The notes beneath the pieces are model-generated. The model worked only from the letters and a program-made list of their open reading frames with translations, had not been told where the DNA came from and searched no databases. The position numbers were made by a program, and so were the translations under genes. A DNA stretch of 64,000 nucleotides from an uncultured Pseudomonadales bacterium (GTDB lineage Bacteria; Patescibacteriota; Microgenomatia; UBA1400; MFAQ01), in contig CAZGSP010000039.1 in NCBI GenBank assembly GCA_964528565.1, forward strand, positions 10,411 through 74,410. Reading direction: 5' to 3'. Each line of letters opens with the position of its first letter. Position 1 is the first letter of the stretch. This document shows, in pieces, positions 1 through 64,000 of this stretch.

Positions 1-213
1 ACACCGATAAGGCGAACTTTGATTCCACCCTCGATTTCAAAAGTATCTCCGTCAATAATCCGGGTGACTTTTTCGGCAGACCGAGGTAAGATATTTTCAA
101 TAGTTGGTGCCAGGGTTTTTTCGTTGTGCTGGAAATAGAAATAGGCCAGGAAGATATACGAATAGGCAAAGAAGAAGACGGCTGCTATGGAGAAGTAGTG
201 TAGTTTTGGCTTC
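1..213 (-). CDS. Thermonuclease (staphylococcal nuclease/SNase-like) family protein, N-terminal fragment. The gene continues past the left edge of the window.
   Basis: Reverse-complement translation from the ATG at 213..211 gives MKPKLHYFSIAAVFFFAYSYIFLAYFYFQHNEKTLAPTIENILPRSAEKVTRIIDGDTFEIEGGIKVRLIGV. This is a signal/TM helix followed by the conserved SNase N-terminal motif (V-x-R-V-I-D-G-D-T ... V-R-L-I-G-V-D). It is not in the supplied ORF track because it is truncated by the window edge. Confidence 0.45.
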
Positions 214-214
214 A

Positions 215-1717
215 TTAATATTTAATTAGCTCGTAATTGTTGTAAGTCCTCAGATACAGTTTGAGCGGATCTATCGTTTGCGGATCATAGCGGGTAAAAT
301 CCTCAAATGAATTTTGAAGGTCGTAAAGAACAAATCGGCCGGCAGAATAAATAAAATTATCGGGGCAACGGGGAGGTGTCTTCTCGTCTGTGTCACCGTT
401 ATCACACAAACCGAGTCGATAGCCATCCGGAGCCGTCAGACCGGCTCTGGTAAGTAAGTATTGTAAAGAATAGGCATTCTCGTACGAGTTCGCAAAAACG
501 TATAAGGTGACCGGCGGATTAAGTTCTTTTTTGACAAAAGTTAAGAGTCTAATGGTTTCTCCGGAATTGGATTTGTTTCCGATAAGCGGCAAATATGAGA
601 AAAGCCCAAACAATAGAATAAGGATCACGGCTACAAACGTCAGAAGCCGATTTTTCTTTTCCACCAGTAGGGCAACAGTTAAAGAAAAAATATAAATGAT
701 GAAGAATTGGGTGAAAATTAAATATTCCGGAGATCTGGGTCCGCGATAATTACGGATGGAAAAAATTTCGAGGAGAAAAATTGCCAAGGCGAATAAAGAA
801 ATTTTGTCGATGTTCTTCTTATACAAGTGATAAACAATAACGAGAAAAGCGATAACCACTACGAAAATTCCTGTCTTTGGAATACTCCACAGAACCCCTC
901 CGAAACGCTCCGGCCAGAAGACGGTGATGTCGGTAAGCCAGCGAACCGGAGTGTAGAAACGGTACTGGCCAAAGGTGGCGTAATCAATGATGCTTTTAGT
1001 CCAGGCCAGATTATGTTGGATCTCAAAAACGATCATCGGCAACATACCAAGAACGAATCCGGATAGAGCAAGCAAGACTGATTTTATTTTCGAAAGATAT
1101 TTCTTTTTTTTGTTAAGGAAAAAGGGGCTAATAAGAAGAAAGAGTAACGGGACCGACTGAAGATGAGACTGGAAAGCCATCGAGATGGCGAAGCCCGCCA
1201 GTAGAAGATATGGATATTTCTGTGTTTTCAGGTACGACGAGACTCCAAAAAAACTAAGAAAAACGGCAAAAGAAACTAGGGATGTGTTCAGTAAATTGGT
1301 ACTATTAACAATCTCACCAAAAGAAGCTGCGGTGACAAAGGCCAGTATGATACCAAATCTCGAGTTGCGGGTGAAGGTGCCGATTTTGAAAGCGAGAAAA
1401 ACTGATAGTACAGAAAGGATGGTAAAACCAATCCATGGAGAATAAATGGAGGGAAGAAGTTGGGTGAATAGAATAATTACATAATAGTAAAGCGGGCCAA
1501 AATTGAATCCCCAGCTGGAAGATGGCGGCCCCAATAAAGGTAATGTATGGAGCCTGATCGCCTCCAGCCCGATGAGGGCATCTCTTCCCTGGTCTACGCT
1601 GAAGTTCAAACGATCAAAATAATGCCAAAACCTAAAAATAATCCCGATCATTAATATCAGAAATATCAAAACCGATCCTTTATTGGCCGAAATGAACCGA
1701 CTGATTCTCTTGATCAT
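215..1717 (-). CDS. Polytopic membrane protein, paralog A of an unassigned GT-C-like family (signature D-x-G-R-D ... GP-x-S ... GP-L-Y-Y-Y).
   Basis: 500-aa ORF with many hydrophobic segments. Its N-terminal loop, FDRLNFSVDQGRDALIGLEAIRLHTLPLLGPPSSSWGFNFGPLYYYVI, aligns with the same motif in the ORFs at 31020-32432, 49803-51353 and 55348-56934. Confidence 0.5.
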   Translation of the reverse strand: MIKRISRFISANKGSVLIFLILMIGIIFRFWHYFDRLNFSVDQGRDALIGLEAIRLHTLPLLGPPSSSWGFNFGPLYYYVIILFTQLLPSIYSPWIGFTILSVLSVFLAFKIGTFTRNSRFGIILAFVTAASFGEIVNSTNLLNTSLVSFAVFLSFFGVSSYLKTQKYPYLLLAGFAISMAFQSHLQSVPLLFLLISPFFLNKKKKYLSKIKSVLLALSGFVLGMLPMIVFEIQHNLAWTKSIIDYATFGQYRFYTPVRWLTDITVFWPERFGGVLWSIPKTGIFVVVIAFLVIVYHLYKKNIDKISLFALAIFLLEIFSIRNYRGPRSPEYLIFTQFFIIYIFSLTVALLVEKKNRLLTFVAVILILLFGLFSYLPLIGNKSNSGETIRLLTFVKKELNPPVTLYVFANSYENAYSLQYLLTRAGLTAPDGYRLGLCDNGDTDEKTPPRCPDNFIYSAGRFVLYDLQNSFEDFTRYDPQTIDPLKLYLRTYNNYELIKY

Positions 1718-2656
1718 TTATTCCTGCTCTGTGAAGCCATATTTCTTAAGGAGAGACTCTGTCTCTTTCCGGTGTTTATCGGTATAAATAAGACTGAAAT
1801 ATTTGGAATAAATCAGAAAATGATAGAAGGTATAAACAATCGAGACAATAAATCCATGAGTCCCTTCTTTATAAAATTTCCAGACAAAATACTTGTATAG
1901 GAATTCTTTCTTGGGAAGAAAGATCATTTTGAGAACAAGGATGGGTTTTGAGATGGAGGGATCTTTCTCGAAGAGAATTTTGGCTTCGCGGGTAGAATAA
2001 TGGTCGATTTTGCGGACAAAGTCAGAGATCGTAGGGTGAGATAGGTGAACCAAATGACCCCTAAGGGTTACGATCCCTTTCATTTTGTTCAAATACCAAG
2101 TCCTAAGCAAGGGTACCTTTAAGACCAATCTGCTCAACCGGTTTGGACTTTGCAAACTATTTGATTGGATTCCAAACCCTTCTGCGGTCCGGGCAGTTTG
2201 ATATGAGAAAGAACCCTTTCGAAATAGCCGGACAAAGGGTTTATTTTTTTGATCACTTTTATCAAAAATCTTTCCGAATTCGTAGTTTAGGAAACCTGTT
2301 TGGTAAATATCGGCTTTTTTGGGATATGTTCCGGAGACTATTGATATTATTTCTTTTTGAAGAGTCTCATCCATACGTTCATCGGCATCCAGTATTAAAA
2401 CCCAGTCATTTTTTGCTTCATTTGCGCCCCAATTTTTGTTATTAAAAACAATGCCTTTTGATTCCCCTTTATCCAGAAGCACTTTACATCCATGCTTCTC
2501 GGCTATGTCCGCGCTATTATCCACAGTACGCGAGTCGACGACGATAATTATTTCATCGGTAAAGTTCTCGATATGAGCGAGAAAGGATGGCAGGAGCTTC
2601 TCTTCGTTTAAGATAGCGGTGACGACAGAAAGGGGTGGGTTGGATGTATTAGACAT
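1718..2656 (-). CDS. Glycosyltransferase family 2, D-x-D-E-R subfamily.
   Basis: Motifs LSVVTAILNEEKLL ... DEIIIVVDSRTVDNS ... WVLILDADERMDETL (GT2 DxD-type). The track start at 2671 is a TTG. The first ATG (MSNTSNPP...) is at 2656, which removes the overlap with the upstream gene. Confidence 0.7.
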   Translation of the reverse strand: MSNTSNPPLSVVTAILNEEKLLPSFLAHIENFTDEIIIVVDSRTVDNSADIAEKHGCKVLLDKGESKGIVFNNKNWGANEAKNDWVLILDADERMDETLQKEIISIVSGTYPKKADIYQTGFLNYEFGKIFDKSDQKNKPFVRLFRKGSFSYQTARTAEGFGIQSNSLQSPNRLSRLVLKVPLLRTWYLNKMKGIVTLRGHLVHLSHPTISDFVRKIDHYSTREAKILFEKDPSISKPILVLKMIFLPKKEFLYKYFVWKFYKEGTHGFIVSIVYTFYHFLIYSKYFSLIYTDKHRKETESLLKKYGFTEQE

Positions 2657-2660
2657 GTGG

Positions 2661-4481
2661 TTATTTCGCAAACAGATAATTAAACTGAACAGTGTTTGAC
2701 GGAGCCCTGTCTAATGGTACTACCTTAATCGGACCAGACTTCGTAAGATCCGGGCTCGTTCTAAAGATTATTTTATCATCGGACCAATAGATCATATATT
2801 CTCCCTGCTCGATATCCCCAATATATAGTTTACCTACAAACGGAATATTGCGGAAGTTCTTACCGTAAATAACTACATCGGTCCAGGCTTCGCTCGTTAC
2901 GTCGGGAGAAACGGTAAGAATCTTGGGGAGCGTTTCGAATTCGATGGACTTGGAAACGATTTTCCCCGAAAGCAGATTGAAGGCCAAAATGGTCAGCATG
3001 AAGGCATAAATGGTTTTCTGGGTGACCTTTTTGAATACCCCAAAAGAGAAAAGGAGAAAAATAAGTTCGGGGATTAGCAAAGTGAGTAAATATTTCTGTG
3101 TGTAAGTATCCGGATAAAAAACCATAAACTTGGGCAGAACCCGATAGATATCCAATACAGGTAATAGAACAAATAAGTAAATAACCAAAATGGTTAACAA
3201 AACTACCAAGAGGGACACAATAAAAAATGAAAATATCTCCTTAACCAATCGAAGAATGGTCCTGAGCCAAAAGATAAGATCCTTTTCTTGTTTCGGATGA
3301 TTACGAATAATGGCCTCTAAGGAAAGCTTGTTTAAAGTGTTTAGATAAAAATTACTGAATTTTTTAGCATACACAGGAAGATCCCTAACCCAGTAGTTCT
3401 GAGCGACTTGGAACCGGTGGAAATTACTGAAGAAAGATTCCAGGCTGAAGGTAGCCGCGGGCCGGTATTTGGCCTCGTAAACTTGCTGTACTACGGTGAT
3501 GCAGAGAAAGAGATAGGCCCAAACGGCCGTTTTTTCGGCATGGGCTTGGTAACCAAAAATAAGCATTACAGGGGTTAAAACAAGGAAACCAAGAGCAAAG
3601 ACGGCGGCAACTCTGGACTCGAAGCGAAATCGCCGAACCACGAGAGCCCAAAAGAAAAGGAGGGAAAGAAAAAGAAAGTCGTAGCTTTTGGTCAGCCAAA
3701 AGACATCGTAAAGGGAAAAGGACAAGGCAATAAGAGTCAGATATTGATAGCTCAAGCCCTTTGTAAGCAAGAAGACAAAATAGAGAAGAAGGGGAAGAAA
3801 GAAAAAGAAAGTATTTAGAAGGATTTCCGGGTCACCGAAGAGATTGAAGAGTTTGTTGGTGATGAAGTAAATAAGTAACCTTCTATCGGAGAGTAGTTCG
3901 GCTTTGGGGAAAGAGGATTTGGCTGTAAATACCGGTGGTGTTTGATAATCCAGAAAAATGCCACTGCCGGTAGCCCCTCTAAGCGACTCCAACTGAAACT
4001 CGTAGTTCTTGCTGTCCGAGTTACTAATAACAGGAAAACCAAAGGGAAAGTGTTTATTGGGAAGAAATTGATCAGTCTCGTATTTGGCTTCGTAATACCA
4101 CCGATCTTGACCTTGTTCTTTGAGGCGGAACACCAAAGTGTCTTTGCTATCCCGATTCTGATTATTGAAACGAAGGGAGATAATGCCTAAATTGGTGTAT
4201 TTTGAGCGGAAAGTGCCCCAGACTTTATCCCCCTTTAGTAGTTCGCCGGACCTGCTAGCGACCATTTCATCCAGTGTACGCACATCCAGATTGGTGGCTC
4301 CGTATTCACCGGCCTGGAGATAGTTTAGCAAGCTAAATGCACCGATAACAAAAAGAAACAGAGGAAATATATACCATGTCAGGATAAATCTAATCTTTTG
4401 TTTCACAAAGCTATTATATAGATATAAATATCTAGGAAAGAAAATGAAAGACACTATTGAGAGTTTTTGCCAGACCTCCAC
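2661..4481 (-). CDS. Large polytopic membrane protein with a soluble C-terminal (probably extracytoplasmic) domain. Function unknown.
   Basis: 606-aa ORF with multiple TM segments and a hydrophilic C-terminal ~80 aa (…IYGKNFRNIPFVGKLYIGDIEQGEYMIYWSDDKIIFRTSPDLT…). The track start at 4481 is a GTG and overlaps the upstream GT2 by 50 nt. An in-frame GTG near 4406 (VKQKIRFILTWY…) is an alternative start. Confidence 0.45.
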   Translation of the reverse strand: MEVWQKLSIVSFIFFPRYLYLYNSFVKQKIRFILTWYIFPLFLFVIGAFSLLNYLQAGEYGATNLDVRTLDEMVASRSGELLKGDKVWGTFRSKYTNLGIISLRFNNQNRDSKDTLVFRLKEQGQDRWYYEAKYETDQFLPNKHFPFGFPVISNSDSKNYEFQLESLRGATGSGIFLDYQTPPVFTAKSSFPKAELLSDRRLLIYFITNKLFNLFGDPEILLNTFFFFLPLLLYFVFLLTKGLSYQYLTLIALSFSLYDVFWLTKSYDFLFLSLLFFWALVVRRFRFESRVAAVFALGFLVLTPVMLIFGYQAHAEKTAVWAYLFLCITVVQQVYEAKYRPAATFSLESFFSNFHRFQVAQNYWVRDLPVYAKKFSNFYLNTLNKLSLEAIIRNHPKQEKDLIFWLRTILRLVKEIFSFFIVSLLVVLLTILVIYLFVLLPVLDIYRVLPKFMVFYPDTYTQKYLLTLLIPELIFLLFSFGVFKKVTQKTIYAFMLTILAFNLLSGKIVSKSIEFETLPKILTVSPDVTSEAWTDVVIYGKNFRNIPFVGKLYIGDIEQGEYMIYWSDDKIIFRTSPDLTKSGPIKVVPLDRAPSNTVQFNYLFAK

Positions 4482-5223
4482 GGTGTTTTCGTATATAAAC
4501 GTTCAGTCCCTGCCGGTAGTTTAGGTTTTTTTGCCTGGTGTCTTGGTCGGAACTGGCTCCTCCAAAGTGAGTTATCTTCATATTCGGATTGTACAAGACC
4601 TTTATTCCGGCCTTTTTTAGTCTATAAGAGAAATCGAGATCTTCAAAATACATAAAAAAGTTTTTTTCATCCAGGAGACCCACCCGTTGAAGAACAGAGT
4701 CGTGGATCATCATGGCCGCACCGGTAAGCAATTCAACTTCCGTTGTCTTGCGGACTTCGGAACATTTCAGGAAACGTGGTCTGGCGAAAAGAAAGTTTAT
4801 CGGGTTGCGAAAAAGTGAATCAAAATAACCTACATTGTTCTGGGTTTTTCCGTCAGGCTGTATGAGTTTTGGGGCGGAGACAAGATATTTACTCTTCTTG
4901 GTTTCGGATAATAGTGCCAAAACATCTTCCGTGTTCACCAAAGTATCGCTATTTAGAAGAAACAACCACTCTCCGGAGGCCCTTGAGAGACCATAGTTAT
5001 TTCCGCCGGAAAATCCAAGATTTTTCCCGGTGAAATAATAGTGAACGTCGTTCCTTTTTGGCAATCTTTTGCTTAGAGTCTCAATCGGACTATTGTCCAC
5101 CAGGATTATTTCTACACCCGCGTGTGTCTTAAGTTGCCGCAAAAGGTTAAGGATCAGATCGTCGGTACAGTAATTGATGATGATGATACTTAAATCAAGT
5201 TCTTTTACTTTTCGATCTGCCAT
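4432..5223 (-). CDS. Glycosyltransferase family 2.
   Basis: LSIIIINYCTDDLILNLL ... VEIILVDNSPIE ... GFSGGNNYGLSRASGEWLFLLNSDTLV. This is the typical GT2 nucleotide-sugar binding fold (DxD/ED motifs). ATG start confirmed. Confidence 0.7.
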   Translation of the reverse strand: MADRKVKELDLSIIIINYCTDDLILNLLRQLKTHAGVEIILVDNSPIETLSKRLPKRNDVHYYFTGKNLGFSGGNNYGLSRASGEWLFLLNSDTLVNTEDVLALLSETKKSKYLVSAPKLIQPDGKTQNNVGYFDSLFRNPINFLFARPRFLKCSEVRKTTEVELLTGAAMMIHDSVLQRVGLLDEKNFFMYFEDLDFSYRLKKAGIKVLYNPNMKITHFGGASSDQDTRQKNLNYRQGLNVYIRKHRGGLAKTLNSVFHFLS

Positions 5224-5284
5224 ACAAGTTCATTGATAATAATAACGAGCTTTTCCGTTTCACGGTTTAATTATTCCACATTAT

Positions 5285-6778
5285 TTATATCCCCCAGGAG
5301 TAAATGCTGATACCCCAATGATCGTCTTCGTTATACGGCAGATCCTGAACCATGAATTCAAATTTTAAATTTTTTCGGATGTGATCTTTCAAGTCCTCCG
5401 GGGTTTGGCTCTGCCAGTCTTCGACGATTACAATCCCTGAGGGAAATGATCTTCTCTCAACTTCAAATTCCGGGATAGTACCGATCATTTTTTCACCGAA
5501 AACCGAGCCGGTCTTTCCTGCACCGCCTTTGATTAGATAAATATATTTTTGCCCCGGAAGATACCAAGGCACCCTGTCATTCCAGGCATCCATGACGATA
5601 ATATCTTGATTGTCTCCAATCAAGTCTTTGATCTTGTTAAAAGCGAACTTGTAATCCACGATGGGGTTTTCTCGAACATCTGCGTTGATTGAATAATAGT
5701 TTTTGGGCCAGGAGACAAATTTACCCGTAAGGCTTAAAAGTGCGAGGATTAAGGCCATAAGCATCCATCTTAGATATTCTTTTTTGGTAATTTTTTCGAC
5801 AACCGATACAACCCCCTCGGCAAAGAGAAAGTACATGAGGGGAAAAGCCGGAAGAGAATAGCGGATGTAATTTGGGTTAATTTTGAAGATGGCGATGGCG
5901 AATATGAAGACTATTGATCCACCCAGTAGCACAGACAGCTCTCTATTTCGTCTGAATAGGGTAAAAAAACCAATAATTGATCCAATGAACAGCCAAAGAT
6001 AGTTATGGGTGAGAAAAATGCGATAGTGGAGTGGGGAAAAATATATTTTGAAAATAATATCCAGGACAAAAGCCCAGCCCCCGGCCATGGAGCCATAAAC
6101 AAACAATGCGCCGATAATACCAAAAACGGGAATCGTTAAAAGATAAATAAATTTTTGGTGTTTAATAATTTTGTAGACGATTACTAAACAGACGAGTGCA
6201 AGGTTCAATAGACCTGTGCCGTGAAAAAGACATGATGTCAGGGATAGAATAACCGAAATTGCAAGATTTTTATTAAATAATTTCCAGGGGGATTTTATAT
6301 ATTGATATAAAAAGTAAGAAATCAGTAGAGTGAAAAGTTCGAGCCAGATATAGGGCCTTAGTTGAGTGGACCAGGCTAACTGAATTTGTGAGAATCCAAT
6401 TAAGAATGAGACCATCAGAGCTTTTCTGGAATTTAATATTTTTTTGCCAATTACAAATCCAGCAGTGACCAGTATGGCTCCGGCAAAGGCAGAGGGTAGT
6501 CTCCCGGTGAATTCAGAAATCGAAAATAACTTAAAAAACAAGGCGGTAAGGTAATACAGGGCTAGCTGATATACACCCATTGAACTTCCATGTGCGGTTA
6601 CGGGTTTGCCGAATTCCAATATCCCCCGAGACATCAGGGCGGTATGGCTTTCATCATTCCAAAAGGAGAGATTGTTTCTAAGAGAAACGATTCTGAAGAT
6701 AAATGAGATCACCAGAACGAAGAGAAAAACCACACCCACCCAGGTAATATTTATCTTATTTTTCTTTGCCGTTTTCAT
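5285..6778 (-). CDS. GT-C membrane glycosyltransferase, PMT_2/ArnT-like (GT39/83 family).
   Basis: 497-aa multi-TM protein. The first extracytoplasmic loop carries a DE motif (SFWNDESHTALMSRGILEFGKPV), as in ArnT/PMT enzymes. It is a distinct subfamily from the tandem array at 36.9-47.8 kb. Confidence 0.55.
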   Translation of the reverse strand: MKTAKKNKINITWVGVVFLFVLVISFIFRIVSLRNNLSFWNDESHTALMSRGILEFGKPVTAHGSSMGVYQLALYYLTALFFKLFSISEFTGRLPSAFAGAILVTAGFVIGKKILNSRKALMVSFLIGFSQIQLAWSTQLRPYIWLELFTLLISYFLYQYIKSPWKLFNKNLAISVILSLTSCLFHGTGLLNLALVCLVIVYKIIKHQKFIYLLTIPVFGIIGALFVYGSMAGGWAFVLDIIFKIYFSPLHYRIFLTHNYLWLFIGSIIGFFTLFRRNRELSVLLGGSIVFIFAIAIFKINPNYIRYSLPAFPLMYFLFAEGVVSVVEKITKKEYLRWMLMALILALLSLTGKFVSWPKNYYSINADVRENPIVDYKFAFNKIKDLIGDNQDIIVMDAWNDRVPWYLPGQKYIYLIKGGAGKTGSVFGEKMIGTIPEFEVERRSFPSGIVIVEDWQSQTPEDLKDHIRKNLKFEFMVQDLPYNEDDHWGISIYSWGI

Positions 6779-6806
6779 ATAACTTTCCAGTTTGTTGTTG
6801 TGAACT

Positions 6807-7889
6807 TCAAGATTTTATGGTGCCCGAAAAGATTCCCCCATACCGTAGCTTATATCCGAAATTCTTAAGGGGTTTAATCATAGCTAAAATTTCTTTATCG
6901 GAATAAAAACCAATGATTGGCGGGGTTAAATGATCGAACCAGTTGTGGGTAAGAAGCATAAAGTCCGGCTCCCTTTTTTGTGTCTTGTGGGTTGGATAAC
7001 TATCCTCCATGTCTCGGATATAGCTAGAGTTTTTTAAAATATTGCGGGGAAGTTTGAAGAACAGGTAAGAAGGCAGAGCCAAAAGTTTACTGATTATCAG
7101 GACCACCGGCAAAGGGAGGTGGAGAGTAAAAATCCTCAGAAACATGATGAAATTAACAAGAAGGGACATTAAAAAAGAATTTGGTTTTGTATAGACTGTC
7201 CCTGCGTAAAATCCGCCTTTTTTTATTTTTCTATAGACGATTTCAACCGCCTTTTTTGGATATGGCAAATGCTGAATGACACCAATCAAATATGCAAAGT
7301 CCAAGGATTTATCTTTTAAGAATTCGGTGTAAAGATCCGCCTGAATGATGATGACGTTGTTTTGCTTTTGGCATCTTTTAGCAGCGATATCGACAGCAAA
7401 TGAGAGATCACTCCCAATCATCAAACCACCCTTTCCAACCGCTTTCGATGCATTGAGAAGATCTCTTCCGTTTCCTACGGCAGGATCCCAGCCTGTCTTT
7501 CCTTGAAAAAATTCAGAATCTTTACCGACAATTTCGAGAAAATGATTTTCGGCAAAATCGGGTAACTTCTTCCAAATATGCCATTCATAGCCAAACTGTT
7601 GTTGAGTTTTTGATTTTTGCCGTTCAATCTTACTTTTCTCTTTTTTATCGGCAATTTTTTGAAAATAATTATTTAGGAGGTTGATATTGGAGACATAATC
7701 GTAATAAAAGGAATAGCAATTCTTGAGCAAATCCCCTCTTAGAAGTCTGGGGATTCCTTTGATGATCGGGAAACGGCTTTTACATCTAACGCACTCAATT
7801 AACCCGTAGTCATCCTTGTGTTTTGTTATCTTCAAGTCTCCGCCACAATTGATACAAATAATATGATTTTCTATAGCGGTGATGTTCAT
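6807..7889 (-). CDS. Class I SAM-dependent methyltransferase with an N-terminal Trm112-like zinc ribbon and a C-terminal TM segment.
   Basis: The N-terminus CINCGGDLKI...CVRCKSRFPIIKGIP has 4 Cys and looks like a Trm112 ribbon. Motif I-like GKGGLMIGSDLSFAVDIAAKR. Hydrophobic C-terminus. Confidence 0.6.
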   Translation of the reverse strand: MNITAIENHIICINCGGDLKITKHKDDYGLIECVRCKSRFPIIKGIPRLLRGDLLKNCYSFYYDYVSNINLLNNYFQKIADKKEKSKIERQKSKTQQQFGYEWHIWKKLPDFAENHFLEIVGKDSEFFQGKTGWDPAVGNGRDLLNASKAVGKGGLMIGSDLSFAVDIAAKRCQKQNNVIIIQADLYTEFLKDKSLDFAYLIGVIQHLPYPKKAVEIVYRKIKKGGFYAGTVYTKPNSFLMSLLVNFIMFLRIFTLHLPLPVVLIISKLLALPSYLFFKLPRNILKNSSYIRDMEDSYPTHKTQKREPDFMLLTHNWFDHLTPPIIGFYSDKEILAMIKPLKNFGYKLRYGGIFSGTIKS

Positions 7890-7900
7890 TTGTTTTGTTA

Positions 7901-10201
7901 TTAGCGTGTTTGGCTACGCTTTGTACATAATAAATAGATGAGACTGGAAATAAAAACTGTTCCTGAGACTAGCTCCCCTAAATATAACAGCCGCTGCGGC
8001 CAAAACACAATAATAAGTGAAAAGTTTAGGGATCCATCCGGATTAGTTGTGCACAAAACGCCTTCCCCTAGACAAAGGTCCTTGGGATTTAGAAGCCAGC
8101 CGTTAGCGTAACCGTTCACCACAAAATGATTATCGTCTTCGAGATTCTTTTTGAACCAGGTGTCGTATAACCTACCAATTCCGTTTTTGGTGTTAGGGTA
8201 CAGATACCAATTTTTGTTATAGGTCTCACTAAAGACCACCTGTACCGGACTACTCACTCTCACCAGAGAAATGGTATATTCTGTGGGACTAATTTTTGAG
8301 TAACTAATTTGTGAATTTGCCTGATACGGACTAGCGGAGATCTTATTAATAACAGTTGACTTTGTCTTGTTTTGTTGGGTAAAAATCACGGAAAATGTTT
8401 TATCTCCTTTGATTGAATCGAGGATGTCCGGAAACGCATTAATTTCACGGGTGGTAACGACAGCCTGCCCCGGTAGATAGATATGAGGGAAAAGGCCGGT
8501 CCGCGGTATTTCATATAAATTGAAATAGGTATTCGACTGATTCAGGGATACGACTCCCGCTTCAACCATGTGACGCATTTTACTTTTGGTCGAATTGTAA
8601 AAAACCTCTGCCACATCGTTATGATAAAGTAGATATTTGACATTCAATATTGACGCCAGCTTCACAATCCAATCTCCGGATGATGATGCCTCCGAGTTCC
8701 AATCCTCTCCATAACTCCATATCCCAAACGGAGACGGGTTATTCATTTGGACCACCGGCTTTTCAAACAGTTGAATGGTAGGGTCCGAACCAACCACTTT
8801 CCATTTTGGATAATTTACCCAGCCGACTGAGTTAATTACCGACCATGGCATACTCATAATTTTATAATCCTCTTTCTCCTCTTTTAGTTTATCCGCTAAG
8901 AAAAAATATTCCTGAGGAATTTTGATGACATAGGCGAACCTGCTATCGTGGTATGATTTGTGGTCTTCCAGCCCAACCTTGTAAAGGTAGACATTTCTCG
9001 ATAAAACAACTAAGAAGGGGACGGTGGCGGTAAACAACACAAAATACAACCACCTTTTGGAAATTTTCTTAAAGGAAATCAAGATGGTTCCCAGATAGAA
9101 AAAAGGCAAATAAATTAAAGATTTGTCTATGCTCCGTATGGAATTTAGGATGACGTTGTTGAACAAAAAGAGGGTTTGTTCTTTGGAAACAATTCCCCGT
9201 CCTTTGTTGGCGAGTAAGATAACGAACAGGGCCATTGCCGTTAGGATAAGAATATTGGTTGAATCCTCTTCGTGTTTCTCTTTTTGATTCTTAACTACTT
9301 GGGAAAGAAAAAACAATACCGGAATAACCAGGACACCGGTTAGAACCCAGTTCGAGAAAAGGAGGGTTATGTTGAGCACACTATCAGAAAGAAACAGGGC
9401 ATCTTTCAAGCTTAAGGATTGCCAATAGATCCAGCCGGCAAGGTCAAAGGACATGGTTCCGGCCTTGAACCCCTGAGACATTGAAAACAAGGTCGGTGTT
9501 TGAGGGATAATGCTAACAAAGGTAATCAGAAAAAGACTGAGGTAATAAACAAACATCTTGATCACAAAAATGAGATCCGTACTTATTTGAGAGACATAAT
9601 GGTGCAAGATGATAAAGATGAATAACAGGATATTCAAGGAAACAAAGAAGGGTGCGTTTCCAAAGGCGGTGTTGGCAAAGAACATGACTATGACGAGCTT
9701 GGCCAGATCTCTTGAAAGCAAACGATTGGAAGAAAAATATTGCTTTGTAAACAGAAAAATCACCGGCACAAAAACGTAGATTGAGATATATGGGGCAGGG
9801 GTGAGGGCTCTAATAAAGGTGAATGCGTTTAGGGCGTAGAGGGTTGAAACCGTCACCGACCAAAGAGTGTTTTTCTTTTTAAGGAATTCTCTAGAGAAGA
9901 CAAAAAAAGATATAAATCCACCCATAAATATAAAAATGGGGTTGAACAAAAAGCCATAGTTGTGTCCGGAGGCGGACTCAAAGAGTGAAAGAAGCCAATA
10001 ATAAGGATAATAAGAAAAAAGAGTGCTCATGTTCCCTTCACCAAACGTTTGCCAGAGTTGACCAAGCTGATACAAAATGTAGGGGTAGTTGATTATTGTG
10101 CCAAAATCTCCGCCGGCAAAGACATAACCATGAGGGAGATTCTGTCTGGTGATAGCAATGAACAAAGAAAATATGGGAATTAAACTTAAAAATAAACTCA
10201 T
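7901..10201 (-). CDS. Large polytopic membrane protein with a long extracytoplasmic C-terminal domain. Possibly YfhO-like or GT-C-like.
   Basis: 766 aa. About 12 predicted TM segments in the N-terminal ~450 aa, then ~300 aa of hydrophilic C-terminus. The N-terminal region (…GGDFGTIINYPYILYQLGQLWQTFGEG…) resembles YfhO-type topology only weakly. Confidence 0.4.
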   Translation of the reverse strand: MSLFLSLIPIFSLFIAITRQNLPHGYVFAGGDFGTIINYPYILYQLGQLWQTFGEGNMSTLFSYYPYYWLLSLFESASGHNYGFLFNPIFIFMGGFISFFVFSREFLKKKNTLWSVTVSTLYALNAFTFIRALTPAPYISIYVFVPVIFLFTKQYFSSNRLLSRDLAKLVIVMFFANTAFGNAPFFVSLNILLFIFIILHHYVSQISTDLIFVIKMFVYYLSLFLITFVSIIPQTPTLFSMSQGFKAGTMSFDLAGWIYWQSLSLKDALFLSDSVLNITLLFSNWVLTGVLVIPVLFFLSQVVKNQKEKHEEDSTNILILTAMALFVILLANKGRGIVSKEQTLFLFNNVILNSIRSIDKSLIYLPFFYLGTILISFKKISKRWLYFVLFTATVPFLVVLSRNVYLYKVGLEDHKSYHDSRFAYVIKIPQEYFFLADKLKEEKEDYKIMSMPWSVINSVGWVNYPKWKVVGSDPTIQLFEKPVVQMNNPSPFGIWSYGEDWNSEASSSGDWIVKLASILNVKYLLYHNDVAEVFYNSTKSKMRHMVEAGVVSLNQSNTYFNLYEIPRTGLFPHIYLPGQAVVTTREINAFPDILDSIKGDKTFSVIFTQQNKTKSTVINKISASPYQANSQISYSKISPTEYTISLVRVSSPVQVVFSETYNKNWYLYPNTKNGIGRLYDTWFKKNLEDDNHFVVNGYANGWLLNPKDLCLGEGVLCTTNPDGSLNFSLIIVFWPQRLLYLGELVSGTVFISSLIYLLCTKRSQTR

Positions 10202-11517
10202 TATGAATTTTTGTAGTTTTCAACGACGAATGAAGACTCGAGTTTGGAAGTTCTGACAAATTTTTCCATGTCACGGATAAGCTTGAGAGTTACATCTTCC
10301 TCCTTGAATGAGTTTACAACAAGTTCACGGCCCTTTTGAGCGATGTTTCTGAGCTCGGTTTGGTGTGCCTGATAATATTTAATCTTCTGTGTGAGCCCAG
10401 CCAGAGTTCCATCGTAAGCAATATAATTGACTCCGTCCTGTAAACCCAGATCTTTGTACATATAGCTATCTAAACCGATATAAGCACAGCCGCAAGCCAT
10501 ACCTTCGATAAAATTGATGGAGGGGAGGCCAATATTCTCCTCCGGGCATACAAACATCTTGTATTGGTTGTACTTCTCTACGATATCAAAACTATGGTAT
10601 TTTTTTAGGTCAGAATTAGTGAGGCTTGCCCAGATTTTTAAAATAGCCCAGCCTGAATAAAAGTATTTTTTTGGGCTGTGTTTTTCATTTGTTTGAGGAG
10701 AGATAAAACAATCGATGTATTTCTTAACAATATCCCTTTTTTCATAGATTTCTTTTCTCATGGTGTGAAGAGCGTTGGTATGAAAAAAGTTCATATAATC
10801 AGAGTGGGCACCGCTAACAGCTTCATAGGTATCCGAAAGCAGAAGAAGAGTGCCTACGGCGAAACACTTATTAGACCGTTTGGCAAATGGCACCCGAGAC
10901 TGGTACCGGTCCTTGAGCACAAAGGGTAAAACATATACTTTTTTGATAAAACTAAAATATTTCCGAAAAAAAGAGTTTTTAGCGATGTTTGCCTCACCAA
11001 GAAGATGTCTGACACCCACGCTTTGAACGTTTTTGGCAACTTGGGCCGTTCTACCAAAATAATGAGTGGCGTGGAGTAGTTTCTTACCCTTAAACGTTTT
11101 TAGAAATGATTTTTTGATCACCTTATCGTTGAGAAAGGTATCTGTCAGTGAACAAAAACCAAAAACCAGGTCACGCTTCTTGTCTAAGTAATTCTTGTCA
11201 AAAATTATCTTTTCTTTGAATGGATTTAGGCCGTTGAGCCAACACCAGATATATATTTCCAAAAAAGAGATGATTTTCAGAAGAAAATAATTATCAGAAA
11301 TGAACTTAATCAAGGAAGACCCGGAGGTTATGGAGGAGGCAGTTCCATCTACTACTAAAGCTGTCGGGCATGGCTTAGATTTGATAATATCCAGGAATAA
11401 ATCGTTTTTTTTGTTGTGAGCCTTTCTAAGTACAAATGAAATGAAGGTTCTGCCAATGGAGGTGTGGGGATTATAAAAGCTTAATCTCATGTGTGTATGT
11501 TCTAAGGAGTGAAACAT
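10201..11517 (-). CDS. Glycosyltransferase with a GT-B fold. The C-terminal domain is GT1/GT4-like.
   Basis: C-terminal motif FVCPEENIGLPSINFIEGMACGCAYIGLD matches the GT4 E-x7-E / G-x-P-x-x-E-A-M-A region. The N-terminal half is divergent. Confidence 0.5.
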   Translation of the reverse strand: MFHSLEHTHMRLSFYNPHTSIGRTFISFVLRKAHNKKNDLFLDIIKSKPCPTALVVDGTASSITSGSSLIKFISDNYFLLKIISFLEIYIWCWLNGLNPFKEKIIFDKNYLDKKRDLVFGFCSLTDTFLNDKVIKKSFLKTFKGKKLLHATHYFGRTAQVAKNVQSVGVRHLLGEANIAKNSFFRKYFSFIKKVYVLPFVLKDRYQSRVPFAKRSNKCFAVGTLLLLSDTYEAVSGAHSDYMNFFHTNALHTMRKEIYEKRDIVKKYIDCFISPQTNEKHSPKKYFYSGWAILKIWASLTNSDLKKYHSFDIVEKYNQYKMFVCPEENIGLPSINFIEGMACGCAYIGLDSYMYKDLGLQDGVNYIAYDGTLAGLTQKIKYYQAHQTELRNIAQKGRELVVNSFKEEDVTLKLIRDMEKFVRTSKLESSFVVENYKNS

Positions 11518-11657
11518 GTCTGGTTGTTTGGTGTTTGTTATTATTTTAACTTAATGTCATTCCCGTATTGCAATGAGACGTTAACTTAAACACATATTAT
11601 AAGTGTTTGTGTATTATAATCGGGTATAATCCGAATTCATTTAATATAACCAAACTC
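11518..11657 (+). promoter_or_regulatory. Divergent intergenic region. Candidate promoter for the plus-strand sugar-activation operon.
   Basis: 140 bp, AT-rich. Two TATAAT hexamers (about 11615-11620 and 11625-11630) sit upstream of the ATG at 11658. There is a direct repeat TTAACTTAA (about 11548 and 11581). No Shine-Dalgarno is evident. Confidence 0.35.
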
Positions 11658-12191
11658 ATGAAAAAAAATACGAAGTCTATGCTACCAAAATATTTTGTTC
11701 TGGACGTTGACGGTGTTATGACTGATGGACAATTTCATTATACCGTTGATGGTAAGGTGTCGAAAGTTTTCGGTCCCGAAGATAACGACGCTCTGTGTCT
11801 TCTTCAAGATAAGCTGAAAATATATTTTGTGACCGGCGATAAAAGGGGGTTCGAAATTTCTAAAAGGAGAATTGTTGATGATATGCATTTTCCTCTTGAA
11901 CTCGTCAGTACTTTCGAGAGAATTGAATGGATTAAGAGTAAGTTGGACTTGGAAAATGCCATTTATATGGGAGATGGTATTTTTGATTCGATCGTCTTTA
12001 ATCAAATCGGTTATGGTATCGCTCCAGCCAATGCCTTTTTCAAAACCAAAGAGTATGCCGACTTTGTAACCAACTCCAGAGGTGGCGAGGGCGCTGTAGC
12101 AGAAGCTTGTCTTCATATAATGGAAAAGTTTTTCGAACCATTTGATCCATTGAAAATAAAGGTTAAAAAGGTTGGTGTTTGGGGACAATAG
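11658..12191 (+). CDS. HAD-IIIA phosphatase of the KdsC/YrbI family (3-deoxy-ulosonate 8/9-phosphate phosphatase-like).
   Basis: MKKNTKSMLPKYFVLDVDGVMTDG… has the DxDGV motif. Also …YFVTGDKRG… and …IYMGDGIFDS…. The track start (11607) is a TTG, so the ATG at 11658 was used. Confidence 0.7.
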   Translation: MKKNTKSMLPKYFVLDVDGVMTDGQFHYTVDGKVSKVFGPEDNDALCLLQDKLKIYFVTGDKRGFEISKRRIVDDMHFPLELVSTFERIEWIKSKLDLENAIYMGDGIFDSIVFNQIGYGIAPANAFFKTKEYADFVTNSRGGEGAVAEACLHIMEKFFEPFDPLKIKVKKVGVWGQ

Positions 12192-12192
12192 A

Positions 12193-13011
12193 ATGATAAG
12201 CAAAGACACAATAATGTGCATCTCGATTGCCGAACGGCCGGGAAGTCTGGGGGCAACGATCTTCAACAACGCATTTAAGAGGCTGTCACTGGATTATATA
12301 TATAAACCCTTGCTTGTAGAATCAAAGAACCTGGAGATTTCTATTTTAGCGATTAGAGCTTGGGGGATCAGGGGATGTGGTGTATCTATGCCACACAAAA
12401 TTGAGGTCATGAAATACTTGGATAAGATTGATGGTACGGCCAAAAAGATCGGTGCGGTGAATACCATCGTAAATAGTGATGGAATATTGACTGGCTACAA
12501 TACGGATTTTGAAGGTGCCAAAATAATTACCAAGAGAGATTTTGACGTAAAGGGAGCGGACGTTTTGATTGCTGGCGCCGGAGGTGCTGCCCGAGCAATC
12601 ATTCAGGCTCTGATCGAGAACAAATCCTCAAAGATATATCTCACAAATAGAGATGAGCAAAAATCAAGGATGGTTGCAAAAGAGTTTAAGATCCGCTTCC
12701 TCCCCTGGAGAGATAAGGACCTAATGTCAGGTAAATTGCTAATTAACGCTACACCATTAGGAATGAGGTCTGAGGACAAGTGTATCTTTGCGGATGAGAC
12801 AATTAGACAATTTGATGCGGTGATGGACGTGGTCGTAAGTCTGCATGATACCCTTCTGATTAAAAAGGCTAAGAAATTTGGCAAGGTTGCCCTGCCTGGA
12901 ATACGCATGTCATCTCTCCAAGGGATGGTTCAATTTAAGTTGTATACTAGGAAAAATATTCCGATAAGAATAATTGAGGAAGGAATTCAACAATTTTTAA
13001 AAAAACACTAA
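12193..13011 (+). CDS. Shikimate/quinate 5-dehydrogenase family oxidoreductase (AroE-like). Its substrate in this setting is unknown.
   Basis: FNNAFKRLSLDYIYKP … GCGVSMPHKIEVMKYLD…AKKIGAVNTIVNSDGILTGYNTDFEGA … VLIAGAGGAARAI. These are the AroE substrate-binding and Rossmann motifs. Confidence 0.65.
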   Translation: MISKDTIMCISIAERPGSLGATIFNNAFKRLSLDYIYKPLLVESKNLEISILAIRAWGIRGCGVSMPHKIEVMKYLDKIDGTAKKIGAVNTIVNSDGILTGYNTDFEGAKIITKRDFDVKGADVLIAGAGGAARAIIQALIENKSSKIYLTNRDEQKSRMVAKEFKIRFLPWRDKDLMSGKLLINATPLGMRSEDKCIFADETIRQFDAVMDVVVSLHDTLLIKKAKKFGKVALPGIRMSSLQGMVQFKLYTRKNIPIRIIEEGIQQFLKKH

Positions 13012-13012
13012 T

Positions 13013-14599
13013 ATGGATTACAAAGTATGTATTCTCGCCGCTGGTGCAGGTACAAGAATGGGCAAATTGTCCGATGGTATCAATAAGGCCATCTTGCCGG
13101 TAAATGCAAAAGCCGTAATTTCTCACATTATCGAAAAGTTTCCCCCGAACGTCGAAATAGTCATCGCAGTCGGGCACAAAAAAGAAACGGTAATTGATTA
13201 TGTGAAGCTGGCTTATCCGGAAAGAACTTTTGTCTTTGTCGACGTTGACAAGTATATTGGACCAGGAACGGGACCGGGTTACTCTCTTTTGCAATGCCGG
13301 AGTCAGTTGCAGTGCCCTTTTGTATTTTTTGCCGCCGACACAATTGTGCTGGAGGACGTACCCGACCCAGACCATAACTGGTTTGGAATTGCGCCCGTCA
13401 AAGAAACAGAACCATATTGTACTGTTCAAATAAAGAACAACCTGGTTTTTCAACTTGATGACAAAACAAAAAACGATAACAAATTTGCTTTTATTGGACT
13501 GGCCGGAGTGAGAGACTATGAAATATTCTTTACTTCACTGGAGAACAATAAGTCGGGTAACGGTGGCGAAATTCAAGTCTCAAATGGATTTAATGGTTTG
13601 ATTGAGCAAGAACTTATCCCGATCGGATTTACCTGGTTCGACACAGGTACGGAAGAAAACTATATTGAAACAAATAAGAATTTCACAAAAAGCAATAAAT
13701 TCGACTTCGGTAAGGACAACGAATTTATTTACTTTGTTAATGGTAAGGTGATTAAATTCTTTGCAGATGAGAAAATCGCCAAAAATAGATACGAGCGAGC
13801 GACTAAACATTTGTTGGGTCTGTGCCCAAGAATTGAAGGCTACCGTGGTAATTTTTATGCCTACAACAAGTTAGCTGGTCAAACTCTATATGATGTCTTA
13901 AATAACCATACCGTAAAGACTTTCCTAAACTGGGCCAGACTCAATTTGTGGAAAAATAGTGAAATATCTTCCGCTGAGAAAAAGATTTTTAAGAAGGCGT
14001 GTAAAGATTTTTACTATGAAAAAACATTAAAGCGGCTCAAAAAGTTTTATGAGAAGACCGGGATCGAGGATGGGGAGACTGTCATTAATGGTATTTCAGT
14101 CCCGTCGCTCAAAGATTTGATGGTTAAGATTGATTGGAAACATATTACCGACGGTGTTCCTTCTAACTTCCACGGCGACCTCCAATTTGACAATATTTTG
14201 GTTACCCGCGATCCTGTCAGTAATTTGGAAAAATTTGTTTTATTGGACTGGAGACAAGACTTCGGAGGGTTGACAAACATGGGTGATCTGTATTATGACC
14301 TAGCCAAACTTTATGGCGGAACAACACTCTCTTATCAACTAATCAAACAGGGAATGTTTAACTTTGACGCTAGCGGCTCCAGTGTATATTATAACTTTTA
14401 TCTTAAAAATGATCTCCTAGAAGCCAAAGAAGAATTTGAATCGTTCATTATCAAGAACCATTTTGATCTAAATAAAATTAAGATTATTACGGCGTTAATA
14501 TTTCTGAACATGTCTCCATTACACAACGACCCATTTGATTTGATGCTATATCACTTGGGCAAAAGCCAACTTTACAGATTACTTAACAATAAACAATAA
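13013..14599 (+). CDS. Bifunctional protein. N-terminal sugar-1-phosphate nucleotidyltransferase (LicC/MurU-like). C-terminal APH/choline-kinase-fold kinase (LicA/AmgK-like).
   Basis: N-terminus ILAAGAGTRMGKLSDGINKAILPV is the G-x-G-T-R-M NTP-transferase signature. The C-terminal half has HGDLQFDNILVT (Brenner motif of the APH/ChoK fold) and LLDWRQDFGG (Mg-binding D). Confidence 0.65.
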   Translation: MDYKVCILAAGAGTRMGKLSDGINKAILPVNAKAVISHIIEKFPPNVEIVIAVGHKKETVIDYVKLAYPERTFVFVDVDKYIGPGTGPGYSLLQCRSQLQCPFVFFAADTIVLEDVPDPDHNWFGIAPVKETEPYCTVQIKNNLVFQLDDKTKNDNKFAFIGLAGVRDYEIFFTSLENNKSGNGGEIQVSNGFNGLIEQELIPIGFTWFDTGTEENYIETNKNFTKSNKFDFGKDNEFIYFVNGKVIKFFADEKIAKNRYERATKHLLGLCPRIEGYRGNFYAYNKLAGQTLYDVLNNHTVKTFLNWARLNLWKNSEISSAEKKIFKKACKDFYYEKTLKRLKKFYEKTGIEDGETVINGISVPSLKDLMVKIDWKHITDGVPSNFHGDLQFDNILVTRDPVSNLEKFVLLDWRQDFGGLTNMGDLYYDLAKLYGGTTLSYQLIKQGMFNFDASGSSVYYNFYLKNDLLEAKEEFESFIIKNHFDLNKIKIITALIFLNMSPLHNDPFDLMLYHLGKSQLYRLLNNKQ

Positions 14600-14603
14600 C
14601 ATT

Positions 14604-15608
14604 ATGGGAAGCCGGGTTAATGCCAAGATTGGAATTGGACCAATGAGTAGTGAGGTCATAGAAGCAGTTTACCGTTACTCTCACTTCTATCGGAAGCAAT
14701 TGATGTTGATTGCATCGAAAAATCAGATTGATCACGCCGGCGGATATGTAAACGGTTGGACCACAAAGCAATATTGCCTTTTCCTAAAAGAAATGAAGAA
14801 AACTTATGGAAACAGCGATGTGATTATATGTCGCGATCATTGTGGTCCTGGTTTTAACGGGATAGATGACTTAAGAGATACTTACGAAACAATTAAAAAT
14901 GATATTGACAATGGGTTTGACCTAATACATATCGATTTTTGTCATTTCAAAGGAAACAGAGAAGAAAAATTGAATGAGTCGAAAAAGGCAATCGAGTATG
15001 CATTAGGCTTAAACCCGAATATACTCTTGGAAGTGGGTACCGACGAAAATCTCGGGACTAATTATAGTTTACCAAACCTTTCAGAGATAGAAAGGGAAAT
15101 AACGTTTATAAAAGGTTTTTGTAACCCTGAATTCTATGTGGTCCAAACCGGTAGCTTGGTAAAAGAAATTAATCAAGTAGGAAATTTTAATAAGGATTTC
15201 GTGTCAAAAATAGCGACAATTGCCAAAGAAAACGGAATCAAAATTAAAGAACACAATGATGACTATCTCGATAAAGAGACAATAAAAATAAAAAGAGAGT
15301 TGGTTGATGCAATGAATATTGCGCCACAATTTGGAGTTGTCCAGACTCAATTGGTCATTACCAAGTGTTTACAGTATGGTATAAATTTTGATCGATTTCT
15401 AAAGGATGTATATGATAGCGGAAAGTGGAAGAAGTGGTTAATGAACAACACCGCGGAGAACAAAATGCTTTGTTCTGTAATCGCCGGCCACTATGGATTT
15501 AATTACGAAAGCTACAAGGATATTATTCAACAATTAAGCACCCGTCTCGACATTAAGGAGTTCATTATTAATTCAATTTCCGATCTTATTGCTCACTATG
15601 ATATATAA
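14604..15608 (+). CDS. GatZ/KbaZ-like TIM-barrel protein (tagatose-bisphosphate aldolase accessory / tagatose-6-P kinase family, PF08013-like).
   Basis: From memory the sequence aligns with E. coli GatZ: IGIGPMSSEVIEAV / ASKNQIDHAGGYVNGWT / VIICRDHCGPGF / LIHIDFCHF / EVGTDEN. I could not verify this against a database. Confidence 0.45.
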   Translation: MGSRVNAKIGIGPMSSEVIEAVYRYSHFYRKQLMLIASKNQIDHAGGYVNGWTTKQYCLFLKEMKKTYGNSDVIICRDHCGPGFNGIDDLRDTYETIKNDIDNGFDLIHIDFCHFKGNREEKLNESKKAIEYALGLNPNILLEVGTDENLGTNYSLPNLSEIEREITFIKGFCNPEFYVVQTGSLVKEINQVGNFNKDFVSKIATIAKENGIKIKEHNDDYLDKETIKIKRELVDAMNIAPQFGVVQTQLVITKCLQYGINFDRFLKDVYDSGKWKKWLMNNTAENKMLCSVIAGHYGFNYESYKDIIQQLSTRLDIKEFIINSISDLIAHYDI

Positions 15609-16032
15609 CGCATCACCAAAAGTTGTTACTAAGCCTTGGGGAAAAGAACTGTGGCTTGAGTTAAATGACCGGTACTGTTACAAAAGAATTTATCTTAAGG
15701 CAGGTACCAGAACAAGTTATCAATATCATGAGTATAAGATAGAGACCAACTATATTATCGAAGGAGAGGCAGAGGTGTGGCTGGAAAACGAGAATGGCGG
15801 GATTGAGAAAATAATGATGAAGGCCAATGACATTTTTAACGTACGTCCACCCCAAAAACATAGGGTAATAGCCAAAACAGACGTGATACTTCAGGAGGTT
15901 TCGACACCCGAGGTTGACGACGTCATTAGAATTGAAGATGATTCAGCCAGAGGAAGTGGAAAAATAGAATCCGAACATAAAAGGGTATTGAGTGGAGATG
16001 TCCTTCCCAAAAAAAAATCTAACAAAGTATGA
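15598..16032 (+). CDS. Cupin-domain protein resembling the C-terminal cupin of type II mannose-6-phosphate isomerase / GDP-mannose pyrophosphorylase.
   Basis: KPWGKELWLELNDRYCYKRIYLKAGTRTSYQYHEYKIETNYIIEGEAEV matches PWG-x-E-x-W … S-x-Q-x-H … G-x-A. The start is set at the M4 ATG. It overlaps the upstream gene by about 10 nt. Confidence 0.55.
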   Translation: MIYNASPKVVTKPWGKELWLELNDRYCYKRIYLKAGTRTSYQYHEYKIETNYIIEGEAEVWLENENGGIEKIMMKANDIFNVRPPQKHRVIAKTDVILQEVSTPEVDDVIRIEDDSARGSGKIESEHKRVLSGDVLPKKKSNKV

Positions 16033-16065
16033 GGGCGGACCGGTATCAATTGATGAGCCAATAAA

Positions 16066-16857
16066 CTACTTGGTAACTGTAATATAAAGGCTATTTAAAC
16101 CTAGGGTTGAGAGTAGCTGATCCGGAAGAATTGCGGATAGTTTTTCCAGGTAATCAGAACACCATAAGTTCTTATATGGATAAAAGTAATTCAACAGATT
16201 GGGATTGATAATGGGTCTGAAAGACTCGGTGAAGCCCATCTCTCTACTTAAGTCATGGATTGATTTGTAAGAGTATCTGCCAACGTGATGGTAAACTGAG
16301 ACCTGAGAGAAGAAATTATTTGCAGTTTTGTCCTTTTTAATCCTGATGGATGAAGGACAAATAATTAGATATCGACCGCCTTTTTTTAGCAAGGAATGGA
16401 CTTCAGCTAAGTGCCTTTTAATATCTTTTGGATGAATATGCTCCACCACATGATGCGAGAAGGCACAATCAACTTTAAGATTTCTGACTTGTTCAAGGTC
16501 AAGCTCGTAGTTTTTATCGCGATTCAGCTGGACGGTGTTTGCGGGGAAGTTACCCTTTAGTTTTGGGATTGCAGAGAAGTATACCTTTTTGAATTTTAAA
16601 GCAAAAAGTTTTATCTCAGCCAGCGAAGGGCTGATTAAATAAACAGTGAGAGTGGAAGTATCCCCTGAAAAAAAAGTAGGTAGTTTACGGTTTGAGACAG
16701 TACTCTCGTTCCCCAAATCCAATTTGGCGACCTCTTGGTACCAACCAGAATAGTATTCTTCGGCAAGACGCATTCGAGATTTGTAGCTTTGCTGAAGGTT
16801 AATTTCCTTATAAAAATTCTTGGCCTCAGCCAACACCTTCTGTTTGTTCATAATCAA
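16066..16857 (-). CDS. Class I SAM-dependent methyltransferase (Methyltransf_11/12-like).
   Basis: CAFSHHVVEHIHPKDIKRHLAEVHSLLKKGGRYLIICP is the motif II / post-I region of small-molecule MTases. Confidence 0.5.
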   Translation of the reverse strand: MIMNKQKVLAEAKNFYKEINLQQSYKSRMRLAEEYYSGWYQEVAKLDLGNESTVSNRKLPTFFSGDTSTLTVYLISPSLAEIKLFALKFKKVYFSAIPKLKGNFPANTVQLNRDKNYELDLEQVRNLKVDCAFSHHVVEHIHPKDIKRHLAEVHSLLKKGGRYLIICPSSIRIKKDKTANNFFSQVSVYHHVGRYSYKSIHDLSREMGFTESFRPIINPNLLNYFYPYKNLWCSDYLEKLSAILPDQLLSTLGLNSLYITVTK

Positions 16858-16861
16858 CAGG

Positions 16862-18442
16862 CTATGCCGGAATTCTTTTTTTACTAACGGGCGTATAAAG
16901 AATAGACCTGGTCGTATTTTTTAGAAAGCTTCTAGTAAATAATTTCACGCCCGTATATATCAATTTCGCAGTATACCTAAAATCCTCGAAGCTATTAATT
17001 TTATTTAGTATTCTAATTGGATTTAGATATGACATTGCTCGATAAGCTATGAAACTCCGATAGGCATGTAAATGAAGTTTTTTAATTTCATCTTTGTCAA
17101 AATTCATAGTAGGTGCCGCCTCTTCGTTCAGCATTTTATACATTTCCTGATACTTCTTTTGATCAAATTTCATTGTTTTGAAGATATCATCAAAATTTAA
17201 TAAACCTTCCTTTTTAAAATCTTCATAAACGGGAGATGTGGGTTGAGGGCTGAGGGTGAAAAAGGCGGCGAAGTCTGTTCCGGAATGTTTAGCAAAATTT
17301 ATAGTATCGAGTATTTGCTCTTTTGTTTCATATGGGAATCCCAAAATGTGGGTACAGATAGTCCACATGCCGATTTTATTGGCATATTGTATTAACTCTT
17401 TTGCCTGCGCCAAGCTATGAGTTTTGTGAATATATTCTCTAATGTCTTTATTTCCGGATTCTATGCCAAAAGTGATACGGTAGCAGCCGGCTTTTTTCAT
17501 CTTTTTGATCAACCGCTTATCAAGGGTCCAATGGGCGATTCCATTCGGAGTGGTCCACCTAATATCCAGTTTTCTTTTAATTATTTCATCACAGATTTCT
17601 CCCCATCTTTTCTTATTAACGGCAGCAGAATCGTCCAAAAAGCCGATTTCGTTTATGCCATAGGTGTTGTGGAGCAACTCTAGTTCGTCGACTGTTTTGA
17701 CTGCGCTTTTACCTCTCCAAGTTCTACCCCATACTGCCCTTACGGTGCAGTAAACACAATCGCCGGGACAGCCGCGACTGGACATAATTCCCAAAACGGG
17801 TGTCCTCATGGTATAAATACTTCCCTTGGATAGACCGGCATACTTTTTGACATCGACCAAAGAATAATCTAAGGGCGGAAGTTTGTTCAGGTCCCAAATA
17901 AGCCGACGCTTTTCGTTTTCGATGATTTTTCTTCCTTTTTTGTAGACTAGCCCTTTTATATCTGAGACATCTAGATTTTTTTCTAATAGATGACGGCTTA
18001 ATTCCAGTAAAGTTTCTTCTCCCTCTCCGACCACTACATAGTCAAACATGCCCATGCCAACAATCCATTTGGCGAAAGAGGATGCATGATTACCTCCGGT
18101 GACAATCTTTATTTTTGGATTTATCTTTTTGATGTAGGTCGCCAAGTTAACAATATCTTGGAAATGTCTGGAATACATACAAGACAAACCAATCAAGATT
18201 GGTTTCTTTTCGTTAATTATTTTTTTGATTTCAGCATTAGATTTACCACATCTTTTCCGTTTACCGTCTGTGATCCAATCATTGAAATCAAACATTCCTA
18301 ATTCTTCGATGCTACATGAGACGCCATTGGCGTTGAGATAGGTTGCAAGATTTAGTAAATTTAGTGGAAGGCTGGCCAAAATCAACTCCTGAGAGTCTTC
18401 CTCCACTGTGTAGTATTGATTGAAAAGCAGAACATTTGACAT
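16862..18442 (-). CDS. B12-binding-domain radical SAM enzyme (class B radical SAM, candidate methyltransferase).
   Basis: N-terminal cobalamin-binding-like domain (…IGLSCMYSRHFQDIVNLATYIKKINPKIKIVTGGNHAS…). Radical SAM CxxxCxxC motif SSRGCPGDCVYCT. ATG start confirmed. Confidence 0.75.
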   Translation of the reverse strand: MSNVLLFNQYYTVEEDSQELILASLPLNLLNLATYLNANGVSCSIEELGMFDFNDWITDGKRKRCGKSNAEIKKIINEKKPILIGLSCMYSRHFQDIVNLATYIKKINPKIKIVTGGNHASSFAKWIVGMGMFDYVVVGEGEETLLELSRHLLEKNLDVSDIKGLVYKKGRKIIENEKRRLIWDLNKLPPLDYSLVDVKKYAGLSKGSIYTMRTPVLGIMSSRGCPGDCVYCTVRAVWGRTWRGKSAVKTVDELELLHNTYGINEIGFLDDSAAVNKKRWGEICDEIIKRKLDIRWTTPNGIAHWTLDKRLIKKMKKAGCYRITFGIESGNKDIREYIHKTHSLAQAKELIQYANKIGMWTICTHILGFPYETKEQILDTINFAKHSGTDFAAFFTLSPQPTSPVYEDFKKEGLLNFDDIFKTMKFDQKKYQEMYKMLNEEAAPTMNFDKDEIKKLHLHAYRSFIAYRAMSYLNPIRILNKINSFEDFRYTAKLIYTGVKLFTRSFLKNTTRSILYTPVSKKRIPA

Positions 18443-18506
18443 GAGTTTGATTATTTATTTGGAAGGTTTTGACAATAAGAGATTGTAACCCCTGTTGGTG
18501 TATTTT

Positions 18507-20342
18507 TCATCCATGTTGAGATAGCCAGTAGTTGACGGCGAATATTCTTAGTAATTTGAATTGGTTGTCTTGAAGACCACCCATGTGGTCACCGTATAGC
18601 TTGTTAACGTATTTTTGATTGAATACATTATTTTTTTGATGAAGATAATAAGAAAAAGTTTCCTTTAGTTCTTTCTTTATCCATTTATCCAATGGTACCC
18701 CAAATCCCCTCTTGGGTCGGTAGATGAATTCCTTGGGATAGAATCTTTCAGCCAATTTCTTGGTTAGATATTTGGTGACACCATCTTTAATTTTCCAGTT
18801 TCCGCCTAAGGAGAATGCGTATTCGGCCAGGTCAGTGTCCAAAAACGGATTTCTCATCTCGACCGAAGCGGCCATACAAGCCCGGTCTCCTTTCACCAAA
18901 TACCAGTCAGGTAACTGAATCCGGCAATCCAAGTAAAGGCTTTTGTTAACTATGTCATTCTGTTCAAACTCGGTCTCAGCCAAATAGGCCTCCGAAAAGA
19001 CCTCTGCCACAGACAGTTTGTGATTAAACAATTGTTCGGCTTCTTCTCTCATAAAACTGCCGCTGCCGAAAATGAACTGCCTTTCGGGAAATTGGTATTG
19101 ATAGCCAGATAATAGTTTGTTGATATTTGGGCTGATTGACATGCGACCCAGCAAATATGCAAGTGGTTTGAGATACTTAGTTCTTTCGATCAAGGACTGT
19201 GCCCTGTATTTTTCGTATCCTCCGAAGATCTCATCCCCACCGTCGCCGCTCAGGACCACCGTCATATCCTTCTTGGCCTGTTTAGCTACAAAGTACAGCG
19301 GTACGACGGCAGCATCCGCCAAAGGCTCATCTAGATAATCCATGATCTCTAAGAAAGTTGCCTGAACATCTTTTCCACTGAATTCACACAGATGATAATC
19401 TAAATCGTATTGGTCGACCACTTGCCTCACATGTTTTGATTCATCTGCCTCCGGGGTGTCTTTGTAGCTTACCGTGTAGGTACAGATATTTGAGGCATGT
19501 TTGGACATATAATGGGCAATCAGACTACTGTCGATGCCTCCACTTAAGAACAAACCCAACGGGACATCAGACATCAATCTCTTTTCCACAGCACTGTCCA
19601 GAAGCCGATCAATCTTGTTAACTATTTCAGTTTCACCCAGTTGGCCGACAGTTTTGATTTGACCAAGATCCCAATATCTTTTTTTGTTGGTTAGTTTCCA
19701 GTTTCTTATATCAAATTGTATGGTGGTAGCAGCCTCAAGTTTAAAAATGTTTTTATAGATAGTTTCCGGGGAAGGAATATATCCATAAAAAATAAATTTT
19801 TCGATGGCCTGATAGTTTATAGACACTTTCTTACTAATTTGAGGATTCGAGACGATTGCTTTCAACTCTGAGGCGAAGCAGAAGGTACTATCATCGAGAT
19901 AATAATAGAGAGGTTTCTTGCCAAATCTGTCCCTGCCTAGAGTAATTAGGTCCTTCGTTTGATCGTACAATCCGAATGCAAACATACCGTCAATACGCTT
20001 GACGATTTCTTGCCCATATTCTTCGTAACCATGGATTATAGATTCGGTGTCAGAGACGCTATTCCACGTGTGTTTTCTTTTTAGCGACTTCTTTACATGT
20101 AAGAAATTGTAGATTTCGCCATTGAAAACTATGGCAATCGTTTTGTCTTCATTGAACATGGGTTGTCTGCCATTTTCAGATAGATCGACGATTGATAACC
20201 TGGTTTGCCCCAGAGCAATATTACGGGAAAAGTATTGACCTTTCTGGTCCGGACCACGTCTACCGAGAGACGAGAGCATTTTCTCAAAAACATGAGGATC
20301 TACTTTGTTCTTATTGTTAACTTGTCCAACAATTCCGCACAT
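18507..20342 (-). CDS. asnB: Asparagine synthase (glutamine-hydrolysing) family amidotransferase.
   Basis: N-terminal MCGIVGQV has the class-II glutamine amidotransferase Cys2 nucleophile. PP-loop SGGIDSS. 611 aa. Confidence 0.8.
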   Translation of the reverse strand: MCGIVGQVNNKNKVDPHVFEKMLSSLGRRGPDQKGQYFSRNIALGQTRLSIVDLSENGRQPMFNEDKTIAIVFNGEIYNFLHVKKSLKRKHTWNSVSDTESIIHGYEEYGQEIVKRIDGMFAFGLYDQTKDLITLGRDRFGKKPLYYYLDDSTFCFASELKAIVSNPQISKKVSINYQAIEKFIFYGYIPSPETIYKNIFKLEAATTIQFDIRNWKLTNKKRYWDLGQIKTVGQLGETEIVNKIDRLLDSAVEKRLMSDVPLGLFLSGGIDSSLIAHYMSKHASNICTYTVSYKDTPEADESKHVRQVVDQYDLDYHLCEFSGKDVQATFLEIMDYLDEPLADAAVVPLYFVAKQAKKDMTVVLSGDGGDEIFGGYEKYRAQSLIERTKYLKPLAYLLGRMSISPNINKLLSGYQYQFPERQFIFGSGSFMREEAEQLFNHKLSVAEVFSEAYLAETEFEQNDIVNKSLYLDCRIQLPDWYLVKGDRACMAASVEMRNPFLDTDLAEYAFSLGGNWKIKDGVTKYLTKKLAERFYPKEFIYRPKRGFGVPLDKWIKKELKETFSYYLHQKNNVFNQKYVNKLYGDHMGGLQDNQFKLLRIFAVNYWLSQHG

Positions 20343-20350
20343 ATTTTTGT

Positions 20351-21265
20351 TTATTCGTGAAACGACCAGTTTAATTTACCGGTTATTAAATACGTTATTC
20401 CATCGAGAAAACCAAGCCAGTAAAGTTTGATCAAACTGAAATTTAGTTTTTTAAGAACCAGAAGCGAGTAGACTACCGGCCAGAACCAAGAAAAAATGAT
20501 TAGATAAACAGCCTTTTGCGTCAAACTTCCATACCTGGAAACTATCACGGTCCGATTCCTCATCAGACAGTAGGCCTTTTGTCTAAACATTCCACCCAGG
20601 CTCCTGGGTTTGAAATTATCCTCTTTACTGGTTTGATGATATGTTTTGGCGCTTTTGAGAATGACACAGCCAATACCGTGTTTCTTGGCATTGAGAGCGA
20701 AGTCCGGCTCAGTAAACGTTTGAACCAGTTGTTCATCAAAGTATCCGCATTTTTCGAATACGGATTTTTTAATTAAAAATACATTTGGCACTCCATCGGA
20801 GTTGCAGGTATGACTTCTGGTGTTGTCGACATGACCGGTTGTTTTGCCGGTATAGAAATTTATCTTTTGAAAATCCAGATACTTTTCGCCGTTTGAATAG
20901 TACATCGATGGTCCGATAATGCCGATCTTAGGATGTTCGTTGGCAAATCCAACTAAATTCTTTATCATTTCTCTATCCACAATATTATCGTCATCAACAA
21001 AGAGAATCAGCTCACCTTTGGCTTTCTTAGCGCCTTCATTGCGACTTTTGACCATCATATACTGTTCACGATTGTGGACGATGGTGCCGGGAATGGAAAA
21101 TTGTTTTAATGTAGCACCAGAAATGCTCCTGGTTTTGTCCGAAGAAAAATCGTCGACTATGATCAGTTCAGTTTGAGTGGGTAGTGAGGACAGGGATAAT
21201 GATTTTACACACCGTATTAGATCTTCATAGCGATTCCTGGTAGTGATGACAATGCTGAGTGTCAT
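20351..21265 (-). CDS. Glycosyltransferase family 2.
   Basis: LSIVITTRNRYEDLIRCVKSL … ELIIVDDFSSDKT … ILFVDDDNIV. Confidence 0.7.
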   Translation of the reverse strand: MTLSIVITTRNRYEDLIRCVKSLSLSSLPTQTELIIVDDFSSDKTRSISGATLKQFSIPGTIVHNREQYMMVKSRNEGAKKAKGELILFVDDDNIVDREMIKNLVGFANEHPKIGIIGPSMYYSNGEKYLDFQKINFYTGKTTGHVDNTRSHTCNSDGVPNVFLIKKSVFEKCGYFDEQLVQTFTEPDFALNAKKHGIGCVILKSAKTYHQTSKEDNFKPRSLGGMFRQKAYCLMRNRTVIVSRYGSLTQKAVYLIIFSWFWPVVYSLLVLKKLNFSLIKLYWLGFLDGITYLITGKLNWSFHE

Positions 21266-22194
21266 TTGGTAGCAATTACCTTGACCATCGGCCAGAACAA
21301 ACGGCTGTTTTCTGCCAGCCAGATAAAGATTGGCCTTATTTGTTTTGGTAAAAATGAGAACTGAAGGGCAATTTTGAACCTGTCGACTGTCACTTTTTTG
21401 AATCCAACGGCTCTATGAACCTTAACCAAGGTAGACGCCAAAAAAGACATCTCGTATCCAAATATCATATGAGTGCCCTTGAGTACTTTGATATGAATAA
21501 ACTCGGCTAGTTGCTTTAGAACCGGAACATTGGGTATATTGCCCCACAGTTGTCGATAGGTCAATGACGCCAAGTTCAGGTACGGGACGGTGTTAATGGC
21601 AAGACCACGAGGTTTTAAGACCCGATACATTTCTTGAACCGATCCCTTGGTGTCTTTGAAATGCTCGATCACTCCACCTCCGTAAATTACGTCTATCGAA
21701 TTATTTTTGATGGGTAAATGCAGGATGTTTCCCTGAATTAGAATAAAATTTTTGATTTTCCGGTCGGAAAGCATTTTTTCGGCAATCTGAAGCGCAGAGA
21801 GACTGAGATCGATGCCAACAATTTGTTTATAGAGTGGAGCAAGTTCCTGGCCAAGAAAAAAATTTCCGCAGCCTATTTCAAGATAAATGTGGTTTTTTTG
21901 GTTATGCAGGTCGAGCGGGAACACATTAAGGACATCCTTTAAATAGTGTCTTTGGTAATAACGGTGTTCGGCCTTGTATTTTTTTTCTGTGTTTTGTCCC
22001 TTATAAAAGTCGTCCCACTTTTCTGAAGATAGAATTAAATCTTGACTTAATGTATCGGCGAAGGAGTAAATGTTTCCTATTTTTTTACCCAAAACTGACC
22101 CACATTTGTCACAAACAATGTGCAATTTGTTATTGATATTGACATATCCATGACACAATGGGCAACTTAAAATCTCCTTAATAGGTGCGGACAT
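21262..22194 (-). CDS. Class I SAM-dependent methyltransferase with an N-terminal Trm112-like zinc ribbon.
   Basis: LSCPLCHGY…CDKCGS ribbon. Motif I YLEIGCGNFFLGQELA … IVGIDLS. Confidence 0.6.
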   Translation of the reverse strand: MSAPIKEILSCPLCHGYVNINNKLHIVCDKCGSVLGKKIGNIYSFADTLSQDLILSSEKWDDFYKGQNTEKKYKAEHRYYQRHYLKDVLNVFPLDLHNQKNHIYLEIGCGNFFLGQELAPLYKQIVGIDLSLSALQIAEKMLSDRKIKNFILIQGNILHLPIKNNSIDVIYGGGVIEHFKDTKGSVQEMYRVLKPRGLAINTVPYLNLASLTYRQLWGNIPNVPVLKQLAEFIHIKVLKGTHMIFGYEMSFLASTLVKVHRAVGFKKVTVDRFKIALQFSFLPKQIRPIFIWLAENSRLFWPMVKVIATK

Positions 22195-22894
22195 CTTTAA
22201 AAATCGAGTTTAAGCCGTTGTTAATAACTAATTTGTATTCCTGTGAAACTAAGAGCTTTTTAATTTCTGAATTTTCATTTGTATTGTTTTGTGTTACATT
22301 TTCGACACAAATTACTTCCGGCCTGTATTTTTCCCAGTCGTTGCTCTTCAGTATGATCACATCATAACCCTCGGTATCTATCGTCAGAAAATCAATGTTT
22401 CTGACGTTGAACTTTTTAAGTAAATTTTTCAGAGGCAATGTGTCGATTTTCTTGATGGATTCAATATCAAAACCCTGTTTAACATAGTTGTCAGCTTCCT
22501 TTTTCGAAAAAGTCGAGAGAGTGTCGGTGTGGAAATTATAAAAAGATAGTTTTTCTTTGGTGTCGCTAATGCCTACGTTAATGTTCGTATCTTCAGGCCT
22601 TATCCTTTTTAATCTTTCAAACTTCTTGGTATTTGGCTCAACATTAATTCCCCTCCACCCTTTGAGATAAAATCTGTAAGTGTTATTAAATCTAACAGGG
22701 TCGTTAGCCCCAATGTCAACGAAGAAGCCTTTGGTTTTATATCCGTGCAGTTTATCGACAATTAGATCTTCTTGCTGTTGACTGTATGAACCGAGTACGA
22801 ATCTGTAAAAGACGATATATTTTATTTCGCTAATCAGGTACCGGAAGCTCTTTAGCAGACCATAATTAATAATCTTTTTAATTGTGTTTTTCAT
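22178..22894 (-). CDS. FkbM-family methyltransferase.
   Basis: FFVDIGANDPVRFNNTYRFYLKGWRGINVEPN is the FkbM signature (V-D-I-G-A-N … E-P). Confidence 0.55.
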   Translation of the reverse strand: MKNTIKKIINYGLLKSFRYLISEIKYIVFYRFVLGSYSQQQEDLIVDKLHGYKTKGFFVDIGANDPVRFNNTYRFYLKGWRGINVEPNTKKFERLKRIRPEDTNINVGISDTKEKLSFYNFHTDTLSTFSKKEADNYVKQGFDIESIKKIDTLPLKNLLKKFNVRNIDFLTIDTEGYDVIILKSNDWEKYRPEVICVENVTQNNTNENSEIKKLLVSQEYKLVINNGLNSIFKDVRTY

Positions 22895-24032
22895 TTAGCG
22901 CTTGTGGGAATATCTGTCTCCAGGAGAGTGATTTGGCGTATGTAATTGTGTTTTGGCTTAAACTTTTTAACTTTGTTTTATCTATTAGAATATCAACAAT
23001 ATCTTTACTCAAGTCGTTTCTTATTATAGCTCCACAACTGTTGTTTTCTATCTCTTTTGCATTATACGGAACGTCCGATACAAGTACGGGTAAACCACAG
23101 GCCATATAGAGCTTTAACTTGGCCGGATCGGCAAAATATGTAAAGGAGAGGTGTCCTTTGTCGTCGTACTTTTCGTAGGGTGCGATGGCTAGAGAGTACT
23201 GCGGGAGTTGAGCCTCAATATCTTTGTGATCTTTAATATACCCTTTGAACTCTACAAATTTGGATACATTTAGATTAACGGAGAGATCCTTTAGGGTATC
23301 CAGGTAGTCTCCCCCGCCAAAGACAACAAACTTGAAGTTGGGTATTTTTTTGATTATTGTTGGGATCACTTCTATGACGTCTTGAATTCCTTGCTTCTTG
23401 GTGATGTGGCCCATGAAAACGAGTGAATTAGGAATTTTAGTAACATTCTGATTGATGCGTTCGGTCCAAACACCGACCGGTACAACTTTCTGATGCCCAC
23501 CCGTGAAACCAAAGTATTTCCTCCTCCCCCATTCCATACGAGGTGAGAGATTCCAGGTTTCATCGGCGTGTCTGACACAGAACTGATCTATTTGATGGTA
23601 GATGTAGTTTAGGGCTTTGTTCTCGAAACGGTAGGGGTTGTAGTCAATGACATAATAAATAACCTTCTTTACATGTCCCCGCTTTTTAAGAAATATGCCG
23701 GATAAAGCATTGAGATTGTCGCTACCCACGAACAAATCCCATTTTCTCCCCGTCTGTCCTACCCACTTTATGGTTAGCCAAATATCTTTTAAGTAGGAAA
23801 AAATTGCCGGTGTCTTCTTGATAGGTGCATAGTTTTCTTCCGTAAGCTTACCATTCCGGTATCTTTCACAGCCTGACCCCTTGAGTTTCATGTCAAAAAA
23901 TAGTGGGTGGCCGATAAACAAAAGATTCTCTATAGTCTCTCCGTTAAGGTAGTCCTTCAGATCCTGGGCCGGACCTGTTGTATAGACGTGTGTGGCTATA
24001 ACTACGGAAGCTAAGGTAAGTTTTCTGTTCAC
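22878..24032 (-). CDS. Glycosyltransferase family 4 (GT-B fold).
   Basis: The C-terminal domain has …FKFVVFGGGDYLDTL… and …MACGLPVLVSDV…, typical of GT4. The track start is a GTG. Confidence 0.7.
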   Translation of the reverse strand: MNRKLTLASVVIATHVYTTGPAQDLKDYLNGETIENLLFIGHPLFFDMKLKGSGCERYRNGKLTEENYAPIKKTPAIFSYLKDIWLTIKWVGQTGRKWDLFVGSDNLNALSGIFLKKRGHVKKVIYYVIDYNPYRFENKALNYIYHQIDQFCVRHADETWNLSPRMEWGRRKYFGFTGGHQKVVPVGVWTERINQNVTKIPNSLVFMGHITKKQGIQDVIEVIPTIIKKIPNFKFVVFGGGDYLDTLKDLSVNLNVSKFVEFKGYIKDHKDIEAQLPQYSLAIAPYEKYDDKGHLSFTYFADPAKLKLYMACGLPVLVSDVPYNAKEIENNSCGAIIRNDLSKDIVDILIDKTKLKSLSQNTITYAKSLSWRQIFPQALNEKHN

Positions 24033-24044
24033 GGTTGTTGGATC

Positions 24045-24980
24045 TTAGTTCTTGAAGTTGTTTAGGAACCAATCGTATTCTATACCGATTCCCTTTTCCT
24101 GTTCCATTTGAGGTTTCCAACCAAGCGAGAGAAGTTTAGAAACATCTAACAATTTTTTGGGGGTGCCGTCCGGTTTGGTTGAATCCCAAACTATTTTTCC
24201 TTTGAAACCGACGATTTTTTTGATAATTTGGGCAAGCTCTTTAATTTTGAGATCCACTCCGGTGCCAATGTTAATGATTTCTGAGCTATCATAATGCTCC
24301 ATAAGATAGACACAAGCGTCGGCCATATCATCGACGTAAAGAAATTCTCGATAGACGTTTCCCGTTCCCCACAAGACGACCTCTTTTTTATGCCCAATTT
24401 TGGCATCATGGAATTTACGAATTAAGGCAGGAAGGACGTGAGAGCTATCTAAATCAAAGTTGTCATGTGGTCCGTAAAGATTCGTAGGCATGACAGAAAT
24501 GAAATTAGTTCCATATTGCTCGTTGTAGCTTTGGCACATCTTGATACCTGCAATTTTGGCAATGGCATAAGCGTCGTTTGTCTCCTCTAGAGGGCCGGTC
24601 AATAAATATTCCTCTTTGATCGGCTGTGGAGCTAATTTTGGATAGATACAGGAACTTCCCAAGAACATCAGTTTTTTCACTTTATATTCCCAAGCGGAAT
24701 GGATTACATTATTCTGAATTTGAAGATTGTTATATATAAAATCTGCTTTTTTGGTTTTGTTTGCCATAATCCCCCCCACCAAAGCGGCTGCCAGAAATAC
24801 ATACTCAGGTTTTTCCTTTTTGAAGAACAACTCCACCTGTTCCGGCTTTTCTAAATCCAGTTCCGATCTTGTTTTGGTAATAATATTTGTATAACCCCGT
24901 CGCTTAAGGGATCGGACGATTGCCGTTCCCACCAATCCACTCTGGCCGCCGGCTACATAGATTTTTGCATTCTTGTTCAT
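24045..24980 (-). CDS. fcl: GDP-L-fucose synthase (GDP-4-keto-6-deoxy-D-mannose 3,5-epimerase/4-reductase).
   Basis: N-terminal KIYVAGGQSGLVGTAIVRSL Rossmann fold and overall collinearity with Fcl (…YNLGTG…). The track start (24992) is a TTG. The ATG at 24980 (MNKNAKIYVAGG…) gives a 1-nt overlap with the upstream GT2. Confidence 0.75.
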   Translation of the reverse strand: MNKNAKIYVAGGQSGLVGTAIVRSLKRRGYTNIITKTRSELDLEKPEQVELFFKKEKPEYVFLAAALVGGIMANKTKKADFIYNNLQIQNNVIHSAWEYKVKKLMFLGSSCIYPKLAPQPIKEEYLLTGPLEETNDAYAIAKIAGIKMCQSYNEQYGTNFISVMPTNLYGPHDNFDLDSSHVLPALIRKFHDAKIGHKKEVVLWGTGNVYREFLYVDDMADACVYLMEHYDSSEIINIGTGVDLKIKELAQIIKKIVGFKGKIVWDSTKPDGTPKKLLDVSKLLSLGWKPQMEQEKGIGIEYDWFLNNFKN

Positions 24981-25999
24981 TATTGTTTCCAATTATTACG
25001 ATTTGATTCAGCCGGAATAATTTTACCTCTTACCCACCCATAAATATATATAAATAGGGTAGCGTAACAGGCAATGGGGTGGAAGAACCACGCCAGGTCG
25101 GGTTTTCTAATGTACCCGATGACCATCTGGTAAAGTATGGGAAAAATCAGAATGCAAGAAAAGACGAACTTAAGAATACCTGTCATAAACGAACCTTCCC
25201 AATCGACATCCCTATTCTTCTTGGCTTTGTGAAAGGACATATCGTTGATCCTTCGGAGTTGTTTACGGAAAAACTTGGCGACGTCGTTTTCGACGAAGGT
25301 GTGAATGATGCCGGCCTCTACTTTGGCAATTTTGACGGCACCTTCCGAGCGGATGAGTTTTAGAAGAATATCGATGTCAAATAAATAATCTGAGTGCTTG
25401 GTGGCTTTTTGGAGATATTCTTTTCGAAAAATAGTGCCATTTGCACCGATAGTTGGTATTGGCTCGTGATCGAGGGTTACTTCCAGATAGCCACTTTTCT
25501 GTGCCTCAGGAAATTTAAGATCAGTCCAACGATTGGTAATATACGAAAAACGATCGTAGTTCCCAATGAAGAGACAAATTGGGTCGTTCATGCCCAATAA
25601 GGCAAAATAGCGTGTAAGGAGTGGATCTTGCCGGCGGTAGGTATAGCGAATTGGTTCGGAGACAATAATGCTCTGGTCGGTAAAAGGTTGCACCATATCG
25701 GAGAGCCAATGATTGTTGGGGAGAATATTGTCGGAATCGATAAGTGCTATCAGGTCGCCTTTGGCGGCTTTGACGGCCACAGCTTTTCCCGATTCGCCGG
25801 TTCTAAGTTTGTTTGGGATAACGGTCGCACGGTACTTTTTGGCTAAACTAACAGTATTGTCTGTCGACCCTCCGTCCCCTATCAGAATTTCTATTTTCGT
25901 TTTCGGATATTTTTGAATGGATATAGACCTCAGACACTTTTCCAGGACCATTCCGGAGTTGAGAGTAGGGATGACAATTGATATTGATGGCTGGTTCAT
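24980..25999 (-). CDS. Glycosyltransferase family 2 with C-terminal transmembrane helices (candidate ArnC/DPM1-like polyprenyl-phosphate glycosyltransferase).
   Basis: ISIVIPTLNSGMVLEKCL … IEILIGDGGSTDNT … LIALIDSDNIL, plus a hydrophobic C-terminus (…FVFSCILIFPILYQMVIGY…). Confidence 0.65.
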   Translation of the reverse strand: MNQPSISIVIPTLNSGMVLEKCLRSISIQKYPKTKIEILIGDGGSTDNTVSLAKKYRATVIPNKLRTGESGKAVAVKAAKGDLIALIDSDNILPNNHWLSDMVQPFTDQSIIVSEPIRYTYRRQDPLLTRYFALLGMNDPICLFIGNYDRFSYITNRWTDLKFPEAQKSGYLEVTLDHEPIPTIGANGTIFRKEYLQKATKHSDYLFDIDILLKLIRSEGAVKIAKVEAGIIHTFVENDVAKFFRKQLRRINDMSFHKAKKNRDVDWEGSFMTGILKFVFSCILIFPILYQMVIGYIRKPDLAWFFHPIACYATLFIYIYGWVRGKIIPAESNRNNWKQ

Positions 26000-26001
26000 G
26001 T

Positions 26002-27573
26002 TTAACTACTCAGGACATCTCCGTGTTGGCCAAGCTGTTTGGGTGAAAAGTCCATCATGTGACCGAGAAAGCGCCAGCCGGCCATGAAAAGGAATTTTAT
26101 ATCATCTAGATTTCTGATCTCGGTGATTTTTCTCATCATAAATTTTGGACTGAGAAAAGATTTATAGAGGTCTTGGGTTAGTTCCAACACCTGTTTCTCG
26201 GTAAGTGAAGATTTCATCACTGGCTTGCGCATGTCGTAGTCGTCGTAGTCTTCGGACAGAAGCCAGCCTTCTTTCTTGCATTCTTTCCATAGTGGAGTAC
26301 CGGGATAAGGAATTACTACAGTGGCTTGAAGTGTATCCACATAACCTTTTTCAAAACATTTCTTGGCCAGGTCAACAGTATTCCTGGCGTCCTCATATGT
26401 TTCCCAAGGGTACCCCATCATTATAGTAAGGTGAGGGTCTAGTCCACCCTTCTTGGCCATACGCACTCCCTCCTCTATTTGTTCGACCTTCAATCCCTTA
26501 TCCAAATGATCAAGGGTGTATTGGTTGGCGGATTCCATACCGTAAAGAATGAAACGGAAATTGGCCTTGCCCATAAGATCGTAATGCTCTTGCTTTAGGG
26601 CATTGAGACGCATATTGCAGCCGTAGACCACTTTCTTACTGTAGCCGGATTCAATCATCATGTTGCAAAAATCCATTAGAGGTTTGCCGATCATAAAAGT
26701 GCCGGCGTCATCAAAGATTTCTTTGACGTGATACTTGTCCACCACATATTTGACTTCATCAAATAATCTTTGTGGGGTAAACCTGCGGTATGAACCAACC
26801 GGGTTGATGGTGTGATCCCAAACACAGAAAGTGCAACGATTCCACCAACAGTCGCGACCGGAGTACATATAGGTAGCGGGGGTGTACTTGTAATTGCCGT
26901 TGTAAACAGAATAGAGTTCCCACTTGGTCAGGTTGCGGTCGACGAACGGAAGTTCGTTTAGATCGTGAGCGATGCTGGGTTTGCCGGAATTAGCATAGGC
27001 GGCTTTGCCTTTTCTCTTAATGGTTTCTGCCGGTTTTTGTTTGATCTTCTTGTCCCCCACTCTCCACCAGATACCGCCTTCCAGCTCCGTCCCCATGGTG
27101 AGGTGATCAAGCAGATTAACAATACCGAAATCATAATCGCCGCCGGTGATGAGGTAATCGACCTTGCTGTTATCCATCATTTCTTCAGGGGCAAAGGTAA
27201 CATGGTCCCCCACCCAGACCAAAAGTAATTTAGGGAGTTCTTTCTTGAGGATCCGGGTCAGAGCCCAGTGTTTTTTGACGATCGGAGACTTGGTTTCGAC
27301 CATGAGGATGTCCGGTTGGAATCTCTTCAGCTCCTTGAGCCACTGCTCAAATGTCTGCTCTTCGGCGATACCGTCCATCCATTTCACTTTGTAACCATGC
27401 GTCTTAGCATTTGAGGCCGCGTAGGCCGGAACCATAGGGTAGATGTAGGTCTTGGCGTTGAAATATTGGAACTGGCGGTTTTGAGACAAGAGCATGACTC
27501 CCTTGTCCGAGGGCATGGGTGGATAGCCGACGACTAAGCGTAATTGTTTTGATTTTGGGGATTTTTTTAACAT
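26002..27573 (-). CDS. B12-binding-domain radical SAM enzyme (second copy).
   Basis: Radical SAM motif RDCWWNRCTFCVWD and an N-terminal B12-binding-like region (…LLVWVGDHVTFAPEEM…). The track start at 27645 is a GTG and overlaps the ferredoxin ORF by 58 nt. The ATG at 27573 avoids that overlap. Confidence 0.75.
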   Translation of the reverse strand: MLKKSPKSKQLRLVVGYPPMPSDKGVMLLSQNRQFQYFNAKTYIYPMVPAYAASNAKTHGYKVKWMDGIAEEQTFEQWLKELKRFQPDILMVETKSPIVKKHWALTRILKKELPKLLLVWVGDHVTFAPEEMMDNSKVDYLITGGDYDFGIVNLLDHLTMGTELEGGIWWRVGDKKIKQKPAETIKRKGKAAYANSGKPSIAHDLNELPFVDRNLTKWELYSVYNGNYKYTPATYMYSGRDCWWNRCTFCVWDHTINPVGSYRRFTPQRLFDEVKYVVDKYHVKEIFDDAGTFMIGKPLMDFCNMMIESGYSKKVVYGCNMRLNALKQEHYDLMGKANFRFILYGMESANQYTLDHLDKGLKVEQIEEGVRMAKKGGLDPHLTIMMGYPWETYEDARNTVDLAKKCFEKGYVDTLQATVVIPYPGTPLWKECKKEGWLLSEDYDDYDMRKPVMKSSLTEKQVLELTQDLYKSFLSPKFMMRKITEIRNLDDIKFLFMAGWRFLGHMMDFSPKQLGQHGDVLSS

Positions 27574-27587
27574 TTGAGTTGGTTTAT

Positions 27588-27854
27588 CTAGGGGAAGATT
27601 TGCTTCCCGTTTTGGTCTTTTATAAATATAGCAAGAATGGGACACGATCTGGCGGCTTCTTTTACTTTCTCAAGAGAATCGCCATCCGGATCAATGATAA
27701 TGGCCTTGCCGTCCGAATCTCTTAGATAAAAGGTCAATGGAGCGGCAATAGAACATGGACCGGCCGATATGCATTTATTAAGATCTACCGTTATGGTATA
27801 GCCATCCTTACGAGTAGCCTCACTTTTATCTTCGGTGGTATTAACTTGGACCAT
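27588..27854 (-). CDS. Small ferredoxin-like iron-sulfur protein (single [4Fe-4S]/[3Fe-4S]-type).
   Basis: 88 aa. Contains DLNKCISAGPCSIAAP … DSLEKVKEAARSCPILAI, a Cys pattern (C-x-x-x-x-C…C-P) like mono-cluster ferredoxins. The ATG overlaps the upstream GT2 stop by 1 nt. Confidence 0.5.
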   Translation of the reverse strand: MVQVNTTEDKSEATRKDGYTITVDLNKCISAGPCSIAAPLTFYLRDSDGKAIIIDPDGDSLEKVKEAARSCPILAIFIKDQNGKQIFP

Positions 27855-28852
27855 TATTGTATTAGTTTACCAGTAAATAGAAACCCCTGAATAAACCTAA
27901 CTCCGTACCAGAGATGGGTGATGAAAATAACGGGAATTGACAAGAGAGCTTGAAAGAGATTGGATCGCCTCAAGATCCACAGAGCGTTGAACAAAAGAAC
28001 AAGTAGATAAAGACTAGAAATAACCACTCCGATATTCCATACTTTAATTATCAATATATTTTGAATTCCAAAAACATCGACAAACAACATAAACAATAAA
28101 CCTAAAAGCATGAGAGAAGGGAGAAAATATATTGGTTTGAGAGAGGTTTCGGGAAGTATCCGGGCGAAATATCCACGGTGGATGCCGAAGTTCCCGTTTT
28201 GTCTGAGATGCGGAGCAAGAATGGGTCGACGGTGATGATAAACAATAACCTTTGGATCGTAAATAATTTTTTTACCAAGTCTGTGAGTAAGATCCAGACA
28301 TAGTTTGGTGTCTTCACCGGGCCAGTATTTTGAGTCAAAACCGCCGACCTTTTCGAAATCAATCTTCCGAATCGCCAGGTTCATGGAAGGATAGTCGTCT
28401 ACATATTGTTTTTTGTCCGGTAAGAACCGGTACCGATACATCCCCGCCCCGACGGGAGAAGCAGAAGCCCAACCCGAAGCTTCCTCTTGCCAGGAAACTC
28501 CCGGCGGTGTCATCCCGGGGCCTCCAACTCCTGCGATGTTGCTTTTTTTGAAATGGGAAACTAGTGACTTGAGCCAATCGGGCGAAGGATAAGCATCATC
28601 GTCGATAAAGGCAAGAATCTCACCTTTGGCCATCTTGGCTCCAATATCTCTTTTTTCGGCCGGTCCGACATAATGCCCAAAGTATTTTTGACGGAGTTTG
28701 GGATAATCCAAATTTACCCGATAATCACAGACTAAAATGATTTCGAATTTCCTGAAGGTTTGTTTCTCTATCGCATTTAAACACTCAATCAAATAGGGAT
28801 TCTTCTTTTTGTAATCCACTACGATAATAGAAACCAGCGGAACGTATTCCAT
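27854..28852 (-). CDS. Glycosyltransferase family 2 with a C-terminal TM region.
   Basis: VSIIVVDYKKKNPYLIECLNAIEKQTFRKFEIILVCD … ILAFIDDDAYPSPDWL. The C-terminal ~90 aa are hydrophobic. Confidence 0.7.
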   Translation of the reverse strand: MEYVPLVSIIVVDYKKKNPYLIECLNAIEKQTFRKFEIILVCDYRVNLDYPKLRQKYFGHYVGPAEKRDIGAKMAKGEILAFIDDDAYPSPDWLKSLVSHFKKSNIAGVGGPGMTPPGVSWQEEASGWASASPVGAGMYRYRFLPDKKQYVDDYPSMNLAIRKIDFEKVGGFDSKYWPGEDTKLCLDLTHRLGKKIIYDPKVIVYHHRRPILAPHLRQNGNFGIHRGYFARILPETSLKPIYFLPSLMLLGLLFMLFVDVFGIQNILIIKVWNIGVVISSLYLLVLLFNALWILRRSNLFQALLSIPVIFITHLWYGVRFIQGFLFTGKLIQ

Positions 28853-29763
28853 TACTTATATCTTAACCTGAGATTCGGATCCCCGTCCCAGAGATCGGAG
28901 TGACCATCGTCATAATAACGGAGAATGTGTGTTCGATAAATGATGGCCAGATAGTCAATAAAATAATTCTGGATTGAGGATAATCCAACATTGCTGGAAA
29001 AATTGTAGGATATTTCTACCGGTGATTCATAGATTCGTTTAAACCCCAAATGGTTGGCTACCGTTAAAATTTCAAGATCAAAAGCCCATCTCTTAACAAT
29101 TAAACGAGGAAGAACGTTTACCAAGACTTCTCTTTTGAAAACTTTGAGTCCTGTCTGGGTATCGGAAACGTCAAGACCAAAGACAAATTTGGTGGCTTTC
29201 TGAACAAAATAAGAAAGGATTCTTCTCTGTAAGGGATAGATTACTTTGCTGGCATGATGACGTTTACTGCCGATAATAATATCGGCGTTGTACCACTTCA
29301 TGTGTTCGAGAGCAAGACCGATACCTTTGGCGTGAAGATCCGATCCTGCATCGATAAAGGCAATTATTCCTCCTTTTGCTCGAGCCATCCCGTAACGAAT
29401 AGCATAACCCTTGCCTTTGTTTTCAGGATAAAAATATATTTGTGTACTCCTGAACTTGATTTTTTTGGCCAGTTCGTAAGTTTTATCCTTGGGTGTTTTC
29501 CGACCATCTACCACGCAAATAATCTCGTAAGGACGATTCAGGAAATCCAAATGAAGTTTGATAAAGGCCAGGTCTTTATCGATCGTCTTGCAATTGAACG
29601 CAGGAACGATAACCGAAAGTAAGTTTGGATCGACTTTGGATACTTTATTTGAGGCGGCAATGGGCATGAGGAGATTATATACTTTAGTGAGAGTCGTAGG
29701 TGCAAAATTATTAACGACTTGGGTGAAATACCTTATGATCGTTGCGGGAGAGTAGAAAGACAA
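28852..29763 (-). CDS. Glycosyltransferase family 2, DPM1/GtrB-like (candidate polyprenyl-phosphate hexose synthase).
   Basis: LSVIVPAFNCK … YEIICVVDGRKTPKD … ENKGKGYAIRYGMARAKGGIIAFIDAGSDL resembles the DPM1/GtrB/ArnC catalytic core. Confidence 0.6.
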   Translation of the reverse strand: MSFYSPATIIRYFTQVVNNFAPTTLTKVYNLLMPIAASNKVSKVDPNLLSVIVPAFNCKTIDKDLAFIKLHLDFLNRPYEIICVVDGRKTPKDKTYELAKKIKFRSTQIYFYPENKGKGYAIRYGMARAKGGIIAFIDAGSDLHAKGIGLALEHMKWYNADIIIGSKRHHASKVIYPLQRRILSYFVQKATKFVFGLDVSDTQTGLKVFKREVLVNVLPRLIVKRWAFDLEILTVANHLGFKRIYESPVEISYNFSSNVGLSSIQNYFIDYLAIIYRTHILRYYDDGHSDLWDGDPNLRLRYK

Positions 29764-30979
29764 TGAGGAAGGTAGTGAGTAGAAGGTGGAGGCCGAAATT
29801 CGACCAGATCACGAGCGGGAATGAACCTCGAAAAACATAAAATAATATCGGCTGAGCGATGGTAGCCACCAAAAGAAAAATATTGGCTCGGGGGCGGCCA
29901 ATGGCCATAAGGTAGGAAAGAATGAACTGGCTGAGCGCGAAGAAGACCATGGTGAAAGCAAAGATCGAAAGAAAAGGGGCGGCTTCCAGGTAGGCCGAGC
30001 CCGAGAGAACTCTAATTATGAGAGTTGGAAATAGGCTAAAAATGCCGGCACCGGTGGCTCCGAAAAGGAGTACAACGGCACCGAGTTTCATCAGAATAGA
30101 TCTCGCCGAACCGGAAGCCGCATGTCGATGCGCGGCAATAGGAAGAACCAGAGCTACAAGTGGCGTAAGACCAAAAAGGATCATGCGACCCAAAATTGAA
30201 AGGGCTGAGTAAATACCGGAAAGGTGTGGATCAAAAAGAGCCCTAACCATCAGAATATCGGTGGAGATAAGAGACATGGTACCAAGTGCATAAATGAAGC
30301 TGTAACCCATTAAGCCGCCTAAAGAAAAATGCGGAGATTTCTTGATAACGATTTTCGGATAAACCGATGGACGGACGTTGAGAAAGATAATGACGGAAGT
30401 GGCAACGCTGCCCAGGAGTTGACCGATGACGGCGCCGGTAGCTCCAAAACCGAGTCGGATAAAGAAAATTGACAGGACGATAGTAACAAGAACCCCGGCG
30501 AAGCCGACAATGGTTTGGAAAACAAACTTTTGATAAGCTACCAGATATGAGCCAATGATAGTTTGATAGAGGGAAATGAAGACACTAATACCTAAGACAA
30601 TAAAGGCTAGTGAGTTGGCTTTGAAAATAAAGGATAAGGGGCCGGATAAAAAAATCAAAGCAATCCCCAAAAAGACAGCGATGGGGGTCACCGTACGAAG
30701 GAGATAATGGAAAAAGAGGTTGATGGAAACCTTATCGTCTTTGCCTTTAAATTCGGCGACATATTTGATAATGACTGTGGCAATGGTGCCGGTGGGGATT
30801 CCCAGAAGATAAATAAGTGACAAATAGGATAAAAATTCACCGTACGCGGCCGGAGCCAATAAGCGAAGCAGTATCAAATGGAAGAGATACCGAAAAATAC
30901 TCAAACCAAAACTACCGAAGTAAAAGACGGCTGATGAACGCGCTGTAGGTGTGGAAATGGCACGGAAAATTCGCTTCAT
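29711..30979 (-). CDS. MOP-superfamily flippase (Wzx / polysaccharide biosynthesis protein family).
   Basis: 422 aa, about 12 TM helices. Its N-terminal region (…LLRLLAPAAYGEFLSYLSLIYLLG…) is typical of Wzx-like oligosaccharide flippases. Confidence 0.55.
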   Translation of the reverse strand: MKRIFRAISTPTARSSAVFYFGSFGLSIFRYLFHLILLRLLAPAAYGEFLSYLSLIYLLGIPTGTIATVIIKYVAEFKGKDDKVSINLFFHYLLRTVTPIAVFLGIALIFLSGPLSFIFKANSLAFIVLGISVFISLYQTIIGSYLVAYQKFVFQTIVGFAGVLVTIVLSIFFIRLGFGATGAVIGQLLGSVATSVIIFLNVRPSVYPKIVIKKSPHFSLGGLMGYSFIYALGTMSLISTDILMVRALFDPHLSGIYSALSILGRMILFGLTPLVALVLPIAAHRHAASGSARSILMKLGAVVLLFGATGAGIFSLFPTLIIRVLSGSAYLEAAPFLSIFAFTMVFFALSQFILSYLMAIGRPRANIFLLVATIAQPILFYVFRGSFPLVIWSNFGLHLLLTTFLIVFLLSRNDHKVFHPSR

Positions 30980-31019
30980 GGCTAATATAGTTTACGCTAT
31001 ATGGCAGTACAATAATATT

Positions 31020-32432
31020 ATGAATTGGATGAAAAGAAACTGGTTGTGGCCCGTTGCAATACTTCTGATGGGAGTGTTTTGGTGGATGAGGTTTAGCGAT
31101 ATCAGAACATCTTTCTTCTTTTTCAATGATATGGGCAGGGACTCTTTGGTGTTATGGGATTGGAAAGCCACAGGCAAACCTCCTCTCTTGGGCCCACAGG
31201 CCAGTGCGATGCCGATGAACCAAAGTGCCGTCTATTATTACATGCTATATCCATTGTTTCTGGTGTTCGGAGGAGCGACAATTAGCGCTTTATATACAAA
31301 CGCAACTTTGTATATCGTGTGTTTTATTTCGGGATTAATACTCCTAAAAAATCATAAAAAATTACAGATGGCAGTGCTTGTGTTATTTTTTCTGGCCACT
31401 ATGCACCCACAATATATAATCCAAAATCGATTTGTCTGGAATCCTTCATTTATACCTCCGCTCCTATCGATATCATTTATAAGTTTGTTTTTGTTGACGG
31501 AAAAATATAATTTGCGAAGATTGATGGTTTTTTCGATCTCAATGGCTTTAGCCGTAGCTATCCATTTTCCTGCCGGTCCGTTCATGTTGGCGGCTATGAC
31601 ATACATAGCCTTATTTTGGAAAAAGAATAGAGCCAATTCAATTATTGTTTTGATTGGTTTTTTGGTATTTTTTAATCTTCCTACTTTTGTGTTTGAAGCC
31701 AGACACGACTTTCTCATCACCAAAAGTCTATTAAGTCACCAGTGGATTGGTACACAGCAATTTACAGTAGTTCAAAATATTGACAGATTGGCCAACTTTA
31801 CATTTTCGTTGGAGAACAAGACCATTGATTTGTTTTTACTGGTAACTGTACTTATCTATGGAAGTTACATATTTATAAAAAAACCAAAAGAATTTGAAGG
31901 AATGTTGGGATTTTTATTTGTGTTTTCCTTTTTAGTCACCATTGCCAGCAAAATGGCTTTCCATTCTCATTATATTTTCGGATTCACTACATTGATATTT
32001 TTACTAATTTCCGGACTTCCAAAATACTTAAAATGGATGGTTATTGTAGTTTTGGGCCTGGTCTATCTGAATCCAAATGTGACCAAACAGTATTTTGTGA
32101 CGGCACCCAGAACAGTAGAACAAATGGAACAATGTTTTGCCAAAGTATGTGGAGAAATCAAAGAACCCATCTTTGTCTCGACTCAAGCCGGATTTCACTC
32201 ATTTCACAATGGTCCGGAACACAGATTTCTGATGAAGAAAGCCGGATGCGAGGTGAAATATGTAGAAGATCCTTCTCAAATAGCTAATTTGATGGCGGTA
32301 GTGCTGGATGGCTCCAATTATGTACAAGGAGCAACCAACTATAACGAACTGACACTCTTTGGAAAAAGCAAGGAAATCAAAAGGTTTGCTTGTCAAGATA
32401 ATTTTGGGGTGGTGATATTGGAGAGAAATTAA
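31020..32432 (+). CDS. Polytopic membrane protein, paralog B of the D-x-G-R-D / GP…GP-YYY family.
   Basis: FFFFNDMGRDSLVLWDWKATGKPPLLGPQASAMPMNQSAVYYYMLYP. Multi-TM. The start is moved to the internal ATG (MNWMKRNW…), since the track start overlaps the divergent flippase gene. Confidence 0.5.
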   Translation: MNWMKRNWLWPVAILLMGVFWWMRFSDIRTSFFFFNDMGRDSLVLWDWKATGKPPLLGPQASAMPMNQSAVYYYMLYPLFLVFGGATISALYTNATLYIVCFISGLILLKNHKKLQMAVLVLFFLATMHPQYIIQNRFVWNPSFIPPLLSISFISLFLLTEKYNLRRLMVFSISMALAVAIHFPAGPFMLAAMTYIALFWKKNRANSIIVLIGFLVFFNLPTFVFEARHDFLITKSLLSHQWIGTQQFTVVQNIDRLANFTFSLENKTIDLFLLVTVLIYGSYIFIKKPKEFEGMLGFLFVFSFLVTIASKMAFHSHYIFGFTTLIFLLISGLPKYLKWMVIVVLGLVYLNPNVTKQYFVTAPRTVEQMEQCFAKVCGEIKEPIFVSTQAGFHSFHNGPEHRFLMKKAGCEVKYVEDPSQIANLMAVVLDGSNYVQGATNYNELTLFGKSKEIKRFACQDNFGVVILERN

Positions 32433-33851
32433 CTAGATTCCCAGATCACGAAGCAGATTTATTTTTATTGAGCTCTGATTGTTTGATTTTTGGACGCCGT
32501 AAATCCAGCCAAAAGCTTCATCTGCGGGACACGAGAGCGGATTACCGGCATATGTCCGAAAGAGATAACACCAGCCACCGTAGGCAGAGTAGCCAACTTC
32601 ATCTTGTGTTCCTAATATGATGGAGTAAGGCTGGTTTTGGATATCTTTGGTAATTTTGATAATTCTTTCCCTTCGGGATATCAAACCATACTTTGACTGT
32701 TCACAAGTAAAAATTGTAATAGCTGAGAAGAAAACAAGAATGAGAATCAGGAACCAGGAAATTTTGGGGCTTAAGGAAGAAAGAAGTGTCCCCGAGAAAA
32801 TGGAAAATAGGGTAAAGAAACTGAGAAGGTAGTATTCGATCACGTTACCGGGATAAAGAAGATAGGAGGTAATTGAAATAATAAGCATCACGAAAAGAAG
32901 GCAGAATTTTTTGTCTATCTTGGCCCTGAAAAACGAAAGAACCAAGATACCCAAAGAAAAGGATGAAAGGAGAAGGATGGAACCTGTTGGTGTACCCGCA
33001 CCTCCGAAGCCCATTTCGGCCTGAACTGACGTCCGAGGACGTAGATACCAGAAACGACTAAGCGAGTTCCAAGTGGTGGACAAACGGCCAGGCATTCGAT
33101 CTATCATGGAGGTATTGCTTTGGGAAGTGAGCATGCGAAGCGGAGTGCGCAGATTGTCAAAGTTATGGACTTTGTCGAAGACAAGAAGTGGAGAAATCAA
33201 AACCAGATATACGACGACGGAAGATATCCAGGTACTAAAAGTGATTCTTTTGAAGGACTTAAAAACGAGAAAAATAATTACCGGCCAGAACATGAGCAGT
33301 GAAAGGTGAACATGGAGCACCGTGGCCATAATGGCCGAAACGAGAATGAACCAACGAGTATCTTTCTGAGATTTGTATAAAGAATATAACAGCCAAATAG
33401 TCAGTAGCGGAATGGGAGATGGATTCCAGAAACGACGATCAAAGAAATTCAAGAGAGGAGATCCGGCGTATATAAGTGAAGAAAAAATGGCTACCGAGGG
33501 CGAAAACAATTGAGACGAAACAAAGTATAAGGAAATAACCGTAGCCAGACCAAGTAACGGGGCAAAGTAAGCAAGAATAAGGGGGTCTCCTCCCGAGAAG
33601 AAGAATAATAGGGCATTTAAATAGGTGAAGGCGGGTCCAAGATAAAAACCGGTATTTCCGGCGCTCACTCCAATCCAGATGGGATGAAAATCCTGGACCT
33701 GTGACCAAGCAAGAAAAGCCTGATATTCTTCGTCAAAATTGAAACTAAACCACTCACCTGCTTTCCAAAAACGGAGTACCACCAGAAAAACAAATAAGAC
33801 GGCTACGACGAATTTGTATAGATTGTTTGTTGATGAAGATTCTTTGGCCAC
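32433..33851 (-). CDS. GT-C membrane glycosyltransferase, PMT_2/ArnT-like.
   Basis: The first loop carries SFNFDEEYQAFLAWSQ (DE motif). 472 aa, multi-TM. Confidence 0.5.
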   Translation of the reverse strand: MAKESSSTNNLYKFVVAVLFVFLVVLRFWKAGEWFSFNFDEEYQAFLAWSQVQDFHPIWIGVSAGNTGFYLGPAFTYLNALLFFFSGGDPLILAYFAPLLGLATVISLYFVSSQLFSPSVAIFSSLIYAGSPLLNFFDRRFWNPSPIPLLTIWLLYSLYKSQKDTRWFILVSAIMATVLHVHLSLLMFWPVIIFLVFKSFKRITFSTWISSVVVYLVLISPLLVFDKVHNFDNLRTPLRMLTSQSNTSMIDRMPGRLSTTWNSLSRFWYLRPRTSVQAEMGFGGAGTPTGSILLLSSFSLGILVLSFFRAKIDKKFCLLFVMLIISITSYLLYPGNVIEYYLLSFFTLFSIFSGTLLSSLSPKISWFLILILVFFSAITIFTCEQSKYGLISRRERIIKITKDIQNQPYSIILGTQDEVGYSAYGGWCYLFRTYAGNPLSCPADEAFGWIYGVQKSNNQSSIKINLLRDLGI

Positions 33852-33866
33852 AGAAATAGTTTAGTA

Positions 33867-34997
33867 CTAGGCGACGAAGTAGCCGCGAGTAAAGAAAATG
33901 ATGGAGAGAATAGACAAGACGGTGCAAACAGCATAGAGACCATACTTAACAAAAGGATGTTGTTTCTCCAACCAATAAGCCATGACCATGAACACGGGGA
34001 AAAGCACCAAAGTAAACCGGGGCATACTCATAAAAGTGCCGGAAAATGTGGGAAGAGCGAACGACAACAGAACAAATAACCAATAAGAAAAACGGATTCT
34101 CTTGAAGAAAAAAATTAGGATGGTGATAATCAACAAGGCCGAAAGCAACTCCATGACAACGGTAAAGTAGAGAGGATCCCAGTCGGTGAAAATTAGCATT
34201 TTGAAATACCGGAAAAAGACTTGGTGAAGAAGGATGAGTTTGTCCACGGTTCGGCCACCGAAAACAGACTGGATATGAAAAAAGAATAACGGATCCCCGG
34301 TCTTGAGATACTGAAAACGCATGAATGAAAAAAGCCCCAGTGGAGGAAGCAGCAACCATATGGCAGATAGATTAACCGACTTTCTAAAATCTTTGCCGTA
34401 CATGAGCCAGTATTCATAAATGATGGAGGGCCAGAGAAAAAATCCGGTGATTCGGGTGGCCGAAGCGATCGCGGCCAAAAGACAGGCCAGGAAGAAGTGT
34501 TGGCGGCGAAGCAAATAAAAAGTCAGGATAACCAGTAAGAGAAACAAAGACTCGGTATAGACGGAGCCAAAAAAGAAGGCTGTGGGAAAAAGAAGAAGTA
34601 AATAAATAGTACTCTTGGCGATCTTGGGTTTGAAGTCGAGTAGAACTAGTTTGTAGAGGAAATAGAGAGCCAGAATAAGGGAGACGTGTGAGACAAATAA
34701 TCCCGAAGCAAGATAATTACCGAAATAGTTGAAGGTTCGAACCGACCACGGGTAGACAGGGAAAAAAGCATAATCCATATCGGTTTTGTGCTGATAGCCA
34801 TAGCCGTATTGAGCAAGATCCAGGTAATGAAGTCCGTCAAAGTTTGACCACATGGAGAAGATATTACTGACCGAAGGCTTTTCCGTCAGATTGGTGAAGC
34901 GGGTACGGGGAGAAAGGAGGAACATGGCCGGAAGGGCAATAAGAACGATTAGTAGCCGCCAACCCAGAACGAGTTTGAAGATCTCTTTTAGTGACAT
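33867..34997 (-). CDS. GT-C membrane protein resembling the PIG-V / GT76 mannosyltransferase family.
   Basis: WSNFDGLHYLDLAQYGYGYQHKTDMDYAFFPVYPW matches the W-D-x-x-x-Y-x-x-I-A-x-x-G-Y … AFFPLYP signature of PIG-V-like proteins. Confidence 0.45.
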   Translation of the reverse strand: MSLKEIFKLVLGWRLLIVLIALPAMFLLSPRTRFTNLTEKPSVSNIFSMWSNFDGLHYLDLAQYGYGYQHKTDMDYAFFPVYPWSVRTFNYFGNYLASGLFVSHVSLILALYFLYKLVLLDFKPKIAKSTIYLLLLFPTAFFFGSVYTESLFLLLVILTFYLLRRQHFFLACLLAAIASATRITGFFLWPSIIYEYWLMYGKDFRKSVNLSAIWLLLPPLGLFSFMRFQYLKTGDPLFFFHIQSVFGGRTVDKLILLHQVFFRYFKMLIFTDWDPLYFTVVMELLSALLIITILIFFFKRIRFSYWLFVLLSFALPTFSGTFMSMPRFTLVLFPVFMVMAYWLEKQHPFVKYGLYAVCTVLSILSIIFFTRGYFVA

Positions 34998-36001
34998 AGG
35001 GTTTTGTAAACTTCTAGGGTGAGGTGGGCGGTTTTGGACCAGCTGAAATCGCGAGAACGCTTTTTGGCCAGTTCGATCTGCTTGGCCTTGGCTGAAGATG
35101 ATAGATTTAGAGCATTGGCGATTGCTTTTTCCATCGATTTTAATTTTCTTGGGTTAAAGACGATCGCCTCTTCGTGGTAGACCTCCGGGAGACTGGAGGT
35201 CTTGGAACTGGCCACCAGACAACCGGCTGTCATCGCTTCGAGTAGTGGAAGACCAAACCCTTCGTAGAGGGAGGGCTGGACATAAAGTTCGGCCAAATGA
35301 AGCATGGCATTAAAGTCATCGTTTGGGACGTAACCCGGATAAATAATGTGGTTATAGACCTGAAGTCGGACAAGATCGATAAGCTCGGGTTCGACCGGTT
35401 TGACGATCTCCTGCAGCATACCTTTTCCGACTATGACGAGCGGTATTTCCAGACGATCGGTGACTTCTGCCAGTGAAGGGAGATTCTTGTTCGGGTTGGG
35501 ACCGGCGGCGAGAGTCAGAACAAATTTGTCGGGTAAATGATATTTTTCTTTTACCTCCTTAAGTTTGGATGCCGAGGGAACTTTTCGGTATGCCTCGTCC
35601 ACAGCCAGAGGGGTAACAAATATTTTCTCCGGAGCGGTGCGGAAGTACTTGATGATATCTTCTTTGGAATTTCCGGAATCGGTGATAATGGCAGAGACGG
35701 TTCTGAGTGACCACCACTGAATGAGAAGTTTTATGGTTCCCCTAATGCCTTTGGGGTATTTATCGGCCAGAACCAAGGGTGTCAGATCGTGGATGGTGAC
35801 AACGGTCGGTCTTTCTTTTTTTAAGGGTAAGGTGAGATAAAAAGGATCGAAAAAAGGATAGTGAATAATGTCGGGATCTTTATCGGTCAGCTCAATTTTC
35901 GGTAATTTTTCGAGGGCAGTTCGAAGATGTTCGGCATAGACACCGACTCCCCTACCGGAAGAGTGTCCACCACCATCGAGAAAGACTTTAATTGGTGCCA
36001 T
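34988..36001 (-). CDS. Glycosyltransferase family 4 (GT-B).
   Basis: …VVTIHDLTPLV… and …EGFGLPLLEAMTAGCLVASSKTSSLPEV…. Confidence 0.7.
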   Translation of the reverse strand: MAPIKVFLDGGGHSSGRGVGVYAEHLRTALEKLPKIELTDKDPDIIHYPFFDPFYLTLPLKKERPTVVTIHDLTPLVLADKYPKGIRGTIKLLIQWWSLRTVSAIITDSGNSKEDIIKYFRTAPEKIFVTPLAVDEAYRKVPSASKLKEVKEKYHLPDKFVLTLAAGPNPNKNLPSLAEVTDRLEIPLVIVGKGMLQEIVKPVEPELIDLVRLQVYNHIIYPGYVPNDDFNAMLHLAELYVQPSLYEGFGLPLLEAMTAGCLVASSKTSSLPEVYHEEAIVFNPRKLKSMEKAIANALNLSSSAKAKQIELAKKRSRDFSWSKTAHLTLEVYKTLCH

Positions 36002-36869
36002 ATTCTTCGTCTTTATAGAGTTCCCATAGTTTCATATAGGAGAAAGCGTGATGAAGACCGGAATAGAGTGAAAAAACAAAGCCTGGAAAACCATCCATGA
36101 AGCCGCGGTAACGGAAATAGAGACTGCAGAAAGTGCCGAGGGGTTTAAAAAATAAATAGTTTAGCGTATTAAAGATGTTGATCTTGACTCCGGCTTCTTT
36201 TAATTGATGAGCCTTCAGACTAGAGTACGTATTTTCTCTCAGGAGATATCGGGAAAAATGAGGGGTGGCGTAATGATCCAGATCCGACACCAACCAACCG
36301 GTAACGCCGTGGACCACCATTTGCTCGTGAACGTCCTTGGCCGGAAGAACAGCTTTCCCTTTTTGAAAGAGACGGATGACCGGATCGGGGTACTGACCGG
36401 CGTTTTTGAGATAACGATTCAGAAAGAAGTTTTTACGGGGTAGCCAGTAGGCAGGGGCTGGTTCCGTCAATTTTTTTGGTCTGGGAAAAACAGTTAGATA
36501 TTTATTGACCGATGATTTGAGAGGAGAGATCCAGGAATCATAGCCAAAATACGTGCCCTCCAGAATACCGACGATCTCCTTCTTCATCCCGGGGGTAACT
36601 CTTTCGTCGGCATCCATCTGAAGAATCCAGTCGGACTGGGCTTCCCGGTTCGCGATGGCTTTTTGAATATGGAAGATCGGATTGTTTTCCCGGAGGAGGA
36701 TTTTGGCCCCATATTTCTTGGCGATCTCTACCGTCTTGTCCTGAGACCGGCCATCGACGATGATGATCTCGTCCGCAAAGTCTTTGACCGAGTCGAGACA
36801 GGCGGCGATGTTTGACTCTTCGTTGTAGGTAGCCAGGGTGACGGAGATAGTTTGGCGTTTTATTTTCAT
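35988..36869 (-). CDS. Glycosyltransferase family 2, D-x-D-E-R subfamily.
   Basis: ISVTLATYNEESNIAACLDSVKDFADEIIIVDGRSQDKT … WILQMDADERVTPGMKKEIVGIL. A paralog of the ORFs at 1718, 59631 and 62310. Confidence 0.7.
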   Translation of the reverse strand: MKIKRQTISVTLATYNEESNIAACLDSVKDFADEIIIVDGRSQDKTVEIAKKYGAKILLRENNPIFHIQKAIANREAQSDWILQMDADERVTPGMKKEIVGILEGTYFGYDSWISPLKSSVNKYLTVFPRPKKLTEPAPAYWLPRKNFFLNRYLKNAGQYPDPVIRLFQKGKAVLPAKDVHEQMVVHGVTGWLVSDLDHYATPHFSRYLLRENTYSSLKAHQLKEAGVKINIFNTLNYLFFKPLGTFCSLYFRYRGFMDGFPGFVFSLYSGLHHAFSYMKLWELYKDEEYGTN

Positions 36870-38503
36870 GGTGTGGCAATAAACTTGTACATAGGATGTC
36901 CCACAGGGTCGTTTATGATGTAGATGACCGCTTTGTCATCTACGGACTCATCAGCAGAGATTATAAGGGTTTTGACAAGCTTCCGGTCCTCGGGATAGTT
37001 TATTTGCCTGAATTCGAACTTATCAAACGCCCGGACCGTGGAGAAACCGAACCTGTCCCGCGGGGTCATAACCAGTTCCTTTTGTAATTTTTGGGGTGGA
37101 TATTGAAGAAAGAAAGCCATCAAAATATAGGGCTGGTCGTAGCGGTCGGAGATCACGATACGGTCGTATTCATCGTAGTGTTCTTTGACGTAGCCGGCTA
37201 TTTGGTCAAAGCCATATTGCCATGCATAGGGTAATTCTTTGGGATAATGAACGTAGTACAGATGGAGATAACGGGCGACACAGTAGCCACCGAAAAGAGA
37301 GATTAGGAAAACAAAGAGAGAAAAGACCACTTTGATGTTTATCTTCTTAAAAAATTCCATGGTCGCGGTAACACCAAAGGCACAGATAAATGTCAAAGGT
37401 ATCACCATATTTTGGGCGCGAAGGGCATGAGGACTTTGGAACGTCAGAGCCGCTGCCAAAGGAGAGATCAGGAACCAGATAAAAATCAATCGCTTTTCTT
37501 TTGATTCTAATTTCAACAAGGAAAGTAGCCCAAAAAAGTAAAACGGTATAAGGAACATATAGGTTTGCCCCATGCCGGGTACTTTACTGCGGGCGATTTC
37601 GTCCCCGGTGACAAAGAGGAAACGTGGCGAATAATGAGAAAGATAATTCTTCACAAACCTGAGACTGTAGGAAAGATATTGATTGTGGATGGCTTTTACA
37701 AAGATCGTTTCCGGAACATGGGCGCGGCGCATTTCCAGGGCCTGCCATAACGGACCGGTGTCGGCAAAGACGGAAACACCGGTAAAACGGGACTGGCCTT
37801 CTTTGGACAGTAGTTGACCGGCCAAGGGAAGTACGAGAACAAAACCGAGGACGGCGGCGGCAATAACTAGTTTTATCCTCTTCGGCGCCAAGTCGCCCAA
37901 TAAAGGTTTCCAATAAATAACCAGGAGAGATAAAACCAATAGTGGAGAAATGATTCGAGCGGAATGATAGGCGTACATGCCGGTTGCCATGGATGCTGCA
38001 AAAAGGAATAAGAGTTTAGTTTTTTCCAGACCTCTAAAAAAGGCCCAAAGTCCCAATAGGATAAAGAACAGAGCGGCATTTACTTCCCACCCGCCTCGGG
38101 AAAATTGAAGATGCCATGGTGAGATGGCCAGGAGCAAGGCCGAAATGACCGGTAAATATTTATTTTTGGGGAATAGTGATCGGGCCAATAAATAAACAAG
38201 ATAGACGGAAGCAATACCCAAGATGGCCGATGGAAGGCGGACAGCCCAGATGTTTAAACCGAGGATCTTCACAAACGGCAAAACCAAATAAAAATAGACC
38301 GGGGGTTTGAAGTCGTCAAAAGACCGGAAGACCAGTGGCCAGGAAGCTCCGTGTTCATCCTTGCCGGTTTGGATCAGGGACCAGGCGTTGTAACCGATGG
38401 CGGCTTCGTCGGCGTTTAGACCGGCGGGGAATTTATCCAGAGCAAAAAGTCTTAGGGCCGAAGCTAAAAGAAGAATTAAAATGATGGATAAATATTTTTT
38501 CAT
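36866..38503 (-). CDS. GT-C membrane glycosyltransferase, PMT_2/ArnT-like. Tandem paralog 1 of 6.
   Basis: MKKYLSIILILLLASALRLFALDKFPAGLNADEAAIGYNAWSLIQTGKDEHGASWPLVFRSFDDFKPPVYFYL. Multi-TM. 4-nt overlap with the downstream GT2. Confidence 0.65.
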   Translation of the reverse strand: MKKYLSIILILLLASALRLFALDKFPAGLNADEAAIGYNAWSLIQTGKDEHGASWPLVFRSFDDFKPPVYFYLVLPFVKILGLNIWAVRLPSAILGIASVYLVYLLARSLFPKNKYLPVISALLLAISPWHLQFSRGGWEVNAALFFILLGLWAFFRGLEKTKLLFLFAASMATGMYAYHSARIISPLLVLSLLVIYWKPLLGDLAPKRIKLVIAAAVLGFVLVLPLAGQLLSKEGQSRFTGVSVFADTGPLWQALEMRRAHVPETIFVKAIHNQYLSYSLRFVKNYLSHYSPRFLFVTGDEIARSKVPGMGQTYMFLIPFYFFGLLSLLKLESKEKRLIFIWFLISPLAAALTFQSPHALRAQNMVIPLTFICAFGVTATMEFFKKINIKVVFSLFVFLISLFGGYCVARYLHLYYVHYPKELPYAWQYGFDQIAGYVKEHYDEYDRIVISDRYDQPYILMAFFLQYPPQKLQKELVMTPRDRFGFSTVRAFDKFEFRQINYPEDRKLVKTLIISADESVDDKAVIYIINDPVGHPMYKFIATP

Positions 38504-40186
38504 TTATGGCTTGGTCTTGAGGACTCTAAAAAGAATTTTATGATCGGGGGTTTCGATCTGACGGAAATGTTCGACATTTGAGCCGGCGATATCGTATTGT
38601 CTATTGATATTACCCTCGGAGCCAATAAAAAGGGTGTCTTTCTGGGTGTTCATATCGGAATCTCCAAACTGGTGGAACTCCACGTTGCCGATCTTATCAA
38701 CACGTCCAACATCCAAACCGCCACTGACGAAGTCGTTGTTAGCTTGATATGTGGCGGGGTCGTAGGCGGTATAAAAAACATAATAGATATATGGCTGGCC
38801 AAAGACATCGGTGAAAACAATTTTTTTGGCGGGATAGTCTTTGATGGCTTGGACTACCTGTTTGTAGCCATAATTAAACTCCGAGGCAAAAACCGTTTGG
38901 CTATGGAAGAAATAAACATCAAAGGTGTAGAAGGTGAGGAGAACATACAAAGCCACCAGTGGTATGGAGAAGTATTTTAAAATTGAAAGACAATAATACG
39001 TACCGATACCGGAAATAATGGCTAGTGGTACGGTCATAAATAAAGCCCGAACGGTAGAAAATTCCGCAAGTGTTAATGAGGCGGGGATGGGGGCAATGAG
39101 TAACAGACCCAGGATGATCAAAGGTGTCTTATCAAATCCCTCGTGCGTACCGTTAACTATTAATCTCGATAGATAGATCAAACCGAAGATAAGCCAGATA
39201 AATTCGAGGGGGTTCAAGATTCCCAGAGATGGAACGTGTCCCCTCTCGGTAATGGTGGGACCCTCGTAAAAAAGTACTTCCGGTGAAAAATGGTAAACAT
39301 ACCTGGACAGAACCAGCGAGGTCGAGAGCTGAAGCTGGTTGTGAAATAACGGAATGGTCCCGGAGCCCGCGCCGTCGATCGGTGCCAATTTGGCAGTGAG
39401 ATCCGGCTTGTAGTTGAAAATACTCAGGGTGCTAAGCCTGTTCCCGGCACTGCCCAAAATCGAACCAAAGAAGATCCAAAGTCCGAAAAGAACAAAGGGT
39501 GCAAGAAGTAATAATTTTTTAGGTTTAAGGTAAACTGGAATTTGTTGCCAAAAATCTTTCCGGTAAATAGCTAGAAATAAAAGAAAAACGAGTGGAGTAA
39601 GAAGTTTGGCGGCTTGATACATGGCCAGGGAAAGGCAGGCAAATAGCAAAGACGGAAAAATGGACGAACTCCCCTTGAGGAATCTAAGGAAGTAATACAA
39701 AGCAAAAATGGTCAGTGTGGTAAATACATTCACTTCCCACGCGCCATGACTAAAATGGACATGCCAAGGCGAAATAGCCAGTGCGAGGGCGGCGAGGTCC
39801 CAGGGGAACAACTCAAAGCCGAGGATTTTAAAACCTTTTGTCTTTGAATCAATAAAAATTTCTTTGGTTAGGAGATAGACTCCCCAGATGGCCAAAATAC
39901 CGGCAAGAGCGCTAGGAAAGCGGACTGCAAATTCATTTAAACCAAATATGGCCACCATGGGAACGGTGAGATAAATGTAGGCGCCGGGTTTGTAATCACC
40001 AAAACTTTTGAAAATAAGGGGGAGAAAAGCGCCGTGCTCGTCCCTGCCGGTCTTGAGAATGGAATAGGCGTTGTAACCAATGGCCGCTTCATCCCAGGTA
40101 AGCCCGTTGGGAACAGCTGACAACATCCATAGCCTAAGAAAAGATCCGATGACCAACGCAATAATTAGAATAAGGTATTTCTTCAT
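38504..40186 (-). CDS. GT-C membrane glycosyltransferase, PMT_2/ArnT-like. Tandem paralog 2 of 6.
   Basis: MKKYLILIIALVIGSFLRLWMLSAVPNGLTWDEAAIGYNAYSILKTGRDEHGAFLPLIFKSFGDYKPGAYIYL. Confidence 0.65.
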   Translation of the reverse strand: MKKYLILIIALVIGSFLRLWMLSAVPNGLTWDEAAIGYNAYSILKTGRDEHGAFLPLIFKSFGDYKPGAYIYLTVPMVAIFGLNEFAVRFPSALAGILAIWGVYLLTKEIFIDSKTKGFKILGFELFPWDLAALALAISPWHVHFSHGAWEVNVFTTLTIFALYYFLRFLKGSSSIFPSLLFACLSLAMYQAAKLLTPLVFLLFLAIYRKDFWQQIPVYLKPKKLLLLAPFVLFGLWIFFGSILGSAGNRLSTLSIFNYKPDLTAKLAPIDGAGSGTIPLFHNQLQLSTSLVLSRYVYHFSPEVLFYEGPTITERGHVPSLGILNPLEFIWLIFGLIYLSRLIVNGTHEGFDKTPLIILGLLLIAPIPASLTLAEFSTVRALFMTVPLAIISGIGTYYCLSILKYFSIPLVALYVLLTFYTFDVYFFHSQTVFASEFNYGYKQVVQAIKDYPAKKIVFTDVFGQPYIYYVFYTAYDPATYQANNDFVSGGLDVGRVDKIGNVEFHQFGDSDMNTQKDTLFIGSEGNINRQYDIAGSNVEHFRQIETPDHKILFRVLKTKP

Positions 40187-41877
40187 GGTACAGAGGTAAT
40201 TGTAAACGCCGGGGAGCCATCCAGGAAGTTAATCGTTTCGATCACGTGGGCATTGACCGGAACGTGGTCCGGCGAGGTAACTAGCAGACCCCTGGCAGTC
40301 GAGATCTCTTGTCCACTTTCAATAGGCAAGGAATTTATCCCTATGGTGGGGATTTGCCAATCGTTGACAAAATAAACGTTATCAATCTTGTCCGTCCAGA
40401 ACCAATCGGACTTTTCATAACGGATGTTCTCCGGTCCCGGTTGGAGCTTTTCGGGAGACAGCCCGGTAAAGAAAACATAGAAAATATGCGGTTCGCCGTA
40501 ACGTTTGGTGATAAAGATGCGGTCGTATTCCGACCAGTGCTCCGAGATATAATCCATGACTTGTTCGTAACCATACTGCCAGGAAGAAGAGAACTTGGTC
40601 TTGTAATCACCTGCGTATTGTCCCAGGTAATAGCCGAAGGAAAGTAAGGTCCAGAGAGAAAAAAGAGAGACAAAAATCAATTGTCTCTTTTCTGGTATGA
40701 GGACCAAAAGCCTGGCCAGACCCAAACAAGCCAAAATAACAACTGCGGGTATCATGGGATTTGGCCGGAGAGCTTGGGGCGGATCAATGGTCAGGCTGGC
40801 GGCGACGGGGGAAAGGAATAACCAGGCATAGAGCATTTGGAAGGCCTTGTCACTTTTGACGTGAGGTAGATAGAAAATGAAACCCAAAAGAGCCAGAAGG
40901 AAGACCGGAAGGGTCAGCAGGTTTTCCTTGGGAATAGCAAACTGGTATTGGGCTCCCCACTTTTGAGAAAAGAAATCCGGAGAGAAATAGCCGAGATAGT
41001 TCTTCGAGAAAATAGTGAGGAAATAAACGGGCCGGTTGTAAATAAGTCTGGCCACAAGTGAAGGAAGGGGGCTTTGGGCTCTATTTTCTCCGATTTGAAA
41101 GACTGATGAGGGCGAAAGAATTTTTAGTTTGTCATAACGGGCCGTCCCCTCTCCTAAATATACTTGAAAGATAACGAGGCCGGAGAAGAGCAATGCCATG
41201 AATATCGATAGACCGGTTTTGAAATTTATCTTTATTTTGGGCCGGTAGATTAAAAAGGACAAGATCACCATGAGAGGGACAAAGACCCTGGCTGTGTTGT
41301 AAGTATGCAAAGATAAACCAAGTAAAACGACGGAGGGTAGAATGGAGGCCTTATTCCCAAAAAATTTTAGTAAGAAATAAAATCCGAAGATGATGAGGGT
41401 CAGAGATAAGTTGGCTTCCAGTGCCGGTCTGGAGATAAAAAAGTGCCAGGGAAGAATGGCTAGTAACAAAGCGGTTAGAAAGCCAAGATTTATTTTGCGC
41501 TTAAATAAATTTTGGGAAAGGTTGGGGAAAATCTCATTGGTCAGTAAATATATACCGGGAATAGCAAGAGTACCCGCAAAGGCAGAGATAAACCTGACAG
41601 CAAAGGCATTGAGGCCAAAAAGCCAAACCGGAATAACCGAAAGATAGATATATAGAGGAAGTTTGAAATCGCCAAAGGCGCGGAAAATTAGCGGAAAGGT
41701 TTTGCCCCATTCGTCCTTGCCCGTCTGTAAAATCGAAAGGGCGTTGTATCCGTGACTCACTTCGTCCCAGTTTAAAGAGACGGGTAATGATCCAAGTTTC
41801 CAAAATCTTAAGATACCGCTGACTATCGTCAGAATGAGGAGGACTAAAAAGCTATGGTTTTTAAAAATGGACTTCAT
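40183..41877 (-). CDS. GT-C membrane glycosyltransferase, PMT_2/ArnT-like. Tandem paralog 3 of 6.
   Basis: …LNWDEVSHGYNALSILQTGKDEWGKTFPLIFRAFGDFKLPLYIYL…. Confidence 0.65.
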   Translation of the reverse strand: MKSIFKNHSFLVLLILTIVSGILRFWKLGSLPVSLNWDEVSHGYNALSILQTGKDEWGKTFPLIFRAFGDFKLPLYIYLSVIPVWLFGLNAFAVRFISAFAGTLAIPGIYLLTNEIFPNLSQNLFKRKINLGFLTALLLAILPWHFFISRPALEANLSLTLIIFGFYFLLKFFGNKASILPSVVLLGLSLHTYNTARVFVPLMVILSFLIYRPKIKINFKTGLSIFMALLFSGLVIFQVYLGEGTARYDKLKILSPSSVFQIGENRAQSPLPSLVARLIYNRPVYFLTIFSKNYLGYFSPDFFSQKWGAQYQFAIPKENLLTLPVFLLALLGFIFYLPHVKSDKAFQMLYAWLFLSPVAASLTIDPPQALRPNPMIPAVVILACLGLARLLVLIPEKRQLIFVSLFSLWTLLSFGYYLGQYAGDYKTKFSSSWQYGYEQVMDYISEHWSEYDRIFITKRYGEPHIFYVFFTGLSPEKLQPGPENIRYEKSDWFWTDKIDNVYFVNDWQIPTIGINSLPIESGQEISTARGLLVTSPDHVPVNAHVIETINFLDGSPAFTITSVP

Positions 41878-43558
41878 AGAATAACGGCTCTCCCGAGGGT
41901 AAGTATATTATGGCATCTTTTATGGCCGTGGAGTCGATGTCGGTACCTTCGACTTCCGCCCTGGTTAGGAAATAGATGGCGCCGGGAAGTGAGTTCTCCC
42001 GGACATTCTTTGAATCTACCAGGTTGGCAATGTATAGCTCCGAATCCCCTATCCGATTGCCTTCCAAATTATTTCTACCTTGAGTTGAAGTGAAAGCAAG
42101 ATCGTTTTTGACAAAGTTTTGGAAACGCTTGGGGTCGAATTCGGTGTAGAACAAATAGAACATGAGGGGAGGATCGTACTTTGGTGAAATAATGATCGGC
42201 CGACCGGGGTGTTTCTGGGCCAACTCAACAACTTCTTTTAATCCGGCACTAAAAGCTCTCTCCGAACTGTAACGATAATGGAACCAGTAATCATGAATAA
42301 AGAAAACCGATTCCAAAAGAATAAGGCCAACAAAAAAGTAAAATAACGATTTTCGGTTACTGTATAGATAAGAAAGGGCGAGACCCGAAATAATTACCGT
42401 CGGCTGTAACATCATGAACGAACGGCTGGCGTGACCGGCACCATCCCGGGTGATCGCCGAAGTGGAAACGGCGATCATCGTTAACAAACCCAATACCAGA
42501 AGAAGGCGGTCATGCCGGTGACGGATTAAGAAAAATATGCCGATCAGTAATAACGGCCCCATAGATCGGTAAAGCATTCCCGATCCGGCCGGTGAATGTC
42601 GAAGATTGGGATCCCCTTTCGTAAAGAGGAAGTCTGTAGAAAAGAGACCAAAAACATTATTAATGAGATTGCCGGCAAACCAGAAAGGTTTATTGTGGAA
42701 GAATTTAGTAGGGATCGAGGGTGAGGAACCGACGGGGGCACCGGGACCGATATCCAGTTGGCGCTGGAAATTAATTTCTGTCGCGGCCGTAGGATCGGAA
42801 AATATGGAAATATAATCGAACCGGGCGGTTGTTCCGCCTCCAACGAACATGATCACCAGAGGAATGAACATTGCCAAAAGAGCAATTTTGACCGAAAGGC
42901 TCTTTTTGAATAATTCAAACGATCCGGGGAGCAGAAGTAAAACCACCGGATATGCGATAACGGACATTTTGGCCGTGTTGTAAACCATGGGCGAAAGGCC
43001 TAAAAACAAAACCGAGAGATATAAATAGGTATTTTTTCTTTTGATCAAAAATTCGGTAAAGAAATAAAAACCCGCCGTAACAAAGAAATAAAGCATCGCC
43101 AGGGCAAAACCGATCCGTGAATAAGTGAAATGCCAGGGAACGAGAGTCAGGATCAGAGCCCCAAACAGACCGGCGTGAGGGAGATCCAGATCAAATAGTT
43201 TCTTGGATGAAAGATTTCCGATCAATAAATAAGTGAAGAGAATTCCTAATAAGCCAAAAAGTGCCGGAACAAGACGGATGGAAAGATCCAAGGGGACACT
43301 TAGAAGGTGGGCTAGGGCAATCAAATATATTGGAATGGGTGGTTGAACATCACTGAAGGAATGGAATTGAACAGGCAGACAAAAACCGGAATAATCACAC
43401 CCCGTCTTAATGAGAGACAGGGCTTGATAGCCCATATCCACTTCATCGGAGTAAAGACTGATAGGATTTAGGAGGAGTCCATAAAGCCTGAGAGCTCCGC
43501 CAAGCAAGACCACCAGGATCAATGGCCAATACTTGAGTGGTAGTTCTTTTATTTTCAT
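41861..43558 (-). CDS. GT-C membrane protein, PMT_2/ArnT-like. Tandem paralog 4 of 6, with a degenerate second acidic motif.
   Basis: …SLYSDEVDMGYQALSLIKTGCDYSGFCLPVQFHSFSDVQPPIPIYL…. The first DE is retained. The TG[KR]DE[HWF]G motif is replaced by TGCDYSG. Confidence 0.6.
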   Translation of the reverse strand: MKIKELPLKYWPLILVVLLGGALRLYGLLLNPISLYSDEVDMGYQALSLIKTGCDYSGFCLPVQFHSFSDVQPPIPIYLIALAHLLSVPLDLSIRLVPALFGLLGILFTYLLIGNLSSKKLFDLDLPHAGLFGALILTLVPWHFTYSRIGFALAMLYFFVTAGFYFFTEFLIKRKNTYLYLSVLFLGLSPMVYNTAKMSVIAYPVVLLLLPGSFELFKKSLSVKIALLAMFIPLVIMFVGGGTTARFDYISIFSDPTAATEINFQRQLDIGPGAPVGSSPSIPTKFFHNKPFWFAGNLINNVFGLFSTDFLFTKGDPNLRHSPAGSGMLYRSMGPLLLIGIFFLIRHRHDRLLLVLGLLTMIAVSTSAITRDGAGHASRSFMMLQPTVIISGLALSYLYSNRKSLFYFFVGLILLESVFFIHDYWFHYRYSSERAFSAGLKEVVELAQKHPGRPIIISPKYDPPLMFYLFYTEFDPKRFQNFVKNDLAFTSTQGRNNLEGNRIGDSELYIANLVDSKNVRENSLPGAIYFLTRAEVEGTDIDSTAIKDAIIYLPSGEPLFYEVHF

Positions 43559-45231
43559 TTGGATTGTGGGTTGGTTCTTAATATTCTGATGGCAACATCT
43601 CCATTAGGTAGTTTCACTTCCTTTATTATAGAGAGGTGGTGTTCCGCTATCTGGACCGGCCCGATAGCAATATTTTCGGCTACGATATACTGATCGACGT
43701 GATCGGTATCTATACCCCATTGAAAGTTCTTGACGGTGATTCTTCCGAGATTTTTGGTGGGGTTCCGTTCCATGTTTATGTAATACTCGTCTAACGGTAC
43801 TTCGAAGTTGTCTTTTTGATAAATGGCCGGGTCATATTTCATAAAAAATAACATTAAGATATAGGCGTCACCACGGGACCCGTCAACGATCACCGGCAAT
43901 GTGGTGTCCAGTTTGGGAATTTCTTCTGCTATCTGCTCCCATCCATAGTTCCAATAAGTGGACGTAAAATGGTCATTTAAATAAAAAATGGAAATAAACA
44001 TTTGAGTCGAAGAAAATAGAATTAAAATACCCAGAACGAGAAGTTTGTATTTGTTGAGTGCCGGCAAAATAATCTCCCAGAGTTTAATAAGGCCGAAGGA
44101 AATAAGTATGGTTTGGGGAATAACCAACGAGAGAGCTCTTAGGGTTGAATAGGGGTCCCTGGTGAGAGCTGCCGGCACCGGAGAAATAAGAAGTAGAACA
44201 AAAGTAAATATTTTTAAACCTTTACGATCTTTTTCTTTAATTAAAAAGTAAAGACCGGCAAGATAAAACAGAAGCAACCAGGGGAAAAAGGTACCCATAT
44301 CGGGATACGGCTTCCTGGGTCCGGAGTCCCCTAATTGAAACATATACCGGGGGGATAGATAAGAGGAATAAAGTGAAAAAAATTCTTTGGCTGAGAGCGT
44401 CTGAGGAATATTGACAATTCTCCGGAGAGTTGAACCGTCTTCTTTTAAACCCCAAGGATTTTGACGGGACGAAAGAATATTTAGACTGGAAGTGCGGGCT
44501 TGGAATCCCGGAGTCCTCATTATCGTGAGCATGGGTACGACAAGAACAAAACCAAGAATAAAGCTGATGATGACGGGGATGATAAAAGTCTTTTTGCCAG
44601 CCAAGAGTTCTTTGTAATGTCCGATTGCCAGAGCCAGTACCAAAACGGGGACTATTAATGTTTCGGCCCGGTAGGCCGAAAAGGATAACGCATAAAAAAT
44701 CGCAGAAGCAACAAACAACCATGGCCTCTTGAGAGCATAAAAGAACATTAAGGAGCCGAGGATTAGGAGAAAGAGAGCAACGTTTGTTTCGTAGGCGGTA
44801 CGGCTATAAGCAATATGCCAGGGAGAAACAGCAAGGAAAAAGGTGGAAATCAAAGCTAAGATGCTTCCATATTTTTCCGTCGAAATTTTCTTCACCAAAA
44901 AATACAGGAGAGGAATCGTGAGAATTCCAAGAATGACGGAGGGCAAACGAACAGAAAGAGGGTTTAGTCCAAAAACCGCTATAACCGGTACGGTGATATA
45001 GGTATATACAGGACTTTGAAAGGTAGCGAAGGAACGAAACATGGCCGGAAATGATTTCCCAAATTCATCTTTGCCTGTTTGGAGAATTGAGTAAGCGTTA
45101 TAGCCTAGTGCCGCCTCATCGACATAAAAACCTTTAGGTGTTTCTCCGATCCGGTACAGCCGGAAAAAGCCGGCTATAAGGATAATGAGTATCAATAATA
45201 GTGCCGGTAAATACCTGAAGGAGAATTTCAT
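43555..45231 (-). CDS. GT-C membrane glycosyltransferase, PMT_2/ArnT-like. Tandem paralog 5 of 6.
   Basis: …GFYVDEAALGYNAYSILQTGKDEFGKSFPAMFRSFATFQSPVYTYI…. Confidence 0.65.
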   Translation of the reverse strand: MKFSFRYLPALLLILIILIAGFFRLYRIGETPKGFYVDEAALGYNAYSILQTGKDEFGKSFPAMFRSFATFQSPVYTYITVPVIAVFGLNPLSVRLPSVILGILTIPLLYFLVKKISTEKYGSILALISTFFLAVSPWHIAYSRTAYETNVALFLLILGSLMFFYALKRPWLFVASAIFYALSFSAYRAETLIVPVLVLALAIGHYKELLAGKKTFIIPVIISFILGFVLVVPMLTIMRTPGFQARTSSLNILSSRQNPWGLKEDGSTLRRIVNIPQTLSAKEFFSLYSSYLSPRYMFQLGDSGPRKPYPDMGTFFPWLLLFYLAGLYFLIKEKDRKGLKIFTFVLLLISPVPAALTRDPYSTLRALSLVIPQTILISFGLIKLWEIILPALNKYKLLVLGILILFSSTQMFISIFYLNDHFTSTYWNYGWEQIAEEIPKLDTTLPVIVDGSRGDAYILMLFFMKYDPAIYQKDNFEVPLDEYYINMERNPTKNLGRITVKNFQWGIDTDHVDQYIVAENIAIGPVQIAEHHLSIIKEVKLPNGDVAIRILRTNPQSK

Positions 45232-46049
45232 GATCGATAGATAATTATCCGAGCTAATTCAATAAATGAAATCAGAACAAAGACTACAGAAAAAATCAAA
45301 AAATATTTGGCGGATAGGGTCTTTAGTTTTTTCAAACCAAAGATAGACATAATGGAAACCGGAACACACAAGAGAATATCGAACCGATCCTGGTTATTTA
45401 TGAAACTAATTGAAAGCACCATGGCCAGAAAGACACTCACAAGCCAAGCTTTGTCTCGGCTATCTTTTAGGTAGAACAAACCCAAAAGAAAAGGAATAAT
45501 TGCCAGGTAGGAATATTTTATGAGGTTTTGATTGTCCCCCGATTCTCTCGGGTGTAGAGCAAAAAAGTAGTTATTGGGGTCAAGCGAGACAAATAGGTTT
45601 GCCTTGTATTTATTTTGAAAAACAGTGGTTTTGTTTTCAAATATCCGGGCTAGGTTACGATTTGGGATCAGGGAAATTTTCTTAATTAAAGTATCTTTGG
45701 CTAAGGGATCGGGGGTGAAGATGGAATAAGCGTAAAAAGTCTTCCAGGAGAAAAGGGAAACGAGAAACAATAGAAAAGAAAAAATAAAGAGTCCGGTTTT
45801 GTCGAAGTTCTTAATGTTTAATAAAAAGATGAGAAAGGGAATCAATAAGTAGGCCGGGTGAATCAAAGGCAGTAGCAGATATATAAAGTAACGTAATTTG
45901 TTGCCGGTGCGAAACAAAAAGTAATCGAGGAGAACTAATGAGGCGGCCAGAATGAACGGAACCCAGGAATCGGAATTGGATAAAATAAAGGAAAGGGGCC
46001 AGAAGGCCAGTATCAAAACAGCCGAGATCCAAAATAAAAACGTTTTCAT
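45228..46049 (-). CDS. Hypothetical polytopic membrane protein (273 aa).
   Basis: Highly hydrophobic, about 8 TM segments, no recognisable motif. It lies inside the GT-C operon and overlaps the upstream gene by 4 nt. Confidence 0.4.
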   Translation of the reverse strand: MKTFLFWISAVLILAFWPLSFILSNSDSWVPFILAASLVLLDYFLFRTGNKLRYFIYLLLPLIHPAYLLIPFLIFLLNIKNFDKTGLFIFSFLLFLVSLFSWKTFYAYSIFTPDPLAKDTLIKKISLIPNRNLARIFENKTTVFQNKYKANLFVSLDPNNYFFALHPRESGDNQNLIKYSYLAIIPFLLGLFYLKDSRDKAWLVSVFLAMVLSISFINNQDRFDILLCVPVSIMSIFGLKKLKTLSAKYFLIFSVVFVLISFIELARIIIYRS

Positions 46050-46072
46050 GTTAACTAGACAAATTATATGCG

Positions 46073-47764
46073 TTATCTATCCGAAATAGCATAAAGTCCT
46101 GAAGAATTATTAAGGAAAGGCGCGTAAGCTTTTTGGTTTTGGGAATCAATCAATTCTTTCGGGATACTCCAAGGGCTGGAAATATAAAGATTGTTCCGGG
46201 TGTGATCAATATCCGGCCAGTTTATAGGGCCAAAAAAATAATTCTCGAAATCGGTTCCACCGGTATTCCTGACGGAGCCGGTATTGTATGAGGACGGATC
46301 GTATTGCGAATAAAAAAGAAAGTATAAATAAGGAACACCGTAAGTATATGGACCATCCGTGCCAAACCGAGGGTCGATATAAACTTTCTCGTATTCCGAG
46401 TGGTGATTTCGTGCGTAGATGGCCATTTGTTTCCAACCATACGATCTGGCTTCCGACAACTCAATGGGATAGTGAAGGGTGTAGTAGTCGACAAACCTCA
46501 GTATTCCCAAAAGATAACCACCAACGACGACTACTGCGAGGAGAGATTTCCAGAAAGTATTCTTAAACTTCCCGTAAACAAATAACATTCCCAAAGAGAT
46601 GAGAATCGAAAAGACGGGAACTATATTTAGAGTGCGCAGAGCGTGTTGACTGTTATTGGTAATGGAGGCAGGAATAAGGGCGATGAAAAACCACACGGCT
46701 AAAACATTTGCCGTAAATTTTCCGGATAAATAATCGGTTACAAATTTGTGTCGGAAGAAAAGTAGAAGTGAACCGATGATCAAAAAGGGGTATTCAATCA
46801 TATAAATTACACCCTGTCCCGGATGACCCGGAGTGGCTAGACCTAAGCCATCGGAAAGGTAAAAATTTGGGGAAAAATACTCTAGGAAACGCTTGTACCA
46901 GAAAGAGATCAGGCCAACAGCAGAGGTAAGCCAAGAGAGGGGATGTCCGGAAATAAAAGGTAATATACCGTTGGTGTAGTCGTAATCTTTCGTTAACAGG
47001 GTCATACCGGCGCGGGTGCCACCGGATCCAAGAATGAAGTTCTTGACGAAAAAAACAGTAATAAAGAATAACGCAAATGAAATGAAGAAAAGAGAATTTT
47101 TCTTGTTGGAATACCAAGAGGTAATACTAGACTTGAAGAATCGGTAATTGGCGAAAATTATAAATAAATTTAACAATGGGACTACGATCTTGGTAGAGTG
47201 ATAAGTAATGGCGGAAAAGTAGGCAAAAATAACCATTAAGAAGAAGTCGGATATTTTTTCCGATCGCCGCCAACGAAAGGTAAAGATCAAATTTAGAAGC
47301 AAAAACGATAATGCCGTAATGGCTTCGAATCCGGAACGGGAAAATGGTACTAGCCACGGAGATAGAGTAAAAATAAAAGTGGCTAAATAAGACAGTTCTG
47401 CCGACTTATTGCTAAAAATGAAACGGCTGATTAAAATCCAAAACAAAAAGACATTTAAGGCAGAAAAAACTGCCACCGGGAGACGGGTGCCCAGCTCGGT
47501 CAAGCCAAACAATTTTATAAAGGGAACTGTCACATAGATGAGTACCGGCGCCTTGTAGTCGCCAACCGACTTAAAAGATATAGGGAGAAAAGACCCCCAC
47601 TCGTCTCTCCCGGTCTTAAGAATTGAGTAGGCATTGTAACCGATTGAGACTTCATCGATCGAAAGAGACGGTGGATATGACGTCAGCTTGTAAAACTGGG
47701 TGAAGAAAACAATGACTCCGATAATTAGCCAAAAAATTATTTTGTAATGATTTTTTCTCATCAT
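46073..47764 (-). CDS. GT-C membrane glycosyltransferase, PMT_2/ArnT-like. Tandem paralog 6 of 6.
   Basis: …PSLSIDEVSIGYNAYSILKTGRDEWGSFLPISFKSVGDYKAPVLIYV…. Confidence 0.65.
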   Translation of the reverse strand: MMRKNHYKIIFWLIIGVIVFFTQFYKLTSYPPSLSIDEVSIGYNAYSILKTGRDEWGSFLPISFKSVGDYKAPVLIYVTVPFIKLFGLTELGTRLPVAVFSALNVFLFWILISRFIFSNKSAELSYLATFIFTLSPWLVPFSRSGFEAITALSFLLLNLIFTFRWRRSEKISDFFLMVIFAYFSAITYHSTKIVVPLLNLFIIFANYRFFKSSITSWYSNKKNSLFFISFALFFITVFFVKNFILGSGGTRAGMTLLTKDYDYTNGILPFISGHPLSWLTSAVGLISFWYKRFLEYFSPNFYLSDGLGLATPGHPGQGVIYMIEYPFLIIGSLLLFFRHKFVTDYLSGKFTANVLAVWFFIALIPASITNNSQHALRTLNIVPVFSILISLGMLFVYGKFKNTFWKSLLAVVVVGGYLLGILRFVDYYTLHYPIELSEARSYGWKQMAIYARNHHSEYEKVYIDPRFGTDGPYTYGVPYLYFLFYSQYDPSSYNTGSVRNTGGTDFENYFFGPINWPDIDHTRNNLYISSPWSIPKELIDSQNQKAYAPFLNNSSGLYAISDR

Positions 47765-48450
47765 ATCGGGAAATATGTGGTAACTCTTAAGTGATAGAGA
47801 AGATAGAGGACGTTTAAGATGGCAAAAAATATCGTTGTTTTCCTTGAGGAAGAATAGTATCCCTGAGCCGACAGTAAGGCGAGGAAAAAGATGACGCCGA
47901 AACTATAAAGCATGGCCTGATCTACATAGATGAATCCCGTCAGTAGTAATAAAGAAGATAAGGATATCAAAAACGGGAGGTAAGAATAGCTAATTTTGTG
48001 CTTATTGTGCTTGAAATAGCTATAGATAAAGTAAATATCCCAGGGAAAAAGATAGCCTAAAGGGTAAAAAGAACCGATTTTGTGCCAGAAACCGGAGGCA
48101 AAAATAGCGGCCGGTGAAAGTAATTTGTCGAAATTTTCGATAAAAGAATAGGACAACTCTGTTTTGTTATGAATCAGTTTGGCCACAAAATTTCCGGCAA
48201 AATCGGGGTGCTCGCCTCTTTGAGAGTTGATAGCATTTAGTAGCCCCATATCCAGACCCAGTCTGGGCTTTATGATAAACAAGGAGACTGCCAGAACCAT
48301 AAGAAAAATCAGTAATTGATAACTCTTGGGTTTGGTAAATAAAACATATAAAAGTAAACCCAGGACAAAGGATGTTAAAAGCAAAAAAATACTTTGACCG
48401 GAAAAAAGAATAATGGGTAGCGTGGAGAGATAAAAAACAACGAAGATCAT
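47761..48450 (-). CDS. Hypothetical membrane protein (229 aa).
   Basis: About 6 TM segments. 4-nt overlaps with both neighbours. Confidence 0.4.
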   Translation of the reverse strand: MIFVVFYLSTLPIILFSGQSIFLLLTSFVLGLLLYVLFTKPKSYQLLIFLMVLAVSLFIIKPRLGLDMGLLNAINSQRGEHPDFAGNFVAKLIHNKTELSYSFIENFDKLLSPAAIFASGFWHKIGSFYPLGYLFPWDIYFIYSYFKHNKHKISYSYLPFLISLSSLLLLTGFIYVDQAMLYSFGVIFFLALLSAQGYYSSSRKTTIFFAILNVLYLLYHLRVTTYFPI

Positions 48451-49691
48451 TGCGTCTTGAGACGGGGCTTAAATAAGTCGGCGATCAAAAAAATGCTAAC
48501 GCCGGCAAATAGACTCCTAACCGAACTCTTGAGAAAAATCAAGTCGGTTTTTCCGGCCAGTAACTTGTCCATTCCGGGAAAATTATTTAGATTCCGATTA
48601 ATCACGGCGAAAAGGCCTACCGAAAGCGAGTTATCAAAGGTTAAGACAATAAAGACATAACAAGCAAAAAGTGTAAGATCCAGCCAAAGGTTGTGCCAAC
48701 TACTATCCACCAACTCAATAACAATAAAGGGGGCGACCCAGATGAACCATTGAGGGTGATAATGGGTGACGGAAAAAAGAATCAGGAAATAGGCAAGATA
48801 ATACTTCCAAAGATTTTGAACTAAGTTTGAGTTTCTGAAGGCGTGTAAATAGACAAGGACAACACCGATCAAGTATGGATATATCCCCTCTGCGGCCGTC
48901 ACCATCCATTCCATATAAAACATTTTTTGCGACTTGGCGCCGAAGACCATGTATTTAAATGCAGAAGAGCCAAGAAAGGGCGCGATGGTAATGAGATAAG
49001 GCAAAACTCCACAAAGGGTAACTTTGAAGCCCGTCCAAAAATCCTTGGCACTAAAGATAATAAACGGTAGTAAAAAAATCGGGTACTGCTTAAAAGCGGC
49101 TCCGAGCGAGATCATGACCGCGGCCAGGTAAAGATTTTTCTTTTTGGCAAAGTACAAAGAAAGCACGGTAAAGAGCACGGGAATGATATCGAAAACACCC
49201 ATGGCAAAAGTGGCATAAAGGGTGACCGGATTAAATAGCCAGAGGAGAAAAGCCCATCTTTTTTTCTTCACATCTTCAAAAAGAGAACTCAGGGCAAAAG
49301 CAACCCCGATATCAACTAATAAGTAAGGTAACTTAAGAAGGATCAGGTTGAAAGAAAGGGCGGGCAATTTGTAGACCGAAATACCGTTCATCAGACTAAG
49401 AAAGAAATTTTCCGGAATGATCAAGGTAAAGAGCTTAAGAAATGATCCCAAGGTAAAGTACGTTAAAGGCGGATAGATAAAGATATCCCCTACTCCGAAA
49501 TTTTGGACCAAAGGATGAGTGGCCGGTAGACTAACCAGATAGTCATAAATGTTAAAAACATTTTTATAGGCGAAAAAATAACTTGTGAGAACCTGGCCGG
49601 ACAAATCGGGATGAAAGGTAATGCCGGAAATAACCAGCCTGAGGACGATAGCCGATATTAGTGCTATGACCAGACCCTTGGTGAATTTCAT
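48447..49691 (-). CDS. Polytopic membrane protein. First gene of the long minus-strand GT-C operon. Possibly GT-C-like (DUF2029/GT87-like).
   Basis: 414 aa, about 11 TM segments. Loop motifs …GVGDIFIYPPLTYF…. No confident family assignment. Confidence 0.4.
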   Translation of the reverse strand: MKFTKGLVIALISAIVLRLVISGITFHPDLSGQVLTSYFFAYKNVFNIYDYLVSLPATHPLVQNFGVGDIFIYPPLTYFTLGSFLKLFTLIIPENFFLSLMNGISVYKLPALSFNLILLKLPYLLVDIGVAFALSSLFEDVKKKRWAFLLWLFNPVTLYATFAMGVFDIIPVLFTVLSLYFAKKKNLYLAAVMISLGAAFKQYPIFLLPFIIFSAKDFWTGFKVTLCGVLPYLITIAPFLGSSAFKYMVFGAKSQKMFYMEWMVTAAEGIYPYLIGVVLVYLHAFRNSNLVQNLWKYYLAYFLILFSVTHYHPQWFIWVAPFIVIELVDSSWHNLWLDLTLFACYVFIVLTFDNSLSVGLFAVINRNLNNFPGMDKLLAGKTDLIFLKSSVRSLFAGVSIFLIADLFKPRLKTQ

Positions 49692-49802
49692 GGTTTAAGT
49701 ATATCAAGACTTGGAGTACGATATCTTAGTGAAGAATTTCTTCATATTTTTAGGCAGGTGGGATGTTTATGTCAAAAAATAAATTTTTGCTAAAATTAAG
49801 CG
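49692..49802 (-). promoter_or_regulatory. Divergent intergenic region. Candidate promoters for the about 13-gene minus-strand GT-C operon and for the plus-strand gene at 49803.
   Basis: 111-bp AT-rich spacer between divergently oriented starts. It is the only sizeable non-coding gap between 32.4 kb and 49.8 kb. Confidence 0.3.
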
Positions 49803-51353
49803 GTGACAAAAAAGAAATGGTGGATTTTGGTATTTATCTTTGTGCTCGCACTCATGGTTCGATTTTATGCTTTTCGGGAAAGTATTTACTTTGGTTTTGA
49901 TCAGGCCAGAGATGCCTATTTATCACAAGAAATATATTTAAAACACGATATAAAGCTGATCGGTCCGCCTGTTTCCGGTGATGTTGGGTTGTTCCACGGT
50001 CCATTATTTTGGTACTTAGTTGGACCGGTTTATTTGATTTTTAAAGGCGATCCGGCAATGGTGTCGGCAGTTTTTAGGGTATTAAACGCTTTGGGAGTAT
50101 TTTTGGTTTTTGGGATTGGTAGTTCTTTATTCACGCCATTCGCGGGTTACCTGGCCGCAGTTTTTTATGCGGTATCTTTCGAGGAGAGTCAATATGCCAT
50201 GTACGTTGGGAACCCGAGTCTTGGGGTACTTTCAATCCTTTTGATATTTTCGGGGGCTACTCTAATTTATAAGAAAAGTAAATACGCAAAATGGAGCCCT
50301 ATTCTGATGCTTGGAGGAGCGGCGTTATCGACTCAAATGAACCTTATGTTCGTCTATACATTTTTCATGGTCGCTGCCTTACTTCTTGTTCTCAGAAAGC
50401 AAACTTCAACGATATCCAAGAAAATGTGGTTCGCCGGGGTTGGCGTGGCGGGGGCAATTCTTTCATCTTTTCTGTTGGTAGAGCTTAAATATGGATTTAG
50501 AAGTTTTAAGCTAGCTTATTCATTATTTACAAAGGGATATGGGGTAATGGATTCTCATGCATCAAAGTACATACTTTTCATTAGTAAATTCCTGAGAATG
50601 TTTAGAGATAATATCATCGGTGTTGATGCTTATATTTTGGTTGGACTTGTAGCAATATTTGTTTCCATATGGTTGCTTTACCATGCTCAAAAAAAAGTAT
50701 CATTCCGAATTTTGGCGATATGGGTGTTTGGTTGGGTCTTTCTAATGTTTCTGGGAGGACATACAGCCTACTATACAAATGCCGGTTTGGGAGTAGCGGT
50801 AATTATAGCCCTGGCTGTGCTAATTGAGAGAATCGGCAGTCAAAATAAATGGCTGGGGATCTTCTTTGCCACCTTCATAGTCTTTGGAAATTTAAATTTG
50901 ATCCGGTTTCAATCACCGAACAGTTTGATCCAGGAAATTATCACCCAGCCGATGATGCGGCTTTCCGATGAATATAAAATGATAGACAAAATGTATGAAG
51001 TGGTAGGGGGAAGGGGCTTTACCGTCCGGATTACGGGAGTACCGTACAGTATCCCTACCGTGTGGGCATATCTATTTCATTTTTATGGTTTAAAGAAATA
51101 TGGCTACCTCCCATATTGGGAAACCGGAAACATATTGGGTTTCCCGGGAGAGATGCCGGTTCCGACAAACGGAACTACGTGTTTTAGATTTTTAGGGAGG
51201 GAACCAATGCGCGGATTACCTCAAGTGCTTGTCGATTACGATGAGGGTCGGGAAAGGCCGTTCTCGACAGTGGTAAATATGGATTCGATTGGTGAGTTTA
51301 CCCTCGAAACCAGATGGGTAGTGAACTTAAGATGTCACAACCGGCGTCCTTAG
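49803..51353 (+). CDS. Polytopic membrane protein, paralog C of the D-x-[GA]-R-D / GP…GP-x-[YW]-Y family.
   Basis: IYFGFDQARDAYLSQEIYLKHDIKLIGPPVSGDVGLFHGPLFWYLVGP. Multi-TM. The stop codon overlaps the convergent GT2 stop (TTAG). Confidence 0.5.
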   Translation: MTKKKWWILVFIFVLALMVRFYAFRESIYFGFDQARDAYLSQEIYLKHDIKLIGPPVSGDVGLFHGPLFWYLVGPVYLIFKGDPAMVSAVFRVLNALGVFLVFGIGSSLFTPFAGYLAAVFYAVSFEESQYAMYVGNPSLGVLSILLIFSGATLIYKKSKYAKWSPILMLGGAALSTQMNLMFVYTFFMVAALLLVLRKQTSTISKKMWFAGVGVAGAILSSFLLVELKYGFRSFKLAYSLFTKGYGVMDSHASKYILFISKFLRMFRDNIIGVDAYILVGLVAIFVSIWLLYHAQKKVSFRILAIWVFGWVFLMFLGGHTAYYTNAGLGVAVIIALAVLIERIGSQNKWLGIFFATFIVFGNLNLIRFQSPNSLIQEIITQPMMRLSDEYKMIDKMYEVVGGRGFTVRITGVPYSIPTVWAYLFHFYGLKKYGYLPYWETGNILGFPGEMPVPTNGTTCFRFLGREPMRGLPQVLVDYDEGRERPFSTVVNMDSIGEFTLETRWVVNLRCHNRRP

Positions 51354-52165
51354 TCGCGGAACTTTTTCCGGCGAAGAATTACCTGCCACTTGTGGCCGAT
51401 CCATAATACCGTATTCAGGATTGACGAATAGACAGGACCGTAATAGATTTGAGCGGACTTGAGAAGAGGGCTTTTTAGATGGGAGACAAAGTTCCCGCTG
51501 GCACCGTGGGCGTGTTGGACTTTTGCGCGGGGGAGATAATAAACCGGCAAGCCTGACCGGTAAAGGCGCCGACAAAATTCAACATCTTCATAGTAAAGAA
51601 AAAACCGTTCGTCTAAACCCCCGACTTGATCGAAGGTAATCTTTGGAACCAGGAAAGCGGCCATTACAGCCACTTCGACTTTGGTCACTTCATCACCGGG
51701 ATTATATTTTTTGAAACAATTTTTGCAGCCGAAAAAGTTGTATTTTATGGCATTCCAAATGGTCGGGAATTTGGAACAAGACGGCTGAATGCTGCCGTCG
51801 TAATTTAATAGCCGGGGAGCGACGGCTCCCAGGCCTGGATGCTCTTTGGCAAAATCAAGTAATAATCTTAGGGCCGAACCAACGATCCTGGTGTCGGGGT
51901 TGATAAGGAGAACATATTTCCCTTTGGCTGCCTTTATCCCCCGGTTTACCGCTTTGGCAAAACCAACGTTTTCGGTGTTTCGAATAACGGTTGGCTTGAG
52001 GGAGTGTTTCTCGGCTTTATCCGCTCCTTTATCGGCCGGGTAGTTATCTACCACGATGATTTCCTTGGCAATGCCGTCGCGATTTTTCTTGATAGAGTCC
52101 AAAAAGGGACCGATGGTGTCTTCCGATTTGTAGCCGACAGTGATGATGGAGAGCTCCGGTTTCAT
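51350..52165 (-). CDS. Glycosyltransferase family 2.
   Basis: LSIITVGYKSEDTIGPFL … EIIVVDNYPADKG … NVGFAKAVNRGIKAAKGKYVLLINPDTRI. The start is moved to the ATG (MKPELSII…), giving a 4-nt overlap with the upstream GT2. Confidence 0.7.
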   Translation of the reverse strand: MKPELSIITVGYKSEDTIGPFLDSIKKNRDGIAKEIIVVDNYPADKGADKAEKHSLKPTVIRNTENVGFAKAVNRGIKAAKGKYVLLINPDTRIVGSALRLLLDFAKEHPGLGAVAPRLLNYDGSIQPSCSKFPTIWNAIKYNFFGCKNCFKKYNPGDEVTKVEVAVMAAFLVPKITFDQVGGLDERFFLYYEDVEFCRRLYRSGLPVYYLPRAKVQHAHGASGNFVSHLKSPLLKSAQIYYGPVYSSILNTVLWIGHKWQVILRRKKFRD

Positions 52166-53070
52166 ATTGATTTTGAGATGTGGGACAGGACGTTTGAGTC
52201 GGAAATAATAAAGTTCCGTTTCAAATGAGGATGGGTCATGAACCTCCACAACGAAGACCAAACAACCCGAAGATATCCGGGGTGTTTAAGAGAGTGAGTG
52301 ATGAGAAAAATTAGGTGACCAAATACCAAACCAGGATCCTTAACGTTTAACCAATTAAAAAGTAATTCGTTTCTTTGTTTTATTAGACTGATATAACGAG
52401 GATCCAACTTTTTTGAGGTGGATTCGTGATCGTGAATAACTGATGCCGAGGGTTCCCAAATTATTTTGTAGCCGCTTTTCCAGGCGCGATAACCAATGTC
52501 GATATCTTCCCAATAAAACGGCGCGTAGATCTCATCCATCCCGCCCAACTCATTCCAAATACTTCTTCTAAAGATGGCGCTACCGCCGGACGCCCAGGCG
52601 GAGAGAACCGGTTTTGTTTTATCTTTGCCGTGAGTAAACTGCATCTTGCCACCCGCCCAATACATGTCCGGCCATGAAGCCCCCTCTTCGTTGAAAGTAA
52701 CAGCAAAAACTTCGGGGTCGTCAAAATATTTCATGACTTTGGCGTCGTATCCTTGAAGAGGACGAACGTCGTTGTTGATGAGGGTGAAAAATTCCGAGTC
52801 CGATTTGGCTATTCCCTGATTGACCGGTTTGGTATACCCCAAGTTGGTTTTATTTCTGACGATAATAGCCCGGGGGTAGTTCTTCTCTAGCCAAACCAAT
52901 GTGTCGTCTTCGCTCCCATTATCGATGACGATCAGACGCCCAAGGTTTTCAGTGTTCTCCACTATATAGGGAAGATTCTTCTCCAGTAGATAGCGCGCGT
53001 TGAAGCTGGGAATAATGATGTCGATCGTCTTTTGGTTAGCCACTACCTCTAGTATACCAAGGCTGGGCAT
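52162..53070 (-). CDS. Glycosyltransferase family 2.
   Basis: IDIIIPSFNARYLLEKNLPYIV … LIVIDNGSEDDT … NLGYTKPVNQGIAKSDSEFFTLINNDVRP. Confidence 0.7.
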   Translation of the reverse strand: MPSLGILEVVANQKTIDIIIPSFNARYLLEKNLPYIVENTENLGRLIVIDNGSEDDTLVWLEKNYPRAIIVRNKTNLGYTKPVNQGIAKSDSEFFTLINNDVRPLQGYDAKVMKYFDDPEVFAVTFNEEGASWPDMYWAGGKMQFTHGKDKTKPVLSAWASGGSAIFRRSIWNELGGMDEIYAPFYWEDIDIGYRAWKSGYKIIWEPSASVIHDHESTSKKLDPRYISLIKQRNELLFNWLNVKDPGLVFGHLIFLITHSLKHPGYLRVVWSSLWRFMTHPHLKRNFIISDSNVLSHISKSI

Positions 53071-53100
53071 AGGTTGAGAGTGTTAGAATTAAAATTGAAA

Positions 53101-55347
53101 ATGAAAAAAATCATAAGACTGTGGCCAGTTCTAGTTTTTGCCGTCGCCTGTTTTGTCTATTACTGGAAAGTATTCCTCAAGGGTTATGTTCCGTTCCCCG
53201 GAGACCTAATGGTGGGTGCTTATCTTCCGTGGCTGGAAAATAAATGGGGTTTCCCAACGGGAGTACCCGTAAAGAACCCTTTGATCTCCGATATATTTTC
53301 GCAATTTTATATGTGGAAAAGTTTGATTGGAGAAGGCTGGAGACATCTGACCATACCGTTATGGAATCCTTATTCTTATTCGGGATATCCACTTCTGGCG
53401 ACTTTTCACTCCGGAGTTTTTTATCCTTTTACCTTTATTTATGCTCTCCTGGGAGATATTAAGGGGTGGAATTTCTTAGTAATCTTTCCCTCTTTTGCCA
53501 CGGCTCTAACAATGTATTTCTTCTTGCGCCAAATTAAAGTCGGCAAGGTTGGCGCAGTTGTCGGAGGCTTGGTTTATGCGTATTCCGGATTTGCGATTAG
53601 CTGGGCACAGTTTGTGACCGCTGATCAGGCAATGATCTGGATGCCTCTGGTTTTAATTATTCTCGAAAAATATTTTGAATCAAAAAAGAAATATTATTTA
53701 TACTGGCTACCGATACTTTTCTTCTTATTGGTGACGGCGGGGCATTTTCAAATAATGGTGTATATCACAGTGCTATCCGCGGCGTACTTCGTCTGGAAGT
53801 GGATAGAAAAAAGGGACCTTAAGGATCTGGCGGTGATGATTGTTCCCGGGGTATTAACCTTTGGCCTTTCGGCTTTTCAACTGTTACCGACCTTGGAACT
53901 GACAAAGTACGGATTAAGATCGGTGGAAAATTATATCGCCCAATATAACTACGGTTTGCTACCGATAAAATATTTGGTGACATTAATTGCGCCAGATTAT
54001 TTTGGTAATCCGGCTACCGGCAATTTTTTTGGAGTTTTTAATTATCATGAGGCTATTTTTTATACCGGAATATTTGCGGTGTTCTGTTTCTTACTATCGC
54101 TTTTTATGTACCGTTCCAACAAGTACATTCGATTCTTTGTTTGGGTAGTGGTCTTTGCTTTTTTGTTTGGATTTGACACTTTTTTAGGCAAAGCGGTTTA
54201 TATATATAACGTCCCGGGAATCGCGACAAGTGCAGCGGGGAGAGTGGCCGTAATTTTTTCGATGGGTCTTGCGGTTTTAGCCGGAATTATAATTTCAAAC
54301 CTCGAAAAGATAAGTTACAAGAAAATACTGCTGACTATAGGAATCGTCTCAACAATATATATCTTGTTGTATTATCTGGCTAAGTTTAGTGACGGGATGT
54401 TGCTTACTCCCGATAATCCAAATATGCTGTTGGCGGTCAGGCGTGCAGTAACATTGCGCAATCTCTTGCTTCCGGGTGCTTTGGTTGGAGCATATTCGAT
54501 ACTTCTGCTTCTTTCTCGAAAATGGCGGATTTTTTCGGCCGCCATCATAGTCCTTGTCTGCCTGGAGATGTTTCGGTTTGGATGGAAATACATCCCGTTT
54601 GTCCCCGAAAGAATCGTCTATCCGGAAACTCCCATTACTCAGTACCTGGAAGAAAAGGGTAGGTCCGAGGTTTTTAGAATCGACCGTGAGCGGGCTGAAG
54701 TATTGCCTCCGGCCACTTGGATGCAGTACCGACTTATGAGCCCTTCAGGATACGACCCAATGGCTATAAGGGGCTATGCCGAGATCTATCAGAAAGTAAT
54801 CAATGGGAATTTAAGTGGACAAGTAGGAAGATATTCCGAGTTGGAGAGATATGATTCAAAGGCTCTGGGGGAATTCAATGTGAAATATTTGGTGGTGGTG
54901 AAGAGAGATAAAGTTGGAAAGTTGGGAGGAGATTTTATCAACTTTTCCATTGATCAAAAGGAATGGAAGAAAGCTTTTGAAACCTCGGAAACAGCGATTT
55001 TGGAAAACACAAATTACCGGCCCAGAGCAAGATTTGTCGATTCAACAGATAGTGAAGCAAAAATTACTTCTTATACCCCAAACACCATCAAAATTTCATT
55101 TAGTAAGGGAGCCGGTAAAACTCTTTTGCTCGCCGATACCTGGTATCCGGGATGGAAGGCTTATGTAAACGGCTCTGAGGTGGTGATTGATAAGTGTGAT
55201 GGCATTTTTAGATGTATTAAATTAACCGACGATAATGGAGAAGTTATCTTTGATTACCGGCCGGCCAGTTTTCGGATAGGATTAATGATCAGTATTTTGA
55301 GTTTGATAGGGACAGTGATCGCCTTGGCTGTCCTAAAAAAGAAGTGA
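53101..55347 (+). CDS. YfhO-family polytopic membrane protein (GT-C-like) with a large C-terminal extracytoplasmic domain.
   Basis: GYVPFPGDLMVGAYLPWLEN … LISDIFSQFYMWKSLIGEGWRHLTIPLWNPYSYSGYPLLATFHSGVFYP matches the YfhO N-terminal signature (…P-L-W-N-P-Y…G-x-P). 757 aa. Confidence 0.55.
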   Translation: MKKIIRLWPVLVFAVACFVYYWKVFLKGYVPFPGDLMVGAYLPWLENKWGFPTGVPVKNPLISDIFSQFYMWKSLIGEGWRHLTIPLWNPYSYSGYPLLATFHSGVFYPFTFIYALLGDIKGWNFLVIFPSFATALTMYFFLRQIKVGKVGAVVGGLVYAYSGFAISWAQFVTADQAMIWMPLVLIILEKYFESKKKYYLYWLPILFFLLVTAGHFQIMVYITVLSAAYFVWKWIEKRDLKDLAVMIVPGVLTFGLSAFQLLPTLELTKYGLRSVENYIAQYNYGLLPIKYLVTLIAPDYFGNPATGNFFGVFNYHEAIFYTGIFAVFCFLLSLFMYRSNKYIRFFVWVVVFAFLFGFDTFLGKAVYIYNVPGIATSAAGRVAVIFSMGLAVLAGIIISNLEKISYKKILLTIGIVSTIYILLYYLAKFSDGMLLTPDNPNMLLAVRRAVTLRNLLLPGALVGAYSILLLLSRKWRIFSAAIIVLVCLEMFRFGWKYIPFVPERIVYPETPITQYLEEKGRSEVFRIDRERAEVLPPATWMQYRLMSPSGYDPMAIRGYAEIYQKVINGNLSGQVGRYSELERYDSKALGEFNVKYLVVVKRDKVGKLGGDFINFSIDQKEWKKAFETSETAILENTNYRPRARFVDSTDSEAKITSYTPNTIKISFSKGAGKTLLLADTWYPGWKAYVNGSEVVIDKCDGIFRCIKLTDDNGEVIFDYRPASFRIGLMISILSLIGTVIALAVLKKK

Positions 55348-56934
55348 TCATCTAGAGCATTGGGCCATCATCTGCACTTTGGCGTGCCAGGGAAAAATGA
55401 CTTCCTTGACCAGACATAATTTAGAGAAATTTCCCAGCCAAGCTGCTGTTCTTTGTGGCATATCGAAATCTTCTTCAATGATCAGGAAGGTTAAATTATT
55501 TTCACCTACGGATCTTTTTTTCGTCCACAGTTTATCAACGTCTTTAATATATTCGGGTTGATTGGGAAGATAAGCAACGTCGGCCGGTTGATAGCCGAAG
55601 GTTTTGGTGCCGTACCACCAAAAAAGATGGTTATAAGGAAAATCGTAGACGGAAGGAAGGTAACTATAGACCTTGAATCCCTTTCCGGCGGCGTTTTGAT
55701 ATACCCAATCAATTGCCCGGAGTTCGTTTCTCATATTACTTCTGTCGTCCGATGGTTTAAAGGCGACATCTCTGGTGTAGTCTATTTGTGACTTGAGCGA
55801 ATAGTAAATTGTCAGTCCTACAAGACAAAGGGCAAAGACTTTAATGACCGGAGTTTTTGATTCAAAGAGAAAATTTACAAAGGAGGCGAAGAAGATGACG
55901 ATGGGTATGGATAAACCAAGCGTGTACCAAATCTTCAGACTTTGGGGGAAAAGAAGATAAAAAACGGCGGCAAATAGAATGAAATAAAAAGACACGGACC
56001 AGACTGCAAATTCATCGGTCTTTGACTTTTCCCGAAGGGTCAAGAGAATAAAGAGAAAAATAATTAGACCAATGATAAACAGGTACGGCAGGTAGTTTGG
56101 CGGCAGATGACTGGAGCGGAAGACCAAAAGTTGGAAGTGATCCCAACGCTGAAGTAGTTTGTCACTCAAACTTATTTTTTCTCCCAACATGGTCCCCTTT
56201 CCGGTAACTTCACCAATTAACAACTTGGTCATAATAAACCCATGCTTTAACTCAAAAAGGGCCTGCGGAAGTAAGGTGATGGTGAATCCGATTATTAAAT
56301 TTAATAATTTTTTGATATTGGTTTTATCAAATAAAAGATAGATTAAGGCAAAAGGAAAAAGAAGAATACCAAAAGCGGCCTCAATTTGCAGAGCTAGCCC
56401 AGCGACCAGCCCTAACAGGAGAGTGTTTCTATCACTTTTATGACGTATGGCAGCTACGAGGACCGCAAAAAAGAAGATCGTAAAGAAAGGCATGGAGTTG
56501 GCATTCCAAAAGTAGCGGGCGGTATTAAACCCGGTGGGCATAAGAAAGAGAAAGAGAGCAGTAATACCGGCCAGGGAAACACTCTTCTTTTTGAGAACCA
56601 GCCACAAGACGATGACCGATATTTGATACCAAAGTATCTGCCAGTAGACTATGGCCGATGGGTTTCCTCCACTTAGAATAAAGGGGATCAGGTTAAAGTA
56701 ATACCAGAATGGTCCTAAGAGGACCCCATTGATGCTGGTAGTGGGTCCGACAAGTCTGGGGGAAAAGGTAACAACCATATGACGGATATCGACCATGTCC
56801 CGACCCTGATCCATGGTAAAGGGATAATTGCCACCCGTCACTTCGGCTACTTTGATGATTGATGTGGTTACCAGAATAATGACCAAAGGGATCGGCCAAA
56901 TATTTTTTGAAATAACATTCAAGAGTTTCTTCAT
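55348..56934 (-). CDS. Polytopic membrane protein, paralog D of the D-x-G-R-D / GP…GP-x-[YW]-Y family.
   Basis: FTMDQGRDMVDIRHMVVTFSPRLVGPTTSINGVLLGPFWYYFNL. The start is moved to the ATG (MKKLLNVISKNIWP…), giving a 4-nt overlap with the upstream GT4. Confidence 0.5.
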   Translation of the reverse strand: MKKLLNVISKNIWPIPLVIILVTTSIIKVAEVTGGNYPFTMDQGRDMVDIRHMVVTFSPRLVGPTTSINGVLLGPFWYYFNLIPFILSGGNPSAIVYWQILWYQISVIVLWLVLKKKSVSLAGITALFLFLMPTGFNTARYFWNANSMPFFTIFFFAVLVAAIRHKSDRNTLLLGLVAGLALQIEAAFGILLFPFALIYLLFDKTNIKKLLNLIIGFTITLLPQALFELKHGFIMTKLLIGEVTGKGTMLGEKISLSDKLLQRWDHFQLLVFRSSHLPPNYLPYLFIIGLIIFLFILLTLREKSKTDEFAVWSVSFYFILFAAVFYLLFPQSLKIWYTLGLSIPIVIFFASFVNFLFESKTPVIKVFALCLVGLTIYYSLKSQIDYTRDVAFKPSDDRSNMRNELRAIDWVYQNAAGKGFKVYSYLPSVYDFPYNHLFWWYGTKTFGYQPADVAYLPNQPEYIKDVDKLWTKKRSVGENNLTFLIIEEDFDMPQRTAAWLGNFSKLCLVKEVIFPWHAKVQMMAQCSR

Positions 56935-57995
56935 AATAAAACCTTGATTTTTTCGTAGAAGTTTTCTGTCGAGAAAATCTTTGATCTTTCCAGGGCACAT
57001 GTGGACATTCCGATCTGCTCTTTGGGGTTGTCTATTAGAGTGGCGGTCACTTTGGCGATCTCCGTATCATTCTCACATAGGAAGCCGGAGTCGGGTGTAA
57101 TAATTTCTTTCTGACCACCTTTGTTGATGACTATCGGAATACAGCCGGAGGCCATAGCTTCCACCGTGGTCATACCAAAGTGCTCCACCTTGTCCGGATC
57201 GGTTTGCTCATTGACTTCGTAACCGGCGGCATGCCAGAAAAATCTGGCTTTGGAGTAAAGCTTCTTTAATTCGTTAAAGTCCGGATTAACAACAAACTCG
57301 ACAGGGAGTCCTTTAGCCATCTTAACTATTTTTTGCATGATCACCTCGTCACCCTTTAAACCACCGGCCAAAATGAGTTTGTAGCCCTTGACCTTCTTGG
57401 ATAACTTTTTGAAGGCCTCGATAAGGACGTCCTGCCGTTTGCCGTGTGAGGGAGAATCGAAACGGGCAACCGAAAGAATAACATCTTCTTTTTTACCCGG
57501 AGTGAAACTATCTATGTCGATAGGCGGATAAAGGACGAATCCTTTGTCTTTAGGTAGATTTTTTTCAAGGACGTTTCGGGTAAAGTCGGAGTTGTAAACG
57601 AACTTTTTGATAAAGACATTCTTGAGATTGTTTACCGTGGGATTGCCACCCAACTTTTTGAAGGGTACCTGAAAGTGAATGATATTGTTCTTGGAAAACA
57701 AGAAGGGGAGACTTCCGTCACTGACCCAAAAGATCAGATCGTAGTCTTTGGTGAACTGGAGCCGTTCGGTGTAAGCGGATTTTTGACTGCAAAGGCCGTA
57801 TGCTTCCTCATCAATAGATATTTTGGAGAGATCCAGACCAAAGCGAAGCTCGGCGGACTTTAATTCATTTTTACTGGGCCAGGCCAGGACGACCGAGTAA
57901 CCGTTTTTAATTAATCCCAGGGCGAAGGTAAGGATATATCTCTCCCCTCCTCCAAGGGTATCGATGTACGGATCGAAAATTAAAGCTTTTTTCAT
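56931..57995 (-). CDS. Glycosyltransferase family 4 (GT-B).
   Basis: …EHFGMTTVEAMASGCIPIVINKGGQKEII… and an N-terminal GGGERY motif. Confidence 0.7.
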   Translation of the reverse strand: MKKALIFDPYIDTLGGGERYILTFALGLIKNGYSVVLAWPSKNELKSAELRFGLDLSKISIDEEAYGLCSQKSAYTERLQFTKDYDLIFWVSDGSLPFLFSKNNIIHFQVPFKKLGGNPTVNNLKNVFIKKFVYNSDFTRNVLEKNLPKDKGFVLYPPIDIDSFTPGKKEDVILSVARFDSPSHGKRQDVLIEAFKKLSKKVKGYKLILAGGLKGDEVIMQKIVKMAKGLPVEFVVNPDFNELKKLYSKARFFWHAAGYEVNEQTDPDKVEHFGMTTVEAMASGCIPIVINKGGQKEIITPDSGFLCENDTEIAKVTATLIDNPKEQIGMSTCALERSKIFSTENFYEKIKVLL

Positions 57996-58008
57996 ATTTG
58001 TATATAGA

Positions 58009-59649
58009 CTATTCTAATCCAGATGACGATTTTTCTGACTTGTAGATAGACACAAGTGTATTCGAATATATCAAGGGATAGCCAAATTTTTCAAAATTGG
58101 CTGATGAGGATGCATAGATGTATTTTATCCCATATTCGGAAATGATGTTTTCAATAGAGATTACATCGGTGCCGGACAGGAAAAAAGATTCCTGGACCGA
58201 CTCCCTTTTGGTGCCATCAATGCCCAGCAACCATGGTATTATACCGCCGGTAAAAAACGTCCTTCTCTCGGCGAGGGCCGATACTTTAGTTTTTTTGTTG
58301 TCAAAAATCGGATCAACCATGACGATCGCATCTTTGCCGGAATTTATTTTTAGATAGTCCAGAGCCATGATTTCTTCCTTGGGAATCACATATTCATGGA
58401 ATTTACCGGAGTTAAAGAAGTCGTGACCTAGAGAGTAAATAACCAAGGGTGATAGAACGAATAAAAGAAGCAGACCGTATTTATTTTTGGCTAAGAAAAC
58501 CCCCAAAAGAAATCCTAGGAAAATAACAGCAACCTGTCCAAATTGAACCGCATTAAATGGATCCGGTTGCGGAGTAATCACCAGGGGTAGGGACAGGGAA
58601 ACTAAGATACAAAGACCAAGAAAAATATTTTCTTTGAATGATCTTTTGAACGATTTGATTAAATATATCAAACCTAATAATTTGATCCAAAAATTGCCCA
58701 AAATATAAATGAATATTTTTTCCATTTCCATCTGAGCGAGCCGAGGCCAATTATTTTTTGATTGATAGTGTAAGTATTTCAGGTAAAAACCATTCAAGCT
58801 AAACCTCTCCGGATCTTCAACCATCTTGGTCAGGAGCCAGCCCGGTCTAAAAGTGAGAGGTGCATTATGACTAAAACCTGTCTTATCGCTGATTGAGAAA
58901 AAGATAATACCCGACAGAATAATGAGTAAGATGGCGGGAAAGATGTTTTTATATTTATTTTTTTCGATTTGAAGTAGACAGACAACACCAAAGGCAACGA
59001 CCATCGGTAAGGCAAAAAATATTTTGACTCCAAATAGAAGAGACAAAGTAATCGCGGCAAGATAACCGTATTTTATTGATTTGGATGATATCCATTGAAG
59101 GACTAAATAAGTACCCAGAATAATCAGGATATATCCAATACCGGTATGTAAATTGATTAGCTGGTCGTAAGGCTGGTCTAGTATGAAGGCGTTGCCGCTC
59201 CAATCCGAACCCTTTATAAACAATGGTTTAATAAAAGCTGCCGAACCAAAAAATAAAGTAGTAATGACACATATCACAGACCAAAAATCGTTTAGAGAAA
59301 ATTTCTGGGCTAACTTAAAAATGAGAAATACCAATAAAAAGGTAACCGATAGTGAACCTATTTGAAAGTAAGTAATAGCAATCGGAATACCGGAAAGAAG
59401 GCTGATCGTGCCCCAGAGAGCATCGCTGAAATAATGATAATTTTTTAGAGGAATTCCACTCATTAACGGAAAAGTTGGGGGGATTTGCTTCGTCGTCTCC
59501 ACCGCTAAACTGAGATGCCAAAGATTGTCTCCGCTGCCATTTATGAGCATCGTACCGTTCGGAAGAAGCCTACTAAGAAGCAAGGGAGAGGTGAGAATAA
59601 CCGCAAAGATTAGAAGAAATAATAGAACTATTATTCTTGCTTTTCCCAT
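58009..59649 (-). CDS. Hypothetical polytopic membrane protein with a soluble C-terminal domain.
   Basis: 546 aa. About 12 TM segments, then a hydrophilic C-terminal ~120 aa. It sits just downstream of a DxDER-type GT2, a GT2/GT-C-like pairing. Confidence 0.4.
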   Translation of the reverse strand: MGKARIIVLLFLLIFAVILTSPLLLSRLLPNGTMLINGSGDNLWHLSLAVETTKQIPPTFPLMSGIPLKNYHYFSDALWGTISLLSGIPIAITYFQIGSLSVTFLLVFLIFKLAQKFSLNDFWSVICVITTLFFGSAAFIKPLFIKGSDWSGNAFILDQPYDQLINLHTGIGYILIILGTYLVLQWISSKSIKYGYLAAITLSLLFGVKIFFALPMVVAFGVVCLLQIEKNKYKNIFPAILLIILSGIIFFSISDKTGFSHNAPLTFRPGWLLTKMVEDPERFSLNGFYLKYLHYQSKNNWPRLAQMEMEKIFIYILGNFWIKLLGLIYLIKSFKRSFKENIFLGLCILVSLSLPLVITPQPDPFNAVQFGQVAVIFLGFLLGVFLAKNKYGLLLLFVLSPLVIYSLGHDFFNSGKFHEYVIPKEEIMALDYLKINSGKDAIVMVDPIFDNKKTKVSALAERRTFFTGGIIPWLLGIDGTKRESVQESFFLSGTDVISIENIISEYGIKYIYASSSANFEKFGYPLIYSNTLVSIYKSEKSSSGLE

Positions 59650-60434
59650 TCGGAAATTATTTGGCGGTCGATGTTATCGTAAGTATCTTTTAAAGAAGGC
59701 TTTCTTTGCATCTCCCAAAGACGCTCGTAGGTAACGAACTTACTGAACATCTGGTAGATGATCTCGATCCAGCCCTCGGTGCCGTCCCGCCATAACCCTT
59801 GTCGGACACACCGGTACCAGAACTCGGAAAACATAATGCGGATAAAACGCCAACCGGCCATAGGCGGGTGATGGGCTGAAAGAAGCATTTGGGCTTCGTA
59901 TTTGGACCAGACTAGGGTGTTCGGGAGTTTTTCGTCGATATTTTTATGAGAAAGGTGGACCATCTGTTGTTTGAGCTTACCTACCGGGCCATTGATCTTC
60001 GGCTGTTCGTGAAGCTTGCCTTCCCAACGGACGAGTGCGGAACGCTTCATAAGACGGAGGACCCGGGGATCTCCCCAGTGACCCAGATGTTTCCCTAGAA
60101 AGACTTCGTAGCGGCTAATGGTGTAGGCGGCGTAGTCCGGATTTTGAATGGTGGTCAGAATTTCTCTGGCGAGCTTGACCGGGATCCTTTCGTCGGAGTC
60201 CAGATAGAGGAGCCACTCCCCTTTGGCCGCCTTGGCGCCGTCGTTGCGCCACTTGGAAAAACTATCGGTAGTGGTGTGGACGATCTTAACCCCCATTTGG
60301 CGACAAATATCCAGAGTCCCGTCGGTAGAGCCCGTATCTACGGCAATTATTTCGTCGGCAAATTGAGAAGATTTGATCGCCGGAATGATCTCGTTTTTGA
60401 CGTTGCGAGAAAGAATGATGATAGATAGTTTCAT
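59631..60434 (-). CDS. Glycosyltransferase family 2, D-x-D-E-R subfamily.
   Basis: MKLSIIILSRNVKNEIIPAIKSSQFADEIIAVDTGSTDGT … WLLYLDSDERIPVKLAREI. The start is moved to the internal ATG, since the 171-nt N-terminal extension in the track overlaps the upstream gene. Confidence 0.7.
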   Translation of the reverse strand: MKLSIIILSRNVKNEIIPAIKSSQFADEIIAVDTGSTDGTLDICRQMGVKIVHTTTDSFSKWRNDGAKAAKGEWLLYLDSDERIPVKLAREILTTIQNPDYAAYTISRYEVFLGKHLGHWGDPRVLRLMKRSALVRWEGKLHEQPKINGPVGKLKQQMVHLSHKNIDEKLPNTLVWSKYEAQMLLSAHHPPMAGWRFIRIMFSEFWYRCVRQGLWRDGTEGWIEIIYQMFSKFVTYERLWEMQRKPSLKDTYDNIDRQIISEWEKQE

Positions 60435-60435
60435 A

Positions 60436-61365
60436 TTATTGTTTTCCGGGTACGGATACCTTTTTGTTCCAGCTACCCCAGCCAAAATTCCGGGTGAAGA
60501 AGTCCCTGACGGCGATTTTCTGAGCCGGAGTACCGATAAGTAATTTTTTGACCGCCTCGCGGATGAGAGCAAACTTGGTGCGGGTCCCGGCATAGGTAGT
60601 GCCAAAGAGGAGTCTGTTCCTTGTCAGAAAATAATCGTTTAAGGGCGATCCAATACCCGAGCTCTGGGCCACTTTGTGCCAAAGCTTAATTTGGGGATCG
60701 ATGACCAATTTAAGTCCGGCTTTTTTGACGCGCATACAAAGATCGGAGTCTTCGAAATAAAGACAGTAGCGTTCATCAAAAAGACCTACATTTTCCAAAA
60801 CACTTCTTCTCACGATAAATAAACAGCCGGTAATAAAGTCCGTAGTCCTGATGCCGTCGAACTGCCCTCTGTCCACCTCATCGACACCGAGATGGGTGGC
60901 GTAGACATTGTTCCAGTCGTGTTTGCCTCCGGCGTACCAGATGACTTTACCCAAGTCGGCCGGTAGGTAATTTTCCTTGAACTCGAAGCCTTTGGCAAAA
61001 TAAATGAGTCCACCGACAACGCCGACACCGGTGTCGCTAATGGGAGAGGACAAAATGTTTTTGACTAAGTCTTTGGGAACCACCGTGTCGTTATTGATGA
61101 GAACCACGATGTCGACCTTGTCCTTGAGAGCGCGTTTGAAGCCGATGTTGTTCCCGGCGGCAAAACCCACGTTTCCGGGTGAGTCCAAGTAGACGGTGTG
61201 GGGGTATTTGACCAGGATTTTCCGGAGACTTTCCGAGCAAGAGTTATCCACACAGTAAGTAACTATTTCGACACCTTTGGGAAGGGAGTTTTCCTCCAGT
61301 TGAGTGACGACTCCGATCGTATCTTCGTCACTGTGAAAGTTAACCGTAATAAAGCCAATTTTCAT
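60436..61365 (-). CDS. Glycosyltransferase family 2 (rhamnosyl/galactosyl-transferase-like).
   Basis: IGFITVNFHSDEDTIGVVTQL … VEIVTYCVDNSCSES … NVGFAAGNNIGFKRALKDKVDIVVLINNDTVV. Confidence 0.7.
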   Translation of the reverse strand: MKIGFITVNFHSDEDTIGVVTQLEENSLPKGVEIVTYCVDNSCSESLRKILVKYPHTVYLDSPGNVGFAAGNNIGFKRALKDKVDIVVLINNDTVVPKDLVKNILSSPISDTGVGVVGGLIYFAKGFEFKENYLPADLGKVIWYAGGKHDWNNVYATHLGVDEVDRGQFDGIRTTDFITGCLFIVRRSVLENVGLFDERYCLYFEDSDLCMRVKKAGLKLVIDPQIKLWHKVAQSSGIGSPLNDYFLTRNRLLFGTTYAGTRTKFALIREAVKKLLIGTPAQKIAVRDFFTRNFGWGSWNKKVSVPGKQ

Positions 61366-61408
61366 TGACTTAATTATAACCTAAGCATAGGCAGTGAACA
61401 CGAATGAG

Positions 61409-62005
61409 CTATTTTGATCTAAAGTACTCTTCTCCTTCTTCCAGACTCTCTTTTATTTCTGCAGGATCGATACCGAGAGCCACCATGGAGGCGTTGTCGG
61501 TAGGTAAAATGAGGGCTCTTTGTTTCCAAAACCTGACCGATTCTTCATACTCCGGCGTCCCGGGGGTGAGACTTGGGTCGCTGGGCTCGCGTCTGGCGCA
61601 CGGACCCCAATAAGCGGTGTAGAGCTCAAATTTATCAGCCTGACGTTTCAAAACTATGGTCATCAAGTTTGTCTCCAGCTCTTTCCCTCCGACCACAAAA
61701 CGGGTGTACCAGGTACGGGGCTTGCGTTTGGCAAAAACCACTTTATCACCTTCGTTGATCGGCACACAGATCGAACTTCCGGGGATCCCTTCGGTTTCCA
61801 CTCCAAGGTGGGCAATCCCGTCTTTGTCGACCGATAGAGTGGCCGAGTCTATTTTTGACAACGCAGGCCCGATGGCCTCGTGGATATCTGGGTGGGTATA
61901 GTAGTGAGACTCCGGGGTGACAAAAACCTCTTCTCCGGATCCGAGGAATCCAATGGTTTGGGCAGTGTCCGCCTCTCCGGCTTTGGTTGTCTCAGGTGAA
62001 TTCAC
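61409..62005 (-). CDS. Hypothetical soluble protein (198 aa) in a compositionally atypical, GC-richer segment.
   Basis: No recognisable motif. Acidic and Gly/Pro-rich. It is the only sizeable ORF across 61.4-62.0 kb, and several antisense ORFs appear here, which is consistent with locally elevated GC. Confidence 0.4.
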   Translation of the reverse strand: MNSPETTKAGEADTAQTIGFLGSGEEVFVTPESHYYTHPDIHEAIGPALSKIDSATLSVDKDGIAHLGVETEGIPGSSICVPINEGDKVVFAKRKPRTWYTRFVVGGKELETNLMTIVLKRQADKFELYTAYWGPCARREPSDPSLTPGTPEYEESVRFWKQRALILPTDNASMVALGIDPAEIKESLEEGEEYFRSK

Positions 62006-62050
62006 GGAGTAATTATACCTCTATATCCGCCATAAATCTCTTGAGGTGTC

Positions 62051-62290
62051 CTACAATCTTTGAGGCAACTGGAGGTGAGCCTCGATTTTGGTTATCCGTT
62101 TTTCGTGCCCCATGTACTCGTGGTCAAAGAAATCAATCGTACCATCCAGATCTTTTTGAATTTTATTTAGCTTCTTGTGGATGGGTTTTAGCTTTTCTTC
62201 TAGTTTTTGCTCAAGCTTTTCTTCTACAACCAGCTCAACTTCCTCTCTAATTATGGTTCTGAGTTTGGAGAATTCTTGGTCAGTGATCAT
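62051..62290 (-). CDS. Small hypothetical protein (79 aa), predicted coiled coil.
   Basis: EEVELVVEEKLEQKLEEKLKPIHKKLNKIQKDL is heptad-like and charged. Confidence 0.3.
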   Translation of the reverse strand: MITDQEFSKLRTIIREEVELVVEEKLEQKLEEKLKPIHKKLNKIQKDLDGTIDFFDHEYMGHEKRITKIEAHLQLPQRL

Positions 62291-62309
62291 AATTCCAGTA
62301 TAACAATTA

Positions 62310-63224
62310 TCAAAGCAATTTTCGTTTTAATTTGAGAAAGAAGCTTTCGGTTTTTGACTCGGAATTTTCGAGTTTCGAGGTCAGAAACCAGTAGCGGAAC
62401 TCTTTGAATTTTTCCCGGAAACCGGCTTGCCAAATAGGAGTGAACTCTCTTTCGTTGCGGGGTTTGCTTCCTTCCGCTTGCCAAACCTTGAGATAGACAA
62501 GCAAAATGGAGAAAAATTGAAGCAAAGCGACCACCAGTCCGTGAAGACCGTCTTTGTAGCCTTCACCGGCAAAGAAACGGGAGAGAAACTCTCCGGTGGG
62601 TTTTTTGATCAGATCGGCCGGGTCGAACTTATAACCCGAGTCGATAAGCTCTTTGGACTGCTGACCGGAGTAGCGCAGTGCCCTCAGGAAATATTCGTCG
62701 ATCGTGCGGTAATGATGGTGCTCCAGTGCTTGGCCCACTTCTTCTTCCAGATTGATGCCCGTACCATAGGTTATCGGGACCGAATGAATTTCGTCTTGCC
62801 ATTCGACCGAGCCTTTTTTAAAAAAGCGGATGTTGAAGTCCGGCCACCAGCGGGAGTGCCGGAGCCATTGACCGAATACAAGATTTTTTCGCGGGACGCG
62901 GACAAAATCAACTTCATTTTTGTCGGCAATTTCGATCAACTTGGCGGCTAAAGTTCTCGGAACCCGTTCATCCGCGTCGACAACAAATATCCAGTCACCT
63001 AAAGCCTTCCTGATAGCATAATTCCGGCCGGGTTCGACGTAACCTACCGCTTTGTGATCGTAGATGCGGTCGGTGAATTGCTTGGCGATTTCCTTGGTGT
63101 TATCTTCCGACTCCATATCGACCACGACAATTTCATCACAAAATCCGAGAGACTTGAGACAGTCAAAAATGTTTTCCGATTCGTTCCGGGTATTGACGAC
63201 GGCAGAAATTTTTACTTTGGCCAT
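62310..63224 (-). CDS. Glycosyltransferase family 2, D-x-D-E-R subfamily.
   Basis: ISAVVNTRNESENIFDCLKSLGFCDEIVVVDMESEDNT … WIFVVDADERVPRTLAAKLIEI. Confidence 0.7.
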   Translation of the reverse strand: MAKVKISAVVNTRNESENIFDCLKSLGFCDEIVVVDMESEDNTKEIAKQFTDRIYDHKAVGYVEPGRNYAIRKALGDWIFVVDADERVPRTLAAKLIEIADKNEVDFVRVPRKNLVFGQWLRHSRWWPDFNIRFFKKGSVEWQDEIHSVPITYGTGINLEEEVGQALEHHHYRTIDEYFLRALRYSGQQSKELIDSGYKFDPADLIKKPTGEFLSRFFAGEGYKDGLHGLVVALLQFFSILLVYLKVWQAEGSKPRNEREFTPIWQAGFREKFKEFRYWFLTSKLENSESKTESFFLKLKRKLL

Positions 63225-63226
63225 AA

Positions 63227-63940
63227 TTAATTATATCTGTATACTTTTATTTCACCGGAGTCAAAGATCGTCTCCAAATTCAGATCAATTGGCGCCAGTT
63301 TAATTTTTTGAAGGCGGGTTTCATAAACATATTTAATCTGGTTTTTTTGCAGAAACGCGATCCCCCACTCTTTGTCCTCCGTATCATAAAAACGCTGAAT
63401 GTCTCTCGCCCTACTAATATAATTGAAGCCGGTAATGTCCAGATTGAGGATGTCGGACAAGAACTCCGGCTGGCCGGAAAGGGCTGAGATGTAAGCGGTG
63501 GAGACATAAGAGTAGAGGGGTTTGGGAGTGGAGACGCGGCTTGAGGCGGGTACGCTAAAAAGCGGGGACAAGACAATCCCCCTGGGTTGGTCTCTCAGAG
63601 TGTCCAACGCCCGGAGCTCGGTGAAACTAACCCGTGAGGCAGAGAAATAACCGATGTAGTCTTTGAGGGTTCCGACCGAAGTAACGGTAGCCAACAAAAG
63701 CAGGAACAGGATCAGGATAGGTCTAAGGCGCACTATATATTTGGCCATAAAGATCCCCAGAAAGAAAAGGGCGTAGTACATGAACTGGATGGTGTTCCAG
63801 GGATTTACATTTTGGACAAATAATAAGGGCAGGAGTAAACCGAAAGCGATGATCCACCGGACCAGAGATTCCGATAACCCGGAGCTTTTGGTTTTGATCA
63901 TTTCAAAAAAGCCCAGGAAACGAAGGCCCAGGTTGCCCAA
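63227..63940 (-). CDS. Hypothetical polytopic membrane protein. The true start may lie upstream of the track start, given the open frame towards the window end.
   Basis: 237 aa with several TM segments and a soluble C-terminal region. It lies immediately upstream of a DxDER-type GT2. Confidence 0.4.
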   Translation of the reverse strand: MGNLGLRFLGFFEMIKTKSSGLSESLVRWIIAFGLLLPLLFVQNVNPWNTIQFMYYALFFLGIFMAKYIVRLRPILILFLLLLATVTSVGTLKDYIGYFSASRVSFTELRALDTLRDQPRGIVLSPLFSVPASSRVSTPKPLYSYVSTAYISALSGQPEFLSDILNLDITGFNYISRARDIQRFYDTEDKEWGIAFLQKNQIKYVYETRLQKIKLAPIDLNLETIFDSGEIKVYRYN

Positions 63941-64000
63941 AAGGAAAACGACGAGAGCAAAAAGATTGATGGCACTTAATTTGAGGAAGCTGCCCGAAGC

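Follow-up and report, generated by a model that had tools for sequence, protein, structure and literature searches.

A candidate flippase and glycosyltransferase gene pair conserved within a cell-surface glycan cluster of Collierbacteria-type and related Microgenomates

In Streptococcus pyogenes, GacI, GacJ, GacK and GacL form a 'type b' multi-component transmembrane glycosylation system, which places GlcNAc side chains on the group A carbohydrate (PMC8035078). In Haloferax volcanii, the MOP/Wzx-like protein AglR is the proposed supplier of Dol-P-mannose to a GT-C-like transferase (AglD/AglR/AglS), and in the Haloferax pathway of AglJ, AglG and further proteins oligosaccharide assembly on a lipid monophosphate is primed by a DPM1-like GT2, and the AglR homologue Agl15 is proposed to flip the product. 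A MOP flippase replacing GtrA is already known from streptococci (GacK) and archaea (AglR). The GtrA/GtrB/GtrX and CsbB/GtcA/YfhO systems combine a flippase, a lipid-P-sugar synthase and a variable GT-C, in that order. Finally, mycobacteria that assemble lipomannan, lipoarabinomannan and arabinogalactan supply a large set of GT-C paralogues from one or a few polyprenyl-P-sugar donors (Ppm1 or PpgS), and their flippases are not MOP proteins.

We compared these systems with a locus in a 64-kb window, by which we mean the whole stretch of DNA analysed (64,000 nucleotides). The original prediction had described four ORFs between 28852 and 33851 as a complete glycosylation module, and all four were found where it had placed them. 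The features of the extended locus are as follows.

26002-27854, minus strand: ferredoxin (88 aa) and B12-binding radical-SAM protein (547 aa), by Pfam and NCBIfam
27854-28852, minus strand: GT2-332TM, another GT2, bearing 3-4 TM helices at its C terminus, conserved partner
28852-29667, minus strand: GT2-271, a GT2 without membrane helices, putative member of the polyprenyl-phosphate glycosyltransferase class (DPM1/GtrB/ArnC-like)
29711-30979, minus strand: WZX, a 422-aa, 12-TM MOP-superfamily protein, probably of PST/Wzx type, candidate lipid-linked sugar flippase
31020-32432, plus strand: GTC470, a membrane glycosyltransferase of predicted GT-C fold without a Pfam family, divergent from WZX, accessory
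32433-33851, minus strand: PMT2-472, a PMT_2/ArnT-like GT-C, accessory
33867-34997, minus strand: PIGV-376, a PIG-V-like GT-C, conserved, upstream of the flippase
34988-36869, minus strand: GT4-337 and GT2-293, conserved cytoplasmic glycosyltransferases with Pfam matches
36866-47764, minus strand: six PMT_2-type GT-C paralogues (545-565 aa) and one 273-aa polytopic protein, by Pfam

The GT2-271 and flippase genes both lie on the minus strand, which puts the flippase first in the direction of transcription, 43 nt ahead of the GT2; this corrects the earlier description of a GT2 followed at once by a flippase. The motifs ICVVDG, NKGKGYAIRYG and FIDAGSDL occur in the minus-strand translation of 28852-29763, where a TTG start at 29763 would give the GT2 ORF a 53-nt overlap with the flippase gene. 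The product in the database starts at MPIAAS, as do all homologues, giving a protein of 271 aa (28852-29667), and the 303-aa ORF (to 29763) originally proposed was rejected as an upstream over-extension.

We investigated the synteny of this region in 28 related loci, mostly from Collierbacteria, with denominators that vary by gene. The flippase gene is followed by the GT2 gene on the same strand within 5 kb in 23/27 loci, 20 of which have the two directly adjacent with essentially no spacer, and three to four loci, including L021, L022 and L026, have a flippase without a GT2 within 10 kb. GT2-332TM follows GT2-271 in 17/24 loci, and PIGV-376 is present in 18/26, GT4-337 in 20/25 (median identity 70%) and GT2-293 in 17/21 (median identity 73%). 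The ferredoxin and the B12 radical-SAM protein rank with the best-conserved genes of the cluster, at median identities of 80% and 86%, respectively, and each occurs in 11 of 21-23 loci. In contrast, GTC470 was identified in 8/25 loci and PMT2-472 in 4/25; a GT-C lies nearby in every related locus, but its identity varies between loci. The conserved unit is the flippase followed by the GT2, with GTC470 and PMT2-472 as variable inserts, and this pair is embedded in a much larger cluster of cell-surface glycan genes, conserved in Collierbacteria-type (CPR) and related Microgenomates, in which its partners are the PIG-V-like GT-C, the PMT_2 array, GT2 and GT4 enzymes, the ferredoxin and the B12 radical-SAM protein. 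Comparative synteny, which had been suggested as a check, bears out the linkage of the pair. Synthase, flippase and GT-C do occur together as predicted, but the boundaries drawn for the module were wrong: the GT-Cs that it named are accessory, and the conserved neighbours (PIG-V-like GT-C, GT4, GT2, PMT_2 array, GT2-332TM, ferredoxin and B12 radical-SAM protein) lie outside 28852-33851.

GT2-271 belongs to a family of 1874 homologues, and is 64-83% identical to those compared. It matches PF00535 at 5.2e-15 (56 bits, cut-off 23.3), indicating that a GT-A GT2 catalytic domain is present. A profile of the family retrieved from the PDB, ahead of other GT2s, PfDPMS (5mlz, 1.1e-9), GtrB (5ekp, 3.8e-9) and ArnC (9hwj, 8.4e-7), in alignments that span the acceptor-side motif D..TG(L/F)K..(K/R)R. 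The NCBIfam scores of GT2-271 are far under all equivalog cut-offs; the top match is PpgS (1e-13, 51 bits, far under the cut-off of 370), with model positions 4-208 of 226 aligned to residues 51-262 of the 303-aa ORF, and there is a weak match to AglJ (3e-7). The other GT2s of the window behave differently, leaving GT2-271 as its sole DPM1/GtrB/ArnC-class GT2; the class named in the original prediction was upheld and the length of 303 aa was not.

In PfDPMS, the phosphate of Dol-P is bound by R117, R131 and S135 (PMC5526996), which correspond in the HMM alignment to K135/R136, R148 and S152 of GT2-271. Across 23 sequences, each of these aligned lipid-phosphate residues is conserved at 90% or more; R148 is invariant, and S152 is kept in at least 90%. 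The E12/D91/R202/K208 network of PfDPMS, which comprises donor, metal and A-loop residues, is by contrast not conserved (C26, G108/D110, N222...S225). The YNE glutamate (E12 of canonical enzymes) is replaced in the family by an invariant C26, and DADLQ by an invariant D106-A-G-S-D110, in which D110 may substitute for the canonical motif residue. The A-loop motif R-x-x-G-E/D-S/T-K, as seen in E. coli ArnC (REFGESK) and YfdH (RIAGDTK), was not recognisable in GT2-271, either in HMM alignments or in family conservation: the alignments to DPMS, GtrB and ArnC all end at about residue 185-187, and in segment 217-233 N222 and S225 are invariant and neither R nor K is conserved at any position. An A-loop placement by MAFFT was not credible, as it needs a 13-residue gap. 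Absence of the DPM1-type acceptor loop, which had been put forward as a refuting condition, was thus borne out in part, with RxxGESK unrecognisable and DAD and YNE altered, but with the lipid-phosphate-binding residues kept. The A-loop of PfDPMS touches the donor phosphate and not the lipid (PMC5526996).

No TM helix was identified in GT2-271 by a hydrophobic-segment scan, unlike GtrB, ArnC and PfDPMS, which have C-terminal anchors. Human DPM1 (type II) likewise has no TM helix, and PfDPMS without residues 230-352 (the TM domain) is still active and membrane-bound, so a C-terminal TM anchor does not define the class. The strongest amphipathic segments predicted in GT2-271 (137-166 and 228-245) match the positions of the DPMS interface helices. 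We infer from these sequence comparisons that GT2-271 is a member of the polyprenyl-phosphate glycosyltransferase class, with a remodelled donor-side network.

For WZX, we identified 157 homologues at E<=0.001. The protein itself matched nothing in Pfam, even at E=10, and its family profile retrieved nothing from PDB sequences. Among 31 homologues (50-80% identity), 14 match PF01943 and 9 match PF13440 (best E 2e-9), two of the three Polysacc_synt profiles (with PF14667), and no family member matches MurJ/MviN (PF03023) or MATE (PF01554). The structural model has a MOP fold, with two bundles of six helices, and about 12 TM helices in 422 aa, compared with 14 in MurJ/MviN, and MurJ is the most distant of its structural MOP matches; the MOP fold by itself cannot tell Wzx from MATE. 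WZX is a MOP protein, probably of PST/Wzx type and not MurJ, as predicted, and a candidate flippase for a mono- or oligosaccharide cargo. It is the only MOP protein in the window. We could not find a GtrA-sized flippase, in that the gaps between annotated window genes contain no multi-TM ORF of 60-260 aa and neither the 229-aa nor the 273-aa polytopic protein matches GtrA. A full-size MOP flippase in place of GtrA, as put forward in the original prediction, is not new in view of GacK and AglR.

About 20 polytopic GT-C-like proteins were found in the window, with at least 13 PMT_2, YfhO, PIG-V or GT87-like matches. The protein previously described as a D-x-G-R-D family membrane protein, GTC470, is present and divergent, with a start at 31020 agreed by homologues, and is on the evidence of its structural model a GT-C-fold enzyme. 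It has 653 cluster representatives (139 under 1e-30) and no Pfam match; the AF2 model (pLDDT 94) gave ArnT (5f15, 1e-5), PglB and ALG12 as best Foldseek matches; ALG3, ALG9, DPY19 and Aft proteins are also top structural matches, and AftD, AftB and Emb proteins are among the matches. Its motifs are FFNDxGRD, PPLLGPQ and WNPS, with D37, R40 and D41 invariant, and the C-terminal alpha/beta domain contains four invariant Cys. PMT2-472, with about 9 TM helices and an FDEEY motif after TM1, matches PF13231 (2.4e-7, 31.6 bits against a cut-off of 26.1), in agreement with its first description as a PMT_2-like GT-C, and PIGV-376, with about 10 TM helices, matches PF04188 at 1.2e-5. The paralogues of the PMT_2 array share 24-35% mutual identity, and the order 564-560-545 is kept across loci. 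The window additionally encodes at least 14 GT2 and 4 GT4 enzymes. We found no phosphoglycosyl-transferase, ABC exporter or LCP domain in about 50 window ORFs scanned, no Wzy_C, chain-length regulator, LCP ligase or priming PGT domain in the 64 kb, and no STT3/PglB-type or PglL/WaaL-type transferase by Pfam in the window.

The likeness to the Gac system, which was compared by description, lies in a cytoplasmic GT-A/GT2 enzyme, making a C55-P-sugar in Gac and predicted to make a polyprenyl-P-sugar here, a Wzx-type flippase in place of GtrA, and a GT-C, inside a cell-wall polysaccharide cluster. The two differ in that we recognised no small membrane protein like GacJ at this locus, where a TM-bearing second GT2 follows instead; that one synthase/flippase pair lies amid about 20 GT-Cs, compared with one GT-C in Gac; that no backbone ABC exporter was found in the window; and that GT2-271 has DAGSD and lacks RxxGESK. 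The order of the Gtr and CsbB systems is shared, yfdG(gtrA)-yfdH(gtrB)-yfdI of E. coli CPS-53 paralleling the order of flippase and GT2 at this locus; GtrB ranks second, after PfDPMS, among the solved relatives of the GT2-271 family, and the window also has a YfhO-type GT-C. In contrast, the flippase is a 422-aa, 12-TM MOP protein where GtrA has about 120 aa, GtrB ends in two TM helices that GT2-271 lacks, and the variable GT-Cs are upstream of the pair, one of them divergent. Compared with Haloferax, the host is bacterial (CPR), AglB/STT3 was not detected and similarity to the Agl proteins is at the generic GT2 level. The resemblance to the mycobacterial systems, with PpgS as the best NCBIfam match of GT2-271 and AftD, AftB and Emb among the structural matches of GTC470, is one of logic only, and does not imply orthology.

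We propose, at a probability of about one half, that GT2-271 makes a polyprenyl-P-sugar, the MOP protein flips it, and the GT-Cs use it as donor. GT2-271 would be held at the cytoplasmic face by its amphipathic interface helices and, given its class and conserved acceptor-phosphate residues, would move one sugar from a nucleotide sugar onto polyprenyl phosphate. The adjacent 12-TM Wzx-type protein, given its fold, family and synteny, would carry the polyprenyl-P-sugar to the outer face, where it would serve as donor for the two accessory GT-Cs, the PIG-V-like GT-C and the PMT_2 array (about 20 GT-Cs in the window), which would build or decorate a surface glycan or glycoprotein. Set against about 20 GT-C-like proteins, the window has a single DPM1-like GT2, a single MOP protein and no GtrA candidate, so that the synthase/flippase pair probably provides many GT-Cs with their donor. 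Our results establish what the genes are, together with their folds, motifs and synteny; enzyme activities, sugar and acceptors are inferred.

The remodelled donor-side network of GT2-271 (E12 to Cys, DADLQ to DAGSD, and no recognisable RxxGESK) is a point against this proposal, as is the coupling of a second GT2 to the pair together with many cytoplasmic GT2 and GT4 enzymes. Further points against it are the low NCBIfam scores of GT2-271, the inability of the fold to tell Wzx from MATE, the lack of any profile match for the WZX sequence itself, and the three to four loci in which a flippase has no GT2 within 10 kb. GT2-332TM, which matches PF00535 at 1e-15, has MftF and AglG (7e-19) as NCBIfam matches, all under cut-offs, and its PDB matches are generic sugar-to-sugar GT2s (chondroitin synthase, TarS and PglI).

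The coupled GT2-332TM (17/24 loci) and the many GT2 and GT4 enzymes would fit an oligosaccharide built on the lipid before flipping. In this archaeal-style priming, GT2-271 would add the first sugar to polyprenyl monophosphate, as AglJ does, GT2-332TM and the GT2/GT4 enzymes would extend it into a P-linked oligosaccharide, the Wzx-type protein would flip this, as has been proposed for Agl15, and a GT-C would transfer it en bloc. We consider this pathway unlikely, but a serious possibility. In its favour, the start of GT2-332TM overlaps the stop of GT2-271 by 1 nt, its relatives extend sugars, GT2-271 itself has the AglJ match, no phosphoglycosyl transferase to prime a PP-linked glycan was found in the window, the Haloferax N-glycan is assembled in this way on Dol-P, and the cargo of Wzx proteins is usually an oligosaccharide. 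Yet the AglG and AglJ matches are far under cut-offs and generic for GT2s, and STT3/PglB-type and PglL/WaaL-type transferases were not detected by Pfam. Characterised PMT_2/ArnT, PIG-V, YfhO and GT87-like GT-Cs use monosaccharide-P-lipid donors, and with GT-Cs of these types present a flipped monosaccharide donor would still be required.

It is improbable, in our view, that the MOP protein instead flips a conventional undecaprenyl-PP repeat unit primed by a PGT encoded elsewhere, with the adjacent GT2 reflecting operon packing and the P-monosaccharide crossing otherwise. PF01943 and PF13440 are O-antigen/EPS flippase families, cytoplasmic glycosyltransferases are numerous in the cluster, L021, L022 and L026 carry the flippase with no GT2 within 10 kb, and, to our knowledge, the flippases for Dol-P-Man and decaprenyl-P-sugars in other systems are unknown or non-MOP. 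The priming PGT, Wzy_C, chain-length regulator and LCP ligase were nevertheless not found in the 64 kb, and the GT2 is the flippase's most conserved linkage (23/27 loci, 20 essentially spacerless). More improbable still is that GT2-271 is no lipid-phosphate glycosyltransferase, and acts on a sugar, a protein or a small phosphorylated molecule within a mere neighbourhood of glycan genes. The family-wide invariance of DAGSD and of Cys for the YNE glutamate, the missing RxxGESK, the lack of alignment to ArnC, GtrB and DPMS past residue ~187, the absence of a TM helix and the sub-threshold NCBIfam scores would fit this; against it stand the three best solved relatives, all polyprenyl-P glycosyltransferases, the retained acceptor-phosphate triad, the PpgS alignment over model positions 4-208 of 226, the contact of the PfDPMS A-loop with donor phosphate and not lipid, and the existence of active TM-less forms.

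Within our preferred reading of a lipid-P-sugar synthase and its flippase, we tentatively suggest, as a rather doubtful extension, that one pair supplies a single polyprenyl-P-sugar to about 20 GT-Cs, which build a CPR-specific envelope glycopolymer assembled largely extracytoplasmically, that the synthase forms a distinct subfamily, and that the ferredoxin and B12 radical-SAM protein modify the lipid or sugar. If so, the logic of this glycopolymer would resemble that of mycobacterial lipomannan and arabinan, and the presence of YNC, DAGSD and NFSSN in place of YNE, DAD and RxxGESK would point to an unusual donor or a metal-independent mechanism.

The entire 64-kb window is a glycan island. 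It is densely filled with minus-strand genes, encoding at least 14 GT2 and at least four GT4 glycosyltransferases, approximately 20 polytopic GT-C-like proteins (PMT_2, YfhO, PIG-V-like and GT87-like), methyltransferases, an epimerase, an asparagine-synthase homologue, two B12 radical-SAM proteins and one ferredoxin. We saw no phosphoglycosyl transferase, ABC exporter, Wzy_C or LCP domain in the window, and no GtrA-sized membrane ORF in any of its gaps. The genes discussed here are as follows.

2661-4481, 7901-10201 and 58009-59649, minus strand: large polytopic proteins of 606, 766 and 546 aa, no Pfam match
11577-15608, plus strand: block of four genes, the sole sizeable one on this strand
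16862-18442, minus strand: second B12 radical-SAM gene
26002-27854, minus strand: ferredoxin (88 aa) and B12-binding radical-SAM protein (547 aa), directly downstream of two GT2s
27854-28852, minus strand: GT2-332TM, the second GT2, 332 aa
28852-29667, minus strand: GT2-271, candidate synthase
29711-30979, minus strand: MOP protein of 422 aa, the candidate flippase
31020-32432, plus strand: GTC470, 470-aa protein with a D-x-G-R-D motif
32433-33851, minus strand: PMT2-472, PMT_2 GT-C
33867-34997, minus strand: PIG-V-like GT-C, 376 aa
34988-36869, minus strand: cytoplasmic glycosyltransferases GT4-337 and GT2-293
36866-47764, minus strand: six consecutive PMT_2-type GT-C genes, 545-565 aa
45228-46049, minus strand: polytopic protein, 273 aa, about 7 TM helices, inside the GT-C array, no Pfam match at E=10
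47761-48450, minus strand: polytopic protein, 229 aa, about 5 TM helices, inside the GT-C array, no Pfam match at E=10
53074-55347, plus strand: YfhO-family GT-C, 757 aa

The original prediction had joined a GT2, a flippase and two further membrane proteins into a complete extracytoplasmic glycosylation module, and all four ORFs were found as given. The GT2 ORF, placed at 28852-29763 with a TTG start, exists with an over-extended start, 53 nt of it lying within the 3' end of the gene before it; MPIAAS is the N-terminus of the database product and of every homologue, giving 271 aa. A spacer of 43 nt separates the stop of the 422-aa protein from the start of GT2-271, so that the flippase is transcribed first and GT2-271 second, and the GT2-332TM gene, whose product carries 3-4 membrane helices at its C-terminus, shares its first base with the end of the GT2-271 stop codon. 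The GTC470 gene diverges from the flippase gene across 40 nt and converges on the PMT2-472 gene with zero spacer; being antisense, it separates the flippase-GT2 block from the upstream minus-strand genes in this genome. A promoter scan gave no more sites than shuffled sequence, and terminator-like sites occurred at about twice the shuffled count but were not located at gene ends.

We compared 28 distinct loci (four contigs reached via homologues and 26 from a genome scan, with two duplicates removed), mostly from Candidatus Collierbacteria and also from Woese- and Shapirobacteria. Their common backbone runs from the PMT_2 array through GT2-293, GT4-337 and the PIG-V-like gene to a variable insert, and continues with the flippase, GT2-271, GT2-332TM, the ferredoxin and the B12 radical-SAM protein. 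In 23 of 27 loci GT2-271 lies at most 5 kb past the flippase in the same orientation, as a direct neighbour in 20 of those; GT2-332TM comes after GT2-271 in 17/24, and the PIG-V-like gene lies ahead of the flippase in 18/26. The flippase-GT2 core of the predicted module is kept, and its GT-C genes fall in the variable insert (GTC470 in 8/25 loci, PMT2-472 in 4/25); these two are strain-variable additions, comparable to serotype-specific gtr genes. Measured against the window, median identity reaches 75% in GT2-271, 60% in the flippase, 48-53% in the PIG-V-like protein, GTC470 and PMT2-472, and 34-65% across the PMT_2 array, with the ferredoxin (80%) and the 547-aa radical-SAM protein (86%; best NCBIfam matches HpnJ and BchE, far under cut-offs) among the best conserved in the cluster. 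Several third-party MAG assemblies with this Collierbacteria-type cluster (L009, L012, L015, L022-L026, L029-L031) bear the title "uncultured Pseudomonadales" or "Gammaproteobacteria bacterium", one the title "Spirochaetia"; these titles are probably taxonomic mislabels. A literature search on this cluster in Microgenomates or CPR returned nothing relevant.

GT2-271 matches PF00535, and its NCBIfam matches, all far under curated cut-offs, are led by PpgS (polyprenyl-phospho-GalNAc synthase), with haloarchaeal Dol-P hexose transferase, AglJ and ArnC weaker. Neither the single sequence nor its C-terminal third found a match in the PDB; with a family profile built from 23 homologues, the Dol-P-Man synthase of P. 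furiosus (PfDPMS, 1e-9), GtrB (4e-9) and ArnC (8e-7) outrank every other GT2, in alignments that span the acceptor-side D-x-x-T-G-L-K-x-F-K/R-R motif. R117, R131 and S135, which hold the Dol-P phosphate in PfDPMS (PMC5526996), have as counterparts K135/R136, R148 and S152, invariant or near-invariant in the family. The donor-side network is replaced: E12 of PfDPMS (the glutamate of YNE) by an invariant cysteine, C26, and DADLQ (D91 of DAD) by an invariant DAGSD. E. coli ArnC and YfdH/GtrB have the A-loop motif RxxGESK, but we could not find it in GT2-271, where the HMM alignments all end near residue 187; the equivalent segment holds invariant N222 and S225 (N222-F-x-S225-N) and no basic residue. 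Since E12, D91 and A-loop R202/K208 form one interaction network in PfDPMS, and all three motifs are replaced by other invariant residues while the acceptor-phosphate residues are kept, the family's sequences suggest altered donor or metal binding.

MAFFT placed RxxGESK of E. coli ArnC and YfdH opposite (N/R)LGFK(K/R) at the cost of a 13-residue gap; we discarded this placement, as both HMMER alignments stop short of there and semi-global pairwise alignment of the C-terminal thirds yielded nothing but spurious end overlaps. Read ungapped against human DPM1, N222-F-S-S-N would stand opposite R-x-x-G-E-S-K, which serves as a lead only. No membrane helix is predicted in GT2-271, and strongly amphipathic segments lie at the positions of the DPMS interface helices. 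Having no membrane domain does not disqualify it: human DPM1 has none either, and PfDPMS deprived of its own is active and still membrane-bound. We conclude that GT2-271 is a divergent, TM-less putative member of the polyprenyl-phosphate glycosyltransferase class, with two canonical motifs failing the test. The polyprenyl-phosphate signature was absent from all ten other GT2s tested in the window.

For the flippase, we found no match to Pfam or NCBIfam models, even at E=10, none of its family profile to PDB sequences, and no record of its exact sequence in the contig index. Among 31 homologues (50-80% identity), 14 match Polysacc_synt and nine Polysacc_synt_3, with no MurJ/MviN or MatE matches. 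Its AlphaFold model (pLDDT 87) shows about 12 helices packed in an all-helical bundle, a predicted fold that proves membership of the MOP superfamily and argues against MurJ. MurJ, the identity that the original prediction had named as refuting it, was rejected, both this fold and the homologues' profiles speaking against it. The assignment to Wzx rather than MATE has its basis in the homologues' profiles and gene context, not in the fold.

PMT2-472 scores above the PMT_2 threshold and carries an FDEEY motif past its first helix; neither it nor the PIG-V-like protein found a match among PDB sequences. GTC470 matched nothing in Pfam or NCBIfam up to E=10, nor did its family profile match PDB sequences. 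In this family, which counts 139 representatives below 1e-30 when clustered at 50%, residues D37, R40 and D41 are invariant, a WNPS motif is present, and the C-terminal alpha/beta domain carries four invariant cysteines. The GTC470 model (pLDDT 94) resembles ArnT, PglB, ALG12, ALG3, ALG9, DPY19, AftD, AftB and Pmt4, and as modelled GTC470 is an enzyme of the GT-C fold. Some organisms have it fused to the C-terminal side of one or two GT2 domains, in proteins of 783-1008 aa (P0248, P0255, P0303, P0252).

The six array PMT_2 proteins are mutually 24-35% identical and the order 564-560-545 is kept in other genomes, indicating that these are long-established paralogues with specialised roles and did not arise by recent duplication. 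The 606-, 766- and 546-aa polytopic proteins, with 8-11 predicted TM helices each, may be additional unrecognised GT-C enzymes or polymerases. The plus-strand block at 11577-15608, with a HAD/KdsC-like ORF (identified by eye, VLDVDGVMTDG), a shikimate-dehydrogenase-like gene, a 528-aa MobA-like nucleotidyltransferase and a GatZ/KbaZ-like gene, looks like a supply unit of nucleotide-sugar for an unusual sugar. In the CsbB/GtcA/YfhO systems for teichoic-acid glycosylation, YfhO serves as the GT-C; the YfhO-family gene of the window has no adjacent CsbB-like GT2 or GtcA. Between 28000 and 50000, G and A are enriched on the plus strand and the genes lie nearly all on the minus strand, making the coding strand T- and C-rich, as expected where genes encode mainly hydrophobic membrane proteins.

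In the best-supported reading, to which we give a probability of about 0.5, GT2-271 would load one sugar onto polyprenyl phosphate at the cytoplasmic face, the MOP protein would move the polyprenyl-P-sugar outward, and once flipped this lipid-sugar would serve GT-C enzymes as donor, with the PIG-V-like enzyme and the PMT_2 array as its conserved consumers. This reading is favoured by the class of GT2-271 and its conserved phosphate pocket. It is also favoured by the tight, conserved flippase-GT2 linkage, ordered like gtrA-gtrB in E. coli, by a very large GT-C donor demand that just one candidate synthase and one candidate flippase would have to meet, and by the lack of Wzx/Wzy or ABC pathway parts in the window.

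The main rival is archaeal in style: GT2-271 would prime the lipid, GT2-332TM and the other cytoplasmic glycosyltransferases would extend it, and the MOP protein would flip a P-linked oligosaccharide, as in the AglJ/AglG.../Agl15 route of Haloferax. GT2-332TM is translationally coupled to GT2-271 and its matches are sugar-extending GT2s; we consider this route less likely than the first. A conventional PP-linked Wzx role for the MOP protein, with the primer encoded elsewhere, appears improbable, as does a non-lipid acceptor for GT2-271. Overall, the observation behind the original prediction is confirmed and its interpretation partly supported.

A precedent exists in GacI/J/K/L of S. pyogenes, in which GacI is a cytoplasmic GT-A without membrane helices, aided by GacJ, GacK is a Wzx-type flippase and GacL the GT-C (PMC8035078). 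AglD, AglR and AglS of Haloferax are the archaeal counterpart of this design. The gene annotation is itself ordinary, as public records already name the GT2 "dolichol-phosphate mannosyltransferase" and the flippase "polysaccharide biosynthesis protein". Beyond the ordinary are one synthase/flippase pair per approximately 20 GT-Cs, a GT2-271 donor site that is remodelled family-wide, and a GT-C family (GTC470) without a Pfam model.

CPR/Patescibacteria live attached to other cells, and to our knowledge their cell envelopes are almost uncharacterised. One synthase and one MOP flippase amid approximately 20 GT-Cs point to a prominent glycan on the cell surface or to extensive glycosylation of proteins, and the cluster singles out these two genes as those whose products are first testable. 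It also offers a natural case on whether MOP flippases, such as the candidates GacK and AglR, carry monosaccharide-P-lipids.

Follow-up and report, generated by a model that had tools for sequence, protein, structure and literature searches.

A conserved array of GT-C glycosyltransferases in a member of the Patescibacteria, the possible core of an assembly line for an envelope glycan

The 13 genes at positions 32433-49691 of the window (the whole 64,000-nucleotide stretch of DNA that was analysed) probably build a so far unstudied surface sugar coat and, with slightly better than even confidence, we propose that, in this very small Collierbacteria-like groundwater bacterium of the Patescibacteria (Microgenomates; candidate phyla radiation, CPR), they form the core of an assembly line for a cell-envelope glycan. 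In such a line, a lipid-linked primer would be made by cytoplasmic GT2 and GT4 enzymes, moved across the membrane by a Wzx-like protein and then extended and branched on the outer face by a GT-C series composed of six tandem paralogs (C1 to C6) together with PIG-M/GT87-like, PIG-V-like and further PMT_2 proteins. GT2 enzymes of the GtrB/DPM1/PpgS kind would supply polyprenyl-phosphate sugars, from which each GT-C would transfer one sugar at a time, and each paralog would serve a different acceptor position or linkage; two truncated GT-C modules would probably assist, without catalysis of their own, the full-length enzyme whose gene comes next. This reading is supported by the retention of catalytic-type residues in every copy, by the long persistence of separate copies, and by the presence of the partner functions (GT2, GT4, Wzx-like, GtrB-like hairpin GT2 and PpgS-like GT2) in one conserved locus. 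The mechanism of systems that combine a GT-A synthase, a flippase and a GT-C is known (PMC11754754).

A first-pass annotation of this DNA had proposed 13 ORFs between 32433 and 49691, all of them on the minus strand, and every one was found exactly there. Their products have, in transcription order, 414, 229, 563, 273, 558, 565, 564, 560, 545, 293, 337, 376 and 472 aa, and the successive junctions are -4, -4, +23, -4, -4, -17, -4, 0, -4, -14, -10 and +15 nt, including the six ATGA overlaps that had been named, which are all present in the sequence. As every ORF was begun at its first possible start codon, the true overlaps may be shorter than -17, -14 and -10. This packing on one strand, with junctions of -17 to +23 nt, is consistent with a single operon, delimited by a divergent spacer of 111 bp (49692-49802).

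The six paralogs are C1 (46073-47764, 563 aa), C2 (43555-45231, 558 aa), C3 (41861-43558, 565 aa), C4 (40183-41877, 564 aa), C5 (38504-40186, 560 aa) and C6 (36866-38503, 545 aa), of which C6 was the one modelled structurally. Their paralogy is clear from pairwise BLASTP (E 5e-22 to 2e-77; 1e-25 to 1e-57 for C1 and 1e-39 to 1e-69 for C4 against the others). The N-terminal motif DE-x-x-x-GY-[NQ]-A-x-S-[IL]-x-x-TG-x-D...P...F...Y given in the annotation was also found, with the DE present in C1, but C3, the most divergent copy, has TGCDY and not TG[KR]DE. Identity in the motif region, estimated at about 40-50%, was measured as 36-68% (mean 51%), and over the full length it is 22-34% (mean 28%). 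All six copies keep two adjacent acidic residues in the first outer loop: [D/E]32-E33, following TM1, occurs in all 303 family members as well as in every copy of the window, and among the 303 sequences conservation reaches 100% for [D/E]32 and for E33, 99% for D49 and for R89, 94% for E140 and ∼100% for R362. C3 retains D32/E33 and has Y instead of E50 and A instead of E140. The polytopic membrane domain shows the GT-C helix arrangement, and the best Foldseek matches were the oligosaccharyltransferases (OSTs) STT3, AglB and PglB (E 2e-7 to 2e-5). A search of the six-paralog family profile against all PDB chains returned nothing at E up to 1. Only fold comparison ties this family to the solved GT-Cs, and the fold suggests that the paralogs would use lipid-phosphate-linked sugar donors and act on the outer face. 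GT-Cs are a well-known enzyme class, and the advance would lie in the pathway and in the idea of accessory subunits rather than in the chemistry.

The paralogs had been labelled PMT/ArnT-like and comparable to Emb/Aft. Against Pfam PMT_2 (PF13231), C2 (34.6 bits), C3 (43.0) and C6 (47.6) exceed the gathering cut-off of 26.1 bits and C1 (22.1), C4 (16.5) and C5 (24.5) fall below it; the six proteins are not strict members of GT39/PMT, ArnT or Emb/Aft and form a large family of their own. The only match to the PMT domain (PF02366) among them was C3 (18.2 bits, cut-off 22.7), MIR and PMT_4TMC domains were absent from every copy, and neither Arabinose_trans (GT53, Emb/Aft) nor STT3 was matched in Pfam, which sets the paralogs outside GT53 and GT66. 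These results bear on the possibility that the paralogs glycosylate proteins (as PMT or the OSTs STT3, AglB and PglB do), each acting on its own group of secreted proteins (pilins, sortase substrates or S-layer proteins, for example). The name of the PMT_2 family, taken from protein O-mannosyltransferases, and the Foldseek matches would agree with this, as would a semi-conserved [WF]-[QN]-Y-G motif just after the last TM helix, which recalls the WWDYG of OSTs, and the enrichment of pili and sortases in CPR bacteria (PMC6744442). However, the acidic position of WWDYG is Q or N in the paralogs, the aromatic positions are only 55-64% conserved, and the PMT and STT3 results just described point the other way. 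A Wzx-like protein and many cytoplasmic GTs would suit glycan building, although OST pathways have both too. All in all, we consider protein glycosylation rather unlikely. An ArnT-like modification of lipid A was rejected, as the NCBIfam ArnT (GT83) equivalog was not matched (the one weak hit, to Agl23, reached 42 bits where the cut-off is 126), which also separates the paralogs from ArnT and Rhizobium RgtA-D, and the acceptor would be missing, since neither an outer membrane nor lipid A is expected in CPR bacteria (PMC6744442).

The block had also been said to contain three small membrane proteins, a class that does not hold together: two are truncated GT-C modules (229 and 273 aa) and the third, gene 1 (48447-49691, 414 aa), is a polytopic PIG-M/PimE-like (GT50/GT87-type) GT-C candidate. 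Gene 1 itself scores 19.7 bits against Pfam GT87 (cut-off 25), six of its eight orthologs match this family (best E 3.5e-9), and their profile matches GPI mannosyltransferase 1 in the PDB (E 2.6e-7). An H-P-D motif following TM1 is invariant in the gene 1 family, and hhalign found no relation between it and the six-paralog profile (probability 3.5%); judging from these sequence comparisons, gene 1 is a different GT-C branch. The truncated modules, gene 2 (47761-48450, 229 aa) and gene 4 (45228-46049, 273 aa), lie immediately upstream of C1 and C2, respectively, and are homologous to GT-C residues ∼123-413, with the catalytic loop missing. Gene 2, which is joined to C1 by a 4-nt overlap, has neither a DE loop nor a soluble C-terminal domain, and hhalign relates it to the GT-C profile with a probability of 89% alone and of 97% (E 5e-11) within alignment A3. 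In 25 of 26 cases a full-length GT-C follows the truncated module at a distance of -10 to +5 nt, and the cassette of module and C2 is duplicated as a unit in three related loci (L011, L015 and L019). PIG-U/GAB1 of the GPI transamidase offers a possible parallel, as a non-catalytic protein with a GT-C-like fold, but it is full-length, whereas the window modules are cut to the region of residues ∼123-413 and encoded beside an intact enzyme.

Downstream of the array, the presence of GT2, GT4 and PIG-V-like enzymes was confirmed. The GT2 (35988-36869, 293 aa; Glycos_transf_2, 74 bits) has no TM segment in a hydropathy scan and has counterparts of 41-81% identity after the array in nearly all related loci, and the cytoplasmic GT4 (34988-36001, 337 aa; Glycos_transf_1, 69 bits; Glyco_transf_4, 47 bits) is kept immediately after it. 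The PIG-V-like (GT76-type) GT-C (33867-34997, 376 aa), kept after the GT4 in many loci, exceeds the Mannosyl_trans2 (PF04188) cut-off (25.3 vs 22.4 bits) with a match that spans only profile positions 50-203 of 443, and it also shows a weak PMT_2 match. The last gene encodes an additional PMT_2-type GT-C (32433-33851, 472 aa; 31.6 bits), a lineage-specific addition. Among the loci examined, only that of the closest relative, L007, has a counterpart in the same place (89% identity); the others, including L001, L002 and L004, lack one there.

The block is not the self-contained unit that had been described, as it is the middle part of a locus conserved in Patescibacteria and of a glycan island that fills the whole window, with 15 GT-C-type proteins, 12 GT2 and 4 GT4. 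On the minus strand, the conserved continuation comprises four genes (26002-30979) whose L001 and L002 orthologs lie directly after the PIG-V-like gene: a Wzx-like membrane protein (29711-30979; two of seven orthologs match Polysacc_synt/_3, best E 1.4e-7, and its profile found no sequence match in the PDB), a PpgS-like GT2 (28852-29763; E 1e-13, far below the PpgS cut-off), a GT2 that ends in a GtrB-like TM hairpin in the TM scan (27854-28852) and a B12 radical SAM enzyme (26002-27645). Identity to these orthologs is 61-78% for the first three and 37-52% for the radical SAM enzyme. Upstream, and on the same strand, lies a block (51350-63224) that includes GT2-GT2-GT2-GT4-GT2 genes identified with Pfam (62310-63224, 60436-61365, 59631-60605, 56931-57995 and 52162-53070), and in distant Patescibacteria their homologs directly precede the array in this order, in more than 30 loci. 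For the polytopic proteins of the window that had no Pfam match, a scan with a lenient threshold (E up to 1) added only a sub-threshold PMT_2 match for 49803-51353 (19.5 bits) and gave no identity for four of them (2661-4481, 7901-10201, 58009-59649 and 30951-32432), and Rfam and tRNA scans of the window were empty. Several results count against the assembly line: the window yielded no recognisable initiating phosphoglycosyltransferase, polymerase, ligase, LCP transferase or GtrA-type flippase, several of the Pfam and NCBIfam scores are below curated cut-offs, and the Foldseek matches to OSTs mean that proteins may be the acceptors. As all NCBIfam matches of the GT2 and GT4 enzymes of the window are far below their cut-offs, with no equivalog-level name, no sugar or linkage can be assigned to them.

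A search for synteny showed that the locus is conserved in many relatives, with a common plan in which five cytoplasmic GTs are followed by 2-7 tandem GT-Cs and then by the GT2, the GT4 and the PIG-V-like GT-C. C4, C5 and C6 form a conserved core with one-to-one orthologs (34-75% identity) in four candidate phyla, at about one copy per locus and in fixed order; a single ortholog per genome of each, in the same order in Collier-, Woese-, Shapiro- and Daviesbacteria, bears out the view that these are old, diverged paralogs. In a neighbour-joining tree built on a fast alignment without bootstrap, from which we used only the clear C4, C5 and C6 clades, C4 forms an exclusive clade of 32 leaves from 29 loci and that of C5 spans 28 loci. 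The C4 orthologs of L001, L002 and L004 are 66-67% identical, and C5 orthologs 67-74%. A recent duplication or an assembly artefact was rejected, as the paralogs are only 22-34% identical and their order is repeated in many independent assemblies. The promoter-proximal half behaves differently, since C1-C3 and the truncated modules vary in number and are only 28-64% identical in L001, L002 and L004, which were compared directly. GT-C copy number ranges from 2 to 7, and one and the same junction has taken up additional GT-Cs and a toxin-antitoxin pair in different genomes. Together, these features could indicate that the array is mainly a diversity generator, in which partly redundant copies are gained, lost and swapped, so that surface glycans vary and the cells escape phages or change host attachment. 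No repeats, invertases or phase-variation tracts were noticed in passing. The stable and strongly conserved distal half (C4-C6, GT2 and GT4) and the catalytic-type residues kept in all copies make this quite improbable for the array as a whole, but such turnover could be compatible with the assembly line in the variable half.

The closest known systems are the arabinogalactan and PIM/LM/LAM assembly pathways of mycobacteria and corynebacteria (EmbA/B/C, AftA-D, PimE, MptA-C; PpgS/Rv3779), in which, as proposed here, serial GT-C paralogs work on the outer face on a primer made by cytoplasmic GT4/GT2 enzymes. Their donors are decaprenyl-P-arabinose and polyprenyl-P-mannose, so that a few lipid-linked donors serve many enzymes differing in acceptor; in the window, three or four candidate donor synthases for 15 GT-C-type proteins likewise favour differences in acceptor over differences in donor. 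The GT87-like enzyme and the PpgS-like GT2 add to the likeness, and emb genes are also adjacent paralogs. In contrast, the window proteins reach half the size of Emb and carry none of its carbohydrate-binding domains, the organism is a CPR bacterium and not an actinobacterium, and six to seven copies form one tightly packed run with interleaved truncated modules. PIG-M-like and PIG-V-like enzymes are chain builders in GPI and PIM synthesis, but the ER-lumen pathways of N-glycan and GPI synthesis (ALG3/9/12, PIG-M, PIG-V; Dol-P-Man) differ from the bacterial locus by a sequence identity of 9-15% and by a transamidase/OST for the final transfer, which was not recognised in the window. The three-component systems of Gram-positive bacteria (SccN/SccM, SccP/SccQ, GacI/GacL, CsbB/GtcA/YfhO) resemble the window in their PMT_2/YfhO-kind GT-Cs, in a presumed single membrane, in candidate Und-P-sugar synthases within the same island and in outward-facing inverting transfer as the expected chemistry (PMC11754754). 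It could be argued from them that no polymer is made and that each GT-C ends an independent system adding single side-chain sugars to an existing wall polymer, a teichoic-acid-like polymer or peptidoglycan, a role that has been characterised for PMT_2- and YfhO-type GT-Cs (PMC11754754, PMC7389260 and PMC10821137); the window contains a YfhO homolog (53074-55347). Nevertheless, the characterised systems have their own GT-A synthase for each GT-C, whereas here arrays of 2-7 GT-Cs occur without one-to-one pairing, membrane-anchored GT2s are far fewer than GT-Cs, and no GtrA/GtcA homolog was recognised in the window. Moreover, the fixed C4-C5-C6 order beside the GT2, GT4 and PIG-V-like genes over deep divergence looks like one pathway, and PIG-M-like and PIG-V-like enzymes argue for chain building, so side-chain decoration alone seems unlikely. 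An extension of the assembly line to which we give little credence is that C4-C5-C6 and the pairs of truncated module and full-length enzyme form a hetero-oligomeric machine, for which Pmt1-Pmt2 and EmbA-EmbB are precedents, in which catalytically dead half-GT-Cs would hold or hand over the lipid-linked chain. The machine would then make a lipoglycan or wall glycan common to all Patescibacteria, and the envelope of these ultra-small episymbionts would have a major component that has so far escaped notice.

Patescibacteria represent a large part of bacterial diversity, have genomes of ∼1 Mb, live attached to other cells and are thought to have a single membrane, and to the best of our knowledge the chemistry of their envelope is essentially unknown. 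As the first-pass annotation had suspected, no published description of such an array was found for CPR, Patescibacteria or Microgenomates, in a literature largely outside subscription journals. The 64 kb given over to glycan synthesis would be ∼6% of a related near-complete 1.09-Mb genome (L010), and since lineages from Microgenomates to Paceibacterota share a core of the island, its product is likely to matter to the envelope or to contact with the host. The locus offers well-defined targets, namely the core GT-Cs C4-C6 with their one-to-one orthologs, the cassette formed by a truncated module and its neighbouring enzyme, and candidate donor synthases. Regarding its expression, the divergent spacer upstream of gene 1 is the sole intergenic gap able to hold the operon promoter and contains TTGACA-18-AAAAAT (49775-49746, minus strand, 10/12), one of the two best sigma-70-like matches on that strand in 31000-50500; as the total of promoter-like sites there is no higher than in shuffles, this candidate promoter is only suggestive. 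Terminator-like matches inside the genes numbered 33, against 22.0 expected from shuffles (sd 5.1), an excess of ∼2 sd.

The 13 consecutive minus-strand ORFs that the first-pass annotation had described, running from 49691 down to 32433, were recovered in the ORF table with exactly those coordinates, and the six ATGA overlaps that it had named are all found in the sequence. In transcription order the junctions of this block measure -4, -4, +23, -4, -4, -17, -4, 0, -4, -14, -10, and +15 nt. Its upstream edge is a 111-bp spacer with a divergent gene on the other side, and at its downstream edge the stop codons of the last gene (32433-33851) and of a convergent gene (30951-32432) abut with no spacer. 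Of the two best minus-strand sigma-70-like matches of the region, one (10/12) falls within the 111-bp spacer; the total count of promoter-like sites over the block region was not above chance.

Six of the genes, named here C1 to C6 in transcription order (C1, 46073-47764; C2, 43555-45231; C3, 41861-43558; C4, 40183-41877; C5, 38504-40186; C6, 36866-38503), encode proteins of 545-565 aa that are mutually homologous (BLASTP E 5e-22 to 2e-77) and that all carry the N-terminal signature proposed for them, with pairwise identities of 36-68% within the signature region and 22-34% across the entire sequences. Pfam PMT_2 was matched above the cut-off by three of them and just below it by the other three. 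According to this, the family is GT-C, about equally far from the known branches; strict membership in PMT/GT39, ArnT/GT83, Emb/Aft, or the oligosaccharyltransferases (OSTs) was considered and rejected. It is also large and without a name, comprising 6,291 clusters at 50% identity (exhaustive profile search, E up to 1e-30). Pfam further confirmed the GT2 (35988-36869), GT4 (34988-36001), and PIG-V (33867-34997) calls for the three genes after the array and identified the last gene as a further PMT_2 protein.

Across 303 aligned family members from ~80 loci (numbering of C6), the acidic pair after TM1, [D/E]32 and E33, is present in 100% of the sequences, D49 and R89 in 99% each, E140 in 94%, and R362 in about 100%, and E50 is kept in 68%. 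On sequence grounds, each of the six copies in the window seems competent for catalysis. The DE pair is retained in C3, where E50 is replaced by Y and E140 by A; this copy may have a different mechanism or substrate. The best Foldseek matches are OSTs, and directly after the last TM helix (residues 428-434 of C6 and the same columns in the 303 homologs) there is a semi-conserved [WF]-[QN]-Y-G-[YFW] (G 89%, W/F 82%, Y 55%) that resembles, in sequence alone, the WWDYG motif of OSTs. Both observations would fit the paralogs being protein glycosyltransferases, but the defining features of OSTs and PMTs were not found in them, and we consider this function rather unlikely.

The block had also been said to contain three small membrane proteins. 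These are membrane proteins indeed, but they do not form a uniform class, as one is a predicted GT-C of another branch and two are truncated modules. The first gene of the block (48447-49691, 414 aa) has an ortholog profile that matches the solved GPI mannosyltransferase 1 (PIG-M/Gpi14; E 2.6e-7), and six of its eight orthologs match Pfam GT87; profile-profile comparison found no relationship between its family and the six paralogs, and it is predicted to belong to a different GT-C branch. The proteins of 229 aa (47761-48450, preceding C1) and 273 aa (45228-46049, preceding C2) share homology with the paralogs over the middle and C-terminal portion of the membrane region; hhalign aligned the small-protein profile to paralog residues ~240-413 with 97% probability (E 5e-11), and a second alignment paired small-protein residues 12-269 with paralog residues 123-413 (87%). 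Because they do not contain TM1, the DE loop, R89, or the C-terminal soluble domain, catalysis by these two proteins seems unlikely. In 25 of the 26 cases in related loci, the truncated gene is followed directly, at a spacing of -10 to +5 nt, by a full-length paralog (19/20 once duplicate records were removed), and in three loci (L011, L015, and L019) the pair has been duplicated as one cassette. Our search detected these modules only in Collierbacteria- and Woesebacteria-type loci, and their public homologs have neither a name nor a Pfam domain; one of them, ACD_61C00071G0010 from an uncultured bacterium, is identical to the 273-aa protein.

Homology was strongest to proteins of Candidatus Collierbacteria, Woesebacteria, and other Microgenomates, and a scan of species-representative genomes located the family in Collier-, Woese-, Shapiro-, Davies-, Curtiss-, Levy-, and Gottesmanbacteria and in Paceibacterota, with 2-7 copies within 10 kb either side in nearly every locus. 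Many public MAG records with this Patescibacteria-type locus (L007, L009, L015, L023, and others) bear the title 'uncultured Pseudomonadales' or 'uncultured Gammaproteobacteria', and identity to the window proteins reaches 94% in some of them; these titles look like wrong taxonomic labels.

Gene-by-gene comparison of three independent loci (L001, L002, and L004) divided the region into two parts. The promoter-distal part consists of one-to-one orthologs with 61-85% identity, except for the PIG-V-like gene (42-85%) and a radical SAM enzyme (37-52%); it comprises C4, C5, and C6, the GT2, GT4, and PIG-V-like genes, and, beyond the block, 29711-30979, 28852-29763, 27854-28852, and the radical SAM gene 26002-27645. 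In a neighbor-joining tree C4, C5, and C6 each have a clade to themselves, in which a locus is represented about once, over some 28 loci and taking in Shapiro- and Daviesbacteria. These three core paralogs have stayed separate, and in fixed order, since before several candidate phyla split. Greater variability, with 28-64% identity and changing gene number, marks the promoter-proximal part (C1, C2, C3, and the truncated modules). This variable half could be a diversity generator, a role that we find quite improbable; it would be compatible with our main model (a serial assembly pathway). Since homologs of 62310-63224, 60436-61365, 59631-60605, 56931-57995, and 52162-53070 recur in this order in distant genomes, followed by the GT-C array and the GT2, GT4, and PIG-V-like genes, the 13-gene block is the middle portion of a Patescibacteria-wide conserved superlocus. 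In the window, two additional GT-C genes (32433-33851 and 30951-32432) separate the PIG-V-like gene from 29711-30979, and at the same junction L004 (13590-16902) has an HTH/Gp49 toxin-antitoxin pair and one opposite-strand GT-C, only 48% identical to its window counterpart whereas its neighbors are 80-85% identical. This junction (window 30951-33851) is an insertion hot spot.

Pfam annotation of all window ORFs of at least 150 aa showed that the whole 64 kb, beyond the 17-kb block, is given over to glycan synthesis, a length equivalent to ~6% of a related 1.09-Mb genome. The island encodes 15 GT-C-type proteins, including a YfhO homolog (53074-55347), together with 12 GT2, 4 GT4, five methyltransferases, two B12-binding radical SAM enzymes, an AsnB-like protein, an epimerase, and a nucleotidyltransferase. 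Further GT-C-type genes are 215-1717, 5285-6778, 30951-32432, 49803-51353, and 55348-57000. Three polytopic proteins, 2661-4481 (606 aa), 7901-10201 (766 aa), and 58009-59649 (546 aa; its homologs turn up repeatedly in distant genomes, within the conserved locus), matched no family even at a lenient threshold and could be more GT-C-like enzymes or a missing polymerase or ligase.

In characterized bacterial GT-C systems a GT-A enzyme makes a polyprenyl-phosphate sugar, which is used, after a flippase step, by an outward-facing inverting GT-C (PMC11754754). Candidate donor synthases in the island are a GT2 with a GtrB-like C-terminal TM hairpin (27854-28852), a PpgS-like GT2 (28852-29763; E 1e-13, far below the cut-off), and two GT2s with one TM helix each, and the candidate flippase is a Wzx-like protein (29711-30979; two of seven orthologs match Polysacc_synt families, E 1.4e-7). 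These synthases are far fewer than the GT-Cs. That the GT-Cs are independent side-chain decoration systems seems unlikely to us, and the most economical reading is a serial glycan-assembly pathway, in which cytoplasmic GT2 and GT4 enzymes would prime a lipid-linked glycan that would then be flipped and be extended and branched by the GT-Cs, one acceptor position each. The same serial logic operates in mycobacterial AG and LM/LAM synthesis and in the ER-lumen ALG and PIG steps. Pfam recognized no initiating phosphoglycosyltransferase, polymerase, ligase, or LCP transferase in the window; speculatively, their absence would suit a glycolipid-anchored product, in the way proposed for the PIM-like lipids of a saccharibacterium (PMC6031116).

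Neither the enzyme class nor the pathway logic is new and no new chemistry is implied, and the genes already have public database entries, labeled 'glycosyltransferase family 39' or 'hypothetical'. In the literature searched we found no description of the conserved tandem array, of the Patescibacteria-wide superlocus around it, of the one-to-one orthology of the three core paralogs, or of the cassette of truncated module and full-length enzyme. Judged from its sequence, the array is a well-supported starting point for work on the cell-envelope chemistry of CPR bacteria.

The two B12-binding radical SAM enzymes (16862-18442 and 26002-27645, the latter part of the conserved locus) lie among glycosyltransferases, and 16066-27645 also encodes three methyltransferases (one FkbM-type) and an asparagine-synthase-like amidotransferase, a content that points to unusual tailoring of the sugars, for example by C-methylation or amidation. 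A plus-strand group at 11607-16032, possibly a module for nucleotide-sugar supply, encodes a HAD-like hydrolase, a shikimate-dehydrogenase-like protein, a 528-aa MobA-like nucleotidyltransferase, a GatZ/KbaZ-like protein, and a 147-aa protein (15589-16032) that is cupin-like by eye.
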